DNA from: Pedobacter sp.
GTDB lineage: Bacteria > Desulfobacterota > Desulfuromonadia > Desulfuromonadales > Syntrophotaleaceae
Direction of reading: 5' to 3'
DNA: 64,000 bases
Assembly: GCA_050253415.1 (NCBI GenBank)
Contig: JBFWJC010000005.1
Coordinates: 1-64,000, forward strand
Made by a program: the position numbers and the translations under genes. Below the pieces are notes generated by a model. That model was not told the origin of the DNA and made no database searches. It saw only the letters and a list, made by a program, of their open reading frames with translations. This document shows, piece after piece, positions 1 to 64,000 of the stretch (positions are counted from its first letter, which is position 1; each line of letters starts with the position of its first letter).

Positions 1-127
1 CCAAGACAGTAGCCGCCATAAAAAACGGTCCGCCTGGAATACCAGCAGGGCCGTCTTGTTTTATATTTCAGGATGATTTCTGGCTGATCACTGGCTACTT
101 TTCTGCGTTTCTCGAAAATCCTGCATT
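1..127 (+). repeat. Exact direct repeat of 19769-19895 (right end of the CcdA-like module); probably continues upstream of the window
   Basis: Base-for-base identical to 19769-19895; identity stops right after CCTGCATT. Confidence 0.95.
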
Positions 128-184
128 GTGAGAAAACCCCGCCTGGCGATCCGGACGGGGTTTCTTTGCTTCATAACTCGTGAT
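108..184 (+). repeat. Module junction repeat J1 (core + hairpin + distal box)
   Basis: TTTCTCG-aaaatcc-TGCATT, GTGAGAAAACCCCGCCTGG-CGAT-CCGGACGGGGTTTC hairpin, then TGCTTCA-taactcg-TGAT; same motif recurs across 1-31 kb. Confidence 0.9.
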
Positions 185-186
185 AT

Positions 187-1962
187 TTAAAACAGGTCTG
201 CAAATGGCTTCTCAAGCCGACAAAGGGAAAGGAGGTCATCAGGCGGAAGAGGACGACTGAATAAAAAGCCTTGTCCAAATGAGCACCCTAATTGGCATAG
301 CAACTGTTTCTGTTCCTGGGTTTCTATCCCCTCTGCGACCACTTCAAGATCTAAGCTTTTTGAAAGTGCTAGAACGGCCTCCACAATAGCAAAGTCATAT
401 TGGTCTGTCAGGATATCTCCCACAAAACCCTTGTCAATTTTTAGGGTTGTAATGGGAAGGTGCTTCAAGCGACTTAATGAAGAGTGTCCTTTGCCAAAGT
501 CGTCAATTGCCAACCAGACCCCCATTTTATTCAAGGAAGCAAGGCGGGGAATGGTTTCTCTGGCGTTTTCCATAGCGATGCTTTCGGTAATTTCCAATTC
601 CAACCATTGTGGATTAAGGCCCGTTTCGTTAAGGACCTGGAAAACAGACTCCAAAAAGTTCAGTTCCTTAAATTGGTGCATAGAAATATTAACACTCACT
701 CGAAGGGGAGGTATTCCAGCATCCTGCAATGTTTGCGCAAAATCGCAAGCTGTGCGGAGAATCCATTTGCCTATGGGAACGATCAAACCCGTATCTTCGG
801 CTAATGGGATAAAGTCGCTAGGGGGAACCATCCCCTTGTCTGGGTGCTGCCAACGCACAAGTGCTTCTAACCCAACAATCTGACCAGAGGACAAATTAAC
901 CTTCGGCTGGTAGTGCAAAACAAGTTGTTCCTTTTCCAAGGCCCGCCGCAGATCATTTCCAAGCAAAAGGAGTTCCTGCGCCCGGGCATCCATTTCCTTA
1001 TTATAAAACTGGAAGTTGTTTCGCCCCTTCTTTTTGGCAGCATACATCGCGATATCCGCTCGTTTTTGCAGTTCTTCAATGTCATCTGTGGGGGTCGTAT
1101 AGAGGCTGATACCGATACTGGCAGAAACGTAGCAATCCTGACCTCTAATGGGAAAAGGTTGTTCTAAACAATCAAGAATCCTTTGAGCGATATGCGTAAC
1201 CTGTTCAGTTCCTGAAATATCTTCGACTACAAATACAAATTCGTCCCCACCTAGTCGGGCAATTGCATCCATCTCTCTCAATTGCGTCTGTAAGCGCTTG
1301 GCTACCCCACCCAAAAGTAGGTCTCCAGCCTGATGCCCTAGGGTATCGTTTACTTTTTTGAATAGATCCAGATCAAGAAAAAGAAGAGCGACCTGCTTGC
1401 CGCTTCGATCTGCCCGGGCAATGGCCTGTTTGAGACGATCCTGAAAAACGCGTCGATTCGGAAGTCCTGTCAGAAAATCCTGCTCTGAAAGGCGTTTTAA
1501 ATGTCCCTTCTGCACAAGAAGTTCCAAATCTGCAAGCTTTCGGTCGGTGATATCCATCCAGCTACCAACAATCTCGATAGGCTTCTCGGTGGAGTCTCTC
1601 AGAAGCCTTAACTCATCGTGCATCCAACGATAAGTGCCATCTTTGTGTTTAAAGCGGTATTCATGGACAAGTCTTCCGGCTTGGAAAAGTTTCGCTTGAT
1701 TCTCAAAAGCCTGTGTCCTGTCCTCGGGATGAACTCTGCTGGCCCAAAAGTCTGGATTTTCGATACACTCAGAAGGCTCGTAGCCAAGTTGGTCTCTAAT
1801 ATTCTCGCTAACGTATGTCGCTCCCTTGTCTCCATCAGGCTTAAGGGTGTAAATAACAGCAGGACATATGGCCAAAATCATTTCCAGCCGTGAGACATCG
1901 AGGTCCTCAGGGCTAGTTTTATCCTGGTTCTTTCCTAAGTTGTTCAACCGATGGAAACCCAT
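187..1962 (-). CDS. PAS-GGDEF-EAL diguanylate cyclase/phosphodiesterase
   Basis: PAS_3-like VHPED...GTYRWMHD; DLDLFKKVNDTLGH and RLGGDEF; LEALVRW, ELEITES, DDFGKGHSSL. Confidence 0.95.
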   Translation of the reverse strand: MGFHRLNNLGKNQDKTSPEDLDVSRLEMILAICPAVIYTLKPDGDKGATYVSENIRDQLGYEPSECIENPDFWASRVHPEDRTQAFENQAKLFQAGRLVHEYRFKHKDGTYRWMHDELRLLRDSTEKPIEIVGSWMDITDRKLADLELLVQKGHLKRLSEQDFLTGLPNRRVFQDRLKQAIARADRSGKQVALLFLDLDLFKKVNDTLGHQAGDLLLGGVAKRLQTQLREMDAIARLGGDEFVFVVEDISGTEQVTHIAQRILDCLEQPFPIRGQDCYVSASIGISLYTTPTDDIEELQKRADIAMYAAKKKGRNNFQFYNKEMDARAQELLLLGNDLRRALEKEQLVLHYQPKVNLSSGQIVGLEALVRWQHPDKGMVPPSDFIPLAEDTGLIVPIGKWILRTACDFAQTLQDAGIPPLRVSVNISMHQFKELNFLESVFQVLNETGLNPQWLELEITESIAMENARETIPRLASLNKMGVWLAIDDFGKGHSSLSRLKHLPITTLKIDKGFVGDILTDQYDFAIVEAVLALSKSLDLEVVAEGIETQEQKQLLCQLGCSFGQGFLFSRPLPPDDLLSLCRLEKPFADLF

Positions 1963-2020
1963 TCGTAAACTTTCCTAAACGATGGACATGTCAAAAATAG
2001 AATTTTAGCCGAAACTTAAT

Positions 2021-2053
2021 AAAAAACGTCCATCTTTGGCCAAAGATGGACGT
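2021..2053 (-). terminator. Intrinsic terminator, probable riboswitch expression platform
   Basis: Perfect palindrome ACGTCCATCTTTGG/CCAAAGATGGACGT followed by a T run on the minus strand, between riboswitch and CDS. Confidence 0.75.
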
Positions 2054-2081
2054 CACCTTTTGAAGTTATTCGCTTCTCTCT

Positions 2082-2153
2082 TCGGTAACCCAGCCATCCC
2101 CTAGGGACCTGAAGCTTTGCGTCGCCGGATTACTCCGGCTTTGCTCTTATCGG
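2082..2153 (-). ncRNA. GEMM-I (c-di-GMP-I family) riboswitch, A20 variant
   Basis: Minus strand CCGATAAGAGCAAAGCCGGA-GTAA-TCCGGCGACGCAAAGC...GATGGCTGGGTTACCGA fits GEMM-I P1/P2/P3; lies upstream of a GGDEF-EAL gene. Confidence 0.88.
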
Positions 2154-2319
2154 TGATTTGTCTTTAAATTAACTAAACAGCATAAAAATATATTCGTCAA
2201 GGAGATTTATTAAATCCTAAATCGTCCTTGGTTATCTAGCCACTCCTGATATGTGCGGCCCGACTGCTCAATATATCGTTCCATATTGTTTTCAGCGGTC
2301 AGATGTGGTTAAAGACCAG

Positions 2320-2350
2320 ATTCTTATGGATCCTGCAATGCGAGAAAAAC
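2320..2350 (+). repeat. Module junction J2 (core, hairpin lost)
   Basis: ATTCTTA-tggatcc-TGCAAT-GCGAGAAAAAC; upstream 2222-2296 resembles 11566-11650. Confidence 0.85.
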
Positions 2351-2401
2351 TCTCTAAACATGACAAACGTGAATTCAGCCCCCCCAGGCTATCCGGGTTT
2401 C

Positions 2402-3256
2402 AAAAGGGAAGTCAGAACCACCACCTGTAGAGGGCTGTCGAGCCCAAAACAGGAAGTCAGAACCACCATCCCAGCACAGTTGGCCCTGAAAGTGGGAGTC
2501 AGAGCTACCACTTCGGCTACGCATTGTTTGTCGCGCTCTTTAGAAAGTCAGAGGTTTGCGCATAAGTTGTCGCGTTCATTAAAGAGGGTTAGGTGCAAAT
2601 AATATACATTTTTGTATACAACATTTATGTATACATATTTTCCATGTGATTTTAGAGGCCTATATTTCCGAGGCGGGAGTCAGTACAACCGGTTTCTCTA
2701 CGCATAGGTTGGCTGAGAGCCGGGTGGTTACGCATAACTTGTCGCGCTCAGCGGCTGATACTGAAAAAACGTGAAGTCAGTACCACCACCCCTTGGGCAT
2801 TTCCGATCCCCTATCTGGTAGCAAGAACCACCTCCTCAGACCCGAGCTCCAAAAGGGAAGTCAGAACCACCACCTTGGGCGGCTCAGCCCTCCAATCGTG
2901 GAGTCAGAGCTACCACTTCAGGCCGATCAACCTCCAAATGAGGAGTCAGAACTACCACCCTGGACGATCTCAACTCCAATCGGGGAGTCAGAACTACCAC
3001 CCTGGACGATCTCAACTCCAATCGGGGAGTCAGAACTACCACCCTGGACGATCTCAACTCCAATCGGGGAGTCAGAACTACCACCCTGGACGATCTCAAC
3101 TCCAATCGGGGAGTCAGAACTACCACCCCAAGCCGTCGATTCGGACAATGTGGGTACCAGGACTACCACCCAGGCCTCTAATCCGGTCAAACGTGAAGTC
3201 AGAACCACCATCCTGAGGCCATTGTTTGCCTAAAGTGGGAGTCAGAGCTTCCACCT
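2402..3256 (+). repeat. Non-coding array of about 42-43-bp-period repeats, motif (AAAGTG)G(A/G)AGTCAGAAC(C/T)ACCAC; array 1
   Basis: GTCAG cores at 2411, 2456, 2498, 2776, 2860, 2903, 2945, 2987, 3029, 3071, 3113, 3198, 3241 plus degenerate copies; four identical 42-bp units at 2942-3109. Confidence 0.92.
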
Positions 3257-3340
3257 TGGCTACGCATATACGGACGACACCCGGACAAGGTTCGGAGTAA
3301 CGTCCTAAGGGTCTGATAGGGGGTCTGATAGGGGGTAGGG

Positions 3341-3417
3341 GGTCCGATAGAAGCTGCATTGCGAGAAAACCCCGTCTGGCGAACCAGACGGGGTTTCTGT
3401 GTTTTGGAACTTGTGAT
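3341..3417 (+). repeat. Module junction J3
   Basis: GGTCCGA-tagaagc-TGCATT-GCGAGAAAACCCCGTCTGG-CGAA-CCAGACGGGGTTTC-TGTGTTTTGGAACTTGTGAT. Confidence 0.9.
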
Positions 3418-3434
3418 TTATGGGAAATAAAATA

Positions 3435-4937
3435 TCAGGGAGTTTCCCGTTTAAAGCTGTTGCGGAGAATTTGCGCGGCAGTCAGAGTTTTTCCTATCCC
3501 GACAAATACCACGAAAAATTCCAACCGTCCCAGAATCATTCCGAAGGTTTCGGTCCAGAGCAGCCCCGCGGGTGCGGAGGCTGAAGTAACCCCCACGGAA
3601 AGGCCCACGGTTCCCAGGGCACTGGCGAATTCGAATAAACTCTCTTTCAGGGAATAACCAAAGGACGCCACAATTCCCGTCCCCATCATCAGGGTAAGCA
3701 TGTAAAGAAATGTGAAGGCCGCGATCTGGCAAATATCACTATCCTGCAAAAAGCGTCTTTGTTCTCCCACCCAAACATCGGGTTCCGTGACGGCATGGCG
3801 GGGTAAAAACATCCTGCGCAATTCGGTGGTCAGACTCCGGTAAAGAACGTATACTCTGTATTGTTTAAGACCTCCAGCCGTGGATCCGGTGCCACCGCCC
3901 ACGATCATCAGTCCTATAAGAATCAACCATCCCAAGCCGTTCCAGTTCCCGTAGCCAACCGTGGAAAAGCCCGTCGTCGATAGAGCTGACACGGTTTCAA
4001 ATATAGCGACTCTTACCTGTTTGCCTGCGGATGCATAAAGCTGCACCGTCACCCCGGAGAAAATGACCAATATTGCAACCGGGATCAGTGTCATCTGAAG
4101 CCGGATTTCCCCATTTTTAAAGAAAGACCGAAACTTGCCATGCATCAGGGCATACCCTGTGACGAAGTTCATTGTTCCAAGGAGCATCAGTAGTATTGTG
4201 ACGGATTCCACTCCCGGGCTATTCCAGTATCCAATCGACGCCGTCCTGGTGGAGAAACCACCGGTTGATAATGCCGCAAATGCATGGTTTATGGCATCAA
4301 ACCATCCCATGCCGGCAAAATACAAAGCAATGCATCCGGCCACAACATAACCACTGTAGATAGTTATGACCAACTTGGCGGAACGGCGTACGTTGGGGAC
4401 CAGCTGATCGGCCCTTCCTTCCGCTGCGCTCAAACCGCTGCCACTAGGACCTGTGAGCGCGCTGAGCATGATGATGGCGAGGCCGGCCCCGCCTGCGAGT
4501 TGCATGACGCTACGGAACAAAAGCAGCAGGTGGCATGCATTCTCGACATTTACGACAGATAACCCCGTGGTGGTCCAGGCACTGGTCGCCTCGAAAACCG
4601 CCTGAGTGAAATTGAGCCCTCCAATCAAGATGAAAGGGACTGCCCCCACCAAAACCGCCAGCAGCCATGAAAGAACGACTACTACGGCGCCTTCCTGCAA
4701 AGATAGAGTGGCTCCTCCCCGTGGCAGCAAGCCGCGCCAAATTATTGTGCCCAGAACACTTAAGCCTATCCCGGGGAGGGCAACCCCCCATGCAAGAGCC
4801 CATTCCCCGGGATAAAATGGTAGCCCGAGACAGGGAGCAACAATGATCAGCCCCACCAGGACGCTGACAAGCCCAGTATAACCGAGCATAATACGCCAGC
4901 GATATCGCATAAACTCCGTATATCGTTGCCGGCTCAT
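3435..4937 (-). CDS. trkH: Trk potassium uptake membrane protein
   Basis: Four pore-loop motifs (FEATSAWTTTG, STGGFS, STTGFS, GTVGLS) and GSTAGGLK; multi-TM. Confidence 0.93.
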   Translation of the reverse strand: MSRQRYTEFMRYRWRIMLGYTGLVSVLVGLIIVAPCLGLPFYPGEWALAWGVALPGIGLSVLGTIIWRGLLPRGGATLSLQEGAVVVVLSWLLAVLVGAVPFILIGGLNFTQAVFEATSAWTTTGLSVVNVENACHLLLLFRSVMQLAGGAGLAIIMLSALTGPSGSGLSAAEGRADQLVPNVRRSAKLVITIYSGYVVAGCIALYFAGMGWFDAINHAFAALSTGGFSTRTASIGYWNSPGVESVTILLMLLGTMNFVTGYALMHGKFRSFFKNGEIRLQMTLIPVAILVIFSGVTVQLYASAGKQVRVAIFETVSALSTTGFSTVGYGNWNGLGWLILIGLMIVGGGTGSTAGGLKQYRVYVLYRSLTTELRRMFLPRHAVTEPDVWVGEQRRFLQDSDICQIAAFTFLYMLTLMMGTGIVASFGYSLKESLFEFASALGTVGLSVGVTSASAPAGLLWTETFGMILGRLEFFVVFVGIGKTLTAAQILRNSFKRETP

Positions 4938-5602
4938 CAGGATTCTTCCCCGGTCAATAGTCTTAGCACTCGATCATAACAGTCGGGCCGGCTTATGATA
5001 ATGAGGCGATCCCCGCCGCGGAGGAATGTTTCCCCTCGGGGAACGATGACGTTCCCGTCACGCAGGATCCCACCGATCAGTGCCCCTTCGGGCAAGGTCA
5101 TGTCACGCAAGGTTTTATCCGCACCCGGTGCATCCTCCCTCAAGGCGACTTCGGAAATAGTTACGCGTCCCTCGGCGAGGGGAATCAGATTGGCGATATC
5201 CTCGAATCCGGCCCGTTCTTCCAGGATGCGGGCGATAATTTGGGTCGAACTGAAGGCGACGCTGACACCCAATTCACGGAATACCTCCTCGTTCTGCGGA
5301 TCGTTGACAAGGGCTACCGTCCGCGGCACATGGAACATTTTGTGGGCGATCTGACATACCGCAAGATTGTCCTGATCCTTCGATGTCAATGCCACCAACA
5401 CATCGGCGAGGCGTGCGCCGGCTTCTTCGAGTACATGGGGATCGCTACCATTACCATGCATGACCAAGGCCTTAACCCGGCGGGAGAGGTTTCTGGCCTC
5501 CGCTTCATCAGCAAGGATCAAGGAGACCACATACCCTTTGCTGGCGAACTGTCGGGCAAGGTAATAGAGGAGTTTGCCGGATCCGACGACGATCACACGC
5601 AT
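4937..5602 (-). CDS. trkA: TrkA/Ktr regulatory subunit (RCK_N + RCK_C)
   Basis: Start re-set to MRVIVVGSGKL (RBS AGGAGG); Rossmann GxG motif; C-terminal IVPRGETFLRGGD. Confidence 0.9.
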   Translation of the reverse strand: MRVIVVGSGKLLYYLARQFASKGYVVSLILADEAEARNLSRRVKALVMHGNGSDPHVLEEAGARLADVLVALTSKDQDNLAVCQIAHKMFHVPRTVALVNDPQNEEVFRELGVSVAFSSTQIIARILEERAGFEDIANLIPLAEGRVTISEVALREDAPGADKTLRDMTLPEGALIGGILRDGNVIVPRGETFLRGGDRLIIISRPDCYDRVLRLLTGEES

Positions 5603-6048
5603 GGTTGACCCTCCTGCCTTTTTTCCAGGCTCGCCAGAAAGGCCTCCGCCATCAAATTGGTCGGGCTGACGGTTTCTATGTCGAATTCCCGATAAATTCC
5701 CTCCCTGCGGGGATCGAATACCCTCGCCAACACTTTGGGGACATTGAACACCTTGCGGGCTACCTGGGCCACCATAAGATTGACATTGTCCTCTTCGGTA
5801 GTCGCTAGCAGACAATCGGCCCTGTCGGTTTTCGCGGCCCGCAAAACCTCGATTTCGACCGCATCGCCGACGATACGGAATCCACTGAATTCAGCCGTCA
5901 GCAGATCAAACGCCGATTCGTTGATATCAATGACGACCACGCTGCAACCGACTTCGCTTAGTAGCCCCGCCAGCATGGAGCCGAGTCGGCCACAACCAAC
6001 GATCACTACATACTGTGGCCATCCATCCTGCTTTTTCAAATACATCAT
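5593..6048 (-). CDS. trkA: TrkA-N (RCK_N-only) protein
   Basis: VVIVGCGRLG, GDA, ATTEEDNVNL; no RCK_C. Confidence 0.85.
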   Translation of the reverse strand: MMYLKKQDGWPQYVVIVGCGRLGSMLAGLLSEVGCSVVVIDINESAFDLLTAEFSGFRIVGDAVEIEVLRAAKTDRADCLLATTEEDNVNLMVAQVARKVFNVPKVLARVFDPRREGIYREFDIETVSPTNLMAEAFLASLEKRQEGQPCV

Positions 6049-6051
6049 TGA

Positions 6052-6729
6052 TTACTCCTGCCCCAGCAGCAGAGGACCCGTTTTTTTCATCACCAACCTG
6101 TTGAGGTTGCTCTGGGACGGTATATATCCGGGATTCAGCTCCAGAGCGGTCCGGTAGAATTTCTGGGCTTCGAGGGACTTGCCCTGCATCTCACAATAGG
6201 CTCCCATAAGATTAAAGGCCTCCGGGCGATCGGGTTCAAGGCCTGTAGCATACCGGGCGTGGGCAATCGCATTGCCGAGTTGCCCCTCTGCGGCACAACG
6301 CTTGGACAAGGCGATCCAGCCATTGTAATCGTTACCCGGATCCGCTCCCTGTTCAGGACGGCTGAGCACCTTGCGGACCGCGTCCCGCAACTCCCGTGGC
6401 GCAAACGGTTTTTCAATAAAATCCAGAGCGCCTAGCTTCATGACTTCCACCGCATTGGTCACCGTTCCGAATGCCGAAATGACAATAACCTGGGATCGCC
6501 TGGGTCTTTTTTCCAATTGCCGCAACACTTCCACTCCATCGATACCCGGGAGCTTAAGATCAAGCAACACCAGATCGAAATTCTCTTCGGCCGACATGCG
6601 CAAACCTTCCTCGCCCGTGGTTGTGGTACGCACCTCATACCCCTTGGGCTCAAGGGTTTGCCGGACGGTGAAGAGGATGTTTTTTTCATCATCAATAACG
6701 AGAATTTTTGCCTTGGTCTCTTTAGACAT
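6052..6729 (-). CDS. Response regulator with C-terminal TPR
   Basis: ILVIDDE, LLDLKLPG, EKPF; TPR-like PEAFNLMG...YRTALELNP. Confidence 0.88.
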   Translation of the reverse strand: MSKETKAKILVIDDEKNILFTVRQTLEPKGYEVRTTTTGEEGLRMSAEENFDLVLLDLKLPGIDGVEVLRQLEKRPRRSQVIVISAFGTVTNAVEVMKLGALDFIEKPFAPRELRDAVRKVLSRPEQGADPGNDYNGWIALSKRCAAEGQLGNAIAHARYATGLEPDRPEAFNLMGAYCEMQGKSLEAQKFYRTALELNPGYIPSQSNLNRLVMKKTGPLLLGQE

Positions 6730-8593
6730 GGTTGTTCTCCCCGGATGGCTTCATGCAACCGGAAGACGATGCGGCCTTCAGAACAAAGGTGAAGACACTT
6801 CCCTCGCCTACCGTCGATTCGACCCAGATGCTTCCACCGTGGGCCTTGACAATTTCCTTGCAGATGGCCAAGCCCAGACCGCTGCCGGCCTTGCTGTCAC
6901 CTTTAACCTGGACGAACTTGTCGAAAATCCGTGAACGGTATTCCGCGGGAATGCCCGCGCCGTCGTCGGAAACGCCCAGGTAAACTCGCTCCTGATCACC
7001 TTCGGCCGTAATCCGGATATGGCCACCTTCCGGAGTGTACCGCAATGCATTGGAAATAAGATTGCTGATCACCCAGGCGATTTTTGTCGGATCCGCCAAG
7101 ACATCAGGGGTTTCCGGTTTGACCCACGAGCTCAATTCCAGTTTTTTGGCTTTGGCCTGATCGTAGAATGCCGCCAATGTTTTTTCGAAAAGATAGGCAA
7201 CGTTCATGGGCTCGATTTCCATCTCGACCCGTCCGGATTCAAGCCGCGACAAATCGAGAAGGTCACCGACGAGTGCCCGCAAGCGATCGGTCTCCTCCCG
7301 GGCAACCCGAACCAATTCACGTTCTCTTTCGGGCCATTGATCCGCTTTTTCCTGCAGGAGGTTTATACTCATGGAGATACCGGTAAGAGGCGTTTTCAAT
7401 TCGTGGGATGCCGCCAGGACAAACTCGCTTTTCAACCGGTCAAGTTCCTTCAGCCGGGTTATATCTTGTAGCAAAATAACGATCCCCTGAATTTGCTTGC
7501 CTCCTTCAGAACGTACAGGAGTGACGGAAAATCGGAAATATTGCCGACTCTCATCGTCACCGAAGGAAATTTCGGCCAGCTCCGGGGAAAGAGTCGCGAC
7601 CTGTCCTGTTTCCGCAGTTTGCCGGATGATAGCAATGAGTTGCTCATGCGGCAGTAATTCGGACACGGGCCGGCCCTGGGCTTCGCCCGGAGACAGATTC
7701 AGAAGTCTTGCGGCCTGGGGGTTGACGGCGGAAATGTGGAACCTCTCATCCACAACGATCAAACCGTCGCCGATGCTGCGTAGAATTGCCTCTCCCATGC
7801 GTTTTTCTGCGATGAGACGTCCTACGTTGAGATCGTGAAAAGCTTTGAGCTTTTGACTCATGGTGACGATCTGGCTGGCTAAAAGTCCGAGCTCATCTCC
7901 GGCGGGAACCTCCAGGGTGAAATTGTAGTCGCCGTTCGCAAGCTGTTCGGTGACGCGGGTCATAGCAGCCAGTGGTCGGAGGAGAATACCGGAAAGTAAA
8001 ATGCTGAAGGCCAGCCCAACAGAACCTGATGCCGCGCCTACCACCGTCATGGACCATATGGTTTTCACAGAAAGACGATGTGCATGGCGGGAAGCTCTTT
8101 CCATGGCTTTCTGATTCATTTCGCGTAATACGAGACACGATTTGCGCACCTGCATGAATCGGGGTAGAAGTTGCTCCCGGTAAAAAACCAGGGCCTTTTG
8201 ATGATCTTCGTAACCCGCATTCGTCATGTCCTGAAACAGGGATAGGAAACTGCGGTATCCCGAATCGATATCGGCCACCACCCGGTCCTCTCCCTGTTCC
8301 GTCAAATTATCCCGGGCCCGGCCCAGCCACTGGGCAAATTCAACCTGGTTATCCCGGAATTGCTCCAGACTGGTTTTCCGGTCCCCGATCAAAAACAGAA
8401 GCGCGGCGCTATCCTGTCGTTCGAGGTGATTGATCATGCTTTCCGCCGCTTGGACACTCAGTTGATTTTCACGCAGAATAGCCTCGCTGGCCCGTCCGAG
8501 CTGATAAAGATTGACTACGGCTACGGCCCATACCATCATCATCAGAGCCAAAATAAGACAGTAGCCACCGAGAATTTTTGTCCGTAATTTCAT
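6722..8593 (-). CDS. KinB-like sensor histidine kinase (periplasmic helical domain, HAMP, PAS, HisKA, HATPase)
   Basis: Two TM segments, HAMP GDELG, ASHELKTPL, NLISNALRY, GSGLGL. Confidence 0.92.
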   Translation of the reverse strand: MKLRTKILGGYCLILALMMMVWAVAVVNLYQLGRASEAILRENQLSVQAAESMINHLERQDSAALLFLIGDRKTSLEQFRDNQVEFAQWLGRARDNLTEQGEDRVVADIDSGYRSFLSLFQDMTNAGYEDHQKALVFYREQLLPRFMQVRKSCLVLREMNQKAMERASRHAHRLSVKTIWSMTVVGAASGSVGLAFSILLSGILLRPLAAMTRVTEQLANGDYNFTLEVPAGDELGLLASQIVTMSQKLKAFHDLNVGRLIAEKRMGEAILRSIGDGLIVVDERFHISAVNPQAARLLNLSPGEAQGRPVSELLPHEQLIAIIRQTAETGQVATLSPELAEISFGDDESRQYFRFSVTPVRSEGGKQIQGIVILLQDITRLKELDRLKSEFVLAASHELKTPLTGISMSINLLQEKADQWPERERELVRVAREETDRLRALVGDLLDLSRLESGRVEMEIEPMNVAYLFEKTLAAFYDQAKAKKLELSSWVKPETPDVLADPTKIAWVISNLISNALRYTPEGGHIRITAEGDQERVYLGVSDDGAGIPAEYRSRIFDKFVQVKGDSKAGSGLGLAICKEIVKAHGGSIWVESTVGEGSVFTFVLKAASSSGCMKPSGENNHV

Positions 8594-8683
8594 CTAAAGT
8601 ACCCCGTGGGAAATCCTGAAAAACAGGATGAAACAACCGTCATTAACGTAAGTGTATCACTCGATGTTATTGTCATATTATTG

Positions 8684-8699
8684 TGCGAGAGGTATGCCA
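8684..8699 (-). promoter_or_regulatory. Sigma54 promoter of the kinase-RR-trk operon
   Basis: TGGCATACCTCTCGCA = GG-N10-GC, about 90 bp upstream of the kinase start. Confidence 0.7.
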
Positions 8700-8749
8700 G
8701 AAAAAAACGTGCAAAATAGGGTTTTTTGAAAGGGCAAAGAGGGGAAGTG

Positions 8750-8796
8750 ATTGCATTATGCAATAAAAAGGCTTTTTAAGTATTGCATTTTGCAAT
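8750..8796. promoter_or_regulatory. Paired palindromic enhancer (UAS) sites
   Basis: ATTGCATTATGCAAT (8750-8764) and ATTGCATTTTGCAAT (8782-8796), 32 bp apart, upstream of the sigma54 motif. Confidence 0.7.
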
Positions 8797-8826
8797 GTCG
8801 CATCTGGAACAGCTTCGGTAGGAAAA

Positions 8827-10161
8827 TCATATGCTGTAGAGTTTGCGCTTACGCCAGAGTGTAGCCTGGTCGATGTCGAGAATTTCCGAGGCTTCCTGTA
8901 GGGTAGAGGACCGGGCGATCACCCGTCGGATATGTTGTTCCTCAATTGTCGCCAGGGAAACGGAATCCCCGGGGCGAGGGAGTACCTTTCCGGGCGCCAG
9001 ATTGTCGGGGAATAATTCCGGTCCTATCCTATCGGCCCGGCATAGGATCACGGCTCGCTCAATGACATTCCGTAACTCACGCACGTTGCCCGGCCATCGA
9101 TAGTACATCAGGATTTCCATCGCTTCGGGAGTGAAATCCCGTATGGTTTTATGGTTCTGCCGGCTAAAGCTGATTAACATGTCACGGGCCAATACCTCGA
9201 TATCTTCGCTCCTCTCGCGCAGGGGGGGCAACTCGATCGTTATCACGTTAAGACGGTAAAATAGGTCTTCTCGGAAACGTCCTGCAGCAACCGCCGCCGC
9301 TAAATCAATATTGGTGGCAGCAATAATGCGAACATCGGCTTTGCGAGTACGCGGGTCGCCGACCCTCTCGTATTCCCTGTCCTGGACAAACCGCAGGAGC
9401 TTTGCTTGCAAGGCGGATGGCAGGTCGCCGATTTCGTCCAGGAATAAAGTACCCCCATCGCAGGCTGCTATCCTCCCCGCCTGATCACGCATGGCCCCGG
9501 TAAAAGCTCCTTTGACGTGGCCAAACAGCGCACTTTCCAGCAACTCGGGAGAAAGCGATGGGCACGAAACAACCGCCAGAGGACGTTTAGATCGTGGACT
9601 CCAAGAATGAATTGCCCGGGCTAACATCGTTTTGCCGGTTCCGTTTTCTCCGCGCAAAAGAATATTTGCCTCGGAGTCCGCTACCTGCCTAGCCATCTGC
9701 AAAACCTTGCACATAGCTGGACTAGTGCCGGAAAGATCTCCCGGGGGATACTGTTGATTCAGGTCATCCCTCAGATTCCGCACCTGTTCTTCCATGAGCC
9801 TCAAGTCAACCACTTTTTGAGTTACCATGCGGACCTGATCGGGCCCGAAGGGTTTCGGTAAATAATCGAAAGCCCCTCCCTTAATTGCCAAGACCGCCGA
9901 ATCAATTGTCGCAAATGCCGTAATCACAATCACCCGGGTCCCGGGCATTTCCGCCAGCAGACGGGGTAGCAGTTTGAGTCCGTCATCGGCACCCAATCTG
10001 AGATCCAGAAAAACGAGATCGAAAAATCCATCCGATGTCCGCATCAAAGCATCAGTTGCATTTTGCGTGATTGTTACATGATGTCCCCCCGATTCCAGGC
10101 ATACAGCAAGGGTTTTGCAGATATTAATCTCGTCATCGATAATCAGGATATCCAGAGTCAT
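8827..10161 (-). CDS. AlgB/NtrC-family sigma54-dependent response regulator
   Basis: REC, GENGTGKT, GAFTGA, WPGNVRELRN, HTH ATLWRKRK; start re-set to MTLDILIIDD. Confidence 0.93.
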   Translation of the reverse strand: MTLDILIIDDEINICKTLAVCLESGGHHVTITQNATDALMRTSDGFFDLVFLDLRLGADDGLKLLPRLLAEMPGTRVIVITAFATIDSAVLAIKGGAFDYLPKPFGPDQVRMVTQKVVDLRLMEEQVRNLRDDLNQQYPPGDLSGTSPAMCKVLQMARQVADSEANILLRGENGTGKTMLARAIHSWSPRSKRPLAVVSCPSLSPELLESALFGHVKGAFTGAMRDQAGRIAACDGGTLFLDEIGDLPSALQAKLLRFVQDREYERVGDPRTRKADVRIIAATNIDLAAAVAAGRFREDLFYRLNVITIELPPLRERSEDIEVLARDMLISFSRQNHKTIRDFTPEAMEILMYYRWPGNVRELRNVIERAVILCRADRIGPELFPDNLAPGKVLPRPGDSVSLATIEEQHIRRVIARSSTLQEASEILDIDQATLWRKRKLYSI

Positions 10162-10694
10162 TCTTTTCTCCGAAAGAACAGCACGAACCGGCATTTATAT
10201 TAATAAAGTCGCTATAGAAGCCTTCCACAGCCTCCGGTCCTTTATGGTCGTCACAACCTTACCAGGTAAAGTTATCAACTTTTTTATCAAGGAAAGTTGT
10301 CTCAGAAAAGGTGTCCAAAAAGTTGTAGCATATTTTAACGACTTTTAAAAAAATATGAATGATGAAAAGGGGGCTGAAATGCTAGAAAGGGGTATCCCTG
10401 ACTCTTTGGACAGCCATCTAATGCTCGCCGTCAAATTGTCTCCGCAGTCGCTTCCCAGGACTATGCTCAAAAACTCATCCTCGGAAGATTAGAAGTGATA
10501 TACGGCAATGTAGTTCTTTAGCAGCAGGCAGGGGGGCACCTTTGGGATTATCTCTGAGTCGCGCGCGTTGCCGGGTGCAGGTGGTGGATTTTACCAACTC
10601 CCTGTGTAGTTTCTTGATCCTTTGGGGGTGGCGCATTCTCCCAAACCCAGAACTTGAAGCGCTTCTTGCAGGTCGTCAAAAATCAAGTCAGACC

Positions 10695-11024
10695 TCAGTG
10701 GGTCCAGTCGATGATCTTTAAATCTGGTCCAAGATTTTTTTCGACCGCTCTTTTTATGGCTGCGAAGTGCGGGCAAGGAGATCCGATAGGATTGCCTTTT
10801 TTCATGCAGGAGGCAAACACGATGGCCTCTGCTCCTCGATCAACCATCATTTTAGCTCTAGTTACCGTTTTTTTCCCGGAGCAGCCTCCGCATGAGAGAA
10901 ATCCTATGATCTCCACCGGACCGGTTTTCTCGAAAGCCAAGGCTCCCTCCTTGGCTACCTTGAAATCGTTACTCCCCGGGCACATATCCTCGGTCAGTTG
11001 GCAGCGAATGATACCTACCTTCAT
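10695..11024 (-). CDS. CGGC-domain metal-binding protein
   Basis: MKVGIIRC...MCPG...SCGGC...ASC...CPH. Confidence 0.85.
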   Translation of the reverse strand: MKVGIIRCQLTEDMCPGSNDFKVAKEGALAFEKTGPVEIIGFLSCGGCSGKKTVTRAKMMVDRGAEAIVFASCMKKGNPIGSPCPHFAAIKRAVEKNLGPDLKIIDWTH

Positions 11025-11225
11025 GTTGTTGATCCTTTCTTCGAAATGTCGTCGATCTGGTTCCTCTCCCGAAATACATGCCAAGTTTATTGCATTCGAA
11101 TATGCATATATCATTTTGTCCAGATATTTTCAAAGAAAACCTCGAGGACACCCGGAAAGGTTGCAATCATTTTAAAATCGGTACTGCTAAAGAGGCCTCT
11201 TTAATTCCCCCCTGGCGAAGAACAT

Positions 11226-11277
11226 ATTCTCAGAATCTTTGTTCTGCGAGAAAAACCCGCCCGGAGACTCAGGCGAG
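11226..11277 (+). repeat. Degenerate module junction J4
   Basis: ATTCTCA-gaatctt-TGTTCT-GCGAGAAAAACCCGCCCGG...AGGCGAG. Confidence 0.65.
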
Positions 11278-11674
11278 TAGTAGCTTGGAAGGTCGCCATC
11301 ATCCATTAATGCATAATGAGGCCAGGGAAAATCCTCCCCAATGTCGGTTTCAACGCCAACCCCTTTCTCAACTTCTAAAAAGTTCTACATGCTTCTACAT
11401 AGGTGGAAAGAGTTCAGGAGAAGAGCAGCTTTAGGACTGCTTTTCCTTTGTTTTTCATAAAGCCATCACAGGACCATTGATTTCGGTAAATATTCATGAC
11501 AACCCCCTCCGTCTGGAGAGTTCATCCCAGGCAAAAAGGAGGCAGTCATGGGAATGAGCATTGAATCGCCCCTAGGTCTCTAGACACTCCTGGCATGTGC
11601 GCCCCGACGAGGGCAGAAGTGTCCTACATATTGTTTCATATTGTTTACAGGGATTAGATGAGGCTGAAAATCAA

Positions 11675-11810
11675 ATAATTACGACTCCTGCAATATGAGA
11701 AAACTCCGCCTGGCGAACCGGACGGGGTTTTTGTGTTTTGGAACTCGTACAATGCGAGAAAATCCCACCAGGAGGTCCGGAAGGAGATTCTATGCTTTAG
11801 AACTCCTGCG
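11675..11810 (+). repeat. Tandem module junctions J5 and J6
   Basis: ATAATTA-cgactcc-TGCAAT + hairpin, then gaactcg-TACAAT-GCGAGAAAATCCC...GCTTTAGAACTCC; the second copy overlaps the stop codon of the adjacent CDS. Confidence 0.85.
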
Positions 11811-14800
11811 TGGTGTAAAAATCAAAAGCTTCACGTATTTGCGCTCGAAGGTAGTTATTATCCCATGGTTTAGTCAGGAATCTATAGGGCATACATTCAT
11901 TGATTGCCTCCATCACCGTCGGAAGGTCGGCATACCCTGAAAGAATCAGGCGTACGGTTTCGGGATACATAGCCTTAACCCGCCTAAGAAATTCGGTACC
12001 GCGCATGTTCGGCATACACTGGCCGCTGATCAAGACCTGTACTTCATTTTGGGCAAGAATTTCAAAACCCTCCAGAGGGGACGCTGCCGTAAGAACTCGA
12101 TAGTCATCTTCGAGCAAGAGTCTTTGCAAGGCGTAGAGGATATGTGGCTCATCATCCACAATGAGTATTGTGGGCTTATCAGGACCTTCTGCGACACCAT
12201 CTAAGGACTTACCCTCATGCAATAGGGCCGCAAAAGCCTCCCCAGATACAGGTTCACTAAAATAAAACCCCTGTATTTCGTCGCAGCCATTTTGTTTGAG
12301 ATAACCCAATTGCGCTTCTGTTTCGACTCCTTCAGCTACAACCTTGAGCCGCATGCGATGGCCTAAAGCAATGATCGAGGTAGCGATCATTGCCGCATCC
12401 GGATCGGTGGTGATGTTGTTGATGAAAGACCGGTCGATTTTCAGGCAGTCGATGGGGAAACGACTCAAGTATGCCAAACTGGAATATCCGGTGCCGAAAT
12501 CGTCCAGGGAAAGATGGATGCCAAGCTGTTTGAGCCCGGTCATGAGGGAAACTGCTTGGTCGGGGTCGTCCATAAGCATGCTTTCGGTCAGTTCCAGCTC
12601 AAGCAGATGAGGTTGCAACCTCGTTTCCATTAAAATCTTACGAATCCTCGTTGCCAACTCGTTTTTGCGCAACTGCCGAGCGGAGAGATTTACCGCGACC
12701 CGCTGTGCTGGCAAACCCGCGTCCTGCCAAGCCTTGTTTTGTCGGCAGGCCTCTTTTAGCACCCAGTTGCCGATCGGAATGATCAACCCCGTCTCCTCGG
12801 CCAAAGGGATAAATTCGGTCGGCGGGACCATTCCTCGCTGTGGGCAATCCCAACGAATCAAGGCCTCGCAACCGATGATTTGTCCGCTTTTCAGGCTGAC
12901 CTTGGGTTGATAGTATAAACAGAACTCACCGCGTTTGAGAGCTTGACGCAGGCCGCTTTCGAGCTCCAGAGCGTATTGAGCTCGCAGGTTCATCGCGGGG
13001 GAATAAAATGCAACCAAGTTGCCTCCACCCTTTTTTGCCCGCCCCAGGGCGAGGTCGGCGTGACGGAGAAGGTTCTCGACGTCGTCGCTATCTCGGGGGT
13101 AAAGGCTGATGCCGAGGCTGGCGGTCAGAGTAATCTTGTGTGCGTCGATCTCGAAGGGTTTGCTCAGATGGCGGAGAATTTTGTTGGTAACTAGGCGTAC
13201 GTCATCCTCATCGGCTATATCCGTCAGCAGTATAGCAAACTCGTCCCCCTCCATTCGGGCCACGGTATCTCCCTCTCGCACGGCCTGCTGGAGGTGCTCG
13301 GCTATGGCACACAGCAATCGGTCGCCTGAAGCATGGCCAAGGGTATCGGTAATCAACTTGAAGCGGTCTATGTTCAGCAATACCACAGCCACCAGGCGGC
13401 CGGAGCGACTGACGTAATGCAGCGATTGTTTTAAGCGATCCAGCAATAGCGTGCGGTTGGGCAGCCCGGTCAGCTCATCATGATAGGCCAGGTACTCCAG
13501 GCGTGCCTGGGCTTCCTTTTTGTCCGTAATATCCTGAATGATGCCGACGCCGAAGCCTTGCCCATCCGGACCACCGGGAACCCAGACCCCGGTAACCTCG
13601 GCCCAAACAGCCGCACCGTCCTTTCGCAAAAAACGTCTTAAAAAGGTAACTTGCGATTCGTTGTTGCCCATAGCCGCCAGCAACTGGCATGGCTGATCGG
13701 CATCATCGGGATGAAACAATCGCTGAACCTTGCCGGCTTTCAATTCGTCCAGCGAGTATCCGAGAAGGGAGCAGAAAGCCGGGTTGGCATCCATGATCCG
13801 CCCGTTCTTTGCGATCACCTTCATGCCCACTCCCGATTTTTCAAAAATGCTACGGAACCTCTCCTCGCTTTCGGAGAGTTTCTCCATGGCCTGTTTCTGC
13901 TCGGTCAGATCGACCATTGAGCCGACATAGCGCGTTAGGTTACCCTTTGAGTCGTAGAGCGGTACGGCGGACGCCTGCACCCAGCGCATTTCGCCGTTGC
14001 GGTGCAGGAGGCGACGCTCCTGTTGCCAGGGGCCTTGTAATTGCCTGCCGTTCTGCCAACGCTTCACAACTCCTTCACGTTCCTCGGGAGGAATAGTGGC
14101 GGTCCATCCCAGTCCCAGACTCTCTTCGGCCGTCAACCCGGTCATGCGCATCCAGGCCGGGTTAGAGTAGGTGTTTTGGCCTTCTGGGCTGAGTTCAAAG
14201 ATGCCGATAGGGGTTGTTTCAGCCAGCGCCTTGAAGCGCTCTTCGCTTTCCTCTAGAGCCATTTTCATCTGAAAATGAGGTGTCATATCTTCGGCCAGCT
14301 CTACAAACCCGGTGCATATCCCCTCCTTATCGAAAACGGGAAACGCCTTGAGTTGGACCTTGAACTGATCACCATTTTCACGGACACCTTCAGTAATCAC
14401 CGTGTGGGGTTGTCCACTGGCCATGGCCTTAACCCCGGGACAATGGCGACAGATCGACGGCCTCCCCTCCAATGCCCGAAAACAGCTTTTACCGATAAAA
14501 TACTCGGGGACTTTTCCAAACATGCTGGCCAGCGATGAATTAACCATCTTAATGCGATGGTCTCTATCGATCAGGGCCAGCCCAACCCCAAGATTCTCCA
14601 CCAGGGCTTTATATAGGAGCTTGGCTGCGCGTAGTTTTTCTTCGGTATGTTTCTGTGGAGAAATATCGTGGATGAAACCGAGGAATAATGGCGAATTGGC
14701 AGTCGCATCGGTGGCCACCCGATTGACCGTGGTGAGACACCAGACAACCGACCCGTTTTTGCAAACGTAGCGCTTTTCATAGGTATGGGACGGCTCCTCA

Positions 14801-15048
14801 CCCAACTGCAAAAGATGAAAAACGGAGGCTGTTTGATCTAGATCGTCGGGATGGGTAATTGCATCGATGCTCATGCCCTGCAGTTCTGCGGGCAAGTAAC
14901 CGAGGTAATCGCAAAAGGCTTGATTGGCGTGAAGAAGCGATCGGTTTTTGTCTGCCACGGCGACGGCAATGGGAAGGTCCGTGATGGCCCGGGGGGAAGC
15001 ACCGCCGGAAGTGGAAACATGTAAAATCAAGTCTGAAGGATCGGACAT
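11797..15048 (-). CDS. Multi-PAS / GGDEF (degenerate EGDEF) / EAL / REC protein, likely phosphodiesterase
   Basis: Four PAS-like repeats; LLNIDRF and RMEGDEF; CEALIRW, DDFGTGYSSL; C-terminal REC whose phospho-Asp position reads ISGQ. Confidence 0.93.
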   Translation of the reverse strand: MSDPSDLILHVSTSGGASPRAITDLPIAVAVADKNRSLLHANQAFCDYLGYLPAELQGMSIDAITHPDDLDQTASVFHLLQLGEEPSHTYEKRYVCKNGSVVWCLTTVNRVATDATANSPLFLGFIHDISPQKHTEEKLRAAKLLYKALVENLGVGLALIDRDHRIKMVNSSLASMFGKVPEYFIGKSCFRALEGRPSICRHCPGVKAMASGQPHTVITEGVRENGDQFKVQLKAFPVFDKEGICTGFVELAEDMTPHFQMKMALEESEERFKALAETTPIGIFELSPEGQNTYSNPAWMRMTGLTAEESLGLGWTATIPPEEREGVVKRWQNGRQLQGPWQQERRLLHRNGEMRWVQASAVPLYDSKGNLTRYVGSMVDLTEQKQAMEKLSESEERFRSIFEKSGVGMKVIAKNGRIMDANPAFCSLLGYSLDELKAGKVQRLFHPDDADQPCQLLAAMGNNESQVTFLRRFLRKDGAAVWAEVTGVWVPGGPDGQGFGVGIIQDITDKKEAQARLEYLAYHDELTGLPNRTLLLDRLKQSLHYVSRSGRLVAVVLLNIDRFKLITDTLGHASGDRLLCAIAEHLQQAVREGDTVARMEGDEFAILLTDIADEDDVRLVTNKILRHLSKPFEIDAHKITLTASLGISLYPRDSDDVENLLRHADLALGRAKKGGGNLVAFYSPAMNLRAQYALELESGLRQALKRGEFCLYYQPKVSLKSGQIIGCEALIRWDCPQRGMVPPTEFIPLAEETGLIIPIGNWVLKEACRQNKAWQDAGLPAQRVAVNLSARQLRKNELATRIRKILMETRLQPHLLELELTESMLMDDPDQAVSLMTGLKQLGIHLSLDDFGTGYSSLAYLSRFPIDCLKIDRSFINNITTDPDAAMIATSIIALGHRMRLKVVAEGVETEAQLGYLKQNGCDEIQGFYFSEPVSGEAFAALLHEGKSLDGVAEGPDKPTILIVDDEPHILYALQRLLLEDDYRVLTAASPLEGFEILAQNEVQVLISGQCMPNMRGTEFLRRVKAMYPETVRLILSGYADLPTVMEAINECMPYRFLTKPWDNNYLRAQIREAFDFYTTQEF

Positions 15049-15335
15049 GCTGTCTCCTTGTTGGGCTCCTCATACCGCAAAAGAAAATATTGTGGGCGAC
15101 TATTGTGTTTTTGTCAGCTTTGCCTCTTGGTCTGGTTGATTAGTGAACGTCAAGTCAATTGCAATCTTTGTGACAAAGAATCAAGTGAGTACGCCTCGGA
15201 TACTAAATAAAAAAATTAAATAAGCTTCAGTATTCCTTAGTTCGGCTGGCATGTCAAAGATCAAATAATTTAATAGTCCAAAATGTAGGGTTCGTATGCT
15301 GTCATACTGAAAGAAAAGACAAAGATGGTTTGAAA

Positions 15336-15412
15336 ATTCCTACATCTCCTGAAATATATGAATCCCCCGTCCGGCGATCCGGACGGGGTTCCTGTGTTTC
15401 AGAACTCGTGAT
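15336..15412 (+). repeat. Module junction J7
   Basis: ATTCCTA-catctcc-TGAAAT, CCCCGTCCGG-CGAT-CCGGACGGGG, TGTGTTTCAGAACTCGTGAT. Confidence 0.88.
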
Positions 15413-15434
15413 TTTTGAGACTATCCTTTCTTCG

Positions 15435-15495
15435 GCTTAACGTTCGAGTTCACGCGCTCCCAGTATGGGCGCCGCCATGCAGCAATTGGTTAGGT
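15435..15495 (-). other. attC site
   Basis: Minus: ACCTAAC-caattgctgca...gtgaactcgaac-GTTAAGC, 61 bp. Confidence 0.85.
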
Positions 15496-15501
15496 GTCCG
15501 A

Positions 15502-15957
15502 TCATCCTACCCCTTCTTGGTCAACACCCCAGCCACCGAAGAGTCTCATTGCCCAGTAGTACAAATACCGCAGCTTAAAGTCTCCTAGCATTTTAAAAAA
15601 CAACTTATCAACTTCTGACTTACGAATTGGTATCGAATCTAGATATTGATACAGCGCATCATGTACCATGGATGCCCTGTAGGTATAAGGCTTACCTGTT
15701 CTGTAATCGAAATGTCCGTCAGGAACTCCAACAACAACAAGATTTAATATGTCGAACTTAGGAGTACAACCGTCCCAAGCGTATCCATTCTGGTTTGCTT
15801 TTACAGTGACAACGCCATCAGTTGATATTGCGAGCCATTCCGAATCAAACGGATTTTGTAATTTCCATCCCGTTTCTTGTTTGTAGTCCTGCATTTCAAC
15901 AAACACGTAAGGGTAGTTTCCCTTTCTAACTTTTTCTCTAGGTTTAGGATAGTTCAT
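15502..15957 (-). CDS. Cassette protein, DUF1353-like
   Basis: YAWDGCTP...ASMVHDALYQY...EVDKLF; start re-set to MNYPKP just after GTTAGGT. Confidence 0.7.
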   Translation of the reverse strand: MNYPKPREKVRKGNYPYVFVEMQDYKQETGWKLQNPFDSEWLAISTDGVVTVKANQNGYAWDGCTPKFDILNLVVVGVPDGHFDYRTGKPYTYRASMVHDALYQYLDSIPIRKSEVDKLFFKMLGDFKLRYLYYWAMRLFGGWGVDQEGVG

Positions 15958-15962
15958 AAGGC

Positions 15963-16018
15963 ACCTAACGGTTTGATAAGCGGGCGCGGTACGCGATCCG
16001 CTTATTTTTTTGTTAAAC
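15963..16018 (-). other. attC site
   Basis: Minus: GTTTAAC-aaaaaaataagcgg...ccgcttatcaaacc-GTTAGGT, 56 bp. Confidence 0.9.
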
Positions 16019-16461
16019 ACCAAAGAATTCAGTCACTTTCTTTTCAAGCCTGAACTCTTCATATTCACTCAAACGCACTCGCTTTTTGACCGAACTTCGT
16101 CTTCTAAACACATGTAGAAATGAAGCCGCTCTTTTGATTCTTGCTGTGCAAGTGAAGCAAACTCTTCGTGCGAAAACAACCAGATACGATTTTCACTGAG
16201 GTCAACTAACGCAACCAGCTCGGCAGGCGAATTGACGCGAAGCCACCAATCGAGTGCGAGCGGACCTTGGCCGCCACCGGGCTTAAGCTTTTCATTGGCC
16301 TTTACCTGGATAGTCAACGCTTTGTTGTGATTTGCAGCAAAAGCGACTAGATCGATGCCCGAGTCAGTGGTCAATGGCGCCGATTCAATGCCAAACTTCA
16401 ATAATTCGTATTGGACAAGAAGTTCTCCTGCCCGACCTATTTGTTGAGTATTCATGCTCAT
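16013..16461 (-). pseudogene. PD-(D/E)XK nuclease-like cassette gene with a 1-nt frameshift near the 3' end (ORF as given stops at 16069)
   Basis: IGRAGE...GIDLVA...IQVKA; one extra A in the A5 run at 16083-16087 extends the frame to the TAA inside the attC R'' box. Confidence 0.65.
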
Positions 16462-16463
16462 GC

Positions 16464-16566
16464 GTTTAACGGTAAAGATCACCGGCGGCAACGTTCAGCT
16501 GAATTATGCAGAGACCCTATCGAGGAGCACTCGTGTATCTCCGTCCGGTGGATCGCCTGGTTCGGC
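16464..16566 (-). other. attC site
   Basis: Minus: GCCGAAC-caggcgatccaccggacgg...ccgccggtgatctttacc-GTTAAAC, 103 bp. Confidence 0.85.
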
Positions 16567-16595
16567 TTTCCGCCATTATTCTACGTCAGCAACAC

Positions 16596-17246
16596 CTACT
16601 TAGGAGTAGAGCCTGGCCCAGCGTCACTCAGACCCTCACACTTGTAGAGCCATTTTTTGATTTCATCCTTATATTTTTCTTTATCGCTATTGAACTTAGA
16701 TTCAGGCACCTCATTATAAAAAAAGTAAAGAAGCAAAAAAACGACTAGCAGCATTACCGTCACAACATACAATTGGGTACTTCCATTCATAATCATAAAG
16801 ACAGATGCAAGAGCGATGAGAAAAATTGAAAAAACCAAGAGAAACAATGCCCTTTTGATAATGGTACGATACTCTACCAAGCATCTCCAAGTATCATCCT
16901 CAGCTGCTTTTAATTCCGCGAGAAATGCAGCCTCAAAGTCGTTTTTATCAAGCTGTGACAGGATTTCTTTCAGTTCAAACCAAGGAAGACTTCCTTTTAT
17001 TGAGAATCTTTTTAGTAAAATTAGTAGTGCTATAATTTGAAAAAGGATAGGGATGATAAATAGTACGATTTTGAAAGCACCATACAATGTAAGACAAAAG
17101 AGGGGCAGAAAAGTGGCAATTATCATCAAGTAATTAATGCTACTTGTTGTAGACGTTTCTCTAACTTCGTAAATGTGCTCATATGAGTTCCACAGTATCG
17201 GTAGTATATCTTTTATTTTGGCATTCCTGTCTCGCTCATCAGTCAT
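16596..17246 (-). CDS. Cassette membrane protein of unknown function (about 4 TM)
   Basis: Two hydrophobic hairpins; flanked by attC sites. Confidence 0.8.
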   Translation of the reverse strand: MTDERDRNAKIKDILPILWNSYEHIYEVRETSTTSSINYLMIIATFLPLFCLTLYGAFKIVLFIIPILFQIIALLILLKRFSIKGSLPWFELKEILSQLDKNDFEAAFLAELKAAEDDTWRCLVEYRTIIKRALFLLVFSIFLIALASVFMIMNGSTQLYVVTVMLLVVFLLLYFFYNEVPESKFNSDKEKYKDEIKKWLYKCEGLSDAGPGSTPK

Positions 17247-17294
17247 GAGGGAATTACTCCTTAATATTCTCTTATCCTAAATTTCATACCTTTT

Positions 17295-17352
17295 GCCGAA
17301 CAGGAAAGTTCAGCGAGAGCCAAAGGCGCGCCGCTGGAATGTCTTGTTGTGT
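17295..17352 (-). other. attC site
   Basis: Minus: ACACAAC-aagacattccagcgg...cgctgaactttcct-GTTCGGC, 58 bp. Confidence 0.85.
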
Positions 17353-17353
17353 G

Positions 17354-17896
17354 CTACCCCGTTAACCCTACGAGAAGAATGGGAGCAGTTAGAACCGGAT
17401 AAAAATTCTCGAGATACCATTTTGCTATTTCATATACGACCATGGAGTTTCCGTCTTTGGGTGAAACAATTTTTGCAAAATCCTTAGTGGGGCAGATGTA
17501 GACCCCCACATTGATCACGTTTTTTACTTCTGCCGCCGCCTGCAACCTGAGAAGGTCACCACCGATAAAAGAGCGGTGATTGAACGCCACATCGATACCA
17601 ATGTTACGCTTCCAGAAGTCAATTGCGAGATCATTGCCAGAGTCGTTAAAGACATTCTTTTCAGTTTCCCAGCCGCGAGTCCCGAACTCTTGTCGGAATA
17701 ACGCATTAATGGTTGACTGTTTACCTTGAGCTTCCCGCTTGCCTAACGCAATACGCCGTTGATTTTCATCCGCAAACTCTTTTAAGACGGTTTCGAATGA
17801 GATAGTACCGATTACTTCGTCAATCTCTTGTTTAAGTGCGTAATCAGAGTTGAGGATAATGTCGGCAAATCGATGTGGGAATGTTTGGTACTGCAT
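17354..17896 (-). CDS. BglII/BstYI-like restriction endonuclease-fold protein (cassette)
   Basis: QSTINALF...GWETE...IDFWK...IDVAF...DLLRL...INVGVYI pattern. Confidence 0.7.
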   Translation of the reverse strand: MQYQTFPHRFADIILNSDYALKQEIDEVIGTISFETVLKEFADENQRRIALGKREAQGKQSTINALFRQEFGTRGWETEKNVFNDSGNDLAIDFWKRNIGIDVAFNHRSFIGGDLLRLQAAAEVKNVINVGVYICPTKDFAKIVSPKDGNSMVVYEIAKWYLENFYPVLTAPILLVGLTG

Positions 17897-17908
17897 TTCA
17901 TTTCATCC

Positions 17909-18026
17909 TATGAACGGTTCATGATAACCGGCGGCGATGCGAACTTATGCTCCCCACTTCAATTTTTGTTTTGCTTTTCAATTTTGCACAGCCGTATTTT
18001 CCGTACGGTTGATTTTCTGGTTAGCC
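17909..18026 (-). other. attC site
   Basis: Minus: GGCTAAC-cagaaaatcaaccgtacgg...ccgccggttatcatgaacc-GTTCATA, 118 bp. Confidence 0.8.
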
Positions 18027-18030
18027 ATGT

Positions 18031-18879
18031 TTATTTTTGTTTAACCTTTTTTTCAATTAAAACTATAAGCTCTTTTGCATACTTCTCTGCCGATTCTTGA
18101 GTATTACAGTCCTTGGCTTTAACCCTTTCAACCAGCACCCCTTCGTCTTGGAAAGGCTTGATTCTATAATGGGCATCTGCTGGTGATTCCTTATGAAAGG
18201 CTTTGCCGTCAACCTCTACAAATAGGACTACTCCATCTTTCAAAAGGACAAAGTCGGGCTCGACCCTTGAAAAATTTTCCCCTCCAATTATGAACACTGG
18301 CAAAGGGGCAAATGGAATGCCCGTTTTTTTTAGTGCCTTATAAAGTAAAATTTCCGGTTCAGACCTAAATAACAAACCCTCATATTCAATTTTTGCGACA
18401 TTTCTACTGTGAGCACGACCTTGATTGTTTATTTCAGAATAATCTTTATTTTTGGATAGGCTAGGACTCAAAGGCTCTTTGGGAAGGGGCAGACCCTCTT
18501 CACATAATTGCAAGAGTTCATACTCATGATTTATTTTTTTAAGCTTGTAACCATCGAGGCACAAGTGTTCATTTAGAAAATTAACTGCGTCCTCTATGTT
18601 GAAACCAGTTCCAAGAAAGTGCCTTGGGTCTACTGCAGTTTCTATTACTTCCTTAAATATTTGTTTTCCATTCAGTTCTTTTAGTTTGTTTTCTGCATAT
18701 TCCCACCTTGATGGGAACGAGTTCCCATAAGTTTCATTAAGTCCGAATTGATTGAAAAATTCAACGAGAGCCGGGCCAGATCGATATGGGGCCAAGGAAC
18801 TGTCAGGGCGGACAGGGTCTCCAGTAATTAGTTTTTGTATCCCGGTAATTGTAAGATTATCTACTTTTACTGGATTCAA
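18031..18879 (-). CDS. Cassette protein: abortive-infection-type N-terminus fused to a Vsr/DUF559-like endonuclease domain
   Basis: YRSGPALVEFFN...YG..FPSRWEY; RSEPEILLY...EPDFVL...VEVDG..FH; TTG start after AAGGAG. Confidence 0.65.
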   Translation of the reverse strand: MNPVKVDNLTITGIQKLITGDPVRPDSSLAPYRSGPALVEFFNQFGLNETYGNSFPSRWEYAENKLKELNGKQIFKEVIETAVDPRHFLGTGFNIEDAVNFLNEHLCLDGYKLKKINHEYELLQLCEEGLPLPKEPLSPSLSKNKDYSEINNQGRAHSRNVAKIEYEGLLFRSEPEILLYKALKKTGIPFAPLPVFIIGGENFSRVEPDFVLLKDGVVLFVEVDGKAFHKESPADAHYRIKPFQDEGVLVERVKAKDCNTQESAEKYAKELIVLIEKKVKQK

Positions 18880-18893
18880 TTTATATTCTCCTT

Positions 18894-19270
18894 GGCTAAC
18901 AGAGATTAGTCGGATCCGCATAAGCCGCCAAACTCAAAGTTCCTGTCCGTCTAACACGCAAAAACAAATACCGGAAACACGACAACTTACTGTTATTACA
19001 TCGGATTCAAGTTGCCTAGCCACTTATTCAGGTGTCTTATGCGGACCCGTATAAAATGCCATTTATATATACCGAAATATGAGGTTTGCAGCTTTCCGAG
19101 TGCCAGTATGTGCGTCATCAAAACTCATGGTAGTCATAGGTAGGTCACATCTGTCTGCCCCCTGATTCCCGAACATCCTTCTCTTTAAAATTTCGATATT
19201 TAAACCTACTCCAATACTACTCAGGTCAGATTATCTGTCAAAGGGCTATTGGTCCTAAAAGTTGTTTCAG
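18894..19270 (-). other. attI-like site and cassette leader, copy 1
   Basis: Lone GTTAGCC core with no upstream R''; leader homologous to 27742-28115; first cassette ends in the complementary GGCTAAC. Confidence 0.75.
19214..19241 (-). promoter_or_regulatory. Candidate Pc-like sigma70 promoter for the cassette array
   Basis: TTGACA-N16-TAGTAT pointing into the array. Confidence 0.5.
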
Positions 19271-19306
19271 GTATTTTTCGACTGGATAAACAAGACTTGG
19301 GCGTAG

Positions 19307-19383
19307 ATTCTTAGAAACCCTGCAATGCGAGAAAACCCCGTCTGGCAATCCGGACGGGGTTTCTGTGTTTCAGGACTAGTTAA
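19307..19383 (+). repeat. Module junction J8 (closest to consensus)
   Basis: ATTCTTA-gaaaccc-TGCAAT-GCGAGAAAACCCCGTCTGG-CAAT-CCGGACGGGGTTTC-TGTGTTTCA; TTGTTTCA box at 19262. Confidence 0.9.
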
Positions 19384-19417
19384 AAATAAGCCGTTATGGG
19401 GGGGCTTGTCTTGGCCC

Positions 19418-19630
19418 TCAAAATCTCCTCTTGCAAGAGCCAAAAATGCCATCCCTCTGGATGCGCTCATTGTAGTTATCGATTGCGGTTTTGTTTTCCT
19501 CAAGCCAGTTTTTGTCTTCTTCGATCATTTCAAGCAAATCGTCTATCGGCTCAGAACGCCCCGCCTTAACGTCTTCCATCGCCTGAATGGTCTTGAGGTC
19601 AACATATTTTTCGCAGTCTGTTTTTACCAT
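19418..19630 (-). CDS. Orphan CcdA-like antitoxin
   Basis: C-terminal WLEENKTAIDNYNERIQRDGIFG..KRRF matches the CcdA family pattern; RBS AAGGAGG; no toxin gene adjacent. Confidence 0.72.
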   Translation of the reverse strand: MVKTDCEKYVDLKTIQAMEDVKAGRSEPIDDLLEMIEEDKNWLEENKTAIDNYNERIQRDGIFGSCKRRF

Positions 19631-19875
19631 CGGTGCCTCCTTAGGGTGCGGACTTTCCATGGCAAATCCTACCATCCCTAGCGCTTGTGCCGCCACCCAT
19701 AATCTGTTGCCGCCCCTAGAAAAACAGCTTCAAGCCAGTATGTCTTCTCTATATCTATTTATTTAATTCCAAGACAGTAGCCGCCATAAAAAACGGTCCG
19801 CCTGGAATACCAGCAGGGCCGTCTTGTTTTATATTTCAGGATGATTTCTGGCTGATCACTGGCTACTTTTCTGCG

Positions 19876-19952
19876 TTTCTCGAAAATCCTGCATTACAAG
19901 AAAACCCCGCTCGGATCGCCAAGCGGGGTTTCTGTGTTTCAGAACTCGTGAT
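19876..19952 (+). repeat. Module junction J9
   Basis: TTTCTCG-aaaatcc-TGCATT, AGAAAACCCCGCTCGG-ATCG-CCAAGCGGGGTTTC, TGTGTTTCAGAACTCGTGAT. Confidence 0.9.
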
Positions 19953-20004
19953 TCGCGAGACAGTCCAAGAATGGAGAACGAGTGCTTAGGAAATTTATGG
20001 CCTT

Positions 20005-20415
20005 TTACGATCCCAAATCAATATGCGGAATATATTTCTTTTTCATTTCAAGGCCAAGTTTTGAAAGGTTGGTGATTATAACACCATTATTCGTCTTCAT
20101 AGATATTTTGGGCGTTAGCTGGTCAGAGATGTCTAAAACCCCCAAAGTGGTAATTCCAAGCTGGTTTATACATTTAACTCTGAACCTCTTCTCCCCAAGC
20201 AGCTTTTTTTCAATAATTTCATAGACCCAAGCAAAGGGGACTATTCTGTCCCTGTCTACAGCAAAAGTAACGATCTCAATTGTGCTCTCTGTCACATATG
20301 CTTTTCTAATGACTCCAGCAAACTTATGATCCTCTTGAAATTCAACAGCAATGGAAGCAGCATCAACTGTCGATGAAAAAAACAAAAAGTAAATAAGGCA
20401 TAGAATTAGCTTCAA
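20005..20415 (-). CDS. Hypothetical exported protein
   Basis: TTG start with RBS AAGGAG; signal-peptide-like N-terminus. Confidence 0.7.
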   Translation of the reverse strand: MKLILCLIYFLFFSSTVDAASIAVEFQEDHKFAGVIRKAYVTESTIEIVTFAVDRDRIVPFAWVYEIIEKKLLGEKRFRVKCINQLGITTLGVLDISDQLTPKISMKTNNGVIITNLSKLGLEMKKKYIPHIDLGS

Positions 20416-20518
20416 AGACTTTCTCCTTTTGAAGTATTTAGCCAGAAAACGATGAATTGGCCTCTATGCAATAGAGTGCCGCCATTTACGGCCCTTAATA
20501 AAGGTTTGAGGTTAAGGT

Positions 20519-21031
20519 TTACTCCAGTACCCAATTAGCAAAAACTCTTGGGTCCGAGGTGGCTGACCCGCGAGACTTCGTTTCGCGCCAATGCCTTTCT
20601 GCTATCTCATCGCTGATAGATATTCTAAGTTCAAAATCGGCAACATGGGCACCATGCGTTGCGCGGATTGTGCCATTTCTCCAATCATTAATCCGATAGG
20701 TCGTCTTATCAATAAGTAATTTTGGGTTGTCAAACATAGCCTCATCTTGAGCTGTCACAAGCTCTGCTATTGTTTCCTCGCAAATATTCTTTTGCCTATC
20801 ACAGGCAATGAAAACGCTATTTATCTGAGGTGGCTTATTGAGTGACCTATTTCCTGAAACTCTTTTCCAGCGACCGTAAGCAAAGACAAAATCACCAGAT
20901 TCAGAAATATTTTTGACATACGAATCGACTTGATCCGGCGTAATCTTTATCTCCCCCATTACGCTAGCTGGAAGAAAAAACAAAATAGAGAGTAGACAAC
21001 TGAGTATAAAATTAATAGATCTTGTTTTCAT
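20519..21031 (-). CDS. Hypothetical exported protein
   Basis: Signal-peptide-like N-terminus; C-x6-C motif. Confidence 0.75.
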   Translation of the reverse strand: MKTRSINFILSCLLSILFFLPASVMGEIKITPDQVDSYVKNISESGDFVFAYGRWKRVSGNRSLNKPPQINSVFIACDRQKNICEETIAELVTAQDEAMFDNPKLLIDKTTYRINDWRNGTIRATHGAHVADFELRISISDEIAERHWRETKSRGSATSDPRVFANWVLE

Positions 21032-21105
21032 TTTCTATTTGCCTTTCAGGTGCCAGGACTAGGGAGTAGATCAATCATGGACGCAGTCTTGTTTGTCTAC
21101 CCATG

Positions 21106-21669
21106 CTATTTTGAAAAATCTAACGCCACATATTTACTGCCCAAAAAAACCTCGCCGTACTTATCCAACATTATTTTGCTAGCATCTGATTTCGGCAGAG
21201 AATATCGATTCATTACGCCTTGCAATCTCTCTCCGTGTTCTTCCATATGAAACGCCTCAAGTGTTCCATGCAACCCAGATTGCTTGGGCGAGACTTTTAT
21301 CTTTCCGGAAACATTACGGCGAGACCTGTTGCTTCTTGCCTGAAAGGCATACTCCAAATCTTCGACTGGTATCAGTGACTCGATAATAAACGTCTCGAAA
21401 CAAATTTCATATTTGTCGTCAGCTTCCTGCCCTTGGTAGGGGAACCCGATAGCCCGAAAGCCCCTGAACTCAATTGTTTCCTTGCTTAGCGAGAAATAGA
21501 GCATTCCTATTCCTGCGAATTCACCATTGGTACTGTAATATCCTGGCTCCTCCTCAAAGAACGCTTCCATCTCAACGGGAAACCTAGCGTAATCGATGGC
21601 AACCTTTTGGGCAAAAGCACCGTGAGTAGAAGTAAGTAGAATGATAAGGAGCATTACAAATCGTGTCAT
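21106..21669 (-). CDS. Hypothetical exported protein
   Basis: Start re-set to MTRFVMLLII...AFA signal peptide. Confidence 0.7.
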   Translation of the reverse strand: MTRFVMLLIILLTSTHGAFAQKVAIDYARFPVEMEAFFEEEPGYYSTNGEFAGIGMLYFSLSKETIEFRGFRAIGFPYQGQEADDKYEICFETFIIESLIPVEDLEYAFQARSNRSRRNVSGKIKVSPKQSGLHGTLEAFHMEEHGERLQGVMNRYSLPKSDASKIMLDKYGEVFLGSKYVALDFSK

Positions 21670-21852
21670 ATGATTATCCCCCCTTGATGCGGCACACTCC
21701 ACTTCAAAGCGGCCAGCGTGATTATGGCTTTAATTTTAATCGCCTCCAATCTTACTTGGATAGCCCAGAAAATAAAACTATTTTGTCTAATAAATTGTTT
21801 CAGGTGTCCCCGGGGGGGGCGAGCCTTGGGAAAGCATCGGTTGTTCTGCTTT

Positions 21853-22312
21853 CCCTGCAACCGGAACACTTAAGCGATTATCCCTATCAGGAAGGAGCGG
21901 CTTTGCGCTAAGAACGTCTGGAAAGTCTTGCCTGACAACAGGGGGAGGGGTTTGTTTAAGGCCTGCTAGTTGGTTTTGATCCGTATAGGCAGCACTAAAA
22001 AACCGGGGTCGAATCAGAATTAATCCGTTTTGAATAGATTCTTGAATAGATACTTTTGCTAATTTCACATGTGTTTCAAGTGGGTTGAGTCTTTTCCTGA
22101 ATAGATACTTGAATAGATTCAACCTGTCAATTGGGCGGGAAGACCTCGAGCTCCAAAAAACCTGCAAAGTGGAAGTCAGCGCTACCACCACGGGATTTGA
22201 CCAGCCCGGTGGTGGTGGTTTTGACTTCCACTTTGTCGGAGACTTGCCGGAAGATGGTGGTTCTGACTCCACCTTTGTCTAGAACAGGCTCCGGGAGCGC
22301 CAACTTATGCGT
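21853..22312 (+). repeat. Non-coding element B, copy 1 (starts at junction core J10)
   Basis: Colinear with 28163-28579; starts at CCCTGCAA; TGAATAGAT direct repeats and inverted copies of the GTCAG motif. Confidence 0.9.
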
Positions 22313-22356
22313 AAACTCTCGCCGCTCCTTGGGGGTGCGATAATCTACCGTAGCTG

Positions 22357-23006
22357 AAGTGGAAGTCGGAACCACCACCTAGGGACCCGGTCGCCCTCAA
22401 ACTGGAAGCTAGAACCACCATCCTCAGCTCCGTTGGCCCTGAAAGTGGGAGTCAGAGCTACCACCTTGGCTATGCATATACGGATAAAACCCGGTCAAGG
22501 CTGGGGCGTTACGCATAGCTTGTCGCGCCTCGTGAGTAATCTGCAGTCGCGCATAACTTGTCGCGTTCAAAGGCTCATATCGCAAAACGTGGAGTCAGAA
22601 CTACCACCCAGACCACTAATCCGGTCAAACGTGAAGTCAGAACCACCATCCCGGGCTTCCTCTGATTTCAAAAGGGAAGTCAGAATCACCACCTGGGGAT
22701 CCGGGCCCTCAAACTGGAAGTCAAAACCACCATCCCAGAGCCAGATCCCGCAGAGAGAGGGGGCAGAGTTGCAACTTCAGCTACGCATAAGTTGTACCGC
22801 TTCGAGCCCGAATATGCTGTAAAAGCAGCTAATTCGCTCCGCTGCCGTCTAAAGTGGGAGTCAGAACTACCACCCTCGGGTCGCGGAAATCCAGGCAAAG
22901 CGGGAACCAGAACTACCACCCAGGCCGCCAATCCGGTCAAACCTGAAGTCAGAACCACCACTTCGAGGTCATTGATTGCAGAAAGTGGGAGTCAGAACTA
23001 CCACCT
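22357..23006 (+). repeat. Non-coding 42-43-bp-period repeat array 2
   Basis: Motif cores at 22365, 22408, 22451, 22594, 22636, 22679, 22720, 22860, 22948, 22991 plus degenerate copies; spacers related to array 1. Confidence 0.9.
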
Positions 23007-23135
23007 TGTTTTCGCCTAAGTTGTCGAACCCGGTGGAGGCCGGAGGTTGCGCACGAGATATAAGGCATTGCACCGAGTTTGGGCGCGTTACGCACAATTT
23101 ATTGTGCACAAGACATACAAATCAGTCACCCATTT

Positions 23136-23192
23136 TGGCTTATTAAGCCTAAAATACGAGAAGGGCCCGACCTTTTTTTAGGCGGGTCTTTC
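23136..23192 (+). repeat. Degenerate module junction J11
   Basis: TGGCTTA-ttaagcc-TAAAAT-ACGAGAAGGGCCCGACC...GGCGGGTCTTTC. Confidence 0.55.
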
Positions 23193-23226
23193 AAACAAAC
23201 ACCAGTGCTAAATCCAGCCTAGGTCT

Positions 23227-23925
23227 CTAATTTTTCAATTTTGCCATTTCACTGACAAATCCTTTTGCCGCAACAGACACCAGCTCATTGAGAAAGGATT
23301 CGATTTCAGGGTTTTTTTGATTTTTTATGATGAAAAACAAGTCCAAGGGCCTCCTCGGGGAATTAATGTTTTCAGAATAACCGATACCCTGCCATACGAT
23401 TTTTTGCTGCCTTATATCTATCAACTCACCAATAAACTTCAAATTTGTTCTGTACACATTGTTGGCGTCCGACACCATTCCAGAATATCCAGCATCTACG
23501 GCGTGTATCTTTTCTCTATCTATATCCAGCGACCTTATTGATAACAAATAATCTGTGCCAAGACACTCAACAGCTTCGTTCAATTTATTGAAGTCGATAT
23601 ACTTTGTTGTCTTGTAAGACATATACCACGATGAGAAACTTTCAAGTTTATTATGCTGTTGCAGTTCATATCCGAACTCAGGGGGATCAATAATCTGAAT
23701 GCCAGGATATACAGAAACTAATTCTTGGTTAATTCTCTGTTCTAACAGTTCGGGTAATAAAGGAAATTTGCTCGTTTCTTCAATCGGAAGAATGGCGACT
23801 TTTGTCATTTTATCGCAGGATCCACTATTCCTGTGCGTATAGGACTTGTTGCGTGTTCCCTCGATTGAGGTGCAAGAGCTAACCAAACAAATAAAAGCCA
23901 CCAATGCCAATATTTTTGGCTTCAT
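23227..23925 (-). CDS. Putative lipoprotein
   Basis: MKPKILALVAFICLVSSC lipobox-like signal; KVAILPI and IVWQG motifs; RBS GGAGG. Confidence 0.75.
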   Translation of the reverse strand: MKPKILALVAFICLVSSCTSIEGTRNKSYTHRNSGSCDKMTKVAILPIEETSKFPLLPELLEQRINQELVSVYPGIQIIDPPEFGYELQQHNKLESFSSWYMSYKTTKYIDFNKLNEAVECLGTDYLLSIRSLDIDREKIHAVDAGYSGMVSDANNVYRTNLKFIGELIDIRQQKIVWQGIGYSENINSPRRPLDLFFIIKNQKNPEIESFLNELVSVAAKGFVSEMAKLKN

Positions 23926-24228
23926 ACGCACCCTCCTGTTGAGAGATATCAAGACTTTGAAATGGAGCGAAGTAGGCTTTTACCCAGGCAGGCATGGTAT
24001 CCGCACCCCATATCGGAAAACCACTTGATGGCTGGGCGTATCACCGAAAGAAGATGTGTGTTGTAGAAAATATTGCCAAAGCAGCCTAAAAAATATAACC
24101 GAAATACACAAAACTTCAGAAATATTTTTACAGGAGTAGCTTCTACTCAAAGGTACTTCATTTGAAAGTGGGACCATTTCAGGTCGTGTTCTAGACCTAA
24201 TTATAGCATCGTGGAGAGGGGCAATCGC

Positions 24229-24308
24229 CGATTCCCGCAAACCCTGGTTTAAGAGAAAAGCCCCCGATCCAGCGATCAAGGGCTTTTGGTGTCTGACGAG
24301 TGGTGATT
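24229..24308 (+). repeat. Highly degenerate module junction J12
   Basis: TCCCGCAAA...GAGAAAAGCCCCCGATC-CAGC-GATCAAGGGCTTTT-GGTGTCTGA-cgagtgg-TGAT. Confidence 0.45.
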
Positions 24309-24508
24309 TCCAGGACAGGGCATCGAGCCCCCTTGAAGTTATGATCTCACACCTCCGAAGTGCCTAGGAAAGAATGGGCGATTCACCCTTCATTTCTTAC
24401 CGATTCGATCCCATTTCTTCGCACTGGATTCCGTGCCATATGAAAAGTGTTTGGGCTATAACCGTCCCATATCCAGCATTCACCACAACCACGAAAGGAG
24501 AAAAGATT

Positions 24509-24607
24509 ATGTCAAAGGGAACCGTACCTAGACCACCGAATGGACCAAGCACTACCGGAAGACCTTCAGGTGGGGGCAGGGGAAATAACCCGCCAAGGCA
24601 CAAATAG
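24509..24607 (+). CDS. 32-aa Gly/Pro-rich small peptide
   Basis: Strong RBS AAAGGAG; MSKGTVPRPPNGPSTTGRPSGGGRGNNPPRHK; terminator-like hairpin follows. Confidence 0.65.
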   Translation: MSKGTVPRPPNGPSTTGRPSGGGRGNNPPRHK

Positions 24608-24618
24608 TTCAAAGTTTT

Positions 24619-24643
24619 TGAGGCGGGTGTTTAGCCCGCCTCA
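24619..24643. terminator. Hairpin between convergent genes
   Basis: TGAGGCGGG...CCCGCCTCA. Confidence 0.6.
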
Positions 24644-24646
24644 TTT

Positions 24647-25705
24647 CTATCCAGCTTTGTGCATGGCGTAGCGGGTCGGGTAAGTGGATATAATTTTAAG
24701 AACTTCTGCCTCTGAGAAAACTTCACAAGCAGCATGATACAGCTTATCGATGATACGGACACCGCCGTATATGTCCTTCATTTGCAGACAATAATCGACA
24801 TGGCTATCACTTCGGCCCTGAACTTCCATTGCTCTTGCATGTAAGCCTTTCCCAAATCTGTCGACCCTAGCCCAGGAAGGGTGCTTGCCCTTTTTTAAGT
24901 ACTGCGACAAACTTTTTTCCAGGCCCTCTTTGCTAACGGCGTCGGGACTATTCCCCCCTCCTTCATCGTCAGAAATTCCGGCCTCTCCAAAATGGTCGAC
25001 CATCTCCTGAACAAATTCGTCCGGGGCTAATTGCAATGATTTCATCCATTTTTGGAAGAATATGCTTGATGGTGAATCGATGGCCCCGTCCGCCCCTCTT
25101 GCGGGAATTACTTTTGAAAGGATCGATTCATGGTCCGAAGAATAGAGACCCATATATTCTGACTCTGCAAAAGAGAGAAGATAAAGAACGCTTTCCAAGA
25201 AAATGCGGTAAAGGGGCTTTTTTAATTCTTTGTCGTTTCTGCATTTCTGGACCAGATCTCCGACCGAGGAAGGCTCTAGACAATAGAGGGGGACGATCTC
25301 ATCAGCCAAATATCTCCGATAGGCGGAAAATCGATCATCCAGGGCTAGAGGCTGAATTTGTTTTATGAAAGAGATATCTTTGTCGGCAAATTCATAAATG
25401 AGGTGGTAGGTACGGGGTAAGAAGTCATCTTCTTTTTTTTGAATGGATTCCAGAAACGTCTTCCAGGAGATGGGGACCTCGTACCTTTGATCATAGATTT
25501 CATCAGGGATATTAAATCCCTGCTCCCGGAACTGGTATTCAAACTTATGGGAGATTGCGGGTGGGAAAGACTTTCTTTTCAAATAGGTTTGGATTTGCCG
25601 GGTGGACAGATCTGCGGCCAGGGAAAGGCCAACGGTAACGGCATTGCGGTATTTGATTCCGAGAAAGTCTTCAAGGAGAATTTCGGGGGTTATGGTCAGG
25701 TACAT
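24647..25705 (-). CDS. Hypothetical protein
   Basis: 352-aa ORF with no recognisable motif. Confidence 0.7.
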   Translation of the reverse strand: MYLTITPEILLEDFLGIKYRNAVTVGLSLAADLSTRQIQTYLKRKSFPPAISHKFEYQFREQGFNIPDEIYDQRYEVPISWKTFLESIQKKEDDFLPRTYHLIYEFADKDISFIKQIQPLALDDRFSAYRRYLADEIVPLYCLEPSSVGDLVQKCRNDKELKKPLYRIFLESVLYLLSFAESEYMGLYSSDHESILSKVIPARGADGAIDSPSSIFFQKWMKSLQLAPDEFVQEMVDHFGEAGISDDEGGGNSPDAVSKEGLEKSLSQYLKKGKHPSWARVDRFGKGLHARAMEVQGRSDSHVDYCLQMKDIYGGVRIIDKLYHAACEVFSEAEVLKIISTYPTRYAMHKAG

Positions 25706-25737
25706 TGGTGTGACTTTTTATTCTTGTTTTTGGGATG

Positions 25738-26346
25738 CTATCTGTAAATTCTAAAAGCATAGTACATATGTTTTTCAAAGATTTCTTTGAAATTTAAATT
25801 ATTGCTCCAACTATATACGAAAACCCACCCCTCTCCATCTGGATAGAATCCAGGCTGAGGCCCAGAAGGTGATGATAGCCATTCGGCATCGGGACCAAGA
25901 ACCCCAAGGTCTGAACTATCCATAAACAAGTAGTATGCTCTTCCCTTTTGAACTTTGAGAGGAGGGAGAAACTCAAAATCCACCCATCCTGGATTGGAGG
26001 TATGTACCTGAGCATACCCCAACGTTTTTCGATTAAGGTCCATTTGGTTCAAGAGTCCTCTTTTCCCACCTTTTAAAGGAAGAGATGAGATGATTTTTAC
26101 ACGCCAGGGGCGAGCACATCCGCTGCGCATTTTAACCGAAACACGCGTAATTTTATCCGATGGAGCAATAAAACTCTGTGCCTTTGGATAATAAGATGCG
26201 CCGCCAGAAATTGTAGCGATTTCTGACCCAATAAACTCCGGGGGCCTTAATGTCTCTTGCTTGTTAAACCATGGGAGTTTGCCATGAAAAAGGGCTATGA
26301 ATAGAGCGATGTTAAGCGCCAGCGATAAAGACAAAAAGATTTTCAT
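25738..26346 (-). CDS. Hypothetical membrane-anchored or exported protein, probable beta-sandwich
   Basis: N-terminal TM; AQSF...WVDFEF..PL.V..G..YYL pattern. Confidence 0.7.
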   Translation of the reverse strand: MKIFLSLSLALNIALFIALFHGKLPWFNKQETLRPPEFIGSEIATISGGASYYPKAQSFIAPSDKITRVSVKMRSGCARPWRVKIISSLPLKGGKRGLLNQMDLNRKTLGYAQVHTSNPGWVDFEFLPPLKVQKGRAYYLFMDSSDLGVLGPDAEWLSSPSGPQPGFYPDGEGWVFVYSWSNNLNFKEIFEKHMYYAFRIYR

Positions 26347-26420
26347 AGCATTAAAGTCTCGATGGATAGAGGTAAGGTAGACTTAATAAAAGTCTCGGGA
26401 TAACCTGCCCACACATATAT

Positions 26421-26496
26421 TGCCCTATAAAACATGCATTATTAGAAAATCCCGCCTGTCGATCCGGACGGGTCTCTGTATTTTATAACTCGTGAT
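26421..26496 (+). repeat. Module junction J13
   Basis: TGCCCTA-taaaaca-TGCATT, AGAAAATCCCGCCTGT-CGAT-CCGGACGGG, TATTTTA-taactcg-TGAT. Confidence 0.82.
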
Positions 26497-26519
26497 TTAT
26501 AGGACGGGTTTTTCTACGG

Positions 26520-26591
26520 TCTTAACGTAATAGCTGTGCTGCGCGAACGAATCGCAGCGGAGTGAGTGTCAGAACGAGCGCCTTTTTAGGT
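26520..26591 (-). other. attC site with degenerate R'' (ACCTAAA)
   Basis: Minus: ACCTAAA-aaggcgctcgt...gcacagctattac-GTTAAGA; contains the stop codon of the cassette gene. Confidence 0.7.
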
Positions 26592-27245
26592 TGCATTTGC
26601 ATCTTGACCCTCGACTTCCATAAACCAAAATCTACCGTACTTTTGCCAGGCGAGTTCGTATCGTTTTCCTAGCCAAAAATCGATCTCCTTGCCTCCAATT
26701 GGTGTGTTAAATACTTCATCTCCAAAAGTGGCGCCGTCCGACGTATCGTAGCGCCAGCACTTAGCATCTTTTTTGCCGGGTTTAACAAAGCGCTCCATAT
26801 CATTCATAATGAGAGAAACACCCTGATTAGCAATATTCAAATCCACATATCTCTCAAGCAGGTGAAGGTCAAAATAGACATCTTTCATAAATATATCAGT
26901 CGCACCTCGCTTTCCGCCAGATGCGGCTAGCGTTCTGTAGCACTTCATTTCAATAGCAATTTTGTGCTCCCCCCCAGACCACTGGCCTGAGAACATGAGG
27001 TCGATTTCCCTGCTAGAGCCATCAACATTGACGCCAGTTTCTAGTTCCACTTGCAATGCTTCGTTCTCGTGGAAAGTAATGAGTGGCGCAAGCTGTTGAA
27101 GAATGTAGGCGAACTGCAACTGCATTGATGTTTCTTTATTAATCGGGATGAGCCCGCCACCAACCTTGCGAGAGAAAATCAGCCAAGATTTGCTAATTGC
27201 TGCTCGCATGCGTTCCGGTAGGTTTTCTGCTTCGAGATATGGCAT
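26586..27245 (-). CDS. Cassette protein, PD-(D/E)XK nuclease-like
   Basis: NKETSMQLQF...REIDL...IAIEMKCY...DVYFDLHLLE; start re-set to MPYLEA. Confidence 0.65.
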   Translation of the reverse strand: MPYLEAENLPERMRAAISKSWLIFSRKVGGGLIPINKETSMQLQFAYILQQLAPLITFHENEALQVELETGVNVDGSSREIDLMFSGQWSGGEHKIAIEMKCYRTLAASGGKRGATDIFMKDVYFDLHLLERYVDLNIANQGVSLIMNDMERFVKPGKKDAKCWRYDTSDGATFGDEVFNTPIGGKEIDFWLGKRYELAWQKYGRFWFMEVEGQDANAT

Positions 27246-27259
27246 TTTTTTCCTCTGCA

Positions 27260-27323
27260 ACCTAACGTCGCGGCTCACAGGCCGCGAGGTACGAGTGGTC
27301 CTAGTGCAGCCGCTTTGTTAGGC
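27260..27323 (-). other. attC site
   Basis: Minus: GCCTAAC-aaagcggctgcac...gtgagccgcgac-GTTAGGT, 64 bp. Confidence 0.9.
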
Positions 27324-27327
27324 GCCT

Positions 27328-27735
27328 TTACGACGCAGCAATAAACAAAGAAATTATGGAAATAATTATTGATAAAACGGCAATGCTTGTAGCCAGTTTA
27401 AATTTTTTATTTTCTTCTCTTAATTCTGCAAGCACAGATGCCATATAGGGAAAGTTAACGCAATGCATTTCACCATCGGCGAAATTTAGTGCGAAAAGCG
27501 GAACTTTAGTTCCATCTTCGTTTGTGTAACCGTACTTTTTCTCTAAATGATAGTACAGGCGGCCAAAAACGATATTTCCTTCGGCTTTTAAGCATTCTGC
27601 AATTTTGGAAATTTCAATAGGAACGTAATTTTTTGTACTTCGATTTGGATTGTCTGGTGTGTGAGATTCGTAAAAGGCAAAGTAACGCTTATAAATTTCA
27701 TTCAATATTTTAAGATCTGTAGGTATTTTTTTCAT
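27328..27735 (-). CDS. Cassette protein with a C-terminal TM helix
   Basis: 135 aa, AT-rich, bounded by core site and attC. Confidence 0.8.
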   Translation of the reverse strand: MKKIPTDLKILNEIYKRYFAFYESHTPDNPNRSTKNYVPIEISKIAECLKAEGNIVFGRLYYHLEKKYGYTNEDGTKVPLFALNFADGEMHCVNFPYMASVLAELREENKKFKLATSIAVLSIIISIISLFIAAS

Positions 27736-27741
27736 TTTTAC

Positions 27742-28115
27742 GCCTAACAGTAAATGGGCGGATCCGTATAAACCGCCGAGTTCTAAGTTTCTGTCAGCCT
27801 ATCAAACTAAACAGCAAACACATGAAATTAGGTCAATTTACTGTTATTGCTGTGGTTTTAAATCGATGAGCTACATATTAAGGCGGTATATATGGATCCA
27901 CATAAGACACCCTTTACATATGATAAAATATGCGTTTCCCGACTTCTGAGAACCAAGCGGGACATCAGTCGAAACCCATGGCAGTAGCAAACCAACCAAA
28001 CGGATTTATTCATGACCTCCGGCTACATTCCCATAAAAACCAACAAATTTACGACCTCCAATATTCTACAGATGGGTGGATATGTAAAGGGTTTACTGTC
28101 CTAAAAGTTGTTTCA
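27742..28115 (-). other. attI-like site and cassette leader, copy 2
   Basis: Lone GTTAGGC core; shares GGATCCG(C/T)ATAA.CCGCC, TTACTGTTATT, a GGATCC-centred dyad and GTCCTAAAAGTTGTTTCA with copy 1. Confidence 0.75.
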
Positions 28116-28162
28116 CATATATTCGGGGGCAAGGGGAACACTTTTTTGGACATTCTTACATT

Positions 28163-28579
28163 CCCTGCAATCCGGAACACTTAAGCGATCATCCCTACCA
28201 GGAAGGAGCGGAACGGCTGGACAGTCTTGCCTGACAACGGGGGGAGGGGGTTGTTTAAGCTCTCCTAGTTGGTTTTGGTCCGAATAGGCAGCACTAAAAA
28301 ACTGGGGTTGAATCAGAATAAATCCGTTTTGAATAGATTCTTGAATAGATTCTTGAATAGATACTTTTGCTAATTTCACCTGTGTTTCAAGTATGTTGAG
28401 TTTTTTTTGAATAGATAATGAATAGATTCAACCTGTCAATTCTGCGGAAGAGCTCGAGCTCCCAAAAAACCTACAAAGTGGGAGTCAGTGCAACCACCAC
28501 GGGATTTGACCAGCCAAGGGGTGGTGGTTCTGACTCCACCTTTGTCTAGAATAGGCTCCGGGAGCGACAACTTATGCGT
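28163..28579 (+). repeat. Non-coding element B, copy 2 (starts at junction core J14, ATTCTTA-cattccc-TGCAAT at 28152-28171)
   Basis: Colinear with 21853-22312; lacks one inverted GTCAG unit and has one extra 12-bp TGAATAGAT unit. Confidence 0.9.
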
Positions 28580-28764
28580 GAGCTTCCGGCTAACATTCCG
28601 TCACATATGGGCAAGGCCCATATGTTTCCTAGCGGCTTTGGCGTCTATAAGGCAGTTGGAAAAAAACTGTTTTTCTGTCTGGGCTCAACGGGGGAGGTCG
28701 GTAGTTTTAACCCCCTTAAAAATTGCTGAGTTTACACTGGCAAGGCTCAGTAGAAAAAGTGGCT

Positions 28765-29097
28765 TTATCGAGGTCCGTTATTTTCTGATTCCAGGTCGGA
28801 TACATACAAACGGACCCCATTTACGGCCAGGATTTGTTCACTATATTTGTCCCAACTCTCTCTAGCCAAGTCCTGAGCTTCAGCATGATCATGAATCAAG
28901 TAATCGAATTGCAGACAGGCTAGATCTCGATAGTGCCCAAGAGGGATCTCCGGATCTTTGGGAGCACTTTGGAAATAAAATATTAGCGTGTAGTCCGGGA
29001 ACCCTTTCCAACTGCACCAAATCGTATCGTTGACTAAACTGCAGCAAAATACACCTGGCAATCTAGAAAATGTGGTGGTTCTCATAAGATTCTCCAT
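28765..29097 (-). CDS. Hypothetical protein
   Basis: 110-aa ORF co-oriented with neighbours. Confidence 0.45.
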   Translation of the reverse strand: MENLMRTTTFSRLPGVFCCSLVNDTIWCSWKGFPDYTLIFYFQSAPKDPEIPLGHYRDLACLQFDYLIHDHAEAQDLARESWDKYSEQILAVNGVRLYVSDLESENNGPR

Positions 29098-29181
29098 GGT
29101 TCGAGTTCATTTTGGGCGTCCGTGACGTCAGGTTTTAAATGGCCATTTTCCCCCGTACATCATCTCTGGTTGAATCCACGT

Positions 29182-29934
29182 TTAGCTCTGCCAAATCTTT
29201 CCAGTATGAACATCGCAGCCCGTGAGTTGGCCCCCGGCGCCTGCCCCGGTATTCAATGATATTTCAAGCCTCTCCGTTCTCGGATGAAGAATCGGCGTAT
29301 GGCCATGCACGACGCATCTGTTCCAGCCGGTTTTGTATCTCCAAAACCCCTCTCTGCTCCATAGCAACTCATAGGGGTCCTGGTCGGCGATTCTTTTCCC
29401 AGAGGCTATCCCAGCATGCACAAACAAATATTGGTCAGATTCATACCAAAGCTTTGTTGAGGCCAAAAATTTAATGTGCTCCCTCGGAATGGTCTTCAAT
29501 GCCCTGCGGTAGGCGTCAAAGATCTGAGACTGGATCAGACCGTCATATGATTCAATGTCATAGCTCTTTAGCGTCAAATCCCCGTGGTTTTGAAACCATA
29601 GATGGGCGTGCCTGAACTCTGAGATGTCCATCCAGGCTATTTCGCGAGTCCACAATTCTGAAACGGTATAGAGTAAGGGGACGCCCGTTTTGACCGCGGA
29701 TTCAGTCAGGGCATCTAGAAATAATTGTTCATGATTGCCCCTCAGATAAACTGTTTGAGGGAATTGTTTTTGGAAATCGATCAAAAACTCGAGAACGCCG
29801 CGCGAATCGGGACCGCGGTCAATGTAATCACCAAGAAAAACCAACTGGTCTTTTGGGCAGGGATTGATTTTGGCTATGAGGTTCTTGAGTTGATCAATGC
29901 AACCATGAATATCGCCCACTGCGATCAATCGCAT
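29182..29934 (-). CDS. Metallophosphoesterase (PrpA / phage lambda phosphatase-like)
   Basis: GDIHG, GDYIDRG, GNHE, HAG, HGHT motifs. Confidence 0.92.
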   Translation of the reverse strand: MRLIAVGDIHGCIDQLKNLIAKINPCPKDQLVFLGDYIDRGPDSRGVLEFLIDFQKQFPQTVYLRGNHEQLFLDALTESAVKTGVPLLYTVSELWTREIAWMDISEFRHAHLWFQNHGDLTLKSYDIESYDGLIQSQIFDAYRRALKTIPREHIKFLASTKLWYESDQYLFVHAGIASGKRIADQDPYELLWSREGFWRYKTGWNRCVVHGHTPILHPRTERLEISLNTGAGAGGQLTGCDVHTGKIWQS

Positions 29935-29967
29935 ATTGCATCTCCCGATTGCCAATGGTGTGCGTCG

Positions 29968-30216
29968 CTACTTAAGCAAGCGGACTTTTTCGGAAAGGTC
30001 TCCGAGGATAATGGCCGCCAGTTTCTCCATGCCCTCCGAACGGATGTGTAATACCTCCCCCTCTGTTATTTTGCCGCTTTTAGAATTTTCTGCCTTATAA
30101 CGGTAAATATGTTTTCCCAACGTGTCGTACCAACTACCGCTTTGGGGCCCGCAATTATGGCCATATACGTTCACAATTTCGTGATTGTTTATCGCAATCT
30201 TGATGGAAAAGGGCAC
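29968..30216 (-). CDS. Small hypothetical protein
   Basis: GTG start after GGAGG; 82 aa. Confidence 0.5.
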   Translation of the reverse strand: MPFSIKIAINNHEIVNVYGHNCGPQSGSWYDTLGKHIYRYKAENSKSGKITEGEVLHIRSEGMEKLAAIILGDLSEKVRLLK

Positions 30217-30877
30217 TTTGAGGTCCTCCAAAAAATAGAATGACTTTAGAATCGATGAAATCCAAAGGCACTCCAGGGAAGGCAATTTTTGGTGTCTGTG
30301 GCTTTTTAGCGGGCCGTTCCTAGTCTGTGAAAGGTCTCCTAGATATGTTCAGGAGGCCATAACTTTCGCTGCAGGCGGCATGTAATCAGCCTCTGGGGCA
30401 GGGGAACGGTAGCCAAAATAAGCATTTATTCAGACTAGGTCGCATGCAGATTAGCTGTTTTTTGCGCAAAGGGGCGGGGACCCTTTTGGGAACAGGTATG
30501 GGCACACTTCTGGCGGATTGCGACCTCCCTGCCGCCTTCGGGGTGAATATGCTCCTCGACCAATGGCTTTTCTGGCCTTGTCCTCTGCCCCATAACCCTA
30601 TCAATGAAGGCTCCGGAAATCAAGGGGGGTGAATTCAGAAAAACATAGTGAAACCAGGTTGTTATCTAACACTTTTGTTAGGTTGATATCCCGTTGCTGC
30701 ACACTGAAAATTCGAATATCTTTAAATAAGGAATCGCCTCGATACATTAACGTTGATACTTTGGCGACAAGAAAGGGGAGGGTGGGCAAAAGGCGAATCT
30801 CAACATATGCGGAAAAGTTGGGGTTCACCTTTTTGCTTATTTCAAGTTTTATAAATGGTTAGGCGGCAAAACCTTGG

Positions 30878-30947
30878 AGTCTGAGAAACCCTGCAATGTG
30901 AGAAAACCCTGCCTGGCGATCCGGACGTGGTTTCTGTAATTGCAAGT
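30878..30947 (+). repeat. Module junction J15 (last one recognised)
   Basis: AGTCTGA-gaaaccc-TGCAAT-GTGAGAAAACCCTGCCTGG-CGAT-CCGGACGTGGTTTCTGT; abuts the stop codon of the next CDS. Confidence 0.85.
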
Positions 30948-32276
30948 TTATAACTTTCCCCCTTCGTCAACAGATGGCAGAGATAATCGCACGGTAGTTC
31001 CCTGGCCCAGCAAAGAGAAAAACTCGAGTTTGCCGTGATGCTCTCTGACGATGCGTGCAGAAACGGAAAGACCGAGCCCGGTTCCGCCGTCTTGGTGTTT
31101 GGTAGTAAAGAACGGTTCGGTGATATGGGGTAGCACTTCCGGGTCAATACCCTCACCCTCGTCTCGCACCTCTACAACGCAATGCTGGAGGGTTTCGTCG
31201 AAATAAGTCGCTACGAAAACACCACCTTCTTTATCCCCAAGCGCTTGGCAGGCATTGGTAAGGAGGTTGATAACTACCTGTTCCAGTTGTTGAGAAATGC
31301 CATTGACTCTAGGGAGGTCAGGCGCATAGGAAATCTCATAGGAGAGGGTGGACTTCCTGAGTAAATTGCCGGCGAGACGAACCGCAACGCTCACGACTTC
31401 ATTCAGATCTACCAAGCCAAACATTTGTTCCGGTTCCGACTTCACAAACTGCTTCAAGTCCTTGACAATGTCAATGATACGCTTGGTGCTAACCTTCATA
31501 TCGGCAAGCATCTGGCGTATTTCCTTGTCCATTGTGGAGGGATCCATCCCCGCCAGATTTTCGATGTCCTGTTCCTTCAGAAAATGTGAAATAACCGGCA
31601 AAGCCTCCTCGAAGAACTGCGCCAGGAAATCGGTATTGTGCATCAGCACGGCGTTAGGGGTGTTTATTTCATGGGCCACTCCGATCGCCAATTCGCCCAG
31701 CGAAGCCAAGCGCAACGACCGTTCCGCCTGAATCTGCCGGAGTTTTTCAACCCCCATGTGGGTAAGCAGATCCACCATGGCTTTATTAAGCTCCAAGACT
31801 TCAACCACTTTCTGCCGGGAAAGTATGGGCACCTTCTTCAAAGCTTCTAAATAGGCGTTCTCATCAAACCCGAACTGTCGGGCTTGCCGGCGAAAGAATT
31901 CTTCATCCGGGGGCTCATATAAGAACTGTCCAAAAAAAATGTTGGCCAGATGGCAGCCTTCAAACACAAAGGGGATACCGATATCAACTAATCCGTTTTT
32001 GCACCGGGATTCAAGGTACCCGCCTTCCGGCAGGTCAAGTTGTTCATGAAGGTGCCTTGTTAGATTGGTATCGCTCTCATGGCAGCGAGCACGCGTTTCA
32101 GGGTGCTGGCGATGAAATTTTGTGCAGATGTCCTGCCAGCCGGCAGCCACGAGGACCGTTCCGTCAACATCGAGGATTGCTCCGAGAAAACCGGATACTT
32201 TCCAAATCTTGTCCATCAGGTTCTGGACAGCATTAATGTCTACAATATCGGTAAGTTGTAATTTAATGTGTTTCAA
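30948..32276 (-). CDS. PocR-domain sensor histidine kinase
   Basis: GWQDICTKFHR...C..SD...CKNGL..GQF (PocR); VAHEINTP; GTGLGLS. Confidence 0.9.
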   Translation of the reverse strand: MKHIKLQLTDIVDINAVQNLMDKIWKVSGFLGAILDVDGTVLVAAGWQDICTKFHRQHPETRARCHESDTNLTRHLHEQLDLPEGGYLESRCKNGLVDIGIPFVFEGCHLANIFFGQFLYEPPDEEFFRRQARQFGFDENAYLEALKKVPILSRQKVVEVLELNKAMVDLLTHMGVEKLRQIQAERSLRLASLGELAIGVAHEINTPNAVLMHNTDFLAQFFEEALPVISHFLKEQDIENLAGMDPSTMDKEIRQMLADMKVSTKRIIDIVKDLKQFVKSEPEQMFGLVDLNEVVSVAVRLAGNLLRKSTLSYEISYAPDLPRVNGISQQLEQVVINLLTNACQALGDKEGGVFVATYFDETLQHCVVEVRDEGEGIDPEVLPHITEPFFTTKHQDGGTGLGLSVSARIVREHHGKLEFFSLLGQGTTVRLSLPSVDEGGKL

Positions 32277-32472
32277 GTTTTCCCTTTCAGAATAGCTATA
32301 AAATATTATATGTGCTACAGCGTCCTGAGTCTTCTTGTTACTTGATTAAAATGTTAAAAAATACAATATATGCTGGGCCAGACTTGCCATTGTGAATTGA
32401 AAACATAAGTATGAAAACTTACCGTTTATATGCAATTAAAGGTATTTATAACTTTCGGTATAAAAACTAGGC

Positions 32473-34143
32473 TCATCCAAACTGGTCAAGCCCCCGGTAG
32501 ACCTCAACCCGGTTTCGCCCAAGGTTTTTCGCCTGATAAAGAGCGTTGTCGGCCTGATTGATCGTCTTGTCTATCGTTCCAACTTCCGGAAGTGTTTCGG
32601 CCAAGCCTATGCTGATAGTGAGCTGCACCTGAGTTCCCTGCTCGGTAATAAAGCGTATCGATTCAACGGTTTTACGGATGCGTTCAGCGACTATGGCGGC
32701 TTCCTTCATATTCGTTTCCGGCATGAGCAGCACAAATTCCTCCCCCCCATAACGTGCAAACAGATCGATCGTGCGCATGACCTGACTGCAAGTCTGCGCA
32801 GTATCGTGAAGCACCTTGTCCCCGAAGGCATGCCCATAATTGTCATTTATCGATTTGAAATGGTCTATATCCAACATCGCTACCACTGCAACCGTTTTCT
32901 TTCGTGCTGCCCGAAGGACCTCTTTTTGCGCAATATCGAAAAAATAACGGCGGTTGTATACCTGGGTCAGTTCGTCCTTTGTCGCCAGGTTTTTTAGCCT
33001 CATGGCTTTATCCAGAAGCACTTCGGCGGCACGGGCCATTTCGGCGATTTCATCATGACCCGCAAGGGGGAGGTCTCTCTCGCCCTCACCATTCGATTCC
33101 GTCACCATCGCGTTGCTGATAAGGCTCAACCTGTTACCGAACCCCTGTATCACGATCCGTCTATAAAGCATGTAGAAAACAGGCAATATACCGATTACCA
33201 AGGATATGGTCAGATAAAGAATATGTTTCCCCTTCTGGATTAGTCGGTTTGCATGCTGATAAAATTTAGCGAATACCGCCTTTACATGGTTGGAGGTCAG
33301 CAAAGTTAATTGACCGACACTGTCACTTAAGTCGTCAATAAATCCTGGTATTTTGTCGTTTACCTGGAGATACTGGCGTTTTTGAGAAAACAGCTTCTCC
33401 AGATTGGCGCAGCATATACGCAACGCCTTAAGACGGGGATCGGCAGCATCACGCTCTTGCCCGTGTTCACGGTCAAGCAGTCGCCTTCGGATTTTCTCAA
33501 ACACGTCCTGCAGTTCCTCAATATCCTGAAGAGTCCGCACCTCCTCTAGCCGACCAAACAGCAAAATCAGCTCCTGGATCTGCTTGTATATTGGGTCGTA
33601 TTGTCCAGTTGTGTCCGGAGGCTCTCTGGGTAGAATGATGTCAAAGGCAGGCAGACTGGCCAGCGTTGCCTGGATCTCCAGGCTCTTGTGTCGGCTTTCC
33701 TCCTCCAGACCCAGCTTTTGCATCTCCAACTGAACCACCAGTTGCACCTGGGTGCGAATGGCCTGGCTTAGCCAGTTAAGGGTTAGAATATCCGCATCCC
33801 TCTCCTGTTGCGAAATTTTAGCTGTCAGGTTTTCAAGCCGATCGAGCAAGCCATTGAGTTGTCTGAAATTTTGCTCTATCTCTTCTACGGTGTTATTCCG
33901 TATGAGTGATTTGACGTAATTATCCACCCCTTGAGCGGTACTCTGAAGATCGTTGGCGGTTTCGATTTTCGGCAGAGTGGTTTCCATAAAAAGCTGCGTA
34001 GCCACCAGCAACCGACTCGAGCAATAGATATAGATAAAGCCACTGCAGGCCAGGACGACCATGGCAAGCCCAAAAAGGCCAGAAAGCTTGGATTGAATAC
34101 TATAGAATAGGGATTTTTTCACTTCGGTGGGGTCTTTTTCCAA
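32473..34143 (-). CDS. Membrane diguanylate cyclase (long helical periplasmic domain, HAMP-like, GGEEF)
   Basis: Two TMs; DIDHFKSINDNYGH; RxxD I-site (RTID); RYGGEEF. Confidence 0.92.
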   Translation of the reverse strand: MEKDPTEVKKSLFYSIQSKLSGLFGLAMVVLACSGFIYIYCSSRLLVATQLFMETTLPKIETANDLQSTAQGVDNYVKSLIRNNTVEEIEQNFRQLNGLLDRLENLTAKISQQERDADILTLNWLSQAIRTQVQLVVQLEMQKLGLEEESRHKSLEIQATLASLPAFDIILPREPPDTTGQYDPIYKQIQELILLFGRLEEVRTLQDIEELQDVFEKIRRRLLDREHGQERDAADPRLKALRICCANLEKLFSQKRQYLQVNDKIPGFIDDLSDSVGQLTLLTSNHVKAVFAKFYQHANRLIQKGKHILYLTISLVIGILPVFYMLYRRIVIQGFGNRLSLISNAMVTESNGEGERDLPLAGHDEIAEMARAAEVLLDKAMRLKNLATKDELTQVYNRRYFFDIAQKEVLRAARKKTVAVVAMLDIDHFKSINDNYGHAFGDKVLHDTAQTCSQVMRTIDLFARYGGEEFVLLMPETNMKEAAIVAERIRKTVESIRFITEQGTQVQLTISIGLAETLPEVGTIDKTINQADNALYQAKNLGRNRVEVYRGLDQFG

Positions 34144-35243
34144 TAGCGGATATAACTTTCCCGATATCCGTTTTGCGGATCAAAAAGGTTAATTTGTCCA
34201 GTCTTAGGCCAGATATTCGTCAACGTAACGATATGAGGAGGAGTGACGTACCCGCTCGGCGAATGTTTCTGCAACAAACGATTGATTTCATCGACCAACT
34301 GCCATCCATGGAAAAGCAGCGGTTCGGGAACCGTTGCCTTCTGATAACTGCCGTTGCGAATACGCAAAAAGGCCGAAGCGCTGCCGTCTCCCGCTGAAAT
34401 ATTGAACGGCGGGCCTGTAGGACTATATCCGGCCGTCACCAAGGGTATGACGGCATGATCGAAATACAGATCGTTGATGCCAAGGGAGTACGTCCAGTCC
34501 TGGGCAAATTTTTCCATGAGTGTCGTCATCACCACCGGCAACTGCTGTGCTGCTTGATTTAACGCAACATCTATTACTTCCAAAACCGTGCAACCTTTAC
34601 AGCCGCGAATTATTTCCGCCATGGCATCGGATTTTTGCATAGCTATGGCGAAGCGGCTGTCGGTAAAGATCATGACGGAAGCCGTCCCAGCCGAATCAGC
34701 GATGACATAATGAGCTGCGGTGCGAGCCACCTCCAACGAATCCGTAGTCACGTTAACCTGAATCGGTGTACCGGCGACAGGTCCCGGAAATGGCGCGACA
34801 TGCCAGCCGACAATCGGGATTCTCGCCGCGGCGAATTGCTTCAGATACCGGGAGTTGGCAAGACCGTCCATTCCACCCAGTATCACCGCATCGGGATCCA
34901 TGGAGAGGGCCTCGGCAAAAATGGCCTCGCGCCTTTCGTCCTGGCTTCCGATATCCAAAAACCGGACCTTCCAACCAATGGCGGCCGCGGCCTCACGTAC
35001 TCCGGCGCCAATACCGAGGATACCCCCATTTCGCAGATCTTCGGCTATATAGACGACGGTTTTATCGGCCAGAGCGGCAGGCCCGGAGGGGGGAAGACGC
35101 CAACTCTTTGTCGAAGCGGTTGCCTGCATGGTAATTTTCAGGGATTGTCCGATTACTGACATTCCCCCACTGAACAGAATGGTAGGGTACACAAGAACCA
35201 AGCATATACAAAATATTATCAGTCGTAACATCTTTATACCCAT
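34119..35243 (-). CDS. Periplasmic sugar-type solute-binding protein
   Basis: Signal peptide; EAAAAIGW, PDAVILGG, GIND, GWQLVDE motifs; overlaps the DGC start. Confidence 0.85.
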   Translation of the reverse strand: MGIKMLRLIIFCICLVLVYPTILFSGGMSVIGQSLKITMQATASTKSWRLPPSGPAALADKTVVYIAEDLRNGGILGIGAGVREAAAAIGWKVRFLDIGSQDERREAIFAEALSMDPDAVILGGMDGLANSRYLKQFAAARIPIVGWHVAPFPGPVAGTPIQVNVTTDSLEVARTAAHYVIADSAGTASVMIFTDSRFAIAMQKSDAMAEIIRGCKGCTVLEVIDVALNQAAQQLPVVMTTLMEKFAQDWTYSLGINDLYFDHAVIPLVTAGYSPTGPPFNISAGDGSASAFLRIRNGSYQKATVPEPLLFHGWQLVDEINRLLQKHSPSGYVTPPHIVTLTNIWPKTGQINLFDPQNGYRESYIRYWKKTPPK

Positions 35244-35490
35244 TTCCCTCTCGCGCCTTTGTGATTTTCTTCGGGTAGAGGAAGCCCTTAATTCAAGCCC
35301 CAGGAATGTATAACTCTCAATTCAAAACGCGAACTCGATATGACAAAGCAAAGAGCAGGAATTAACCGCCAATCCTCATCAAACCGTGCAGGCAGTTTTG
35401 CTTTCCACGTCTTTTTGATGTCCTTCAACGCATTATTGCAGGTTTGCTATTATCGAGAAGTTGCGCTGGTTCGCTTTTTCATAGGTCTCA

Positions 35491-35506
35491 TGCAAGGATT
35501 TAACCA
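35491..35506 (-). promoter_or_regulatory. Sigma54 promoter
   Basis: TGGTTAAATCCTTGCA (GG-N10-GC); UAS GCAACAATGGTTGC at 35585-35598. Confidence 0.65.
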
Positions 35507-35989
35507 GTAATACACAGTCCATCCCAAGTCATTGATCCCTAATGGAAAATCAAGGATATTCAGAGGGGGATAACAAAAAGGCCTGCAACAATGGTTGCCA
35601 GGTGGTCTCCATCCGGGAGATCATCAGTTCTAGCAGGCCGTTGAAAAACTAACAGAGAGGGAGCCTGTTCTGTTCCCGTAGTTCATTTTTTGATCTTTGA
35701 CAATCTATGGTCGCCCTGTATGGGCGTACCTCTCCTGAAACAGAGGGGCCAAGTCGCCAAGCGCATTATCCACCATGATTCGGATGGGGCGAAGAAGATG
35801 ATCCTTTGGAACTCGTGAGTAGCTGAACATGGCCTGCTTCTGTGGGTTTTCGCCGCGCATAATGTTTTCTCATTCAATATCAGTAACTTATTCGCGAAAT
35901 TATAACAAAGATGCGACTCTTGTTATCGTAAATTCGAGAGCCTGGGCGAACTGTTTTCAAAAACCTGGCAGGCAGAAAATCCTAGAATG

Positions 35990-36294
35990 GAAATACCGCG
36001 CTTCGCCACGTCAAATGCCGAATCGAATACGCTGAGCATTTTCTAGTTGCCTTGGTACATCACAATGGGATTATCTACCATCAAGGGTATCGTGTTTACA
36101 TTGCCCGCCTGCTCAAAGGTGACAATTTGGGAGTCGCAGAGACCGCTGATGGCGTCTGGAACGCCCACTTTGGTCCTCTACGATTAGGTACTTTAAAATG
36201 CAAGAGATCAAAAAGGCCCGCAATAACTATCTTAAACTGCATGTGTAACCTGTGTATCTGAACTTTTGTGTTACTTATATATTTGACTCCTACA
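35990..36294 (+). mobile_element. IS481-family transposase 3' remnant with terminal repeat
   Basis: Broken frames YRASPRQMP...V..NG.I...RVYI..LL.G..LGV.E..DGVW...FGPL.LG; end with two TGT(A/T)AC.T.T.T boxes terminating in TACA. Confidence 0.7.
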
Positions 36295-36387
36295 AGGTTC
36301 AAGCTATGGGATCATGTTCCATCAACATAGTGACAGCATATGTCACAGGCACCTTCCTTTGGTGGATAAATACCTGTAATTATATCT

Positions 36388-39351
36388 TTAATGGGCAATC
36401 ACATGATAGGGCGTTGGCGTTGGCGCACACCATGCGAGTCGACTAACCAACAAATCGATAGACCCAGGTTTTCCAAATAAATACCCTTGCAGAAGGTCAC
36501 ATTTAAATCGTTGTAGAAACTCGACTTGTAGTTCTGTTTCTACGCCCTCTGCCACAACAACAAGGGACAGATCATGTGCGAGGCGTATGGTTGATTCCAC
36601 AATAGAAAAGTCTTTATAATTGGTAAGCGCTGCCTGGATAAAGGACCGATCTATCTTTAAGGTACTAGCGGGTAAATTTTCAATGTAACTCAGCGAAGAA
36701 TATCCCGTTCCAAAATCATCAATCGATAGTTCTATCCCCATGCTTCGAAGATTATTTAGTTTTTCAAGAGATTTATCTAGATTTTCCATCAACTTTGATT
36801 CCGTCAATTCGAATACCAGACCTAGCTCCTTTGTTGGGTAATCCTGTTTTTCAAGAATGGATTTTGTTCGCTCGATAAAGGTGTCTTCACAGAGTTGGTC
36901 AATCGACAGATTGACAGAAAATTTTAAGGGTGGTAACCCCTGCTTTTTAAATTTGGTGATATCCTGACACACCGTTTTCAGTAGCCATTCTCCCATCGGA
37001 ACAATAAGGTTTGTTGCTTCGGCGACAGGGATAAATTCACTCGGGGGAACGGGGCCAAGTTTTTTGCTTTCCCATCGCATAAGAGCTTCTGCGGCCACAA
37101 TTTTTTCGGTTTTAGCATCCACGATCGGCTGATAATGAAGGTATAGCTCGTTCCTTTTGAGGGCCAGTCGAAGTTCTTGTTCAAGGACATGATTTCGCTG
37201 GGCTTTGGCTTGTATTTCAGGGCTGAAAAACGCGTATTTACTGCCCGTGGTATTTGCTAAAGATTCAAGTGCGGCAAGCGCATTTTGAAACAGGATGTAA
37301 TGATCGGTGCTATTTTGCGGGGCGATAGAAACGCCCGCTTTGGCTGTTACAAATATATTTTTTTCCTCGAGTGTGGGTGAATCGGGGAAAGAGTCGAATA
37401 GCCGCTTTAACCTTTCATCGATATCTGAAATTTTTTCCACGTTTTCAAATAGCATCACAAACCTGGAAGGGGAGATTCGGGCCAAGGTGTCCGCTCTTTG
37501 CAAATGTCGCTCTAAATAACGAACGACTTCTTTTACCACAAGGTCGCGATTTTCGATTCCATGAACTACCGCTATCTGGTCCAACTGGTCGATACGCACG
37601 GTGACTATGGCGAGATGTTTTCCAGAATCTTTCGTACGGATGAGTCCTTGTTGCAGACGGTTGTGAAGCAAAGTTCGGTTAGGTATGCCCGTTAAAGGAT
37701 CGTAGTGGCTCAACCGATTGATTTCGCCGTCTTTGTGGCAATATTCCAACCCCATTGAGGTATCGTTGGCGAGGTCTTTGAGAAGCTCCATTTCCTCATT
37801 GTTAAAAAAGTCTTTTTCCCTTGAATAAAAAGCCAGGACACCATCATTTTCCGTATCAACGGAGAGCAGGCATACAGCCATACTATTGATGCCGTGCCGC
37901 ATAGCGTTTTTGCGCCACGTTTCGGAGTAAATACTGTTCTCAATATCGTTACAAAAAAAAGCCCCTGGTTTTCGCAGACAACTTTCCCATGGTCCGTTTC
38001 CGTCAAGATTTTCCTTGTAAATTATGTCAGATGATTGGTTGATGTATTCGGATCCCGGTCCACTCCATGCCAAAGGCATTACTTCACCGGTTTCGACATT
38101 TTTTTGTCCTGCCGCAACCAGAAAATAGCCGCATTTGGTGCTGGCAATCTGGCATGCAGCTTTCAGTAAATCTTCTTTGTTGCGAGTTCTTAAAACGACT
38201 TTGTTGAATTCACTAATCACGGAGTACAGTCGATTCAGGGCAAAGATCTGCTTCTGAAAGTGCAACATGCCTAATTCTCTTTGCTCAAGGGTTCGAGCCA
38301 TAAAATTAAAGCATGTTTCTAAGCAAGCAAACTCCTCACAACTGCTATTAATTGTTGCATGGGTGGTTAAGTCACCTTTTGCGATATCCCTGAAATTTTC
38401 TACAAGATGATCCAGAGGTTGCAGGATCCACCTCTTTGAAAAAAAACAAATGAGTGTACCGACTCCAAGAATAAGCACCAAAAGGCCCACAAGATGTTTT
38501 TTGGTGCGCATATTCAACTCAGCATAAAGGCTGGATGTTGGAATACTCAGCGTCAGATACGTCGGGGAGGGGAACGACGCGAGACGGAATATTGCGGAAA
38601 CATGAGATACTCCTTGTTCATAAACCTCTTCCTTAAAGTAATAGGCATCTTGGTCCCGGGACAGTAAAGAAATATAATGGTTTGATGTCACTTTGGGCTG
38701 AGAACCCCGGTTTGTAGCCGTTGTAAAAATGGTTTCCCCGTTTTCATCGATCAATCTAAGGACTGTTCCTTCGGGAAAATTTGATTCACTGTATGCCTGC
38801 TCGAATCCGCCTAGAGACATGCCGGCTATCAAAACTGTCTTCAATCGGTTATTTGGGGTAAAAACTGGTAGCGCAAAGGCTATGACCGGTTGACCGGTAA
38901 CCTTTCCTCGAAGGAGTCCGCTACTGGTCATTTTTTCAATTTTAATGGCTTCTATAAAATAGGCACGATCGGAGAAATTATCAGGATTCGGCGTGGCAGG
39001 CTGTGTAAAAATCGCGGTACCGTCTGGATTGCAAAGGATAAGAGCCGATATGCATGGATGGGCTTCCCTGTATTCTTTGACGATCTTCTGCCAAGCGGCT
39101 GAAGGAAGGTACTGGTTACCTGCGAAGATTTGACTCAACAATAACAAATCGTTCCGAACGAACAAGAATTTCTTTTCTAGTTTTGCTGAAGTTGATCGAG
39201 ATAATTGAAGAAATTTTCTCTTGGTCGCTTCAAAGGCCAAGTTTTTATCTTGTACATGTTCATGGGCAATAATGCATATTAAAGGCAAGGTTATAATCGC
39301 TATTAAAATATAAATATAGACTTTTAATTTAAGCGTAAACTTTTGGTTCAT
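36388..39351 (-). CDS. dCache-HAMP-GAF-degenerate GGDEF-EAL phosphodiesterase
   Basis: FSDRAYF Cache motif; GAF; GGDEF replaced by SPSRF; AEALMRW, DDFGTGYSSL. Confidence 0.92.
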   Translation of the reverse strand: MNQKFTLKLKVYIYILIAIITLPLICIIAHEHVQDKNLAFEATKRKFLQLSRSTSAKLEKKFLFVRNDLLLLSQIFAGNQYLPSAAWQKIVKEYREAHPCISALILCNPDGTAIFTQPATPNPDNFSDRAYFIEAIKIEKMTSSGLLRGKVTGQPVIAFALPVFTPNNRLKTVLIAGMSLGGFEQAYSESNFPEGTVLRLIDENGETIFTTATNRGSQPKVTSNHYISLLSRDQDAYYFKEEVYEQGVSHVSAIFRLASFPSPTYLTLSIPTSSLYAELNMRTKKHLVGLLVLILGVGTLICFFSKRWILQPLDHLVENFRDIAKGDLTTHATINSSCEEFACLETCFNFMARTLEQRELGMLHFQKQIFALNRLYSVISEFNKVVLRTRNKEDLLKAACQIASTKCGYFLVAAGQKNVETGEVMPLAWSGPGSEYINQSSDIIYKENLDGNGPWESCLRKPGAFFCNDIENSIYSETWRKNAMRHGINSMAVCLLSVDTENDGVLAFYSREKDFFNNEEMELLKDLANDTSMGLEYCHKDGEINRLSHYDPLTGIPNRTLLHNRLQQGLIRTKDSGKHLAIVTVRIDQLDQIAVVHGIENRDLVVKEVVRYLERHLQRADTLARISPSRFVMLFENVEKISDIDERLKRLFDSFPDSPTLEEKNIFVTAKAGVSIAPQNSTDHYILFQNALAALESLANTTGSKYAFFSPEIQAKAQRNHVLEQELRLALKRNELYLHYQPIVDAKTEKIVAAEALMRWESKKLGPVPPSEFIPVAEATNLIVPMGEWLLKTVCQDITKFKKQGLPPLKFSVNLSIDQLCEDTFIERTKSILEKQDYPTKELGLVFELTESKLMENLDKSLEKLNNLRSMGIELSIDDFGTGYSSLSYIENLPASTLKIDRSFIQAALTNYKDFSIVESTIRLAHDLSLVVVAEGVETELQVEFLQRFKCDLLQGYLFGKPGSIDLLVSRLAWCAPTPTPYHVIAH

Positions 39352-39622
39352 TATTGCTGCCTATCTAAATTCTGGTTTGAAGTAGGAAGTTCACCAGGGA
39401 AATAAGAAAAGCGCCTGGTAAAAAACTTTTTTTAAAAATATGGATATTTCGAGCAAAACAAGGTAAGTGTGACGTGACCGGTTACCATTTTGAGGGAATA
39501 TGCTCCTGAGAGGGCGATGACTATGTCTCTCAATCAGATCCGCAATACTTTTCAACCCACGCACAACGGCTGAAATCACCGCCCTGAACTGGCCCCATAA
39601 GTGGCTAAGGTCACTTGAATAT

Positions 39623-39638
39623 AGCAAGCGTCCTGCCA
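39623..39638 (-). promoter_or_regulatory. Sigma54 promoter
   Basis: TGGCAGGACGCTTGCT (GG-N10-GC). Confidence 0.8.
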
Positions 39639-39716
39639 ACCCCTCAGTGTTATCTATAACCTGCTTATTTTATTAACAATGGTCCGCCACTGCCAAAAAT
39701 AGAGGTCTTGAGGATG

Positions 39717-39848
39717 GCAACAATAGTTGCTAAAAACATGATTAAAAAATCGTGGTAAAAAACGGTTTTCTTAATTATTTAAAGTACTTGTATTGCCATG
39801 AACACGGAAATATAAAAAGAGTGTGAGCAACAATTGTTGCTCACACTC
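39717..39848. promoter_or_regulatory. Two GCAACAATNGTTGC palindromic UAS sites
   Basis: 39717-39730 and 39827-39840, the latter within a perfect 30-bp palindrome 39819-39848. Confidence 0.75.
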
Positions 39849-39924
39849 AAAATGAACAAAATCTGTATCGTGGCATTTTTTGAGGGGCCGGAACCTGATT
39901 TATAGGTTCCCACTTGATAAAGCA

Positions 39925-40757
39925 TCAAACACCTATTGACATACCTTGCTGTAAGTCATTCTCTGGACTGTCGCTGGTAAGTACAATGGAACTCGACGTT
40001 TTTGAAGGAATAGTGTTGTCATAGACAAAGGTCAGTGCCCGTCGAACCCGGGCAAGCAACCGTGTGAAATCCAGCGGCTTGGCTACAAAATCGAAATACC
40101 CCATGTCAAGCAGCTGCGCCTCTTCTTCGGGGTAGGCACGAGTTGACATGCCGATTACTGGAATTTGGCGGGACCGGCAATTGGTCTGTAAGGTGCGAAA
40201 AACATCTTTACCGCTCATACCCGACAATGAAGATTCTAAAATGATAAGATGGGGTATTTTCCTCAGAACCAGCCTCAGGGCATCGGCGCCATTATCCACC
40301 GACAGGGTTCGGTATCCGAATTCCTGTAGCTTGGCGCAGATAGTTTTGCAATAGATTTCCTGATTGTCGACTACCAGAATGGTACGAAAATCGCTGCCGC
40401 GGGGGTCGGCTTCTTCCAGGTAAAATAATCGGATAGCCTGATCAATCTCGGCAGGCGTAGCAAGCACCGGCACCGTGCGCATACCGGTTCGAAAGGAAAT
40501 ATCATCCAAGGTAGCAAGATCCAGCGGGTTGCAGACCGCCAGATAAATTACGCCATTTTTAACCCCGAGGGGAAATATCTTTTTTTGCACCGCCAAGCGA
40601 CTGTCGATTTTTTTGGTCAGGGACTCAAACTGAACAGGTCGCCGGATTTGTTCGATCTTTTTCATCTGGAACTGACGCGCCAGGGCTCGGTTAAGATCGT
40701 TTTCCGAAATGACCCCATTCCGAGCAACATCTTGTCAAAACGTAAGCGTTTTCCCAT
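39925..40757 (-). pseudogene. MshEN/GspE-N + REC protein, frameshifted near the 5' end (residual ORF 39925-40665)
   Basis: LAVCNPLDLATLDDISFRTG (GspE-N) and REC; one extra G in the G4 run (40713-40716) restores a 24-aa MshEN-type motif from ATG 40757. Confidence 0.75.
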
Positions 40758-40796
40758 GTACGACAATCCTTTTACAGGCTATCCGAGACTTTTTTG

Positions 40797-43037
40797 CTAA
40801 ATAGACAAGGTGTTAATGAAATTCTGTAAGTAATCATTTTCAATCTCAGGCAGTTTTGCTGATTCTTCCAGAAGATATTTGAAATATCCAGGCTTCAGAA
40901 AGTTTTCCGCTATAGGGGCAGGCTGAGGTTTGCAAAATAAGAAACCCTGTGCAAAATCGACACCTTTGCATTTCAAAAAGGACAATTGTTCCAATGTTTC
41001 CACGCCTTCGCCCACCAAGTAAAGATTAAGAGCCTTACCAAGATTTATAATAGTTTCGGTAATGGTCATCATCTGTGAGCTGGAATTGACTTTCTGAACA
41101 AAGCTCCTGTCGATTTTAAGTTTGGTTAGCGGAAACTTGTTCAGATGGCCGAGGGAACTGTAGCCCGTTCCAAAATCATCCAAGGCGAGTCCAAACCCCT
41201 TGTCTTTCATAGTCTGAAGCGTAATGAGCCCTTTCTCTACTTCGTGCATCAGTTCGTTTTCTAAAATCTCCAAAGTGAAATAGCGGGCCTTTATATCGAT
41301 TTCCTTTAAAATTTGGGTGAGCTTTTCAGAAAAGCCTTCTTTGCAAAATAATCGGGGGGGAAGATTGATGCTCAAGGCTATTTTTTTATGGCCGAGACTA
41401 TGCCAGTGTTTAAGCTGACCGGCAGCTGTTCGGAGGACCCATACAGTGAGCTTTTCGTTTAGGCCCATGCGCTCGACAGCAGGCAAAAAATCTGCAGGGG
41501 GTATTAAGCCCATTTTAGGGTGATCCCAGCGCACAAGAGCTTCCAGGGAAGTGGCGCTACCAGTGCGAAGATCAATGATGGGCTGATAATGTAAAATCAA
41601 TTGATCCTTCTCGATGGCATCCCAAAGCTCAGATTCCAGAAATATCGCCGTTTTCTGGTTGCCATTTAACAAAGAGCGGTTGAAAAATATGCACCCATCG
41701 TCTGCTTTTTTTGCTTGTATTTTTGCCATTGAAGCCCATTCCAATAACTGACCTGGGTTATTCTCGCTCAAACAAGACAAAGCGATGCCGGCATGTGGGT
41801 TCAGGCGCAACTTCACTCCTTCAACAACCATCGGTTTTCTCAATTTTTTTAGAATGTTTTTCGTTATTTTAACGACTTCGTCCTCGGTTTGAATTTTTTC
41901 GAGGACCAGGCCAAAACCTGCGCCGTCTAAACGACCGATGAGGTCTTTCGATGTGGCGAAATTTTCCAGCCTTTTAGCAATGATTTGAAGAACCTTGTCG
42001 CCCATAGTGCGACCAAATGTGTTGTTGAGGTCCCTGATACGTCCGGGTTCTATATTTATTAATGCAATCCGTGTTCCTGCAGTTTGAGCAGTGGTTAGAG
42101 TGATGGAGAGACATTCGACAAAAAATTGTCGTTTTGGCAATTGCGTTAATGGATCAAAAACGGATACTCGTTCTAATTCGTTTTGCGAGTGTTTTAACCG
42201 ATTTTCGAGTTCGATTCTTTCACTCATGTTGACAATGATGCCGCGAATTCCTGTTGGCTCCCCATCTGATCCTAGGATTAAGTTGGCGTAGACAACCAAC
42301 GGGAAACCCGTGCCGTCTTTTTTGCATCCCCAGTATTTTGCACTGGCGTTGATACCGCGAAGCTTCCGAGCAAAATTATCTTTTGCCCTTTGCCTGTCTT
42401 CTTCAATAAGGAAGTCGAAAATGCTAGAGCGTGTCTCTTCTTCGGAAGGGTGAAATGTGAAAAACTTGGAAAAGGCTTTATTGAAATACTGCAATCGCCC
42501 GGAAACATCGGTTTCAAAAACCGCTTGCGGCAACAAATCGGTCAAATCTCGTAAACGCCTTTCACTTTCACGAAGGGCTGCGTTTTCTTTCTTCCGTTCG
42601 GTCAAATCAATAATGACACCGATGAGTCCGCCTAAAGAACCATCCTGGTTGTAAAACTTGCTTTTTTGAAAGAGAACGTCTTTGACCATGCCATTTGAAG
42701 CGACAAGCTTTGTTTCATAAACCTGTTGACAATCTTTTGAATTTAAAAAGACATGATCAGCTTTATAGTAAACATCACCGTTTTCCTTGTTTGATACATC
42801 ATATACAGTGTGGCCTATAATGCGTTCCTTTGGTAAACCTATAAAATCGCCAAAACTCCTGTTGCAACCAAGATAAAAACCACTTGTATCTTTATAGAAA
42901 ACCGGAATAGGAACTTCGTCTAATAATGTTTGTAAAAATTCCATTTTGTTTTGAGAAGTTTCTGATAATTTATTTGTTTTTCTATTTTTAATAATTAGGC
43001 TAATCATTTTGTTTAGAGACTCACATGCGAAATTCAT
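40797..43037 (-). CDS. PAS-PAS-degenerate GGDEF-EAL phosphodiesterase
   Basis: PVFYKD..G.YLGCN PAS; GGDEF replaced by DGAGF; LEALVRW, DDFGTGYSSL. Confidence 0.92.
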   Translation of the reverse strand: MNFACESLNKMISLIIKNRKTNKLSETSQNKMEFLQTLLDEVPIPVFYKDTSGFYLGCNRSFGDFIGLPKERIIGHTVYDVSNKENGDVYYKADHVFLNSKDCQQVYETKLVASNGMVKDVLFQKSKFYNQDGSLGGLIGVIIDLTERKKENAALRESERRLRDLTDLLPQAVFETDVSGRLQYFNKAFSKFFTFHPSEEETRSSIFDFLIEEDRQRAKDNFARKLRGINASAKYWGCKKDGTGFPLVVYANLILGSDGEPTGIRGIIVNMSERIELENRLKHSQNELERVSVFDPLTQLPKRQFFVECLSITLTTAQTAGTRIALINIEPGRIRDLNNTFGRTMGDKVLQIIAKRLENFATSKDLIGRLDGAGFGLVLEKIQTEDEVVKITKNILKKLRKPMVVEGVKLRLNPHAGIALSCLSENNPGQLLEWASMAKIQAKKADDGCIFFNRSLLNGNQKTAIFLESELWDAIEKDQLILHYQPIIDLRTGSATSLEALVRWDHPKMGLIPPADFLPAVERMGLNEKLTVWVLRTAAGQLKHWHSLGHKKIALSINLPPRLFCKEGFSEKLTQILKEIDIKARYFTLEILENELMHEVEKGLITLQTMKDKGFGLALDDFGTGYSSLGHLNKFPLTKLKIDRSFVQKVNSSSQMMTITETIINLGKALNLYLVGEGVETLEQLSFLKCKGVDFAQGFLFCKPQPAPIAENFLKPGYFKYLLEESAKLPEIENDYLQNFINTLSI

Positions 43038-43384
43038 TGATAACCAGAGAGGTGGTAGGCCTTAGCCTCTGTAACTTTTTGAGCATCACCCAGAATTTAG
43101 ACAGACTAACCTTTGAAGTTTGGGGCTTCGAAAAAACTTACCTTTGTCAATTATGATCAACAACGGTGCAACAATTGTATCAAAGAGATTTTGGCGATTT
43201 TTTGGACCTATTTATCTGAAAACCTGGTGCAGACCATTTTGCGTTATGGGCATTTATACCATCAGCAAATTCCTCAAAAGGTCTTGCTGCGTAAAACTCT
43301 CGTGGAAGCCCCGAAAAATTCTCAAAAAAAGAAAACTTAACTTTTTCATAAACAGGTTTGAATCATGTGGGAGCTGACAAATAG

Positions 43385-45058
43385 TTATATTCCGTGTAAA
43401 ACAAGGGCAAGAAGCATCCCATGGACTCCCCATAATGCCCAGCGAAGCATAGTTCGTGAGTGGATGACCAGTACCTTGAAAGATAAAAACAAAATTAGTC
43501 CTTTCATAATCACTTCTGGGTAAATGTTGGGTAGCTTTAAATTTGTTGACGATATCGATATGCATAGGGGGAGACCAAATAGGAGGAAATCCATGGTCGA
43601 ATACCGCATTATATATTCCTTTTTTTTGAAAGCCATTTTGAAAAAGACCAATACAGCTACAGAACAGATAATAAGACGGTTGATCATGGTATATGACACA
43701 AAACAAAAACCGGCAGGCACCATAAGTCGTTCCGATTGAAAAGCAATGATAAGACCGGAAATGAACAGTACTGCCATGAGAAATGGGTTTCGTAAATCCC
43801 TAGCATAAAAAAACGATAAAGAACTCACGGTTAATAAAATCCCTGATATAACCGCGACCTGAGCATCAACAGCTACTGTGTAGTAATTAGTCCGGAAAAG
43901 AAAGACTAATAAAAGAGAAGCTAAAACTGGGTCGATCTTGGTACTCAAGGAGGCAAGCCAACGGTAAAAGCGCGTTTCTCTAAGACTTCGGTCAGAGTCC
44001 AGTCTAAGTATTGGTAATTTTCCTTTGTATTTAATTGATAGAGAGAGAGATGTATAAAAAACAATTGAAAGTATGAGGTAGGTTGAAAATAGCAGTCGTT
44101 CTGGCTGCTGGTAAAAAACCAGTGCCACCATGATCCAGAAAAGCGTGAGTCCATGAATAATCATAACGGTGAAGCGATGGTGAAAACCAAGATCAAGAAA
44201 ACGGTGATGCACATGACTCCGGTCTGGCGAGAAAGGGCTTTTTCCTAGGAAAAGCCTTCGAATCATGACTCTGAGAGTGTCGATGATGGGCAATCCAAGA
44301 ATAAGAAAAGGCACTACCGGTTTAATAGTCGATTCAGGTCCTTGGGTTAGAAAAATAGCCAAAAAACCAAGAATAAAACCAATGGTGAGACTACCTGCGT
44401 CCCCCATAAATATGCGAGACGGATAAATGTTGAATCGCAAAAAGCCGAAAATCCCCCCAATTAAAGCCGCGCAAAGGGACATCACGACTTCATTTCCTTC
44501 AAAATAGCCAATAAGGAAAAAACCACTCAGTGCCATGACCGCAAAACCACCTGCCAGACCGTCCAGTCCGTCGAGAAGATTTAGCGCATTCACTACTCCA
44601 ACAATAGCAAAAACAGTGAAAGGGATGCCGATCCAGAGGGGTAGGCTGATTGGGCCAGTTCCAAGAGGGTCTCCGATATTTGTGATGTACAACTGCCCGA
44701 CAAAAATGGTTATCAGGCAACCACAAATCTCGCCGAAAAACTTTTTTTTGGCGGAAAGACCATACAAGTCGTCCACCAACCCAGTAGAAAATAAAATTAG
44801 GGAGCCCGCTAAAATGCCCCTGACTTGGCAATTAATCTTTTCAAAGATCAAAATAGAAAATAAAAATGCGATGAAAATCGCTACTCCACCTAGCCGCGGC
44901 ATTGGTCGGAAATGAACCTTGCGATCATTTGGGATATCAAAATGCCTCTTTTCGATGGCCCATCGTCTCAAAGCGGGTACCATTATCAGCGAAAGGAAAA
45001 GAGCTGTCATCGAAATGTATATTACATTCGTATATTCTATGGTGAGAGCGTTTTTCAT
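43385..45058 (-). CDS. WecA/TagO-like polyprenyl-phosphate HexNAc-1-P transferase with C-terminal membrane extension
   Basis: RKVH..PMPRLGG, GLVDD, NALNLLDGLDGL, FMGDAGS, PDRSHVHH. Confidence 0.9.
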   Translation of the reverse strand: MKNALTIEYTNVIYISMTALFLSLIMVPALRRWAIEKRHFDIPNDRKVHFRPMPRLGGVAIFIAFLFSILIFEKINCQVRGILAGSLILFSTGLVDDLYGLSAKKKFFGEICGCLITIFVGQLYITNIGDPLGTGPISLPLWIGIPFTVFAIVGVVNALNLLDGLDGLAGGFAVMALSGFFLIGYFEGNEVVMSLCAALIGGIFGFLRFNIYPSRIFMGDAGSLTIGFILGFLAIFLTQGPESTIKPVVPFLILGLPIIDTLRVMIRRLFLGKSPFSPDRSHVHHRFLDLGFHHRFTVMIIHGLTLFWIMVALVFYQQPERLLFSTYLILSIVFYTSLSLSIKYKGKLPILRLDSDRSLRETRFYRWLASLSTKIDPVLASLLLVFLFRTNYYTVAVDAQVAVISGILLTVSSLSFFYARDLRNPFLMAVLFISGLIIAFQSERLMVPAGFCFVSYTMINRLIICSVAVLVFFKMAFKKKEYIMRYSTMDFLLFGLPLCISISSTNLKLPNIYPEVIMKGLILFLSFKVLVIHSRTMLRWALWGVHGMLLALVLHGI

Positions 45059-45571
45059 TCAGTTAAATTTTCCGATTATTGTTAAAAAAATCGTAATCTT
45101 TTCAGAGCGAATATCTCTTTGTTAACACCTTTGGGAGGGGGTAGAGTATTTTTGGTCAAAATAGTTAGGATTGCATAGCAAAGGTCTTAAGAAATCACAC
45201 AAGGAAATATTAAATAGCCGCGTTTGTTTAATCTGGAATATAGGCTATTGAATCATTTGTAGAAGACAGTATATGAATTCTTATCTATAAAAATAAAGAT
45301 ACACAGATTTAATTATTTCATAAAATCCGGCAAGCTAAGATAGTATTGATATGTTTCTACGAACAAATATTAATCTTTTTAAAGTAAAAATATTTTTTTC
45401 TACAATAATCACAGCGATAGACGTGCTTAATGAAAAGAAAACTCATCCAAAAAGGTTTTTTTAAACGAAAAACCTGACCAACATTGCACTTAATACACTG
45501 CATATAAAAATCCAAATTAAATAATTAGTAAATAAAGAGTATTTTATTCTACGAAACCATATGGAAACTTA

Positions 45572-47323
45572 TTATTTCAGTTGATTTTTTTTGATCGAAA
45601 TTGAACTTATAAAGTTCAAAATCTTTTTAGGCTTACCAAAATAATAGCCTTGAGCATATCGACAACCTTTAAGAATCAGGAAAATTCGTTGCGTTTCCGA
45701 TTCTACCCCCTCAGCTATTAACTCAACATTGAGTGACTTGGCCAGGCTGATAATTGTTTCAATGATGGGGCAGGGGGCGTTAGCGTCTTTGATTTCATCT
45801 GTAAAAGATTTGTCTATTTTAATCTGATCGATGGAGAAATTTTTCAGATAACCAAGAGATGAGTATCCGGTACCAAAGTCATCTATGGATATCTTAATAC
45901 CGAGAAGTTTTAATTTTAAAAGTAATTCTTTGGCGTTCTGTGCATTTTCCATGAGGATTGATTCGGTAATCTCAAGTTTTAACCGATCTCCCGGAAATTT
46001 AGTTTCAAATAAGATTTCACGAATGACTTCGTTTAAATTCGGCTTTTCGAATTGTCTTCCAGAAAGATTGATCGATAAATCAAGTTGATAGATTTCTTCA
46101 TTTGCTAATGGCAGGAACTCCTGACATGCTTTGCGTATAACCCATTCACCTATGGGGGTGATAAGACCCGTCTCTTCTGCGATGGGTATAAACTCAGCAG
46201 GAGAGATGTTTCCTTTTTCCGGATGATACCAGCGCAGCAAGGCTTCAGCTCCGGTTATTTTTCCCGTTATCATATCGACCTGAGGTTGATATTCGAGGTA
46301 CAGTTCATCGTGTTCCAGTGCTTTTCTGAGGCCATTTTCAATTTCAAGTCTCCTTATGAGTTTTTCATTCATTTCTGAAGAAAAAAACTGATAAGTATTG
46401 CCTCGATGCTCCTTCGCTACATACATTGCGGTGTCAGCATTTCTCATAAGAGTGCTTGTATCGCTCCCATCGAATGGAAAAACTGATATACCAATGCTAC
46501 CTGTAATGTAGACTTCGTGGCCTTTGATGTTAAATGGCATTTCTAAGGCTTTTAAGATTTTATGAGCTATTTTTGATAAATTTTCTAAACACTTGAACCC
46601 AGGTAAAAGGATTACAAATTCATCGCCGCCGAGTCTCGACAGAGTGTCGGTCTCTCGCAGGCATGCAGTCAATCTTTTTGCTACAAACTTTAAAAGCAAG
46701 TCTCCAGCAGCATGTCCAAGACTATCATTTACCTTTTTAAATAAGTCCAAATCCAAAAACATGACAGCAAGATTTTTATCGAACCTTTTTGCCTCGGCTA
46801 TACCTTGTTTTAAACGATCAAGAAGTAGTTTTCTATTTGGAAGATTTGTCAAACTGTCTCGGAAAGAAAGGTCCTGAATTAATTCATTTGCTATGGTAGT
46901 TTTAGAGGAATCCGTAAATAAAAGAACGATGGCTTTATTGCCGTTTATTGTTTTTTTTAAAAATGAACAGTCAATATGTTTTTTATTCTTTGAATTTTCA
47001 AAACCAACTATTGCGTTGTAATCTTTTTCAAAGTCTATTTCTTTTAAGAAATAATTGTTAGGCTTTTCTTGGAAATTTATTGATAAACTTGTTTTTTCAC
47101 AGTCTTTCAGTGAAAGTTTTAAATATTTTATAGATTTATCTGTGACTAAAGTTTCACTGAAAATATCACTTGCGACTTTGTTATAAGACAAAACCTTACC
47201 ATTGTTTAATAATACTATTATGCCAGCATTAAGTTTATTTGTTATATCTTGTAAAAATTCTTTGTCCGTGAACTTAATGTCTTCAAAATTTATAAGCGCG
47301 GAGGTCATATATTTTTTCTCCAA
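45572..47323 (-). CDS. PAS-like-GGDEF-EAL protein
   Basis: DLDLFKKVNDSLGH, RLGGDEF, AEALLRW, DDFGTGYSSL. Confidence 0.93.
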   Translation of the reverse strand: MEKKYMTSALINFEDIKFTDKEFLQDITNKLNAGIIVLLNNGKVLSYNKVASDIFSETLVTDKSIKYLKLSLKDCEKTSLSINFQEKPNNYFLKEIDFEKDYNAIVGFENSKNKKHIDCSFLKKTINGNKAIVLLFTDSSKTTIANELIQDLSFRDSLTNLPNRKLLLDRLKQGIAEAKRFDKNLAVMFLDLDLFKKVNDSLGHAAGDLLLKFVAKRLTACLRETDTLSRLGGDEFVILLPGFKCLENLSKIAHKILKALEMPFNIKGHEVYITGSIGISVFPFDGSDTSTLMRNADTAMYVAKEHRGNTYQFFSSEMNEKLIRRLEIENGLRKALEHDELYLEYQPQVDMITGKITGAEALLRWYHPEKGNISPAEFIPIAEETGLITPIGEWVIRKACQEFLPLANEEIYQLDLSINLSGRQFEKPNLNEVIREILFETKFPGDRLKLEITESILMENAQNAKELLLKLKLLGIKISIDDFGTGYSSLGYLKNFSIDQIKIDKSFTDEIKDANAPCPIIETIISLAKSLNVELIAEGVESETQRIFLILKGCRYAQGYYFGKPKKILNFISSISIKKNQLK

Positions 47324-47332
47324 ATGAAGGGT

Positions 47333-48268
47333 TCAAGAAAAGTTAAAGCTATTACCTCCACTCTTTTTTGATAAATACATACGTTTGTCGGCCTCAGTAA
47401 TTAACTCTTCAGGCGTATCAAGCTTTTCTATCACTTTTGTTATCCCTATGCTTGCAGAGCAATTTACTTTTTCACCACTAATTAGATAAACAAAATTTAG
47501 ATTATTGACAATTCTTTGAGCGATAACTGGAATCTTAGATTCGCATGATATGTTAGGCAATATGATAAAAAATTCATCACCCCCAAGGCGACAAACGATG
47601 TCATTAGCGCGAAGAGACTCTTTCAGTTTTTCTGCAAAGAATTTTAAAACGCTATCACCTACAGAATGCCCGTACTTATCATTTATCAACTTAAATCTGT
47701 CTAGGTCAATAAGTGCTACATAGTAATTTTTTTTGTTATACTTATTGAAGGCAATGATGTCTTTCAACTTATCAATCAAAAAACTTCTATTATATAGCCC
47801 TGTAATTGGATCAGTAATCGACAATCTTTTTAGACTTTTTAATGACATGGTTTGTTTTGTGAAGTCCATGCCAGCAGCTACTATGTTATAACCATTTTCT
47901 GTTTCAGTGTGCTTCACAGCTACTAATTTTACGTTAATGTACGTGGTAGTGCCGTTGGACTTTCTAACTATTATTGTCTTTGTTTTTTCAGGTTCGTTGA
48001 AAATCTTGTCCTTAATGTCAACCTTTTTAAATCCGCGTAATAACTTTATTAAATTTGGTACCTCATATTCTTTTTCATAGGAATCAAACAAGTTTAAAAA
48101 TAAACTGTTAGCCTTTATAAAATTACCGTCTGAGTCAAAGACGCTTATGTAATATCCAAACAAATTCAGTAATTCAAAAGCACTGTATAATTCATGACTG
48201 TTAATCTTATGGGTGATGCCTGTTTTTTTCTTCAAAATAGAACTTTTTTTATTGACAACTTGTTTCAT
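47333..48268 (-). CDS. PAS-like-GGDEF diguanylate cyclase
   Basis: DLDRFKLINDKYGH, RAND I-site, RLGGDEF. Confidence 0.92.
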   Translation of the reverse strand: MKQVVNKKSSILKKKTGITHKINSHELYSAFELLNLFGYYISVFDSDGNFIKANSLFLNLFDSYEKEYEVPNLIKLLRGFKKVDIKDKIFNEPEKTKTIIVRKSNGTTTYINVKLVAVKHTETENGYNIVAAGMDFTKQTMSLKSLKRLSITDPITGLYNRSFLIDKLKDIIAFNKYNKKNYYVALIDLDRFKLINDKYGHSVGDSVLKFFAEKLKESLRANDIVCRLGGDEFFIILPNISCESKIPVIAQRIVNNLNFVYLISGEKVNCSASIGITKVIEKLDTPEELITEADKRMYLSKKSGGNSFNFS

Positions 48269-48355
48269 GTTGGACCTATCACTGAAAATTGTTGACTTAA
48301 AGAATTGAAAGGGTTCTATGCGTCTACAAACGTGTTCCTTGCCTTTAGATCATAG

Positions 48356-48388
48356 AAAAAAGGCCACCTTCAATCCGAAGGTGGCCTT
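48356..48388 (-). terminator. Intrinsic terminator, probable riboswitch expression platform
   Basis: AAGGCCACCTTC...GAAGGTGGCCTT followed by a T run on the minus strand. Confidence 0.75.
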
Positions 48389-48424
48389 AAGCACGCATCT
48401 CAGCAATGCGATACCTTTGTCTCT

Positions 48425-48500
48425 TCGGCAGCTTGGCGATCCACACTTTGTGGACCCATAGCTTTGCGTCCCTGTATTGCTACAGGTTTGCTTTTATCGG
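48425..48500 (-). ncRNA. GEMM-I (c-di-GMP-I family) riboswitch, A20 variant
   Basis: Minus strand CCGATAAAAGCAAACCTGTA-GCAA-TACAGGGACGCAAAGCTATGGGTCC...GGATCGCCAAGCTGCCGA. Confidence 0.9.
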
Positions 48501-49383
48501 AAAACAATATGAAAATAGTTGTGGGCAAACAATGCCCTGTTTAATTACCTTTTTTTGTAAAAAAATAAGATTTAATAAAATCGAGTAACTTGGTCAGTTG
48601 TCAAACAATTGATCTTCACGTAATTTTTTAAAGCATACTTGTTTTGAAGAGACTAATTCTTATATTTCTTCAATTTTTCTGAATGTTAAAAATTGGAACC
48701 ATTTTATCTTAATCGGATTCAAGTGTCATGCTTTTGACTATTCTCTACATCCTAACAAACCTAATTGTCAAGGTTAAATGTTGAGGTTAGGGTGAGTGTT
48801 TCTCCGTTTTTCTGCGGGATCCATCGAATATATCTTGTTGGATAAGCCACCAAGTAGCCACAATAATTTATGCTTTTGGCGTCTGAAAGGTCTGAAGTCC
48901 TGTTAAACATTATTAAGTCCTTATTGAGTTTACCTTGGGCGATTCCGGTTTTTTAGGGTGAATTCGTTGGTTGGTCCTGTTATGTGATACGATTGTCGCG
49001 CGAGCCGTCCTTAAGCCGGGGGGGAGGATACTCTGCTTTTTACGCACCGGAGGCGCCCTAGGTCACCCAAGCAGCAAGATGTCAAAATCATCTCACCGTT
49101 ACGTCAAACATATTCAATCTCCTGTAATGCTAGAATATTACCTGATGATAGGCACTAATGATCGGAAAAATTCCACGCTACAGTTTGACAATTAATTGAA
49201 AAATGGCTTATAAGTTCAATGTGTACGTGGCAAAAACGCTGGCACGCAGCAGGTCCGGGAGGAAAATCACAGAGGATAATCCTGCTTGCTCTTCAGGCCA
49301 GGCGGGTTTGTAATGTCGCTTGTTGTCATCGATATTCATGCTCCTTCTTCGGTCTGAAGAAGGTTTTTTTGTTGGGAGAGGTC

Positions 49384-51543
49384 GTGAGAAGGAAACTTTT
49401 AATTTGTATTAGTGCATTCACTGTCATATTCATCATCATAATAAGCAGCATTATATGGACCCGCAAATGGCGAATGGTGGGGACTGCACCTGCGTATTCA
49501 AATAAAGTTTATAAACTACAATTCGGTCATGACCTGGCGGCTGACAGTGCTCAACACGTAGCAGCACTAAAATTTGCTTCCCTGGTGGAGCAAAGAACGG
49601 CCGGCCGAGTAAACATTCGAGTTTATCCTGATCACCAATTGGGCAACGATCATGAGATGATCGAGGCTACTCGAAACGGCGATTTGGCCATTACCCTTGC
49701 GCCAACGGCCAAATTGAGTTCGATTGTTCCCGCTATGCAATATGTCGATCTGCCTTTTCTTTTTCCCTCTCGAGAAGACGCCTATGAACTCCTGGACGGT
49801 GAACCGGGGCGAATGATACTTGAACAGTTGAATGCTTATGGGCTTGTGGGAGTTACCTACTGGGAAATTGGATTCAAACAGTTTACAGCCAACCGTTCCA
49901 TACGCCTACCTTCCGATTTCAATGGTCTGAACGTTCGGGTTATGAAAAGTCCTCTTATTATGGATCAGTTCAAGGCTTTTGGTGCCAATCCGATTCCCAT
50001 TGAATTTCAACAAACCTACCAGGCCTTGTTTGACGGGGTGGTTGATGCTCAAGAAAACCCATTGGTTTCTATTGTCAATAGGAAATTTTATGAAGTGCAG
50101 TCCGATGTGGTGATCAGCAACCACGCCTATCTCGGGAGCGTTTTTCTTATCAGTAAAAAAATGCTGGATTCCCTTCCGAAGGATCTTCGCGAAACTCTCA
50201 TTGTCACAGCCCAAGAATTGACCTCCTTTGAGAGAGAAGAAACGCAAGAGAGAGAAAAACGATTTCTTGAAATGTTAGAAACAAAAGGGGTCCATATATA
50301 TTTTTTAAATCCCAAAGAACGTGAGAAATTTCGAGCTGCTACTGAACATATCGTCGCAACCTACCGGGACATCATTGGTCCGCAAATTCTGGATATGACT
50401 TTTCAGTATCTAGACAAAAAATCAGTATTTGAAGGGAGTGAAGCAATCGTGATCGGCCTTGATGCCGATATGACGCTTGGCTCGGGATCTTCAGGCTTGG
50501 CCATTAAAAGAGGGATGGAACTTGCGGTCGATGACATTAACATGGCAGGTGGATTGCTGGGAAAAAAATTGAAAATTATAACTCGTGACCATGGGGGGAT
50601 CAGTGCCCGCGGACTGCGAAATATGGATTTTTTCTCGGGGGTCGGGAACTTGGTGGCGGTGATGGGAGGACTACATAGTCCGGTTGCTCTTTCCGAGCTT
50701 GACTTTATCCATCGAAAGAAAATTATCTATCTCGATCCCTGGGCAGCAGCCACCGATATTGTTAATAATGGATATGACCCAAATTACGTATTCAGGATCT
50801 CAGCAAATGACCGGGATGCGGGGCAGTTTATCGTAGAACAGGCTCTCCACAGATATAAGAATATTGCTCTTCTTTTGGAAAATACTGGTTGGGGTCGGAG
50901 CAATTACCAGGCGATAACCGAGACATTGTCGGATAAAGGAGTAATGCCAGTTGAGGTGCAGTGGTTTAACTGGGGTGAAACCGACATGACACCCCAACTA
51001 ACCAAAATCACAGATTCTGGTGCAGATGTTTTACTTATGGTTGCTAACGCACCGGAAGGAGTCAATATTATCCGTAGCATGAGCAAATTATCCTGGAAAC
51101 TCCCCATCCTTTCCCACTGGGGAATTACGGGAGGGGATTTTTGGGCACATGTTCATGGCGACCTGAAATTGGTTGACTTACAATTTTTACAGACATTTTC
51201 CTTTCTCTCTTCGGAAAATGAAAAAGCACGTAATCTTGGGGAGCGGTATTGTCAAAAATACCACCTTCCCAGTACCGAAATGATTTCTGTCCCATGCGGC
51301 ACTGCTCATGCTTACGATTTGGTTCATTTATTAGGTAAGGCCATCATTCGGGCTGGCTCTTTTGATCGGCCTACTGTCAGGGACGCCTTGGAGAAAGTTG
51401 GCTCTTATCATGGAGTGTTGAAAACGTACGAGCCGCCTTTTACAGTGGAGCGGCACGATGCATTGTCCAAGAAAGACTTCTTTCTGGCCCGGTATGATGA
51501 TTATGGTCATATCATTCCGGTGACTGCAGTCGGCCGGCAGTAA
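49384..51543 (+). CDS. Fusion of a TRAP DctP solute-binding domain and a LivK-type ABC solute-binding domain
   Basis: N-terminal TM; YPDHQLG, GLNVRV, YQAL.DGVVDAQENP (DctP); GMELAVDDIN..GGLLG, YVFRISAND, AHAYD (LivK-like); GTG start after GGGAGAGG. Confidence 0.88.
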   Translation: MRRKLLICISAFTVIFIIIISSIIWTRKWRMVGTAPAYSNKVYKLQFGHDLAADSAQHVAALKFASLVEQRTAGRVNIRVYPDHQLGNDHEMIEATRNGDLAITLAPTAKLSSIVPAMQYVDLPFLFPSREDAYELLDGEPGRMILEQLNAYGLVGVTYWEIGFKQFTANRSIRLPSDFNGLNVRVMKSPLIMDQFKAFGANPIPIEFQQTYQALFDGVVDAQENPLVSIVNRKFYEVQSDVVISNHAYLGSVFLISKKMLDSLPKDLRETLIVTAQELTSFEREETQEREKRFLEMLETKGVHIYFLNPKEREKFRAATEHIVATYRDIIGPQILDMTFQYLDKKSVFEGSEAIVIGLDADMTLGSGSSGLAIKRGMELAVDDINMAGGLLGKKLKIITRDHGGISARGLRNMDFFSGVGNLVAVMGGLHSPVALSELDFIHRKKIIYLDPWAAATDIVNNGYDPNYVFRISANDRDAGQFIVEQALHRYKNIALLLENTGWGRSNYQAITETLSDKGVMPVEVQWFNWGETDMTPQLTKITDSGADVLLMVANAPEGVNIIRSMSKLSWKLPILSHWGITGGDFWAHVHGDLKLVDLQFLQTFSFLSSENEKARNLGERYCQKYHLPSTEMISVPCGTAHAYDLVHLLGKAIIRAGSFDRPTVRDALEKVGSYHGVLKTYEPPFTVERHDALSKKDFFLARYDDYGHIIPVTAVGRQ

Positions 51544-51595
51544 CTAAATTGCCTTTGGTGATCAAAATAAAACCAGTGTTGTGTGAATCGAAACG

Positions 51596-54100
51596 ATGAT
51601 ATTTATACGCCAAAAATTGAAAAAAAAATGTTTGAGTAAGCGCCTTGTTATTTGTTTTTCAAGTTTTGTTATCGTCTCTATGGTTTTAATTACGGCAACT
51701 GTAACTGTTGTGGTAACTATTTTCACTTTGGCAGACTTGAAAGAAAATCGTCTACAAAATGTAGCATCGCATGGCATGGATTTATTGGAGCAGCAACTTT
51801 CCTCCCTGATCGAAAACGTTGTGGTGTTCAGTCATAATCATTTTGTCATAAATGGCCTCATCGATCCTTTGGGACGGGAGACTTATTTGCCTCCTCTGGT
51901 TCGAGACTTCAGTTCCCAACCAGGAGTAGCTCGCCTGACTATTGTCGATTTCACGGGGCAAACCATCATTTCAAGTTCAGACAAGCCGCCGAATTTTCAG
52001 ATTATGAAAGAGTTGTTACCTGTCCTGTCAGTCGGTAAGTCCGCTGTCTTAATTTGGGGGAATCCGAAACGGATCATGATCGCCGAGCCTGTGGAATACT
52101 ACAATACTCCGCAAGGAGCGGTGATTTTGGAACTTGACCTACCATTTTTGGCCGCAAAAGTATTATCCCCCAGTTCGGTTGAATTTGAGTCACTGTATTC
52201 TTCCGGGGAAATTATTTTTACCAAGAACTATTTAGATTCGGAATCCTATGTTAAATACAGGGGGGAGCCCACAAGGAGGCATCCGCTTCTTCGGCAATTA
52301 AATATTGAACTTGAGGTCGGTGCCCTCCTAAGCGTTTATCTGAAACCAGTTTTCAGAATTGCTTTTTTGATTGGTGGGATTTCACTGGTGTTCATTTGCG
52401 CAGCTATCTTTCTATCGCGTTACTTGGGGAAAAGCATCGCTCACCCCATTGAGGAATTGTATCGCAGGGTTGAGAGGTCCCAATATGAATCCGTGCGTTG
52501 CAGCCCTTTGGGGACCAATGACGAATTTGAAGCTTTGGCTCAGTCCTTTGATCGGAAGACCGATAGATTGTTAGCCGCGGAAGAAAACTACCGCTTTCTT
52601 TTCAAAAAGAATCCCCAACCCATGTGGGTATATGATTTAGATTCATTACGGTTTTTAGCCGTCAACGACAACGCTCTGACCCATTACGGATATTGCCGGG
52701 AAGAATTTTTGCAAATGACTTGTTTAGATCTTCTTTCTGCGAATGATGACCCGGCTGATGGTATCTTAGAACGCCTCACAGAGGACTCTGAACAACCAAA
52801 GATCTTTCATCATCGTAGGAAAAATGGATCAATTATTGTGATGGATATCGCTTCCCATATACTTCAATTTCATGGCCGGAACGCCGAGTTGGTGGTCGCT
52901 AAAGATGTTACCAAACAGTATTATGTCGAAAAAGCTTTGCGGAAGAGTGAAAAGAAATACAGACTTCTTTCCAGTCAATTTCAAACCATATTAAACGGTA
53001 TTTCCGAACCAATCAGCCTCATGAATTCAGATATGCAGATTGTCTGGGCAAACGAGTCGTATGGAATGTCTGTGGGATGTAAACCAAGACAATTGAGGGA
53101 TCAATTTTGTTACTTTCTTTGGCACGGGAATACTGAAGTCTGTCCAATCTGCCCTGTCAAGGTTTGTTTTGAAACCGGCCAAATTAATGAAGCCAAGGTG
53201 GATACTCCGGATGGCAAAACGTGGCTTCTCAAAGCTTTCCCTATGATAGATTTGCAAGGAAAGGTCGTTAACGTCATTGAAATGGCTAGCGAGATATCCG
53301 AGAAAATCAGACTTCAGCGCGAGTCAGAGCAGTCTGCCCGGTTATCTTCTTTAGGTGAATTGGTTGTTGGTTTGGCACATGAAATAAATAATCCATGCGC
53401 TATCCTTTCTTTTAATATAAGTGTTTTAAATGATTGGTTTGAAAAAAAGTGGCCGCATGTTAATAATTTTATAAAATATGGTGGGTCTGTTAACTTAGTA
53501 GAAAGTAACTGTGCCGACTTTCTAACGGAAATACCAGAGATGCTTGTAGATATGCGTGAAAGTACAGCCAAAATTATAAACATAATAAGGGAATTAAAAT
53601 CATTCGGAAGCATGGAGAAGATTGATGCATTCGAAATACATGACATGAATGAAATTATAAATGCGGCAGTACGACTTACAAATAATGTGTTGAACAAGTC
53701 TACTGATAATTTTGAAATTGTTCTTGCGCCTATGCTACCGAAAATCAAGGCGAGTTTTCAACAAATAGAACAAGTAGTCATTAACCTTATAATTAATGCC
53801 TGTCAGGCTCTCCCGGATAGAAATTGCAAAATTAGCATCACAACCTACTTCGACGAGTCTCTGGGAAAAAACGTACTCAAAATTATGGACGAAGGCAATG
53901 GAATGAGCCCGTCTATCCTCATGCGCATTCAGGATCCGTTTTTCACGACTAGGAGGGATGAGGGAGGTACGGGGTTGGGACTTTCAATTAGCAGGAGGAT
54001 TGTGGAAAATCACAATGGAGAAATTCACATTTTATCTGAACCGAAAAAGGGTACACAAGTCATGGTTTGTTTGCCGGTTAACTGCGAAGAGGGACACTGA
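51596..54100 (+). CDS. Membrane sensor histidine kinase (HAMP-like, 2 PAS, HisKA, HATPase)
   Basis: Two TMs; NPQPMWVYD; LAHEINNP; GTGLGLS. Confidence 0.92.
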   Translation: MIFIRQKLKKKCLSKRLVICFSSFVIVSMVLITATVTVVVTIFTLADLKENRLQNVASHGMDLLEQQLSSLIENVVVFSHNHFVINGLIDPLGRETYLPPLVRDFSSQPGVARLTIVDFTGQTIISSSDKPPNFQIMKELLPVLSVGKSAVLIWGNPKRIMIAEPVEYYNTPQGAVILELDLPFLAAKVLSPSSVEFESLYSSGEIIFTKNYLDSESYVKYRGEPTRRHPLLRQLNIELEVGALLSVYLKPVFRIAFLIGGISLVFICAAIFLSRYLGKSIAHPIEELYRRVERSQYESVRCSPLGTNDEFEALAQSFDRKTDRLLAAEENYRFLFKKNPQPMWVYDLDSLRFLAVNDNALTHYGYCREEFLQMTCLDLLSANDDPADGILERLTEDSEQPKIFHHRRKNGSIIVMDIASHILQFHGRNAELVVAKDVTKQYYVEKALRKSEKKYRLLSSQFQTILNGISEPISLMNSDMQIVWANESYGMSVGCKPRQLRDQFCYFLWHGNTEVCPICPVKVCFETGQINEAKVDTPDGKTWLLKAFPMIDLQGKVVNVIEMASEISEKIRLQRESEQSARLSSLGELVVGLAHEINNPCAILSFNISVLNDWFEKKWPHVNNFIKYGGSVNLVESNCADFLTEIPEMLVDMRESTAKIINIIRELKSFGSMEKIDAFEIHDMNEIINAAVRLTNNVLNKSTDNFEIVLAPMLPKIKASFQQIEQVVINLIINACQALPDRNCKISITTYFDESLGKNVLKIMDEGNGMSPSILMRIQDPFFTTRRDEGGTGLGLSISRRIVENHNGEIHILSEPKKGTQVMVCLPVNCEEGH

Positions 54101-55524
54101 TGGACCAAGAACTATTTCCTGATTTTCCGTTGCTTTTAGTGGATGACGAGGAGTCTTGGCTTCGCAGTTGTTCGCGGGTGCTGAAAAACGCTGGAATCAA
54201 TAACATAGTCAAGTGCAATGACAGCCGCAATGTGATTAAGGCCTTGGCCAGCCAAAAAATCTGCTTGATTCTACTCGACCTGACCATGCCTAAAGTGTCA
54301 GGAGAAAAACTTTTGCCAGAAATTGTAGCAAACTATCCTGAGATTCCCGTCATTATTTTAACTGGGATCAATGAGCTTGAAACTGCCGTACGATGCATGC
54401 GTACCGGGGCGTTCGATTTTTTGGTCAAGACGGATGAAGCGAATAAATTGGTTCTTAGAGTTCGTCATGCACTCGAATTAATAACACTCAAACAGGAAAA
54501 TGCCCGAATAAGGAATTCTTTTCTGGAATCTTCGTTTAAGATTCCAACGGCCTGTGCGAATATAATAACTCGGGACCCAAAGATGTTTTCCATTTTTCGT
54601 TATTTGGAGGCAGTGGCTCGCAGTCCTGAACCCCTGTTGATAACCGGCGAGAGTGGCGTTGGAAAAGAGTTGATAGCGCAAGCCGTACATAAGCTAAGAG
54701 GAGAAAATAAGCCCTTGGTGGCATTGAATGTTGCAGGACTGGAAGACACTTTATTTGCGGATACACTTTTTGGCCATGTAAGAGGAGCCTTTTCTGGAGC
54801 TGAGCAAAAAAGAAACGGGATACTTGAGGAAACCGGCACAGGAACGTTGTTTCTAGATGAAATAGGCGATTTATCGCTTGCTTCACAGGTGAAACTTCTG
54901 CGGTTGTTACAAGAAAGAGAATATCTTCCTGTAGGTAGTGACCGCCCTAAAAAGTTTAAGGGGAGCATTATTTTAGGGACAAATGTAGATTTGACTCAGA
55001 AGCAAGAAACAGGATTGTTTAGAACAGATCTGTATTACAGGCTTTCTACCCATCATGTTCACATACCGCCACTTCGTGAACGCTTGGGTGATCTTCCCTT
55101 ATTAATTGACCATTTTATTGAAGAGGCTGCAAATGCATTAGGCAAAAGTAAACCTATTGCTCCGTCGAAGTTAAAAAACCTTCTGGCTGCTTATCACTTT
55201 CCCGGAAACCTTCGAGAGTTGCGAGGCCTCATTTACGAAGCAGTCCTTTTGCATCACGAAGGACCTCTTTCCACAAAGGTATTCGAAAAGGTTTTGCTAA
55301 ATGCTGGGCAGGTAAAGGGAGACGATGAGAACCTTGTTTCGATGTCCTCTTCTGAAGCGCCTAAATTAATTTTCACGGATCAATTACCCTCAATGGCGGA
55401 AGCAACCCAGCTTTTGATTATGGAAGCGTTGAATCGTTCTCAGGGAAATCAATCGATTGCAGCAACTTTGCTGGGAATTTCCCGTCAGGCATTAAATCGC
55501 AGGATTAATAAAGCCAAAGACTGA
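54100..55524 (+). CDS. NtrC-family sigma54-dependent response regulator
   Basis: REC; GESGVGKE; GAFSGA; FPGNLREL; Fis-type HTH. Confidence 0.93.
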   Translation: MDQELFPDFPLLLVDDEESWLRSCSRVLKNAGINNIVKCNDSRNVIKALASQKICLILLDLTMPKVSGEKLLPEIVANYPEIPVIILTGINELETAVRCMRTGAFDFLVKTDEANKLVLRVRHALELITLKQENARIRNSFLESSFKIPTACANIITRDPKMFSIFRYLEAVARSPEPLLITGESGVGKELIAQAVHKLRGENKPLVALNVAGLEDTLFADTLFGHVRGAFSGAEQKRNGILEETGTGTLFLDEIGDLSLASQVKLLRLLQEREYLPVGSDRPKKFKGSIILGTNVDLTQKQETGLFRTDLYYRLSTHHVHIPPLRERLGDLPLLIDHFIEEAANALGKSKPIAPSKLKNLLAAYHFPGNLRELRGLIYEAVLLHHEGPLSTKVFEKVLLNAGQVKGDDENLVSMSSSEAPKLIFTDQLPSMAEATQLLIMEALNRSQGNQSIAATLLGISRQALNRRINKAKD

Positions 55525-55633
55525 TTTATTTCTGATAGTTGTTAAGATTGTTTTTTTAAAATAGTTGTCTTAATACCCTCCTCCTACATCTTTTGGAACT
55601 GGTAATTCTTTCAGGACCGGTTTTCTACTCGCA

Positions 55634-55813
55634 AACGCCAGCAACAACTGTTGCTGGCGTTCTGTTTTTCGTCTCTTTTCAGATTTCCTTATTTGATTCG
55701 TTAGTAATTGTATAGAACGGTTAAAATTTCAATGAGTTGCGATGTGGCGAGAGGCATCAGATTTTCGCGTTATCATATTTCCCTAAAATGCCAGCAACAA
55801 TTGTTGCTGGCAT
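55634..55813. promoter_or_regulatory. Two GCAACAA(C/T)TGTTGC palindromic UAS sites
   Basis: 55641-55654 and 55794-55807, each inside a longer GCCAGC...GCTGGC palindrome. Confidence 0.75.
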
Positions 55814-55884
55814 CCTTGTCTTGATATTATCCATTTTTCATAAATCACTGTAATAACGGCCACTTAGGGAGGGTTTTACTAAGT

Positions 55885-55900
55885 TGGCAGGGCCTTTGCT
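55885..55900 (+). promoter_or_regulatory. Sigma54 promoter
   Basis: TGGCAGGGCCTTTGCT (GG-N10-GC). Confidence 0.8.
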
Positions 55901-56291
55901 CTAACTGATGTGGTGCGTTAGCTAATATTTTGATTGCTATTATTAAGAACACTTTTTTCCAAGAGTTGCTCCAGGTCAGGATGATTGATTCCCTATTGAT
56001 AATACCTTTTGGCGGTAGATTACTTTGATTTGACAGTATCCTGCCGGATGGATTGTGTGCAAGTGCAAATAAACTTAGGTAACATTTGAAAAACTTTACC
56101 ACTATAACCACAGAACAGCAATAATTGTCGATGTTCAAGCAATGGCAATTTATTTTTTTCATAATCTTAATGCAGTTTAGTTATAAGGGTTTATTTCAAA
56201 ATATTTGTAAGAGTTTGACAAAAAAAGTCCATTAACTGGATTGTTGTCTTGTTCTTTTGATAAATAGTCTGTTTTCAAGAGAAACGGAGAA

Positions 56292-56978
56292 ATGATGAAC
56301 ATTCTAATACTTAACGATTGTGTTTCACCGGATACCGATACCTTTTCATTGCTCAGGGGAATCTGTCATGGAATTCAAAAGTCGCATGAAATAGAGTGGG
56401 TGAATATTCATGATCTTAATATGAAGAACTGCAGGAAATGCTTCAAATGCCAGCCCTGTGGTGAGTGTGTTCTTCCCGAGGACGATGCTCACGAAATTGG
56501 GCGTAAAATTTTCAAAACCGATGCTCTGGTTATAGGTCTTGAGTTTCCAATTCAAAATATTAGCTTGCAATTAAAGAATCTTTTTGATCGTTGTGCTTCT
56601 AACATCGCTGTTCAAAAAATGGATGGGAATATAACCCCATGGCGCAAGGATCGCCCTGTTGCGATCGCGTCATTGAAAACTCGGTCGTTGGTTGCACGAA
56701 TCTTCAATAGAATGGTTGGTAATGATCACTGTTATCTAATGCGAACTCTTAAAGACGGTGGTTTTAAATTAATATGCAACTTTGGAGTGCGACCGAATAA
56801 AAAAATTATTCACAGGGAATTACTGTTTGAGAAAGCAATATTCCTTGGTTCTCGCTTATTTCATAATGATATTTGCAGTTTAAACTTCCTCGTATACATG
56901 CATTCCTTTTATTCCCTCTATCAGAACCTCATTAGAAAAACAATGGCAAGTCTCAAAACACACGTTTTGGAAAAATAG
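56292..56978 (+). CDS. Flavodoxin-fold iron-sulfur flavoprotein-like protein (diverged)
   Basis: CRKCFKC...GECV..EDD...DALVIG..P....QLKNLFDR. Confidence 0.75.
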   Translation: MMNILILNDCVSPDTDTFSLLRGICHGIQKSHEIEWVNIHDLNMKNCRKCFKCQPCGECVLPEDDAHEIGRKIFKTDALVIGLEFPIQNISLQLKNLFDRCASNIAVQKMDGNITPWRKDRPVAIASLKTRSLVARIFNRMVGNDHCYLMRTLKDGGFKLICNFGVRPNKKIIHRELLFEKAIFLGSRLFHNDICSLNFLVYMHSFYSLYQNLIRKTMASLKTHVLEK

Positions 56979-57165
56979 AATTAATTCTCTGCTGGTGAAT
57001 AGAAAATATTGAGAAGGGGAGGCTAACCCAAGGGGTAGGAGCGCCTATCTATGTATTTTGAAATAGGTGGTTTGGCTCCTAACACAATGGCAAGAACTAA
57101 CCCATGAATTCGCAGTGAGGCTGGAAATAATTCCATGGTTAATGTTGTTTATGGCTAATGTTTAG

Positions 57166-59376
57166 ATGGGAAAAAGTAATGTCAGAAACAGTCTCCAGGA
57201 CCTATGGGGATTGCTCGAAAAGCGAAGGAGCCTTAAATCCTTGATTGAAAATACAGATCGCGGTTTTGTTTGGATTGATAATGATTTTCGGGTAGTTAGG
57301 CATAACAAGTTTATGGCTAGGTATGGAGGAAAATCTTCTGCCGATTTTATAGGTCATCATTGTTATGAGATATTTCGGAATAGGGTCGAGATTTGTCCGG
57401 GGTGTCCAGGGAAGCTAGCTATGGATACACTGGAGCCAGTTTTTCAAGAACTCAAAAAAAAATTGCCAGTCGATGGAAAACCTCAAATAAGATCAATTGC
57501 TTTTCCAAATTTCGATAAGAATGGCTCCGTCATGGGTTTTCTTTTGGTTCAGGGGCATAGTTGTCCTGAGAACGATACTGATAGGGATACCTTTACCGAA
57601 AGCAACCAGCGTTTAAGACATTTAGCTGATTCGACGGGCTGTATGGCTTGGCTTTCAAATCTGGAAAACGAAATCATTTATTTCAATAATGCTTGGCTGA
57701 AGTATACCGGGCGCACTTTGGCACAGGAACTTGGTAATGGTTGGACTGAGAGCGTTCACCCCGATGATCTGCCTCATTGCCTAGCGACGGGTGAAGCAGC
57801 TCTCGTAAAAAGAGATGAATTCCGCATTGAATACCGTTTGCGCAGATCTGACGGCAGCTACGGTCGGCTCCTGTCAATCGCCTCCCCCCGGTTTAGCCCG
57901 GAGGGGTTCTTTGCTGGGTATCTCGGGATCTGTGTCGATATCAGCGAGTACGGTGATCTTGCAGATCAACTCAAAACCTTCAAAGCAGGGTTGGAAAGAG
58001 AAGTTTCAGTATGCACCGCTTCTCTCAAGGATGTCCAATTTGCCTTAAAAAATGAAATTGCCGAACGAAGGCAGATCGAAGAGAAACTTCTTAACCAACA
58101 GGAAGTCCATTTCGAGAAACAAAAAGAGCTTAACCATTTATTTCATTTAGTGGAATTTGCTAAACGGGAATGGGAATCAACTATGGACTGCGTTAAGGAA
58201 GTGGTCGTCCTGGTTGATAATGTTGGAAGGATACGGCGGTGTAATAAGGCCTTGGTTAATTTGACCGGCAAAGGATATGCCGATCTCATCGGCACCGAGA
58301 TACACGAAGTTTTTGGGAAAGGAAATTTTCCGGTTAATGTCCTCTCCTGGCAAGCAGACACTTGCTATGAAATTGACGGAAGGTGGTTTCTAGTAAACAG
58401 CTATCTACTGGACGAAGGTCGCATAGAAAGCGGATCTGTCATCACTCTCTACGATTACACCAGTTTGAAGCAGTTGACTTGCAAACTCGAAGAGTCTAAC
58501 CGTAATCTGGAAAATAAAAGTCTCCGCCTGGAGGAAGCCTACGAGGAGTTAAAGACCACTCAAGTCAAGATATTCAATCAGGAGAAAATGGCTACTATTG
58601 GGCAATTGGCGGCTGGAGTGGCCCACGAGATTAACAATCCGATAGGTTTTATATCGAGCAATCTCCGAACACTCAATAAGTATCTGGAAAAATTGACAGA
58701 GTTTATTGATGTTCAGAGTAATGCATTGCAGGCTGCCGGAAATCCGGAATTCCTTGAAGAAGTGACTAAAGCTCGTAAGGAGCTGAAGCCCGATTTCATC
58801 GTCGATGATATTGTGGATCTGATCGAGGAATCACTTGATGGAGCTGAAAGAGTCAGGAAAATCGTTCAGGATCTGAAGACCTTTTCTCGGGTGGACGGGT
58901 TGGAATGGAAAATGGCCGACCTTGTTGAAGGCCTTGAAAGCACCATCAATATGGTATGGAGCGAGATTAAGTATAAAGCCAATCTCATCCGGGATTTTTC
59001 CGAACTGCCCCTTGTCAGGTGCTATCCTCACCAGTTGAACCAGGTTTTTATGAACCTTCTCATAAATGCTGCTCAGGCCATTGATCATGAGGGGCATATT
59101 ACCGTAAAAGCTTGGCAGTACGGAGAAGAGGTCCTGTTCTCTTTTGCCGATGATGGCTGTGGCATCCCGGCAGAAAATTTATCTAAGATTTTTGAGCCGT
59201 TTTTCACTACCAAAGAAATCGGAATAGGAACAGGTCTCGGCTTGAGCCTCTCTTATGAAATCGTAAAAAAACATAAAGGGGAAATCTTTGTTGAGAGTGA
59301 GCAAGGAAAAGGAACCACATTTACCGTACGACTGCCCATTGATGTGAGGATGATGACCGAGGCAATAAGTGAATGA
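57166..59376 (+). CDS. Cytoplasmic multi-PAS histidine kinase
   Basis: CYEIF...[38 protein letters not shown]. Confidence 0.93.
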
Positions 59377-59461
59377 CGGATGCTTTGAAAGGCCGCCAAG
59401 GATAAGGTCCAAGCCGTTCGCAATCTGATGCAGGTCCTGTGATTAAGCTTAGTTTTTTCTT

Positions 59462-60304
59462 ATGGTGGAGCGGAGGGTGATGGAGGAACAGGTAAAAATC
59501 CTATGCGTTGATGATGAAAAGAATGTGTTGCGCGCTCTTCAACGGCTCTTTCTGGATGACGACTATGAAATCTATACGGCTCTTTCGGCAAAAGAAGGAC
59601 TGGAAATACTTAATGCCGTCGATGCTGTACAAGTCGTTATTTCCGATTACCGGATGCCGGGCATGAACGGTATCGAATTTTTACGAGAAGTTTATAAAAA
59701 TTGGCCTGATACGGTTAGGCTCGTTCTATCGGGTTTTGCGGATACGGCAGCCGTGGTTGGGGCTATAAATGACGGGCAGATTTATAAATTCATTCCGAAG
59801 CCATGGAATGACGATGACCTGAGGTTTACGATCCAAAAAGGGATAGAACGTTATTTTTTAAAAATAAAAAATTCTCAACTTATGGACGAACTGAAAGCCT
59901 CAAACGAAAAACTGCGGAAAATAAATGAGAATCTAGAGGCCGCCGCGCAATACTTCATTAAGGATACATTTCAGAACCAGGCTAAAAATATTTACAACCA
60001 TATAATCAGCTCATTGCCTTTTGGGATCGTAGGCATCGATTCTGAAGGGTGTATCATATTTTGTAACAATACAGCTCTGGATTTTTTGGGAGAAACAAAG
60101 AGGGAAATTTGGGGCTGGTCTTCGGCTTGTAAATTTCCGGAGGTGCTTTGTCCATTCCTGCAAAAGTTTATGAATCAGGGCGTTCTATCAGAAAATTGCA
60201 AAATTGGTGAACGAAACGGGTGGATCAGAGGTAGCAAAATTTGTCTGGGAAACCAGGAATTTGTTGTGCTGGCCTTTGACCTGGAAGATCAGGATCATGT
60301 CTGA
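59462..60304 (+). CDS. Response regulator (REC + PAS-like); alternative start 59480
   Basis: ILCVDDE, SDYRMPG, KPWND. Confidence 0.88.
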   Translation: MVERRVMEEQVKILCVDDEKNVLRALQRLFLDDDYEIYTALSAKEGLEILNAVDAVQVVISDYRMPGMNGIEFLREVYKNWPDTVRLVLSGFADTAAVVGAINDGQIYKFIPKPWNDDDLRFTIQKGIERYFLKIKNSQLMDELKASNEKLRKINENLEAAAQYFIKDTFQNQAKNIYNHIISSLPFGIVGIDSEGCIIFCNNTALDFLGETKREIWGWSSACKFPEVLCPFLQKFMNQGVLSENCKIGERNGWIRGSKICLGNQEFVVLAFDLEDQDHV

Positions 60305-61256
60305 AACGGTTCTTTTCGTTGATGATGAGGCGAATGTCCTTCGTTCCCTGGAACGACTTTTTTTAGAAAAGGACATGATCTTACGTAGCGCTTCGAACGC
60401 AAGGGCCGCTATGTCCATTATGCAGGAAGAGGATGTGGCAGTTATCATTTCCGACCATATGATGCCTGGCATGTCAGGACTTGATCTGCTTTGCCGAACC
60501 CGGGATATATCTCCCTTCACCGTCAAGGTGCTGATGACGGCCTATGCGGATCTTGGCACCGCTGTTGCGGCAATCAACAGGAGTGAAGTTTTCCGCTTTG
60601 TGCTGAAACCTTGGGACAACAGCGATTTGGAATGGATTGTTGAGGAAAGTCTAGCCCGTTATCGCACAATCCAAGCTCTTTCCCGAGGTGCGGAATCAAC
60701 CTTACTCTCCCTTGCGCGAATGGTTGAGCTCAAGGACCCTTATACTCATGGACACTGTGAAAGAGTCGGCCAATATGCCGTGTCCATGGGGCGTAGACTC
60801 GGGCTTGGGAAATCCGCGCTCAAAGAGATCCAGCACGGAGCCTGGTTGCATGATTGTGGAAAGATCGGAGTGCCGGAGAAAATCCTTAATTTTAACGGTC
60901 CCTTGGATGAGAGCCAGTATGCCATCGTCAAAAGCCATCCCGGGTGGGGGGCGGACGTGGTTCGGCAGGCTGGGCTTCCAAGGAGAGTGATTAATATCGT
61001 CCTGCATCATCATGAACGTTTCGACGGTAAGGGATATCCCCTACACCTCAAAGGACGAGACGTGCCTCTGGAAGCCAGGATTGTTAGTGTTGCTGATGTC
61101 TATGATTGTTTGACGACAGATCGCCCCTATCGAGGAGCTACCTCCAGACGCCAAGCTTTACAAGTCCTATGTAATCTAAAGGGGAATGCATTGGATCCAG
61201 AAATGGTCGACTTGTTTGTGGATTTATTCAGGGAACAAAAGGAATACCCCTTTTAA
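60297..61256 (+). CDS. REC-HD-GYP cyclic-dinucleotide phosphodiesterase
   Basis: KDPYTHGH, LHDCGKIG, HHERFDGKGYP, DRPYR; start re-set to MSETVLF. Confidence 0.93.
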   Translation: MSETVLFVDDEANVLRSLERLFLEKDMILRSASNARAAMSIMQEEDVAVIISDHMMPGMSGLDLLCRTRDISPFTVKVLMTAYADLGTAVAAINRSEVFRFVLKPWDNSDLEWIVEESLARYRTIQALSRGAESTLLSLARMVELKDPYTHGHCERVGQYAVSMGRRLGLGKSALKEIQHGAWLHDCGKIGVPEKILNFNGPLDESQYAIVKSHPGWGADVVRQAGLPRRVINIVLHHHERFDGKGYPLHLKGRDVPLEARIVSVADVYDCLTTDRPYRGATSRRQALQVLCNLKGNALDPEMVDLFVDLFREQKEYPF

Positions 61257-61299
61257 ATTGCATGATCCGTTTAAAAAACTTTTTAGGAAGGTTGGGTCT

Positions 61300-61962
61300 T
61301 TGATCGAGTACGACGAAATGGAAAAACGGATGGTGCTCAAGTTGGTTTATTACGGACCAGCTATGTCCGGGAAGACTACCAATTTGCTACAGCTTCACGA
61401 CCTCCTTCAGCAGGAAGGCCGCGGCGATCTCATGGTTTTGGATACGAAGGATGATCGGACAATTTTTTTTGATCTCCTGCCGTTTTTTTTGGTGGCTCCC
61501 AGCGGTTTGAAGATCAAGGTAAAGGTTTACACGGTGCCCGGTCAGGTAAAACATGATGCCACCCGAAAGGCTGTCCTTCAGAGGGCCGACGGAGTGGCGT
61601 TTATAGCTGACTCTCAACTATCGGAAATATCAAATAATTACAATAGTTTCCAAAACCTTGAAAAAAACTTGGGCTTTGTCGGCCTGGATATTGAAAAAAT
61701 ACCCTTGGTGGTGCAGTTCAATAAACGGGATTTGAGCCAGACTGTTCCTGAGGAAGAGATCCGTCGAGTTTGGACCCCCTCAAGTATCCCCGTTTTCATG
61801 GGGGCCGCTCTGCACGGTACCGGTGTTCTGGAGACCTTTATCCATTTGGCGGATCGTGCCTACACTTATGTCGACTCCAGATTTGGACTTTCCAAAAACC
61901 ATGGTCTTGATAAATACATGTTTCTTTCGCAACTTGTGCGTAGGAGTCCAGAGTCTTCTTAA
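61300..61962 (+). CDS. mglA: MglA-family small GTPase
   Basis: KLVYYGPAMSGKTTNL, DRTIFFD, YTVPGQ, FIADSQ, NKRD; probable TTG start. Confidence 0.85.
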   Translation: MIEYDEMEKRMVLKLVYYGPAMSGKTTNLLQLHDLLQQEGRGDLMVLDTKDDRTIFFDLLPFFLVAPSGLKIKVKVYTVPGQVKHDATRKAVLQRADGVAFIADSQLSEISNNYNSFQNLEKNLGFVGLDIEKIPLVVQFNKRDLSQTVPEEEIRRVWTPSSIPVFMGAALHGTGVLETFIHLADRAYTYVDSRFGLSKNHGLDKYMFLSQLVRRSPESS

Positions 61963-62110
61963 AGAGAAAAGATCTCTGCTGTATCTGAGAATAGCAAATC
62001 AAACTGAGGATAATCGCTCTTTAATTCGACAAGTCTCGACTTGGTGTGCAAATGAAGATTCTGCTCAAATGTTTCAAGAATACCAGACTGCGTAACAACT
62101 TGGAGTATAT

Positions 62111-63406
62111 ATGAGTATTGCTAATGAGATCGAATTTTTCGTGGGAGAGGAAAAACGTCTTGCAGATGTACTCGATGAATCGCAAATCCTGCCGTTGTTT
62201 AAGAGCGCCGTAAAAGCAGGGATTGGTTTAGCCGCTATCGTCGATGATAAAGACGTCCCTTTGTGGATCCTGGGAACGCACCTCCCTGCAGCAGTAATAG
62301 GGGAGGATAGCTGGGATGCGACCTGCAGACTTCTGTTGGAAGGTGAGCCGGTGGGAACTGTCTGCCTCATACGGGGGCAGGTCCATGCCAGGGAGTGCGG
62401 GATGATGGCCCATCTGATCGGCGAGGCCTTGAACAGCATCATGGCCAATAACCTGAAACGGATGCTGACCACGGAAATTCATACCAGAGTGGTGAACCAG
62501 TCCTACGACGAATTGCTCGAGAGTAACCGGCAGTTGATGGAATCAAAGGAGAAATACCGGGATCTGGCCGAAAACCTTGAGTTGCGGGTGCAAGAGCGGA
62601 CCGAGGAACTCAAGCGCGCCTATGCCCGGCTCCTCCAGCAGGAAAAAATGGCATCTGTCGGACAGCTTGCCGCAGGCGTGGCTCATGAAATCAATAATCC
62701 AAACGGCTATATTCTAAGTAATCTCAATACGTTGCGAAAGTATGTCGGAAGAATGATGAGGATGCTGGAGCACTATCGTGGCCTCCATGAAGCTGCCGGG
62801 TCTGAAAAATGGCGGGAGTTAAAGCTTGATGTTGTGCTCGGAGATGTTGACGAACTTTTGGATCAGAGTGTTTCCGGGGCACAAAAAGTCAAGCAGATCG
62901 TTTCCGACCTCAAGGGGTTTTCGCACGTGGAAGACATGGGGGTAAGCGCCGTAGACATTAATCATGAAATCGACCGTACTCTTGGAGTTCTTTCAGGGGA
63001 AATGCCCAGGGATACCAGGATCATCAAGGAATTTGGAGTTCTCCCGGTGTTTGAGGGAAACGGAGCCCTGTTGTGCCAAGTGTTTTTGAATCTATTGCGC
63101 AACGCCTTCCAGACCAGGCCCGAGGGATTGCAACTGATTATCACTACAGTGCATGAAGACGATACGTTGCGGATACGTTTCTCCGACAACGGCCCCGGAG
63201 TGCCGGATGAGATCCACGGCAGAATTTTCGAGCCGTTTTTCACGACGCGCGATGTAGGTCATGGCACGGGCCTGGGGTTGACCGTCGCCTATGATATCGT
63301 CACTGAATGCGGCGGAACCCTCGAGGTGGAAAACGGTAAGAAAGGCGGGGCAGTATTTCTGGTTCAACTGCCCGCAACAGGGAGAACCGATGGCCAGGTA
63401 CGCTGA
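62111..63406 (+). CDS. Histidine kinase
   Basis: [31 protein letters not shown]. Confidence 0.92.
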   Translation: MSIANEIEFFVGEEKRLADVLDESQILPLFKSAVKAGIGLAAIVDDKDVPLWILGTHLPAAVIGEDSWDATCRLLLEGEPVGTVCLIRGQVHARECGMMAHLIGEALNSIMANNLKRMLTTEIHTRVVNQSYDELLESNRQLMESKEKYRDLAENLELRVQERTEELKRAYARLLQQEKMASVGQLAAGVAHEINNPNGYILSNLNTLRKYVGRMMRMLEHYRGLHEAAGSEKWRELKLDVVLGDVDELLDQSVSGAQKVKQIVSDLKGFSHVEDMGVSAVDINHEIDRTLGVLSGEMPRDTRIIKEFGVLPVFEGNGALLCQVFLNLLRNAFQTRPEGLQLIITTVHEDDTLRIRFSDNGPGVPDEIHGRIFEPFFTTRDVGHGTGLGLTVAYDIVTECGGTLEVENGKKGGAVFLVQLPATGRTDGQVR

Positions 63407-64000
63407 ACTATTCCGAAATGTACTAGGCAATCAGGGCATCGAGGCATCCGTCGAGGATGCTTCGGATAAAATCATCCCAGGACAATGCGCCTATACCCTT
63501 TTGTTTGTTGATGACGAGGACGGTGTTCTCAAGGCTCTGAGAAGGATTTTTCAGGACGAAAATTACCAGATCCTGACCGCCTGCAACGCCTCGGATGCCC
63601 TGACGATTCTGGAAAAGTACACCATCCACTTGATCGTATCCGACCATCGGATGCCCGGCATGACTGGAGCTCAACTGCTCAAACAAATCAAGGAGCGCTG
63701 GCCGGAAACCATCCGCATCATGCTCACCGGGTATGCCGATGTCCAGTCTATCATGGGCGCGGTTAACGAAGGTTCCGTCTATAAATTTATTACAAAACCA
63801 TGGAATGACGAAGACTTGCGGCTCACCATCAGCCTGGCATTGCAGCAATATGCCTTGATGCAGGAAAACCGTAAACTCAAGGAAGTCAGCAGGCAGCAAA
63901 GGGAAAAACTTAAAAACTACTCTACCTTGATCGAGAAGAACAACGGGGTTCTGGGGAGCCTTCTGGCCAAGGCCGGCCTGGTGAAACTGGAGGATTTTCA
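63390..64000 (+). CDS. Response regulator followed by the start of an MshEN-like motif (runs off the window)
   Basis: Own translation from ATG 63390: LLFVDDE, SDHRMPG, KPWND, then LGSLLAKAGLV; absent from the ORF track because it has no stop in the window. Confidence 0.85.
   Translation, partial: MARYAELFRNVLGNQGIEASVEDASDKIIPGQCAYTLLFVDDEDGVLKALRRIFQDENYQILTACNASDALTILEKYTIHLIVSDHRMPGMTGAQLLKQIKERWPETIRIMLTGYADVQSIMGAVNEGSVYKFITKPWNDEDLRLTISLALQQYALMQENRKLKEVSRQQREKLKNYSTLIEKNNGVLGSLLAKAGLVKLEDF

Follow-up and report, generated by a model that had tools for sequence, protein, structure and literature searches.

The first 31 kb of the window (the whole 64-kb stretch of DNA that was analysed) have an even chance of being an array of mobile cassettes, joined by a bipartite site-specific junction on which a small serine recombinase acts in trans. 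Genes seem to be collected and swapped in this sediment bacterium by a route unlike that of integrons, and literature searches found no description of such a junction/cassette system.

An earlier note on this DNA had listed 15 copies of the junction, all in one orientation, and the junction was found at all 15 positions on the + strand of window positions 1-31 kb; the copy placed at about 24236 lies at 24245. The proposed co-oriented array of self-contained units is supported, with spacings from 59 bp (11689 to 11748) up to 7.9 kb (3355 to 11240), as the note had given them. When up to 2 mismatches are allowed, ATTCTTA-N7-TGCAAT as written occurs 8 times in the window, where 3.03 occurrences would be expected and none of 100 shuffles gives as many as 8; six of the eight are + strand copies within 1-31 kb. 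Using a 26-bp site matrix made from 64 distinct copies, 12 of the 15 positions score at least 18, while 11240 and 23150 score 16.6 and 16.0 and 21856, where nothing but the left half and the central CT is kept, scores 3.1. At 2334, 11240, 21856, 23150 and 28166 the hairpin is degenerate or only the left part is present. The array comprises the following features (positions 1-32276), with scores from the site matrix or from a covariance model that spans the whole unit (site, hairpin and right box).

100..201, + strand: first junction unit, with site I at 109-134 (TTCTCGAAAATC CT GCATTGTGAGAA), hairpin and site II (model 94.9 bits; matrix 32.6).
187..2333, - strand: cassette with a PAS-GGDEF-EAL gene at 187-1962, which has an orthologue with the same 3' unit in the relative G013, and a c-di-GMP-I riboswitch-like leader at 2080-2154 (Pfam; Rfam, 54.6 bits, under the gathering score of 59).
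2321..2346, + strand: site I without hairpin, followed by a non-coding cassette with 42-nt tandem repeats at 2393-3213 (matrix 28.2; repeats).
3333..3434, + strand: junction unit, site I at 3342-3367 (model 90.4 bits; matrix 18.5).
3435..11226, - strand: 7.9-kb module of TrkH, two TrkA, a response regulator, a PAS histidine kinase, a sigma-54 activator and a CGGC protein (Pfam).
11227..11252, + strand: degenerate site I with degenerate hairpin (matrix 16.6).
11667..11827, + strand: tandem pair of units 59 bp apart, including a hybrid site at 11735-11760.
11797..15336, - strand: cassette with a PAS-GGDEF-EAL-receiver gene at 11797-15048 (Pfam).
15328..15429, + strand: junction unit, site I at 15337-15362, site II centre 59 bp on (model 81.1 bits; matrix 27.3).
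15430..19307, - strand: module with five small genes, one of them for a BglII-like endonuclease at 17354-17896 (Pfam).
19299..19400, + strand: junction unit, site I at 19308-19333, the best consensus match (model 91.3 bits; matrix 34.4).
19321..19889, no strand assigned: 569-bp cassette with two genomic copies and a weak CcdA-like ORF at 19418-19696 on the - strand (577-nt unitig; Pfam).
19868..19969, + strand: junction unit, site I at 19877-19902 (model 91.6 bits; matrix 31.5).
21843..21868, + strand: left half-site with CT, fused to a non-coding cassette that has further copies at 28166 and C1:1395402 (homology; matrix).
23137..23162, + strand: weak site I with short hairpin (matrix 16.0).
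24223..24315, + strand: junction unit, site I at 24232-24257 (model 57.8 bits; matrix 27.1).
26413..26513, + strand: junction unit, site I at 26422-26447, centre AT (model 69.9 bits; matrix 19.0).
28153..28178, + strand: hairpin-less site I opening the paralogue of the 21856 cassette (matrix 18.5; homology from -5).
30870..30971, + strand: last junction unit of the window, site I at 30879-30904, adjoining the 3' side of a PocR histidine kinase gene at 30948-32276 (model 69.5 bits; matrix 30.2; Pfam).

All 24 plausible genes in 187-32276 lie on the - strand, so that each unit ends at the hairpin, in agreement with the suggestion that the cargo points at it. Across the 4.1-Mb genome 42 sites score at least 18; 12 of these fall in the contig's first 31 kb, without exception on the + strand, and nine of the 33 genomic matches to the covariance model (E<=0.01) fall in window positions 1-31 kb. 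Co-oriented arrays were also found in relatives, one of which, G009, has 13 copies, and the sites are co-oriented in six of six multi-site metagenome contigs.

The junction consists of three parts: site I, a covarying terminator hairpin and site II. Site I is a 26-bp imperfect palindrome (12+2+12) with half-site TTCYYRNAAWYC and the centre CT in 59 of 64 copies; at the CT axis a mean of 5.80 of 12 positions are palindromic, against 1.39-3.89 at 31 other axes. Site II, 59 bp from site I, is likewise a 26-bp palindrome; its half-sites are related to those of site I, its centre is GT (49 of 57 copies), and it has 5.23 of 12 matches at the GT axis against 1.95-3.44 elsewhere. The hairpin is GC-rich, and its stem structure is kept while the sequence varies: 84.1% of cells are paired, compared with 77.8% in shuffles (0 of 500 reach the observed value) and at most 55% when the pairing is slid. 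A TTGTTTCA-like box upstream of the core, which the earlier note had often seen, is present in two of the three subfamilies of the ~130-nt left flank. Promoter-like hexamers ~80-110 nt inside three left flanks are a weak sign that cassettes carry their own promoters, because the total of 29 hits is not above the 29.7 expected in shuffles.

Homology between paralogous modules had been said to start or stop at the core, and this is confirmed. At least eight paralogy boundaries fall within -19..+18 of the TG, the cleanest within 3 nt. A 782-nt HTH cassette occurs three times (91-97% identity), both ends at C|TG in three contexts, and the 569-bp cassette has two copies, each extending from core to core; it forms one 577-nt unitig (19319-19895) of raised depth in run X1, and the other copy links contig C7 (reverse) with the beginning of the present contig. 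Between two genera, a GGDEF cassette is 91% identical, ending at CCCTG| of site I and starting at GT| of site II; between two families, a toxin-antitoxin and resolvase module is 85% identical, with homology beginning at site position 12. The 11797-15336 cassette has an 88% identical copy with a different left neighbour in G002. That relative also has the same hybrid site as the one at 11735-11760, which combines a site II left half, a GT centre and a site I right half and has the appearance of a scar left by exchange between a site II and a site I. The comparisons show that exchange occurs at site centres and that cassettes recur in differing neighbourhoods within the genome and between genera.

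Differences between strains and relatives were likewise expected to break at the core. In sequencing runs X3/X4, compared as contigs, which break at repeats and would not show circles or rare excisions, 747 nt left of 11748 have 0 differences and the right side is ~5-6% divergent. In some places synteny with relatives also ends outside the core, at 15101, 10203, 3482 and 15970. The stretch 3482-10203, inside the Trk module, is common to G002, G003 and G004, with no junction nearby there, and only 15406-15970 of the five-gene module region is common to the strain of runs X3/X4. Mobility is not demonstrated for every 'module', the 7.9-kb Trk/two-component one being a case in point.

In the mechanism that we propose, each cassette extends between the centres of two successive site I copies, in the order hairpin and site II, genes, ~130-nt flank (likely with promoter) and left half-site. 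An enzyme from the resolvase/invertase family of small serine recombinases, supplied in trans, would cut the central dinucleotide as Hin and Gin do at hix and gix, and directly repeated sites would then allow excision, re-insertion or unequal exchange. Site II may have an accessory role or be used for secondary crossovers, and the hairpin doubles as a two-way terminator. Part of the dyad symmetry could be a by-product of the terminator U-tract, because in the right half of site I nothing but the outer GAA agrees with the Din consensus, and this GAA belongs to the U-tract. It also counts against a serine enzyme that known invertases require inverted sites and an enhancer, and that resolvases use three subsites.

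No recombinase gene was found in the 64-kb window, which agrees with the expectation of a driving enzyme encoded elsewhere. We infer the identity of the enzyme, because no small serine recombinase lies next to any array of the present genome. The genome encodes just one, a Gin-like invertase on contig C9 that no site precedes on its own strand; the closest site-like sequence, scoring 15.3, is 2.3 kb upstream on the opposite strand. In five relatives (G002, G004, G009, G013 and G018), a small resolvase/invertase gene lies 0-2.2 kb from a junction copy, counted as a full unit or a bare site I. Of 17 small-recombinase loci scanned, nine are preceded by a site in the same orientation and eight have none. 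Site I stands 24-110 nt upstream of one resolvase subfamily in G002, G013 and the metagenome locus L084, with differing left neighbours; for this subfamily, comparison with gamma-delta resolvase and with Gin gives nearly equal scores. The 76 ORFs around 18 metagenome copies include one serine recombinase, and G005 has arrays and no PF00239 match.

The earlier note had favoured inverted arms around a 6-8-bp spacer, and it is possible, if doubtful, that the core (CCTGCAAT) is a tyrosine-recombinase site with a 6-8-bp overlap, served in trans by a tyrosine-recombinase trio, XerCD or the like. CCTG is the most conserved stretch of the junction's left part, and trios with a RecD2-like helicase are found at C2:25.5-33.3 kb, C4:0.1-3.6 kb and 70.6-78.5 kb of the present contig. 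Those on C2 and C4 are 3.5-6 kb from two other arrays of the genome. The C4 array also lies 1.6 kb from a tRNA-Leu gene; no tRNA anchor was found in the window. Against this, no tyrosine recombinase was found near the arrays of G005, G009 and G013, or among the 76 metagenome ORFs. Nor is the reading of inverted arms around such a spacer supported: the dyad axis rests on a single dinucleotide and the exchange point on positions 12-15 of the 26-bp site. Positions 10-12 go with the cassette on the left, and position 15 with the one on the right, which leaves an overlap of only ~2 bp. A small serine recombinase would fit better than a tyrosine enzyme, given the half-sites and the 12+2+12 layout that suits serine sites.

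That the junction is a REP/BIME-like intergenic terminator-promoter repeat without a dedicated enzyme, its arrays and mosaics arising by homologous recombination, gene conversion and duplication among similar copies, is unlikely. The covarying hairpin makes a good two-way terminator, several synteny breaks are off the core, and the genome-wide scan for scattered copies, a check that the earlier note had proposed, found about ten on C1, single or paired, 3' of ordinary genes. The repeat is nevertheless strongly clustered and co-oriented, and the boundaries are concentrated around two dyad centres, no more than a few nt away, and are not spread across the ~90-220 nt of shared sequence. The core also joins cassettes to partners without hairpin homology (21856, 28166, C4:7071 and C2:22442), and no RAYT-like gene stands beside the arrays, the Y1 transposase matches being elsewhere. 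An HUH-type single-strand mechanism (IS200/IS605- or IS91-like), in which the hairpin is recognised and cut a few bases away, is quite improbable: it would suit the conserved stem and a crossover that lies 6-8 nt away from the base of the extended hairpin, yet hairpin-less sites still act as junctions at cassette borders, the double dyad symmetry is left unexplained, the Y1 matches lie away from the arrays, and no Y2 transposase match was found, in a search whose control also gave no match. The junction is not of attC type, as the earlier note had said, and it is hardly credible that the genome's integron integrase acts on it as on an atypical attC array (CALIN), even with an IntI of 447.6 bits (cut-off 265) and cargo like that of sedentary integrons, since the true attC sites beside intI, on another contig, have classical inverse-core ...AAC and core GTT... 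boxes and are not matched by the repeat, the crossover lacks GTT, G009 has no IntI match at E<=1e-40, and the repeat is absent from many IntI-bearing relatives.

Among known systems, the reading of a serine-recombinase cassette array can first be compared with res sites of Tn3/gamma-delta-type resolvases, which have a layout of three adjacent subsites. These are likewise directly repeated multi-part sites of several dimer-binding palindromes, and in G002, G013 and L084 the site is upstream of a resolvase gene. The junction, in contrast, has two sites parted by a hairpin, and its many copies per genome flank unrelated cargo, compared with one per transposon. In pdif modules of Acinetobacter plasmids, gene modules lie between short palindromic sites of 28 bp with a 6-bp spacer and alternating orientation, and the recombinase (XerCD) is encoded elsewhere. 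The bounding palindromes and a distant enzyme are shared, whereas the present sites are co-oriented with a 2-bp centre; one dif-like pattern tried gave no match in the present genome. Integrons and CALINs also have co-oriented cassette arrays with one structured site each, in variable chromosomal locations, and cargo largely of unknown-function, defence or toxin-antitoxin genes. The junction differs from them in having no attC architecture or IntI dependence, in cassettes that are whole transcription units with terminator and probably promoter, and in a crossover at the palindrome centre beside the hairpin, not inside it.

The layout and the half-sites resemble the crossover sites of Din-family DNA invertases, which PMC3241671 lists in its Table 3: hix, gix, cix, pix and, for the Min system, six mix sites. 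With these the junction shares the 26-bp 12+2+12 imperfect palindrome, the outer TTC...GAA and the AAAC-type inner half-site; the left half TTCTTAGAAACC has 10 of 12 positions in common with the left half of hixL, and the right half of G013 site II, GGTTTTTGATAC, has 11 of 12 in common with the right half of hix. Exchange at the central dinucleotide would be common to both, and in some junction-bearing relatives the recombinase gene is directly beside the site, as in Din systems. The tabulated Din centres are AA or GA, however, and those of the junction CT or GT; the right half of site I is weakly Din-like, and no enhancer was identified for the junction. Its sites lie between transcription units, not within genes, and all are direct repeats, for which deletion or fusion would be expected instead of inversion. 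The junction site is a free-standing double palindrome, with a small resolvase/invertase as its candidate enzyme.

All 15 junction positions that the earlier note had listed in the window carry at least a left box, always on the plus strand, and the literal motif ATTCTTA-N7-TGCAAT is enriched there, with 8 matches against 3.03 expected and none of 100 shuffles reaching 8. Alignment of the copies reveals a longer unit of about 100 nt, which is complete at 10 of the 15 positions. The unit consists of a left box, (G)ATTCTTA-N5-CCTGCAAT, a middle part in which GAGAAAA is followed by a GC-rich hairpin, and a right box, TTTCTGTGTTTCAGAACTCGTGAT; a search of Rfam found no family that covers it. The anatomy was worked out on 66 distinct copies from this genome, its relatives and two named genomes. 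In this set the hairpin positions pair in 84.1% of cells; shuffles give 77.8%, none of 500 attaining the observed value, and sliding the partners gives no more than 55%. Compensatory change maintains the hairpin. Since TTTTCTC follows the hairpin on the gene strand, the structure reads as an intrinsic terminator both ways.

The left box together with GAGAA forms site I, a 26-bp imperfect palindrome with the left half TTCYYRNAAWYC and a right half that reads backwards as TTCTYRYAWTKC. Palindromic matches reach 5.80 of 12 at one axis, against 1.39-3.89 at 31 others, and 59 of 64 copies have CT as the dinucleotide on this axis. Site II, a further palindrome formed by the right box, has half-sites related to those of site I; its centre is GT in 49 of 57 copies, and its palindromic score is 5.23 of 12, against 1.95-3.44 at other axes. 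The distance between site I and site II is 59 bp, exactly the spacing of the tandem pair 11689/11748. The upstream TTGTTTCA box resembles, in our reading, a half-site only. A sigma-54 or sigma-70 promoter as the identity of the core was rejected by eye because of the wrong spacing. The proposal that cassettes (stretches from one site I centre to the next) bring their own promoters has weak support: three left flanks contain promoter-like hexamers, 80-110 nt inward, but the promoter scan taken as a whole did not rise above chance.

Homology between paralogous modules had been described as breaking at the core. When the flanks of 39 copies were all compared with one another, at least 8 boundaries fell within -19 to +18 of the TG, which bears this out. 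One 782-nt cassette, made up of the hairpin, site II, an XRE-type HTH gene and a left half-site, is present in three copies that are 91-97% identical.

Copies of the 782-nt HTH cassette (contigs C4 and C2 of this genome)
C4:16665, first copy
C4:7839, second copy
C2:21660, third copy

Both ends of this cassette fall at the crossover point of the core, between C and TG. Its neighbours differ at all three loci, and two of the three right-hand neighbours are without any hairpin. The 569-bp cassette at 19321-19889 is present twice, and in the public sequencing run X1, seen like the other runs as assembled contigs, it forms a single 577-nt unitig (19319-19895). Through the duplicated cassette, contig C7 reversed connects to the start of C5, the contig whose first 64 kb are the window (window 1-200, C7:1-288). 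The contig break at the start of C5 is due to this duplication, and the array therefore has at least one further junction leftward. The cassette that begins at 21856 has further copies at 28166 and C1:1395402, all of them starting at the core.

Similar boundaries were found between genomes. A 1.8-kb GGDEF cassette is 91% identical in G013 and G005, relatives of different genera, starting directly after the GT of site II and ending directly after the CCCTG of site I. A module with a PIN/AbrB toxin-antitoxin pair and a resolvase is 85% identical across genomes of two families, with homology from position 12 of a site. Site 11735 is a hybrid of the left half of site II and the right half of site I, and the same hybrid is present in the relative G002. 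In the strain of runs X3 and X4, no difference from the window is seen in the 747 nt left of 11748, against a divergence of 5-6% in the gene on its right. Position 15 moves with the right cassette and positions 10-12 with the left one, which gives an exchanged overlap of about 2 bp. As judged from these alignments, exchange would occur at the site centres. Three loose ends in the runs, at 19318, 28164 and 30890, fall exactly on the core, at least that at 28164 being simply the paralogous locus C1:1395402. The joints 11749>19315 and 19799>19315 of run X2 were discarded as evidence of excision or circles, since they rest on 33-37 letters in repeat-rich graph contigs.

Not every observation fits so simple a scheme. 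G002, G003 and G004 have the 7.9-kb Trk/two-component module without a nearby junction, and several synteny breaks lie off the core, at 3482, 10203, 15101 and 15970. The arrays of G005, G009 and G013 adjoin a P-type ATPase gene; the idea that this gene is a conserved anchor of the arrays was rejected, because its orthologue in this genome lies on C6 without an array.

A covariance model of the unit found 33 full units across the genome, which comprises 4.1 Mb in 18 contigs; 9 of them lie within the first 31 kb of C5, a stretch that makes up 0.75% of the genome. Co-oriented clusters were also found at other contig ends, at the starts of C4 (5 copies), C2 (3) and C7 (1), and the remainder are singles or pairs. 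This clustering, with Y1 transposase matches not adjacent, is unlike REP/BIME elements, which are scattered and associated with RAYT, and does not fit the genome-wide scatter that the earlier note had named as a REP-like alternative. Among 40 relatives scanned, 14 of the 16 that belong to the same family have the unit, as do 8 of the 24 from other families; co-oriented arrays occur in G009 (six copies in 15 kb), G005 (five in 6.4 kb) and G013 (five). Three named records carry the junction: a Geopsychrobacter, a Syntrophotalea genome and a Bifidobacterium contig.

All 24 plausible genes between the window junctions lie on the minus strand, in agreement with the cargo orientation first noticed, so that each gene set terminates at a hairpin. 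In other arrays, genes can point either way relative to the junction, as at locus L044, in the HTH cassette and in a CBASS operon. Modules hold 0-8 genes; the window cargo includes signalling genes, toxin-antitoxin pairs and a restriction-type nuclease, and the CBASS operon lies elsewhere in the genome.

Cargo and RNA features (window coordinates unless a contig is named)
17354-17896, minus strand, BglII-like restriction endonuclease domain, encoded within a module of five genes; no methyltransferase recognised adjacent
G000:C1:1399544-1404622 (G000 being this genome), CBASS-type defence operon (DncV-like cyclase, E1/E2, JAB, SAVED effector), with a bare site I on one side and a full unit on the other
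2080-2154, minus strand, c-di-GMP-I (GGC type) riboswitch match, 54.6 bits, short of the gathering score of 59
48423-48501, minus strand, c-di-GMP-I (GGC type) riboswitch match, 66.8 bits
2393-3213, 22347-22963, 22153-22237 and 28462-28546, arrays of ~42-nt units with the hairpin motif AAGTGG-GAGTCAGARCTA-CCACTT

The CBASS operon is adjoined by a paralogue of the metallophosphatase cassette of the window. The match at 2080-2154 is the leader of a PAS-GGDEF-EAL gene (187-1962), so this cassette would be controlled by a molecule that its own enzyme makes or degrades. The ~42-nt units, arranged in tandem in two non-coding cassettes and as an inverted pair in another two, have strongly raised depth in run X2 and no match in Rfam; they may represent either a multi-hairpin RNA or an array that binds protein.

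Din-invertase sites are tabulated in Table 3 of PMC3241671, and two of them are set here beside the sites of the present analysis.

Din-invertase sites (PMC3241671 Table 3) and junction sites
hixL: TTCTTGAAAACC AA GGTTTTTGATAA
pixL: TTCTCCCAAACC AA GGTTTTCGAGAG
Best site I here: TTCTTAGAAACC CT GCAATGCGAGAA
Site II of G013: GTATCAAAAGGG GT GGTTTTTGATAC

Like the Din sites, the junction sites are 26-bp dyads of 12+2+12 with TTC...AAAC half-sites, a dyad peak at one axis and a conserved central dinucleotide, the boundaries here mapping to positions 12-15. The Din consensus of that table is matched at a mean of 4.5 of 7 left and 4.4 of 7 right positions (n=64). A 12+2+12 layout with exchange at the central pair is the pattern of serine recombinases. 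A tyrosine-recombinase site with a 6-8-bp spacer had been proposed at the outset; a single dyad axis and an overlap of about 2 bp were found instead.

Small resolvase/invertase genes (~190 aa, PF00239 plus HTH_7) lie near junction copies, either full units or bare site I, at 0-2.2 kb in G002, G004, G009, G013 and G018 and at 3.9 kb in the further relative G034. A same-strand upstream site was found at 9 of the 17 small-recombinase loci scanned. One resolvase subfamily, 80-86% identical among G004, G018 and the metagenome locus L084, scores about equally against gamma-delta resolvase and Gin and is usually accompanied by a toxin-antitoxin pair. Site I lies directly upstream of this subfamily, at 24 nt in G002 and at ~100 nt in G013 and L084, and its left neighbours are different in these three. 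This genome encodes a single small serine recombinase, a Gin-like invertase on the 40-kb contig C9 that scores 172 bits to 4m6f. It has no same-strand upstream site, the nearest site-like match being 2.3 kb upstream on the opposite strand, and a crude scan for half-sites turned up nothing gix-like next to it. In G005, arrays are present and a PF00239 match is absent. On this mixed evidence we infer the enzyme rather than demonstrate it. C9 itself (40.7 kb, with a low G+C of 43%) encodes ImuB-type polymerase, DUF5131 and DUF2726 proteins alongside the invertase and is probably a phage or plasmid.

Tyrosine recombinases are also encoded near two junction arrays, on C2 and C4. They occur as two or three tandem genes (376-647 aa) followed by a RecD2-like helicase, and these elements resemble recombinase-in-trio elements.

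Tyrosine-recombinase trio elements
C5:70600-78500, past the window
C2:25500-33300
C4:122-3594, on the contig whose start also encodes a 1021-aa Integrase_2 protein

Among further candidates in this genome, XerCD/dif had no match within 7 mismatches in a fuzzy pattern search, which rules out that pattern only; IS91-type transposases were not found in a search whose control likewise matched nowhere; and the two copies of IS110-type transposases and the Y1 transposase matches lie away from the arrays.

Integrons are the textbook route by which bacteria stockpile single genes. The junctions described here may belong to an undescribed gene-capture system parallel to integrons in Desulfuromonadales of the Syntrophotalea/Geopsychrobacter group, with a cassette-borne small serine recombinase and a hix-like bipartite junction, a reading that we put forward tentatively and with some doubt. 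There is a fair chance that the system is a distinct one. Whole transcription units, with promoter, genes and terminator, would be excised, passed between genera and stacked in co-oriented arrays. The agent would be a small serine recombinase of the resolvase/invertase type, itself carried on a cassette with a toxin-antitoxin pair, and its substrate would be the bipartite junction, two hix-like palindromes around the terminator hairpin. If true, a second and mechanistically different cassette platform, moving complete self-expressed units seemingly via a serine-recombinase-type site, would widen the view of how accessory genomes are constructed. The junction is short and well defined and thus searchable, so that arrays could be mapped in metagenomes, and the candidate enzyme could be tested directly on simple substrates with two sites. 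Builders of genetic tools could also take an interest in such a natural pairing of a terminator with a compact recombination site. Such arrays were described nowhere in the literature searched; the repeat might be in the supplementary tables of the Pelobacter carbinolicus genome paper, the text of which leaves multicopy nucleotide sequences to the supplements only (PMC3543383).

Among known systems, Din-invertase sites form an inverted pair that flanks an invertible segment and work with a Fis-bound enhancer, whereas the array sites here are all direct repeats. The res system has three subsites that bind resolvase, directly repeated on a single replicon. It has direct repeats and multi-part sites in common with the arrays, which have two dyad sites 59 bp apart.

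A true chromosomal integron is present in this genome at C1:1750302-1759659, its intI scoring 447.6 bits against a cut-off of 265. This intI lies 8 kb from the end of C1 and is followed by at least 12 classical attC cassettes up to the contig end, one of them duplicated. The junction itself proved to be non-attC, as first supposed, with a crossover between CC and TG and without inverse core (...AAC) and core (GTT...) boxes. When the true attC array at the C1 end was searched with a profile of the repeat, nothing matched, and IntI had no match in G009 despite 13 junction copies there. An attC/IntI identity was rejected. Unlike an integron or CALIN arrangement, intI sits on another contig with its own array. 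Integrons gather mostly promoterless single-gene cassettes behind a common promoter, whereas here full-unit junctions carry terminator hairpins and modules range from no gene to eight. The system thus misses every tested defining feature of integrons, and it is like them in its co-oriented cassettes, in having one structured site apiece, and in its accessory and defence cargo.

Follow-up and report, generated by a model that had tools for sequence, protein, structure and literature searches.

The repeat block considered here, array A, is part of a window of 64,000 nucleotides (we call the whole stretch of DNA that was analysed the window). A GGDEF-EAL gene flanks it with its promoter side, and trkH flanks it with its 3' end. 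Rfam recognises a c-di-GMP-I riboswitch at 2081-2155 on the minus strand, which controls the GGDEF-EAL gene. From left to right, the interval consists of the following parts:

2319..2348, plus strand: left junction, a 30-nt stump of the dispersed element D1, ending in the 16-bp repeat CTGCAATGCGAGAAAA (2333-2348)
2408..2511, plus strand: sub-array A1, three iteron-like units (starts at 2408, 2453 and 2495)
2518..2574, plus strand: two TACGCATAA..TTGTCGCG boxes, found as pattern matches
2575..2670: AT-rich stretch between the sub-arrays, down to 15% GC in 40 bp, with a 15-nt tandem repeat at 2606-2635
2676..2746, plus strand: one degenerate unit (2676-2692) and one box (2729-2746)
2773..3254, plus strand: sub-array A2, twelve units, four of them identical 42-mers (2942-3109)
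3255..3346, plus strand: tail, with a box-like GGCTACGCAT and G-rich 12-nt repeats (3309-3351)
3340..3432: right junction, a full D1 copy, with the second copy of the 16-bp repeat (3354-3369) and a hairpin with a 13-bp stem (3367-3396)

The repeated element is captured by the pattern GRAGTCAGAACYACCAC, which, with up to three mismatches, is matched 29 times in the window against 0.31 matches expected (sd 0.61); none of 100 shuffled sequences reaches 29, and the block picked out in the preliminary description of this DNA is thus real. Thirteen of the 29 matches fall in array A, between 2408 and 3254 and all on the plus strand, and three more units, at 2676, 2818 and 3153, are degenerate. The unit counts given at first were accurate: three at 2408-2511, twelve at 2773-3254, and four identical ones, which are 42 bp long and start at 2942, 2984, 3026 and 3068. 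The TRF call in this region covers 2847-3128, with a period of 42, 6.7 copies and 87% matches. Over arrays A and B (see below), adjacent units are spaced by 42.7 bp on average (sd 1.2, n=17; 42 bp in eight cases, 43 bp in six, and 41, 45 and 46 bp in one each), which is about four turns of B-DNA and agrees with the period of 42-43 bp proposed from the first inspection.

Comparison of 27 distinct units reveals a constant layout, in which AAA is followed by three variable bases and by a core of 18 nt. Mean pairwise identity among these units is 0.84 in the core, as against 0.30 in the centre of the spacer. A recurrent motif of about 19 bp had been described, and the recurrence stands, but the extent does not, as AAA, three variable bases and the 18-nt core make up a longer element. 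The TACGCATAA..TTGTCGCG boxes have 8 matches in the window, where 0.06 are expected, and are present with every array; they bear some likeness to one arm of a Xer/dif site, the second arm of which is not visible, and this reading was dropped. The AT-rich stretch at 2575-2670 resembles an unwinding element.

Junctions on either side of the block had also been noticed. Both exist, and they can now be identified as the 30-nt D1 stump at 2319-2348 and the full D1 copy at 3340-3432. D1 is a dispersed, terminator-bearing element of about 93 nt, found in 11 places in the window, and its hairpin closes minus-strand genes; the one at 3367-3396 ends trkH, itself on the minus strand. The two copies of the 16-bp direct repeat (2333-2348 and 3354-3369) sit one in each junction and bracket 1005 bp. 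In the closest relative, in which trkH is 92% identical, neither the D1 element nor the array is found behind trkH, so array A is accessory DNA. Integron cassettes were considered and rejected: the genome does encode an IntI (447.6 bits, C1:1750302-1751246) with an attC family of its own, which differs from the D1 elements of the window, these being terminator hairpins behind minus-strand genes.

Copies of the array in the window and the assembly

Array A is not unique in the window, as GRAGTCAGAACYACCAC is also found at 22172-23004 (array B) and 28481-28537 (module C). Array B contains 14 units, two of which are on the minus strand. The parts of these two regions are:

21912..22160: conserved AT-rich module with TTGAATAGAT repeats (families D11 and D14); copies at 28211-28470 and from C1:1395413
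22165..22313: inverted pair (22172 plus, 22212 minus), an extra minus-strand unit at 22254 and a minus-strand box at 22296-22313 (repeat family I11)
22362..23004, plus strand: array B, eleven plus-strand units in three blocks parted by boxes
23005..23140, plus strand: tail of array B, 89% identical to C4:4722-4853
28481..28580: module C, an inverted pair (28481 plus, 28521 minus) and a minus-strand box at 28563-28580

Four of the 29 units in the window are on the minus strand, and three of these four are partners in inverted pairs. The inverted pairs fold at -38 and -44 kcal/mol (-43.7 for the pair 22172/22212), each being followed by a U-run on the minus strand. Such pairs may be plain intrinsic terminators of minus-strand genes, a point that we count against the iteron reading developed below. 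In the rest of the 4.1-Mb, 18-contig assembly, clusters of GRAGTCAGAACYACCAC occur at only two places, C1:1395721/1395762, which is a copy of the inverted-pair module, and C4:5007-5093, where there are three degenerate units.

The spacers had been described as variable, and the alternation of conserved and variable parts is indeed regular, but on comparison the spacers proved to be related. Among 26 distinct spacers, the mean best score across arrays is 9.85, against -0.02 +/- 0.46 after shuffling, and the spacer at 3127-3152 recurs in L013, a contig of another genus. This relatedness, between arrays as well as between genomes, indicates that the arrays grew by duplication and not by acquisition. 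The copying has involved whole blocks of several units as well as recent duplication in tandem.

All these loci are in accessory, repeat-rich DNA, and the arrays are restricted to it. Genes for IS3 and IS30 transposases and for integrases adjoin other array copies, the integrase genes being found beside the copy in C4. Between 15 and 31 kb, the window has a lower GC content and contains mostly minus-strand ORFs without known function, together with a BglII-like nuclease. Apart from this nuclease, defence and annotation libraries (PADLOC among them) gave only weak matches for the ORFs at 15-30 kb, namely to AbiJ/Stk2-like, Aga nuclease-like (E 2.8e-4), JetC-like (E about 7e-3) and PDC-S10 (E 1.5e-4) proteins.

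Related arrays in other genomes and the gene beside them

When 233 genomes of the order were scanned with up to two mismatches, only the genome studied here (G000) rose above the reversed-pattern control; three motif matches in G015 are real on inspection. Two genomes from a different genus within the family, L012 and L013 (the latter the same as L074, a Desulfuromonadaceae MAG), carry small arrays of the same kind, and both show the same pattern of conserved core against diverged spacers. An exact 17-mer scan of the genome_contigs collection matched at least 118 loci, with about 280 chance matches estimated for the collection, and among the matches listed only L052 and L074 hold related arrays. 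Two other matches in this collection are of a different nature: the periods in L046 (48, 51, 63, 66 and 102 bp) are all multiples of three and thus probably belong to a coding repeat, and L044 contains REP-like palindromes and is probably a chance match.

A scan of the metagenome collection with a two-unit pattern yielded 8 loci, which together with L052, from a Blastocatellia MAG, make nine. We call them Acidobacteriota-type, a label that for these nine contigs draws on one record title, one source name and the Atlas taxa. Each locus, L052 included, has 8-10 copies of (G/T)(G/A)AGTCAGAACTACC, spaced by 22, 31, 32, 41 or 43 bp, that is, by two, three or four helical turns, and six of the nine have one inverted copy 68-100 bp from the row (there is none in L052, L176 and L178). 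What links these arrays to the window is a shared core of 15-16 nt, itself the search pattern, and this is to be counted against the iteron reading; the pattern forced part of the core match, but not the multiplicity, the phasing or the shared bases adjoining the pattern. The flanks differ, with AAA-N3 upstream in the units of the window and a T-run downstream in the Acidobacteriota-type units. The TACGCATAA..TTGTCGCG boxes have no counterpart in the Rep-linked arrays, which likewise counts against the iteron reading. A viral scan with the Acidobacteriota-type unit gave no match; viral scans also returned one two-unit match, and one chance match inside a coding repeat. Of the database searches, those of genome and metagenome collections recovered related arrays, in L013, L012 and the nine Acidobacteriota-type loci, and the blastn searches of the plasmid (PLSDB) and phage collections with array A returned no match.

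In seven of the nine Acidobacteriota-type loci, the array is abutted by a gene for a protein of about 360 aa, or by the cut 3' end of this gene. The exceptions are L176, which is cut by the contig end, and L178, which has an RHS gene in the rep position. The protein has no match in Pfam at Pfam thresholds; its family comprises 1247 proteins at E<=0.001, and none of the 120 that were listed has a Pfam domain. By tblastn it is matched in 1304 plasmids of PLSDB, and the plasmids with a homologue are mostly typed as conjugative. The best PLSDB matches listed, at 37-42% identity and 88-90% coverage (E 1e-69 to 2e-64), are annotated as plasmid replication protein. The AF2 model, for which 22 sequences were used, is moderate in quality (pLDDT 62.6), and Foldseek aligns it with domains 2-3 of RctB (E 1.3e-8), and then with RepE54 and Pi-iteron complexes, although at low TM-scores (0.2-0.45). 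In the Atlas, the neighbours of the protein are the RepA_C, RPA, TrfA and Rep3 clusters. The plasmid homologues, the fold matches and the Atlas neighbours together mark the protein as a likely initiator.

ParA genes are found near rep in L175 and L052, on different sides, and the array always follows rep, which suggests that the array travels with rep. From this adjacency and from their architecture, we read the arrays behind the gene as probable iterons of a RepA family related to that of IncA/C. The iteron-like, protein-binding array of the preliminary description finds independent support here, since in other lineages rows of the same core, in phase with the helix, immediately follow a Rep gene of iteron type.

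A search for the corresponding initiator in the genome itself came out differently. Two Rep profiles (A1 and A2), run against six frames of the assembly, matched nothing at E<=10, and the Rep3_N and RPA profiles had no match in the assembly. Neither did the RepA_C profile, but as its control also matched nowhere, this search is uninformative. No Rep likeness was found in the neighbouring ORFs; the 352-aa and 241-aa ORFs were tried as Rep candidates and discarded, with nothing against profile A1, the Atlas neighbours of the 352-aa ORF being unnamed clusters. One of the 233 genomes of the order does encode a Rep of the 360-aa family, and the repeats there differ. The empty profile search, the lack of Rep likeness in the neighbours and this single differing case are all counted against the iteron reading; it is possible that the cognate rep is on an unassembled plasmid. 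No exact DnaA box is found near the arrays, and one-mismatch matches are at the background level of 2.7 per kb, which may also count against the iteron reading. Pfam detects no ParA or ParB among the 51 ORFs of the window, and the proposal of a centromere-like array lost its footing on this account.

Likeness to known repeat systems

The layout of the arrays can be compared with several replicons. pAsa4c (L182) has repA at 1-1080 and, behind it, a 19-bp iteron in 23 copies, of which about ten form tandem units of 38 bp, each made of the iteron and a GC-rich spacer, while others are spaced by 22, 23, 30, 31 or 41 bp. IncA and IncC replicons have 19-bp iterons in 11-14 copies (PMC7433901). In RA3 (IncU), the DR arrays are made of 38-, 42- and 60-bp units with 11-16 bp in common, and DR1 titrates RepB and causes incompatibility (PMC9455977). 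These three layouts together indicate that arrays which bind initiators are known to repeat about every 40 bp, with a short conserved core and the remainder of the unit free to vary. Several direct copies of a 17-22-bp site, at spacings near whole helical turns and with an AT-rich unwinding region beside them, mark the iteron array of a theta-type plasmid replicon, and the window agrees on these points; the cognate rep gene that would be expected beside the array or in the same cell was not found.

With the IncA/C-type RepA replicons, the arrays of the window share many direct cores of 17-19 bp, long tandem rows of core and spacer (with units of 38 bp in pAsa4c and of 42-43 bp in the window), and spacings near whole helical turns; moreover, the Acidobacteriota-type arrays place the core of the window just 3' of a homologous repA. 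Unlike these replicons, the window has arrays without any rep hit, at several chromosomal loci, with diverged spacers and extra boxes, and no exact DnaA box was found there. The likeness between the core of the window and the pAsa4c iteron is weak, 10 of 16 positions without gaps as aligned by eye, and is counted against the iteron reading. The RA3 repeats DR1 and DR2 resemble the window in that their 38-, 42- and 60-bp units share so little sequence; they differ in flanking their own repA-repB, and neither their RepB family nor their sequences are related to those discussed here.

Initiator-binding sites are not confined to origins. The copy-control iteron arrays incA of P1 and incC of F lie apart from the origin, and RctB of Vibrio cholerae has sites on the other chromosome. 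In all these cases, as may be true of the window, initiator sites work as sinks or signals, some of them on another replicon than rep; in contrast to the present genome, where none was found, the initiator is encoded in the same cell. The sopC centromere of the F plasmid, which has twelve 43-bp repeats with an inverted repeat in each unit and is located next to sopAB, shares with array A a tandem period of about 43 bp and a number of units close to twelve, but the motif of the window is not palindromic and there are no partition genes near it. The likeness to CRISPR arrays consists in the alternation of conserved and variable parts, and the differences are a core that is too short, the absence of cas1, units in both orientations and spacers that are related to one another.

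Weighing the readings

Our preferred reading, held with about even confidence, is that these are orphan arrays of iteron type, which came from a captured plasmid origin and multiplied inside accessory DNA. Each array would be a row of copies of one 18-bp protein-binding core, preceded by AAA and placed about four turns apart, so that the proteins bound to it would all face the same side of the DNA. This core appears to be the one found behind the initiator gene in an uncharacterised family of plasmids with kinship to IncA/C-type RepA, and a winged-helix Rep, or a protein of the same specificity, would bind the sites in the window. If the arrays act at all, they would act in trans on plasmids of that family, whose Rep would be titrated or handcuffed. 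In favour of this reading, we count the phased spacing, the contrast between core and spacer, the link of the same core to a Rep gene elsewhere, the precedent of pAsa4c in the same Rep family, and the origin-like layout, with the AT-rich stretch 2575-2670 and its 15-nt tandem repeat placed between sub-arrays A1 and A2. The use of both strands and the inverted pairs, which are also known from iterons and Rep operators, count for it as well. The core is kept while spacers have diverged, in three genomes of two genera, which argues that something still reads the core.

That last observation bears on the proposal that nothing reads the arrays, which would then be an inert relic or a selfish minisatellite, left over from an integrated replicon or from a non-coding mobile module, persisting and expanding by slippage, unequal crossing-over and block duplication. 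Much of what was found fits such an origin, including the four identical tandem units, which point to recent slippage, the spacers common to several arrays, the accessory surroundings next to IS3 and IS30 transposase and integrase genes, the closest relative without arrays behind trkH, and the lack of a cognate protein in the assembly. Neutral decay, however, would not spare the core alone, and the identity of 0.84 in the core against 0.30 in the spacer centres, repeated as a pattern in L013 and L012, makes us regard an unread relic as unlikely. We give a smaller chance to a long non-coding RNA with repeated single-stranded motifs, either a protein sponge of the CsrB/CrcZ type or a precursor cut to RNAs of unit length. 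Its plus-strand transcript would extend between the AT-rich region and the hairpin 3367-3396. A promoter-like site at 2639-2666 on the plus strand, the T-rich tail of that hairpin, the strong folding of the inverted pairs, and some spacers with G-T-paired stems (seen by eye) that work only on the plus strand are in line with it. Yet the promoter scan gave 2 sites where 1.4 are expected, and promoter and terminator matches are at chance level; Rfam, run on all arrays at gathering and E-value thresholds, reports no family; units lie in both orientations; and elsewhere a gene for a DNA-binding initiator accompanies the related arrays. Sponge RNAs such as CsrB, RsmZ and CrcZ display their motifs in conserved hairpins of a defined transcript. 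Spacers fold no better than their shuffles (mean z -0.45, n=18 spacers, and -0.20 on the other strand, not significant). Hairpins in the spacers with apparent compensatory changes, which had first been seen by eye, are not supported by this shuffle test.

It is comparably improbable, in our estimate, that the arrays bind some other protein of the island in a role apart from replication, as a centromere, as a landing pad for a regulator or as arm-type sites of a recombinase. Phased direct sites are also known from centromeres bound by ribbon-helix-helix proteins or ParB, the 352-aa ORF at 24647-25705 has an N-terminus that looks HTH-like by eye, integrase genes stand beside the C4 copy, and the 16-bp direct repeat flanks array A. 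But neither a ParA nor a ParB gene turned up in the window, the 352-aa ORF is without a paralogue, the arrays have no constant neighbour (the 241-aa neighbour of array B and the 240-aa neighbour in C4 are unrelated), and the motif match to the Rep-linked arrays would be left unexplained. A CRISPR-like or other guide-RNA array has only its repeat-spacer look to recommend it and can, on sequence grounds, be set aside almost entirely. The near-identical repeats of about 23-50 bp that characterise CRISPR are absent, the conserved part being the 18-nt core with its AAA; Cas1 (PF01867) has no match in this genome, in a search whose control matched 7 of 14 known genomes; units run in both orientations; the spacers are homologous across arrays; and the block has no match in the phage and plasmid collections. 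The non-CRISPR nature asserted in the preliminary description is thereby upheld. Equally remote is a gene for a protein with 14-residue repeats. ORFs of 80-146 aa do cross array A, the longest being an open 146-aa frame at 2793-3233, but unit lengths of 39, 41, 43, 45 and 46 bp break any reading frame, and an 18-nt core with free spacers is not a codon-like pattern. Of the four ORFs in 2793-3233 compared with Pfam, two are without a match and two fall below the curated cut-off (best E 6.7e-05, 23.1 bits against 25), so the earlier judgement that the block holds no credible gene is sound.

Returning to orphan iteron-type arrays, a more specific proposal, which we regard as a long shot, is that this non-coding DNA serves as anti-plasmid defence or, alternatively, as origins of Rep-less satellites that are activated in trans. 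As a sink for Rep, chromosomal rows of iterons would soak up or handcuff an incoming initiator and block the establishment of its plasmid, and repeated encounters with such plasmids would select for an intact 18-nt core in a genome without an initiator. The blocks would spread in accessory DNA by duplication and perhaps by site-specific insertion, at which the 16-bp repeat around array A may hint. In the satellite variant, elements lacking Rep would depend for their replication on the entry of a helper plasmid of that family.

Iterons are usually interpreted along with the gene for their initiator. In this DNA, conserved and recently amplified sites of iteron type are found at several places in a chromosome, with no initiator found in the genome, and their core also appears to serve a large, unnamed family of plasmid Rep proteins (1247 at E<=0.001). 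If a protein does read these sites, they would offer a simple test case for replication control in trans between chromosome and plasmid, be it plasmid exclusion, control of copy number or the replication of satellites. The Rep family of about 360 aa also acquires, from sequence comparison, a likely function and a likely binding site. The arrays also suggest a practical rule for telling such loci from CRISPR, namely mutually related spacers, helically phased units and units in both orientations.

Related arrays and motif matches in other genomes

One of the nine loci of the Acidobacteriota type, L178, carries an array (5939-6162) that lacks the gene for Rep, the plasmid replication initiator, on the side where it is expected, and an ORF of 1545 amino acids with RHS repeats starts in the place of that gene. 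The L178 array is a second case of an orphaned array. Across the order, just one Rep homologue (E 1.9e-37) turned up; it lies in L183 (G113:C76) and is followed by different direct repeats of its own (L183 2418-2726). In L044, a match of the motif scan, a long REP-like palindrome is present in two copies (3001-3097 and 5213-5313) with GTCAGAACCACCAC in the outer stems, and the match to the motif is probably due to chance.

Dispersed and duplicated elements

Several non-coding or repeated elements are listed here by window position unless another contig is named:

107, 3340, 11225, 11674, 11733, 15335, 19306, 19875, 26420, 30877: D1, a dispersed element of ~60-93 nt
2319: stump of a D1 element
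3309-3351: G-rich 12-nt repeats, two of GGGTCTGATAGG and one variant, between array A (the iteron-like units at 2408-3254) and a D1 element
21912-22160 and 28211-28470: conserved AT-rich non-coding module
28164-30721; G000:C1:1395413-1397955; G006:C1:22256-24792 (L196): duplicated 2.5-kb unit

In the window, the D1 copies carry a GC-rich hairpin and are placed directly 3' of minus-strand genes; more copies are found on contigs C1, C2, C4 and C7 of the same assembly (G000), frequently close to the contig ends. D1 looks like a common terminator module. Both window copies of the AT-rich module contain 2-5 TTGAATAGAT repeats spaced by ~11 bp, and on its minus strand we read a TTGACA-type promoter-like site. 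The 2.5-kb unit consists of the inverted-pair module and three minus-strand genes, one of them for a calcineurin-like phosphoesterase; the two G000 copies match each other at 89%, and the match to the copy in a congener (G006) is 90%.

Integron and integrases elsewhere in the assembly

The following loci of G000 encode integrases:

G000:C1:1750302-1751246: IntI gene (TIGR02249, 447.6 bits)
G000:C4:1-5130 (L140), at the contig start: cut Phage_integrase gene, Integrase_2 gene (PF13009, 1021 aa) and unknown ORF of 240 aa

The IntI locus is a true integron, accompanied by ~8 kb of short plus-strand cassettes with their own attC family, and this cassette array extends past the end of the contig (L138). 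On C4, the integrase genes and the 240-aa ORF are followed by the array tail and three degenerate units.

Restriction-type ORFs and riboswitches

Four further features of the window fall into two pairs:

17354-17896 and 18031-18921: adjoining ORFs, respectively for a BglII-like restriction endonuclease (E 7e-18) and with an AbiJ/Stk2-like N-terminus
2081-2155, minus strand: c-di-GMP-I-class riboswitch aptamer (62.9 bits)
48423-48501, minus strand: c-di-GMP-I-class riboswitch aptamer, GGC variant (66.8 bits)

A methylase was not identified. GGDEF or GGDEF-EAL genes lie downstream of both aptamers. Genes for c-di-GMP signalling are very abundant in the window.

Follow-up and report, generated by a model that had tools for sequence, protein, structure and literature searches.

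Integrase-less cassette arrays behind a putative attI docking site fused to a promoter module and recurring in other genomes

Integrase-less clusters of gene cassettes occur roughly as often as complete integrons and are usually explained by decay or by off-target insertion. To our knowledge, the presence of a docking site in such clusters is rarely asked about, because few integrons have a known attI. Two cassette arrays in the 64,000-nt stretch analysed here (contig C5, positions 1-64000; hereafter the window) raise exactly this question: do they start at an attI, and how did it come to stand there without an integrase gene? Comparison with relatives makes the docking site of these arrays recognisable; judged from sequence, it turns out to have been kept, fused to a putative foreign promoter and multiplied at a number of sites and in a number of genomes, each copy with its own set of cassettes.

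Array A (15435-18900) comprises five cassettes with one attC at the end of each, and array B (26520-27748 of the window) comprises two; both lie on the minus strand (Table 1). The 7-nt 5' core is the exact reverse complement of the cassette's own R'' in five of the seven cassettes, including both first ones, and agrees with it at six and three of seven nucleotides in the remaining two, the core of cassette B1 being read with a one-base shift from the printed row. This is the signature of a cassette circle, expected of integron gene cassettes, whose 5' core (TTRRRY) comes from their own attC. The last attC ends in GTTAAGC in array A and in GTTAAGA in array B. Removal of the cassettes would restore CTG/TTAAG at both loci, and the sequence beyond is homologous between them. 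Contigs from two sequencing runs show zero differences and no cassette-skipping joint in either array and hence no sign of turnover, although contigs mask rare variants and both runs are possibly the source of this assembly. A six-frame search with TIGR02249 finds no intI in the window at E<=0.001, and tblastn with four IntI proteins finds neither a match at E<=0.01 nor a remnant. With five and two attC sites and no integrase match, the loci are CALINs; at neither does an intI adjoin an attI and an array. The earlier note had described five attC-bounded cassettes behind a lone GTTRRRY core without intI, a second locus of the same layout with different cassettes, and the restored CTG/TTAAG; all of these are present, with small coordinate corrections.

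The attC sites were searched with a covariance model, R1, trained only on attC sites beside this genome's intI, 14 in number, taken from the array on contig C1. It is tuned to one attC type, and odd types could escape it. The structure assigned to the training sites has a paired fraction of 83.6%, reached by none of 500 shuffles. Run over the whole window with filters off, R1 gives 20 matches at E<=10; seven are the predicted attC sites, all on the predicted minus strand, and the remaining 13 (9.5-12.9 bits) are scattered. An attC site is an imperfect hairpin of the form R''...L''...L'...R' with AAC/GTT cores and extrahelical bases, which the covariance model scores. Four of the seven reach E<=0.007 window-wide; the other three (15435-15495, 17295-17352 and 26520-26591), at 10.7-15.5 bits, are not significant alone and were accepted on position and strand only.

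Table 1 Coordinates of the arrays, leaders and flanking repeats in the window
Feature	Position	Strand	Evidence and remarks
J repeat upstream of leader A	19298..19396	-	nhmmer, E 9.5e-27 with a profile from 8 copies in the window; GC-rich hairpin, T-runs on both sides; 3' flank continues into leader
Leader A, 5' part: promoter module, ~265 nt	19062..19330	-	nhmmer, profile of 6 copies, E 1.1e-58; alignments
Predicted sigma-70-type promoter, TTGACA-16-TAGTAT	19214..19241	-	consensus scan 10/12; faces the cassettes
Leader A, 3' part: attI-like	18900..19070	-	nhmmer profile; alignment with co-directional integrons of relatives
Crossover core A, GTTAGCC	18894-18900	-	G (18900) is the last base of the leader, TTAGCC is part of cassette 1; core vs R'' of cassette 1 (GGCTAAC) 7/7, exact reverse complement
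Cassette 1	17909..18899	-	ORF 18031-18882, 283 aa
attC of cassette 1	17909-18026	-	R1 35.4 bits, E 9e-7
Cassette 2	17295..17908	-	ORF 17354-17896, 180 aa; core vs R'' 3/7
attC of cassette 2 (weak)	17295-17352	-	R1 11.1 bits, E 3.2 window-wide, 0.21 in 4.1-kb search
Cassette 3	16464..17294	-	ORF 16596-17246, 216 aa, no family found; core vs R'' 7/7
attC of cassette 3	16464-16566	-	R1 62.1 bits, E 5e-14
Cassette 4	15963..16463	-	ORF 16069-16458, 129 aa; core vs R'' 7/7
attC of cassette 4	15963-16018	-	R1 28.1 bits, E 8e-5
Cassette 5	15435..15962	-	ORF 15502-15957, 151 aa; core vs R'' 7/7
attC of cassette 5	15435-15495	-	R1 15.5 bits, E 0.2 window-wide, 0.013 in local search; ends GTTAAGC
J repeat directly after last attC of array A	15327..15434	-	nhmmer E 1.4e-25
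Partial promoter module	15224-15355	-	nhmmer E 2e-4; upstream of GGDEF-EAL gene 11797-15048 (Pfam domains)
Leader B	27748..28174	-	promoter module 27912-28174 (nhmmer E 1e-78); attI-like part 27748-27921 (E 3.8e-52)
Crossover core B, GTTAGGC	27742-27748	-	
Cassette B1	in array B, 26520..27747	-	ORF 27328-27735; core vs R'' 7/7
attC of cassette B1	27260-27323	-	R1 20.9 bits, E 0.007
Cassette B2	in array B, 26520..27747	-	ORF 26586-27278; core vs R'' 6/7
attC of cassette B2	26520-26591	-	R1 10.7 bits, E 4; R'' is AAA where AAC expected
J repeat directly after array B	26418..26519	-	nhmmer E 7.5e-23

The leaders that precede the two first cassettes (A, 18900-19330; B, 27748-28174) are homologous. 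They can be aligned over ~430 nt, close to the ~420 bp that had been claimed, with ~68% identity in BLAST (189 nt), and both end in CTG/TTAGSC. Judged by homology, the leader is chimeric: the last ~170 nt have their homologue in attI, and the first ~265 nt are a predicted sigma-70-type promoter module. The module also stands upstream of an ordinary gene on this contig (module at C5:100268-100532, gene at C5:99206-100053). At the position homologous to the promoter predicted in leader A, the consensus scan gives 9/12 in leader B (28060-28088) and 10/12 in the partial copy (15229-15257). Promoter-like matches are no more frequent across the region than in shuffled sequence, and the support for this promoter is its conserved position in three copies. 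Two other identities for the leaders were rejected, in agreement with the earlier note: as attC sites, R1 matching inside neither leader on the cassette strand, and as decayed intI, there being no IntI-like translation in the window.

In the type-2 integrons of relatives, the homologue of the attI-like part lies between the stop codon of intI and the first cassette, and it has the same G/TT end. Here type-2 denotes integrons whose intI is co-directional with the cassettes, and type-1 those in which it is divergent. By BLAST, the last 26-32 nt of the leader map 140-180 nt past the intI stop, on the intI strand, in three genomes (L027, L029 and L030; in L030 as a 32-nt match only). An nhmmer profile of the last 175 nt, built from five leader copies, matches near full length in L041 (E 6.8e-10), L029 (E 1.6e-7, profile positions 12-175) and L027 (E 0.003); L026 and L028, the latter with sequence stopping 137 nt past intI, have no match below E 0.7. 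At 32 and 18 bits, the likeness to attI regions beside intI is modest. Against the 4.1 Mb of its own genome the same profile finds nothing at E<0.1 besides A and B, and a short palindromic self-match in leader A at E 0.11. In the relatives' integrons, attC sites are seen downstream on the intI strand, at 83 and 23 bits in L027 and with weak scores in L026 and L030. By homology, the leader end corresponds to an attI, a site between intI and the first cassette that ends at the G/TT joint, with the crossover at the same aligned position. We consider it probable that the leader end is an attI-type docking site descended from a type-2 attI, with intI replaced by the promoter module.

Inverted repeats spaced over a long range in the attI-like part speak for another reading of the leader: in leader B, the crossover falls within an 11-nt arm that has a perfectly pairing segment 80 nt upstream; in leader A, a 24-nt pair (18906-18929 with 19031-19054) that is 79% complementary; and in the copy of genome G016, 9- and 16-nt pairs. 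Insertion at attG sites is described in 10.1101/2022.09.11.507474, and the leader might be an ORF-less promoter cassette with an unusual attC, array A then being six cassettes at an attG. This is distinctly unlikely. The silence of R1 in both leaders weighs against it, although the model may miss odd attC, and in relatives the same sequence directly follows intI, where an attI lies by definition. At its 5' end, moreover, the leader does not have the G/TT boundary of an ORF-less cassette but continues into J-like sequence (see below).

Highly improbable, in our view, is an off-target insertion at a chance GTT in a long promoter leader, with a merely coincidental likeness to attI. The attG experiments in 10.1101/2022.09.11.507474 give a target consensus of GWT only and propose this route as an origin of small CALINs, and the promoter module does precede an ordinary gene. 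That copy, however, is without the attI part, and no attC lies near it. A, B and the copies in three other genomes all use one and the same nucleotide, and the profile-level homology to intI-adjacent attI extends over ~165 nt, which does not fit insertion at an attG.

The promoter-attI fusion occurs in six copies in four genomes of two genera, in varied surroundings, and the flanking sequence differs from copy to copy. Five of the six copies carry differing cassettes and confirmed attC; the sixth is a shortened copy in which none was detected, and no clearly empty platform was found. With copies in three genomes of another genus leader B shares 80-84% identity, compared with 68% with leader A. 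In all three full-length copies the homology to leader B stops at the crossover, query position 438-441 of 441; beyond it lie different cassettes, with attC of 58 bits (L038), 74 bits (L039) and 32 bits (L040). According to alignment and profiles, the fusion point is identical in the two leaders and the G016 and G014 copies, and the promoter and attI profiles match together in three further loci. An intact type-2 intI is present elsewhere in the genome in two of the three other platform-bearing genomes. The earlier proposal that a platform spread as a module and was loaded independently is supported in that the platform recurs in other genomes with different cassettes. The comparison with real attI sites that came with it succeeds for the type-2 integrons of relatives and fails for this genome's own only intact IntI, to whose attI the leader shows no homology.

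Degradation of integrons has been proposed as the origin of CALINs (in the accounts of PMC4889954 and PMC9024848), and each locus might instead be the local wreck of a complete type-2 integron, left by independent deletion or overwriting of intI, without any spread of a module. This genome does contain a decayed type-2 integron (C2:470321-473668) whose intI is truncated and whose attI end is mutated, and ~20 nt upstream of leader B resemble, by eye, a stretch ~55 nt past the stop of that remnant. We nevertheless regard such local decay as unlikely: a junction between module and attI that is identical in the aligned copies, with both profiles in three further loci, is not expected of independent deletions. 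In addition, no IntI-like translation lies near A or B, the close matches of leader B in another genus stand in other surroundings, and a complete type-2 integron and a platform coexist in one genome.

The only intact IntI of this genome is of type 1 (C1:1750302-1751246; 447.6 bits, with the cut-off at 265), and BLAST finds no leader match beside any type-1 intI. The type-2 intI of this genome is reduced to two remnants (C2:470321-470593 and C4:260647-260778), with no intact copy. The nearest tyrosine recombinase matches to the arrays, at C5:75898-78080, are generic, with at most 27 bits against TIGR02249. In the same bacterial family, 13 of 23 copies of the type-1 attI are without an adjacent intI.

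The arrays are bordered by copies of a repeat, J, for which the earlier note had proposed a role as the junctions of a second cassette system enclosing the mini-integron. The J family has ~20 copies, on this contig and on four others (C1, C2, C4 and C7), and a terminator-like scan flags 19333-19362 (13 pairs) in the copy upstream of leader A. J resembles a bidirectional intrinsic terminator, and its 3' flank continues into the promoter module. If its junctions were recombination sites of a second modular system, platform and cassettes together would form one module; array A does have J on both sides and array B a half-J and a full J, positions C5:1-31000 hold about half of the genome's J matches, and J stands ahead of the leader also in copy C and in one copy from another genus. 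The inspected J copies in the window, however, follow ordinary genes (GGDEF/EAL, TrkH and a sensor-kinase operon), the family is dispersed over other contigs, and no recombinase associated with J was found in the window. At the likely orthologous locus in G002 the neighbours differ and thus offer no empty site for comparison. The proposed nesting is therefore not upheld, and we judge a second modular system very unlikely, J having the appearance of dispersed terminator-like repeats.

On the preferred reading, a docking site with its own promoter, the fusion would have arisen once and then been copied within and between genomes, acquiring different cassettes at each site, as the comparison of copies suggests. 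Transcription from the promoter (19241-19214) would run leftward through a leader of ~310 nt, across the crossover and into cassette 1 and on. The upstream J hairpin may shield the array from read-through, and the downstream one may end the transcript. Cassettes would have entered as circles by attI x attC recombination between G and TT (18900/18899 and 27748/27747), for which the cassette-circle signature is indirect evidence. The integrase would act in trans. Because only the type-1 IntI is intact and type 2 persists as two remnants, the arrays would be either relics loaded earlier or the object of a less specific service by the type-1 enzyme.

Class 1 integrons with a truncated intI1 keep attI1, Pc and cassettes, and can be served by another copy. 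In contrast to these, where an intI remnant is visible and the promoter is their own, no remnant was detected here and the predicted promoter belongs to a module that ordinary genes also have. CALINs as described by Cury et al. 2016 (PMC4889954) have at least two attC on one strand and no intI or pseudogene near; the small arrays studied here (five and two attC) resemble them, also in that a complete integron elsewhere in the genome could act in trans. They differ from that description in being headed by an attI homologue and a promoter, with the same head in other genomes. According to PMC4889954 and PMC9024848, attI is unknown in the majority of integrons and was not searched for, and for this reason the attI content of CALINs generally is not examined in these accounts. 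In co-directional or 'atypical' integrons such as those of Treponema (as presented in PMC3607928), intI reads towards attI and cassettes, as does the type-2 intI of the relatives to whose attI our docking part is homologous; the window loci are without intI and have the promoter module in its place. The attG/SALIN insertions described in 10.1101/2022.09.11.507474 likewise place cassettes outside a complete integron, with expression only near a promoter, but their GWT target is unlike attI or attC, whereas the window site is an attI homologue at which the same base is reused. The delta-attI-type cassettes of PMC12901181 carry attI away from intI, and IntI1 still recombined it in that study; there, pieces of attI lie within the arrays of complete integrons, while here whole attI regions head separate chromosomal arrays.

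Our comparison suggests that the spread and the loading of docking sites can be separate from the enzyme that serves them. It also raises the possibility, which we offer tentatively, that the integron in this family is a distributed system in which attI of both types has been uncoupled from intI and multiplied around the chromosome, at least type 2 with a promoter of its own. One or a few integrases would then load many expression-ready pads and shuffle their cassettes, the J-flanked promoter-attI pad would be a transferable unit crossing genera, and many CALINs would be working satellite integrons rather than debris. If pads are served in trans, gene capture and expression would not be limited to the intI locus, and surveys of intI-linked arrays only would undercount them. 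With two integrase types, two attI types and both complete and orphan copies, the family offers natural pairs for tests of integrase-attI specificity.

The cassette 2 product is a BglII-like type II restriction endonuclease (Pfam PF09195 E 7e-18; PADLOC REase_II E 1.8e-6), and that of cassette 4 has weak nuclease-like matches (Pfam Mrr_cat_2 E 0.0036, below cut-off; PADLOC E 3.9e-4). Searches of Pfam, NCBIfam and PADLOC assign no family to the products of B1 and B2. The cassette 1 protein, its start taken by eye as a TTG behind AAGGAG, has no family in Pfam or NCBIfam and an AbiJ/Stk2-like N-terminal stretch (PADLOC Stk2 E 7e-11, AbiJ E 9e-5). Its attC is 74-81% identical to attC in arrays on contigs C1, C2, C8 and C16, which points to a common cassette pool for array A and these arrays.

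Read on the minus strand from 19396 to 15327, array A consists of a J repeat (a dispersed element of ~100 nt), a leader of ~430 nt free of ORFs, the core GTTAGCC (18900-18894), five ORFs and a second J repeat. Behind each of the five ORFs comes an imperfect palindrome with ...AAC and GTT... at its ends, and the layout is repeated from 28174 to 26418, there with two ORFs (array B, cassettes B1 and B2). The genome comprises 4.1 Mb in 18 contigs, the window spanning the initial 64 kb of contig C5. Its sole bona fide integron integrase gene is located at C1:1750302-1751246 (447.6 bits against TIGR02249, cut-off 265; a 336-aa open frame), and the array extending from it to the contig end has 15 or more cassettes.

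To keep the attC test independent of the finding, we trained a covariance model (R1) outside the window, on 14 of 15 aligned attC sites of this intI-linked C1 array, omitting one near-identical duplicate. The R''/L''/L'/R' pairing assigned by hand to these sites is 83.6% paired, with 10 of 19 pairs varying on both sides. None of 500 shuffles reached the observed pairing or covariation score, and sliding the partner by 1-3 columns left a pairing of only 20-46%. With filters off and E<=10, the model gave 20 matches in the window, seven of which are exactly the predicted sites, all on the predicted strand. The other 13 are scattered and score 9.5-12.9 bits; the three weakest attC matches (array A cassettes 2 and 5, and B2) are insufficient on their own scores. 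At this threshold no match falls inside the J repeats of the window or, on the cassette strand, inside the leaders; leader B holds one on the opposite strand (10.2 bits). Earlier attC scanners, based on minimum-free-energy folding or arm duplexes, were too strict or chose inner AAC/GTT pairs, and were replaced by coordinates from a heptamer list and then by the covariance model.

Features of the two arrays and related sites (window or own-genome contig coordinates unless a relative is named)
Feature	Location	Strand	Evidence
Array A, five cassettes	15435-18900	-	
Array B, two cassettes	26520-27748	-	
Leader A	18900-19330	-	
Leader B	27748-28174	-	
attC, array A cassette 1	17909-18026	-	R1 35.4 bits, E 9e-7
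attC, array A cassette 2	17295-17352	-	R1 11.1 bits, E 3.2
attC, array A cassette 3	16464-16566	-	R1 62.1 bits, E 5e-14
attC, array A cassette 4	15963-16018	-	R1 28.1 bits, E 8e-5
attC, array A cassette 5	15435-15495	-	R1 15.5 bits, E 0.2
attC, cassette B1	27260-27323	-	R1 20.9 bits, E 0.007
attC, cassette B2	26520-26591	-	R1 10.7 bits, E 4
Promoter-type pair, leader A	19241-19214	-	TTGACA-16-TAGTAT
Promoter-type pair, leader B	28088-28060	-	homologous position
Promoter-type pair, partial copy	15257-15229	-	homologous position
Leader B copy, G016	query 6-441 of 441		84% identity
Leader B copy, G013	query 20-438 of 441		81% identity
Leader B copy, G014	query 71-440 of 441		80% identity
attI-end profile match, L029	profile positions 12-175		E 1.6e-7
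attI-end profile match, L041			E 6.8e-10
attI-end profile match, L027			E 0.003
Type-1 attI copy	C2:119437-119564	-	no intI
Type-1 attI copy	C1:335760-335885	+	no intI
Type-1 attI copy	C3:106416-106531	+	no intI
J copies, window	100-207, 3338-3434, 11671-11817, 15327-15434, 19298-19396, 19867-19974, 26418-26519, 30870-30977		~100 nt, conserved flanks

Entry as a circle leaves a cassette with the TTRRRY half of its attC at the 5' end, so that the preceding core is expected to be the reverse complement of the cassette's own R''. This comparison of the 7-nt core with the cassette's own R'', which does not depend on the model, gave 7/7 agreement for five cassettes out of seven, among them the first after each leader (B1 being scored with the core one base left of the scripted row), 6/7 in B2, where R'' is AAA and AAC is expected, and 3/7 in array A cassette 2. 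The point at which the leader meets the first cassette looks like a true integrase crossover. Model matches and circle signature together confirm the attC arrays of the earlier note, five attC-bounded cassettes behind a lone core and a second array built alike. Its statement that the arrays have no intI also held: a six-frame HMM search found no integron integrase in C5:1-64000, and tblastn with four IntI proteins gave no match in the window at E<=0.01. The closest tyrosine recombinase signals, at C5:75898-78080, are generic.

Contigs from two sequencing runs of different studies (X1 and X2) span both arrays with 0 differences and 0 cassette-skipping joints, although these runs may be sources of the assembly itself and contigs hide rare variants. 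Two further runs (X3 and X4) yielded low-depth fragments only. X3 contigs match as far as 17946, 27262 and 27340, points within or next to attC sites, and differ from there on, which could reflect the same cassettes with other neighbours in another sample, or simply common attC sequence.

Leaders A and B can be aligned over ~430 nt, with ~68% identity where BLAST aligns, and appear to be composed of two parts. A third, partial copy at C5:100268-100532 shares the first ~265 nt with the leaders, diverges after that and leads into an ordinary gene (99206-100053) with no attC nearby; a fourth, shorter piece (15224-15355) is situated 5' of the GGDEF-EAL gene adjoining array A. Module copies carry a sigma-70-type -35/-10 pair directed into the downstream genes. 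Promoter-like matches in the region are no more numerous than in shuffled sequence, and the support for a promoter is the conserved position of the pair. Because the first ~265 nt also occur 5' of ordinary genes with the pair at the homologous position, this part of the leader is a predicted general promoter module, not specific to integrons.

Two other accounts of the leader were considered and rejected. For a structured RNA, RNAalifold folding of six copies of the transcribed leader yielded -3.2 kcal/mol, the covariation term being unfavourable; no Rfam family reached its gathering score in either array locus, and a permissive scan of 18850-19450 returned only sub-threshold, chance-level matches (best P15, 27 bits against a threshold of 70). 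For a coding leader, there is an opposite-strand ORF of 84 aa in leader B with a 79-aa counterpart in one relative; leader A has a stop there, and the two proteins are, by eye, less alike than their DNA, so the ORF was judged non-coding.

The 3' part of the leader resembles the attI of a second integron type in the family. An intI above cut-off is present in 12 of 17 genomes, in two layouts. Six intI loci of relatives (L031-L036) are of type-1, in which intI and attI are divergent, and the region 5' of their intI is 78-91% identical to our genome's own attI region. The other five fetched loci (L026-L030) are without this region and are co-directional (type-2), with intI reading towards the cassettes. 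Their IntI proteins are 54-57% identical to that of our genome, and their attC sites, where seen, lie 3' of intI on the same strand (83 and 23 bits in L027, weak in L026 and L030). A co-directional layout has already been described in Treponema (PMC3607928). In three type-2 loci, the final 26-32 nt of leader B align by BLAST 140-180 nt past the intI stop codon, on the intI strand; read individually, the loci have the common end ...GGATCC.CCCATTTAYTG|TT... with a cassette directly after it.

A profile built from the terminal 175 nt of five leader copies matched the stretch after intI over almost its whole length in three loci of relatives (see table). Within the 4.1 Mb of our genome, it found nothing below E 0.1 except leaders A and B, the next signal being a short palindromic self-match inside leader A (E 0.11). 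The profile did not reach L030 and matched L026 only elsewhere (E 0.7); L028 ends 137 nt after intI. The alignment of leaders and type-2 loci has three common blocks: a partly palindromic motif that adjoins the intI stop codon and lies ~150 nt 5' of the crossover, a middle block, and a second occurrence of the motif ~15 nt before the crossover. On the 5' side of the first block, leaders have the promoter module and integrons the end of intI. The outer blocks are mutually inverted repeats (in leader A 24 nt, 79%, 18906-18929 with 19031-19054). The attI-like part of leader B could be foldable somewhat like an attC; an 11-nt arm including its crossover (27745-27755) pairs perfectly with 27836-27846, 80 nt 5'.

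Scanning public genome contigs for the exact 20-nt attI end gave only five loci, all in metagenome-assembled-genome records of Desulfuromonadales or Syntrophotalea, a narrow distribution that refers to the exact motif, as such a scan misses diverged copies. A type-2 intI lies directly 5' in one of the five; three carry the promoter module but lack IntI, and one is at a contig end. On our reading, the leader is a type-2 attI with the promoter module in place of intI. The fusion point is identical in all copies, which argues that this putative fusion arose once.

Among 16 other genomes of the family, copies of leader B were found in three genomes of a sister genus (G013, G014 and G016), with a short 40-nt match in G015 and none in the six same-genus genomes. 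The homology ends at the crossover in all three full-length copies, and the sequence beyond differs and bears attC sites (R1 scores of 74 bits in L039, 58 in L038 and 32 in L040). G014 has a second leader copy shortened by an internal deletion (L037, the same stretch as L023; 942-1195), with a full J repeat before it, GTTAGCC after it and no attC at E<=1 within 2.5 kb, which may be an empty or degenerate platform. The proposal of a portable attI platform that spread and then loaded cassettes independently thus gains comparative support, in refined form: the attI would be of the co-directional type, the promoter borrowed and the cognate integrase decayed here.

Two approaches to an empty site gave none: the paralogue of the leader B flank (C1:1395413) and its G006 counterpart are bordered by an insertion sequence, and the likely G002 orthologue of the GGDEF-EAL gene (88% identity) has different neighbours. 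The 2.5 kb directly 5' of leader B (28164-30721) are 89% identical to C1:1395413-1397955 and 90% identical to a same-genus genome, and in both counterparts the insertion sequence border is exactly where leader B starts in the window. At one sister-genus locus (L012:1452-2456, minus strand), a 334-aa generic recombinase gene ends ~130 nt 5' of the leader on the same strand, an arrangement not seen at the other copies. This tyrosine recombinase was judged incidental, being generic (55 bits against the cut-off of 265) and without a close homologue near the window.

No intact type-2 intI was found in our genome, only two remnants, both nearer to type-2 IntI (51-61% identity) than to the genome's own type-1 protein (46-50%). 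The first (C2:470321-470593) encodes ~90 aa of the IntI C-terminus, and behind it come an attI end with a mutated crossover and, on the same strand, an attC cluster (471387-473668); judging by these features, C2:470321-473668 is a decayed co-directional integron. The second is small (C4:260647-260778). Among the three other genomes that carry the platform, G013 and G014 each possess an intact type-2 intI at a different location, making service in trans plausible in these two. For CALINs, attC clusters lacking an integrase, excision between attC sites in trans is established (10.1101/2025.06.18.660453). One array A attC shares 74-81% identity with attC sites of arrays on four further contigs, and the array A cassettes therefore appear to come from a common pool.

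Docking sites away from an integrase also exist for type-1. The attI of the genome's own integron (C1:1751306-1751433, ~128 nt) ends in ...TG|TTGGAC, and three further copies with 84-89% identity have the same G|TT end and an attC cluster behind each. Across the 17 genomes, 13 of 23 type-1 attI matches have no adjoining intI match, a count limited by the E<=1e-40 intI search, which misses remnants, and by some short contigs. The closed same-genus genome G005 has orphans at 3565522 and 3556774, trailed by two and seven same-strand attC sites, both distant from the three intI genes of that genome. Arrays headed by an orphan docking site are thus common in the family, and the window holds the type-2 version, with a predicted promoter added.

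Integrons with a truncated intI1 that retain attI1 and Pc exist. The loci in the window fit the CALIN definition as given in PMC4889954. There and in the paper on IntegronFinder 2.0 (PMC9024848), attI sites outside class 1 are described as unknown or poorly described and are not searched for, and CALINs are proposed to be degraded integrons. Small CALINs have alternatively been proposed to result from off-target insertion, at attG sites that are unlike attI (10.1101/2022.09.11.507474). Neither account fits an attI homologue that is conserved, has been used repeatedly and is joined to a promoter of other origin. In mobile integrons, attI pieces have been described away from intI, inside arrays (PMC12901181). 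Phrase searches of one open-access library turned up no relevant work on an orphan or solo attI or an integrase-less integron.

The earlier note had also nested the arrays in a second cassette system delimited by the J repeats, and this part is not supported. A profile built from eight window copies matches about 20 distinct places in the genome, roughly half of them within C5:1-31000 and the remainder further along this contig or on C1, C2, C4 and C7. The copies inspected, all in the window, follow ordinary genes (EAL/GGDEF proteins, TrkH, a sensor-kinase operon). J is a GC-rich hairpin flanked on each side by T-runs, unrecognised by the attC model in the window, and its 3' flank on the minus strand is the start of the promoter module; one sister-genus leader copy is also preceded by J. 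We read J as a probable terminator-plus-promoter-boundary repeat and not as a recombination site of a second cassette system. Recombination between J copies is a possible route for platform movement. The contig starts within repeat sequence: window 1-184 and 19769-19952 share 92% identity, and window 19311-19586 shares 98% with the start of C7; these repeats (1-184 and 19311-19952) probably caused the assembly breaks. Just 5' of the J preceding leader A is a small ORF (19418-19696, minus strand) whose C-terminus resembles the CcdA antitoxin (Pfam E 7e-6).

Among the cassette products of array A, the first has an AbiJ/Stk2-like N-terminal stretch, the second is a BglII-like restriction endonuclease that lacks an adjacent methylase, and the fourth has weak nuclease-like matches; no protein family was found for the remaining four cassettes of the two arrays. 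Cassettes of chromosomal integrons have been reported to contain defence genes (10.1101/2024.07.02.601686). The window is rich in GGDEF/EAL genes, and its only Rfam matches above gathering score are two c-di-GMP-I riboswitch aptamers (2081-2155 and 48423-48501, both minus strand). It also contains two arrays of ~42-nt repeats, 19 kb apart (2393-3213 and 22347-22963), with a common GGAAGTCAGAACCACCACC-like core, and a related hairpin is present at 22153-22237 and 28462-28546.
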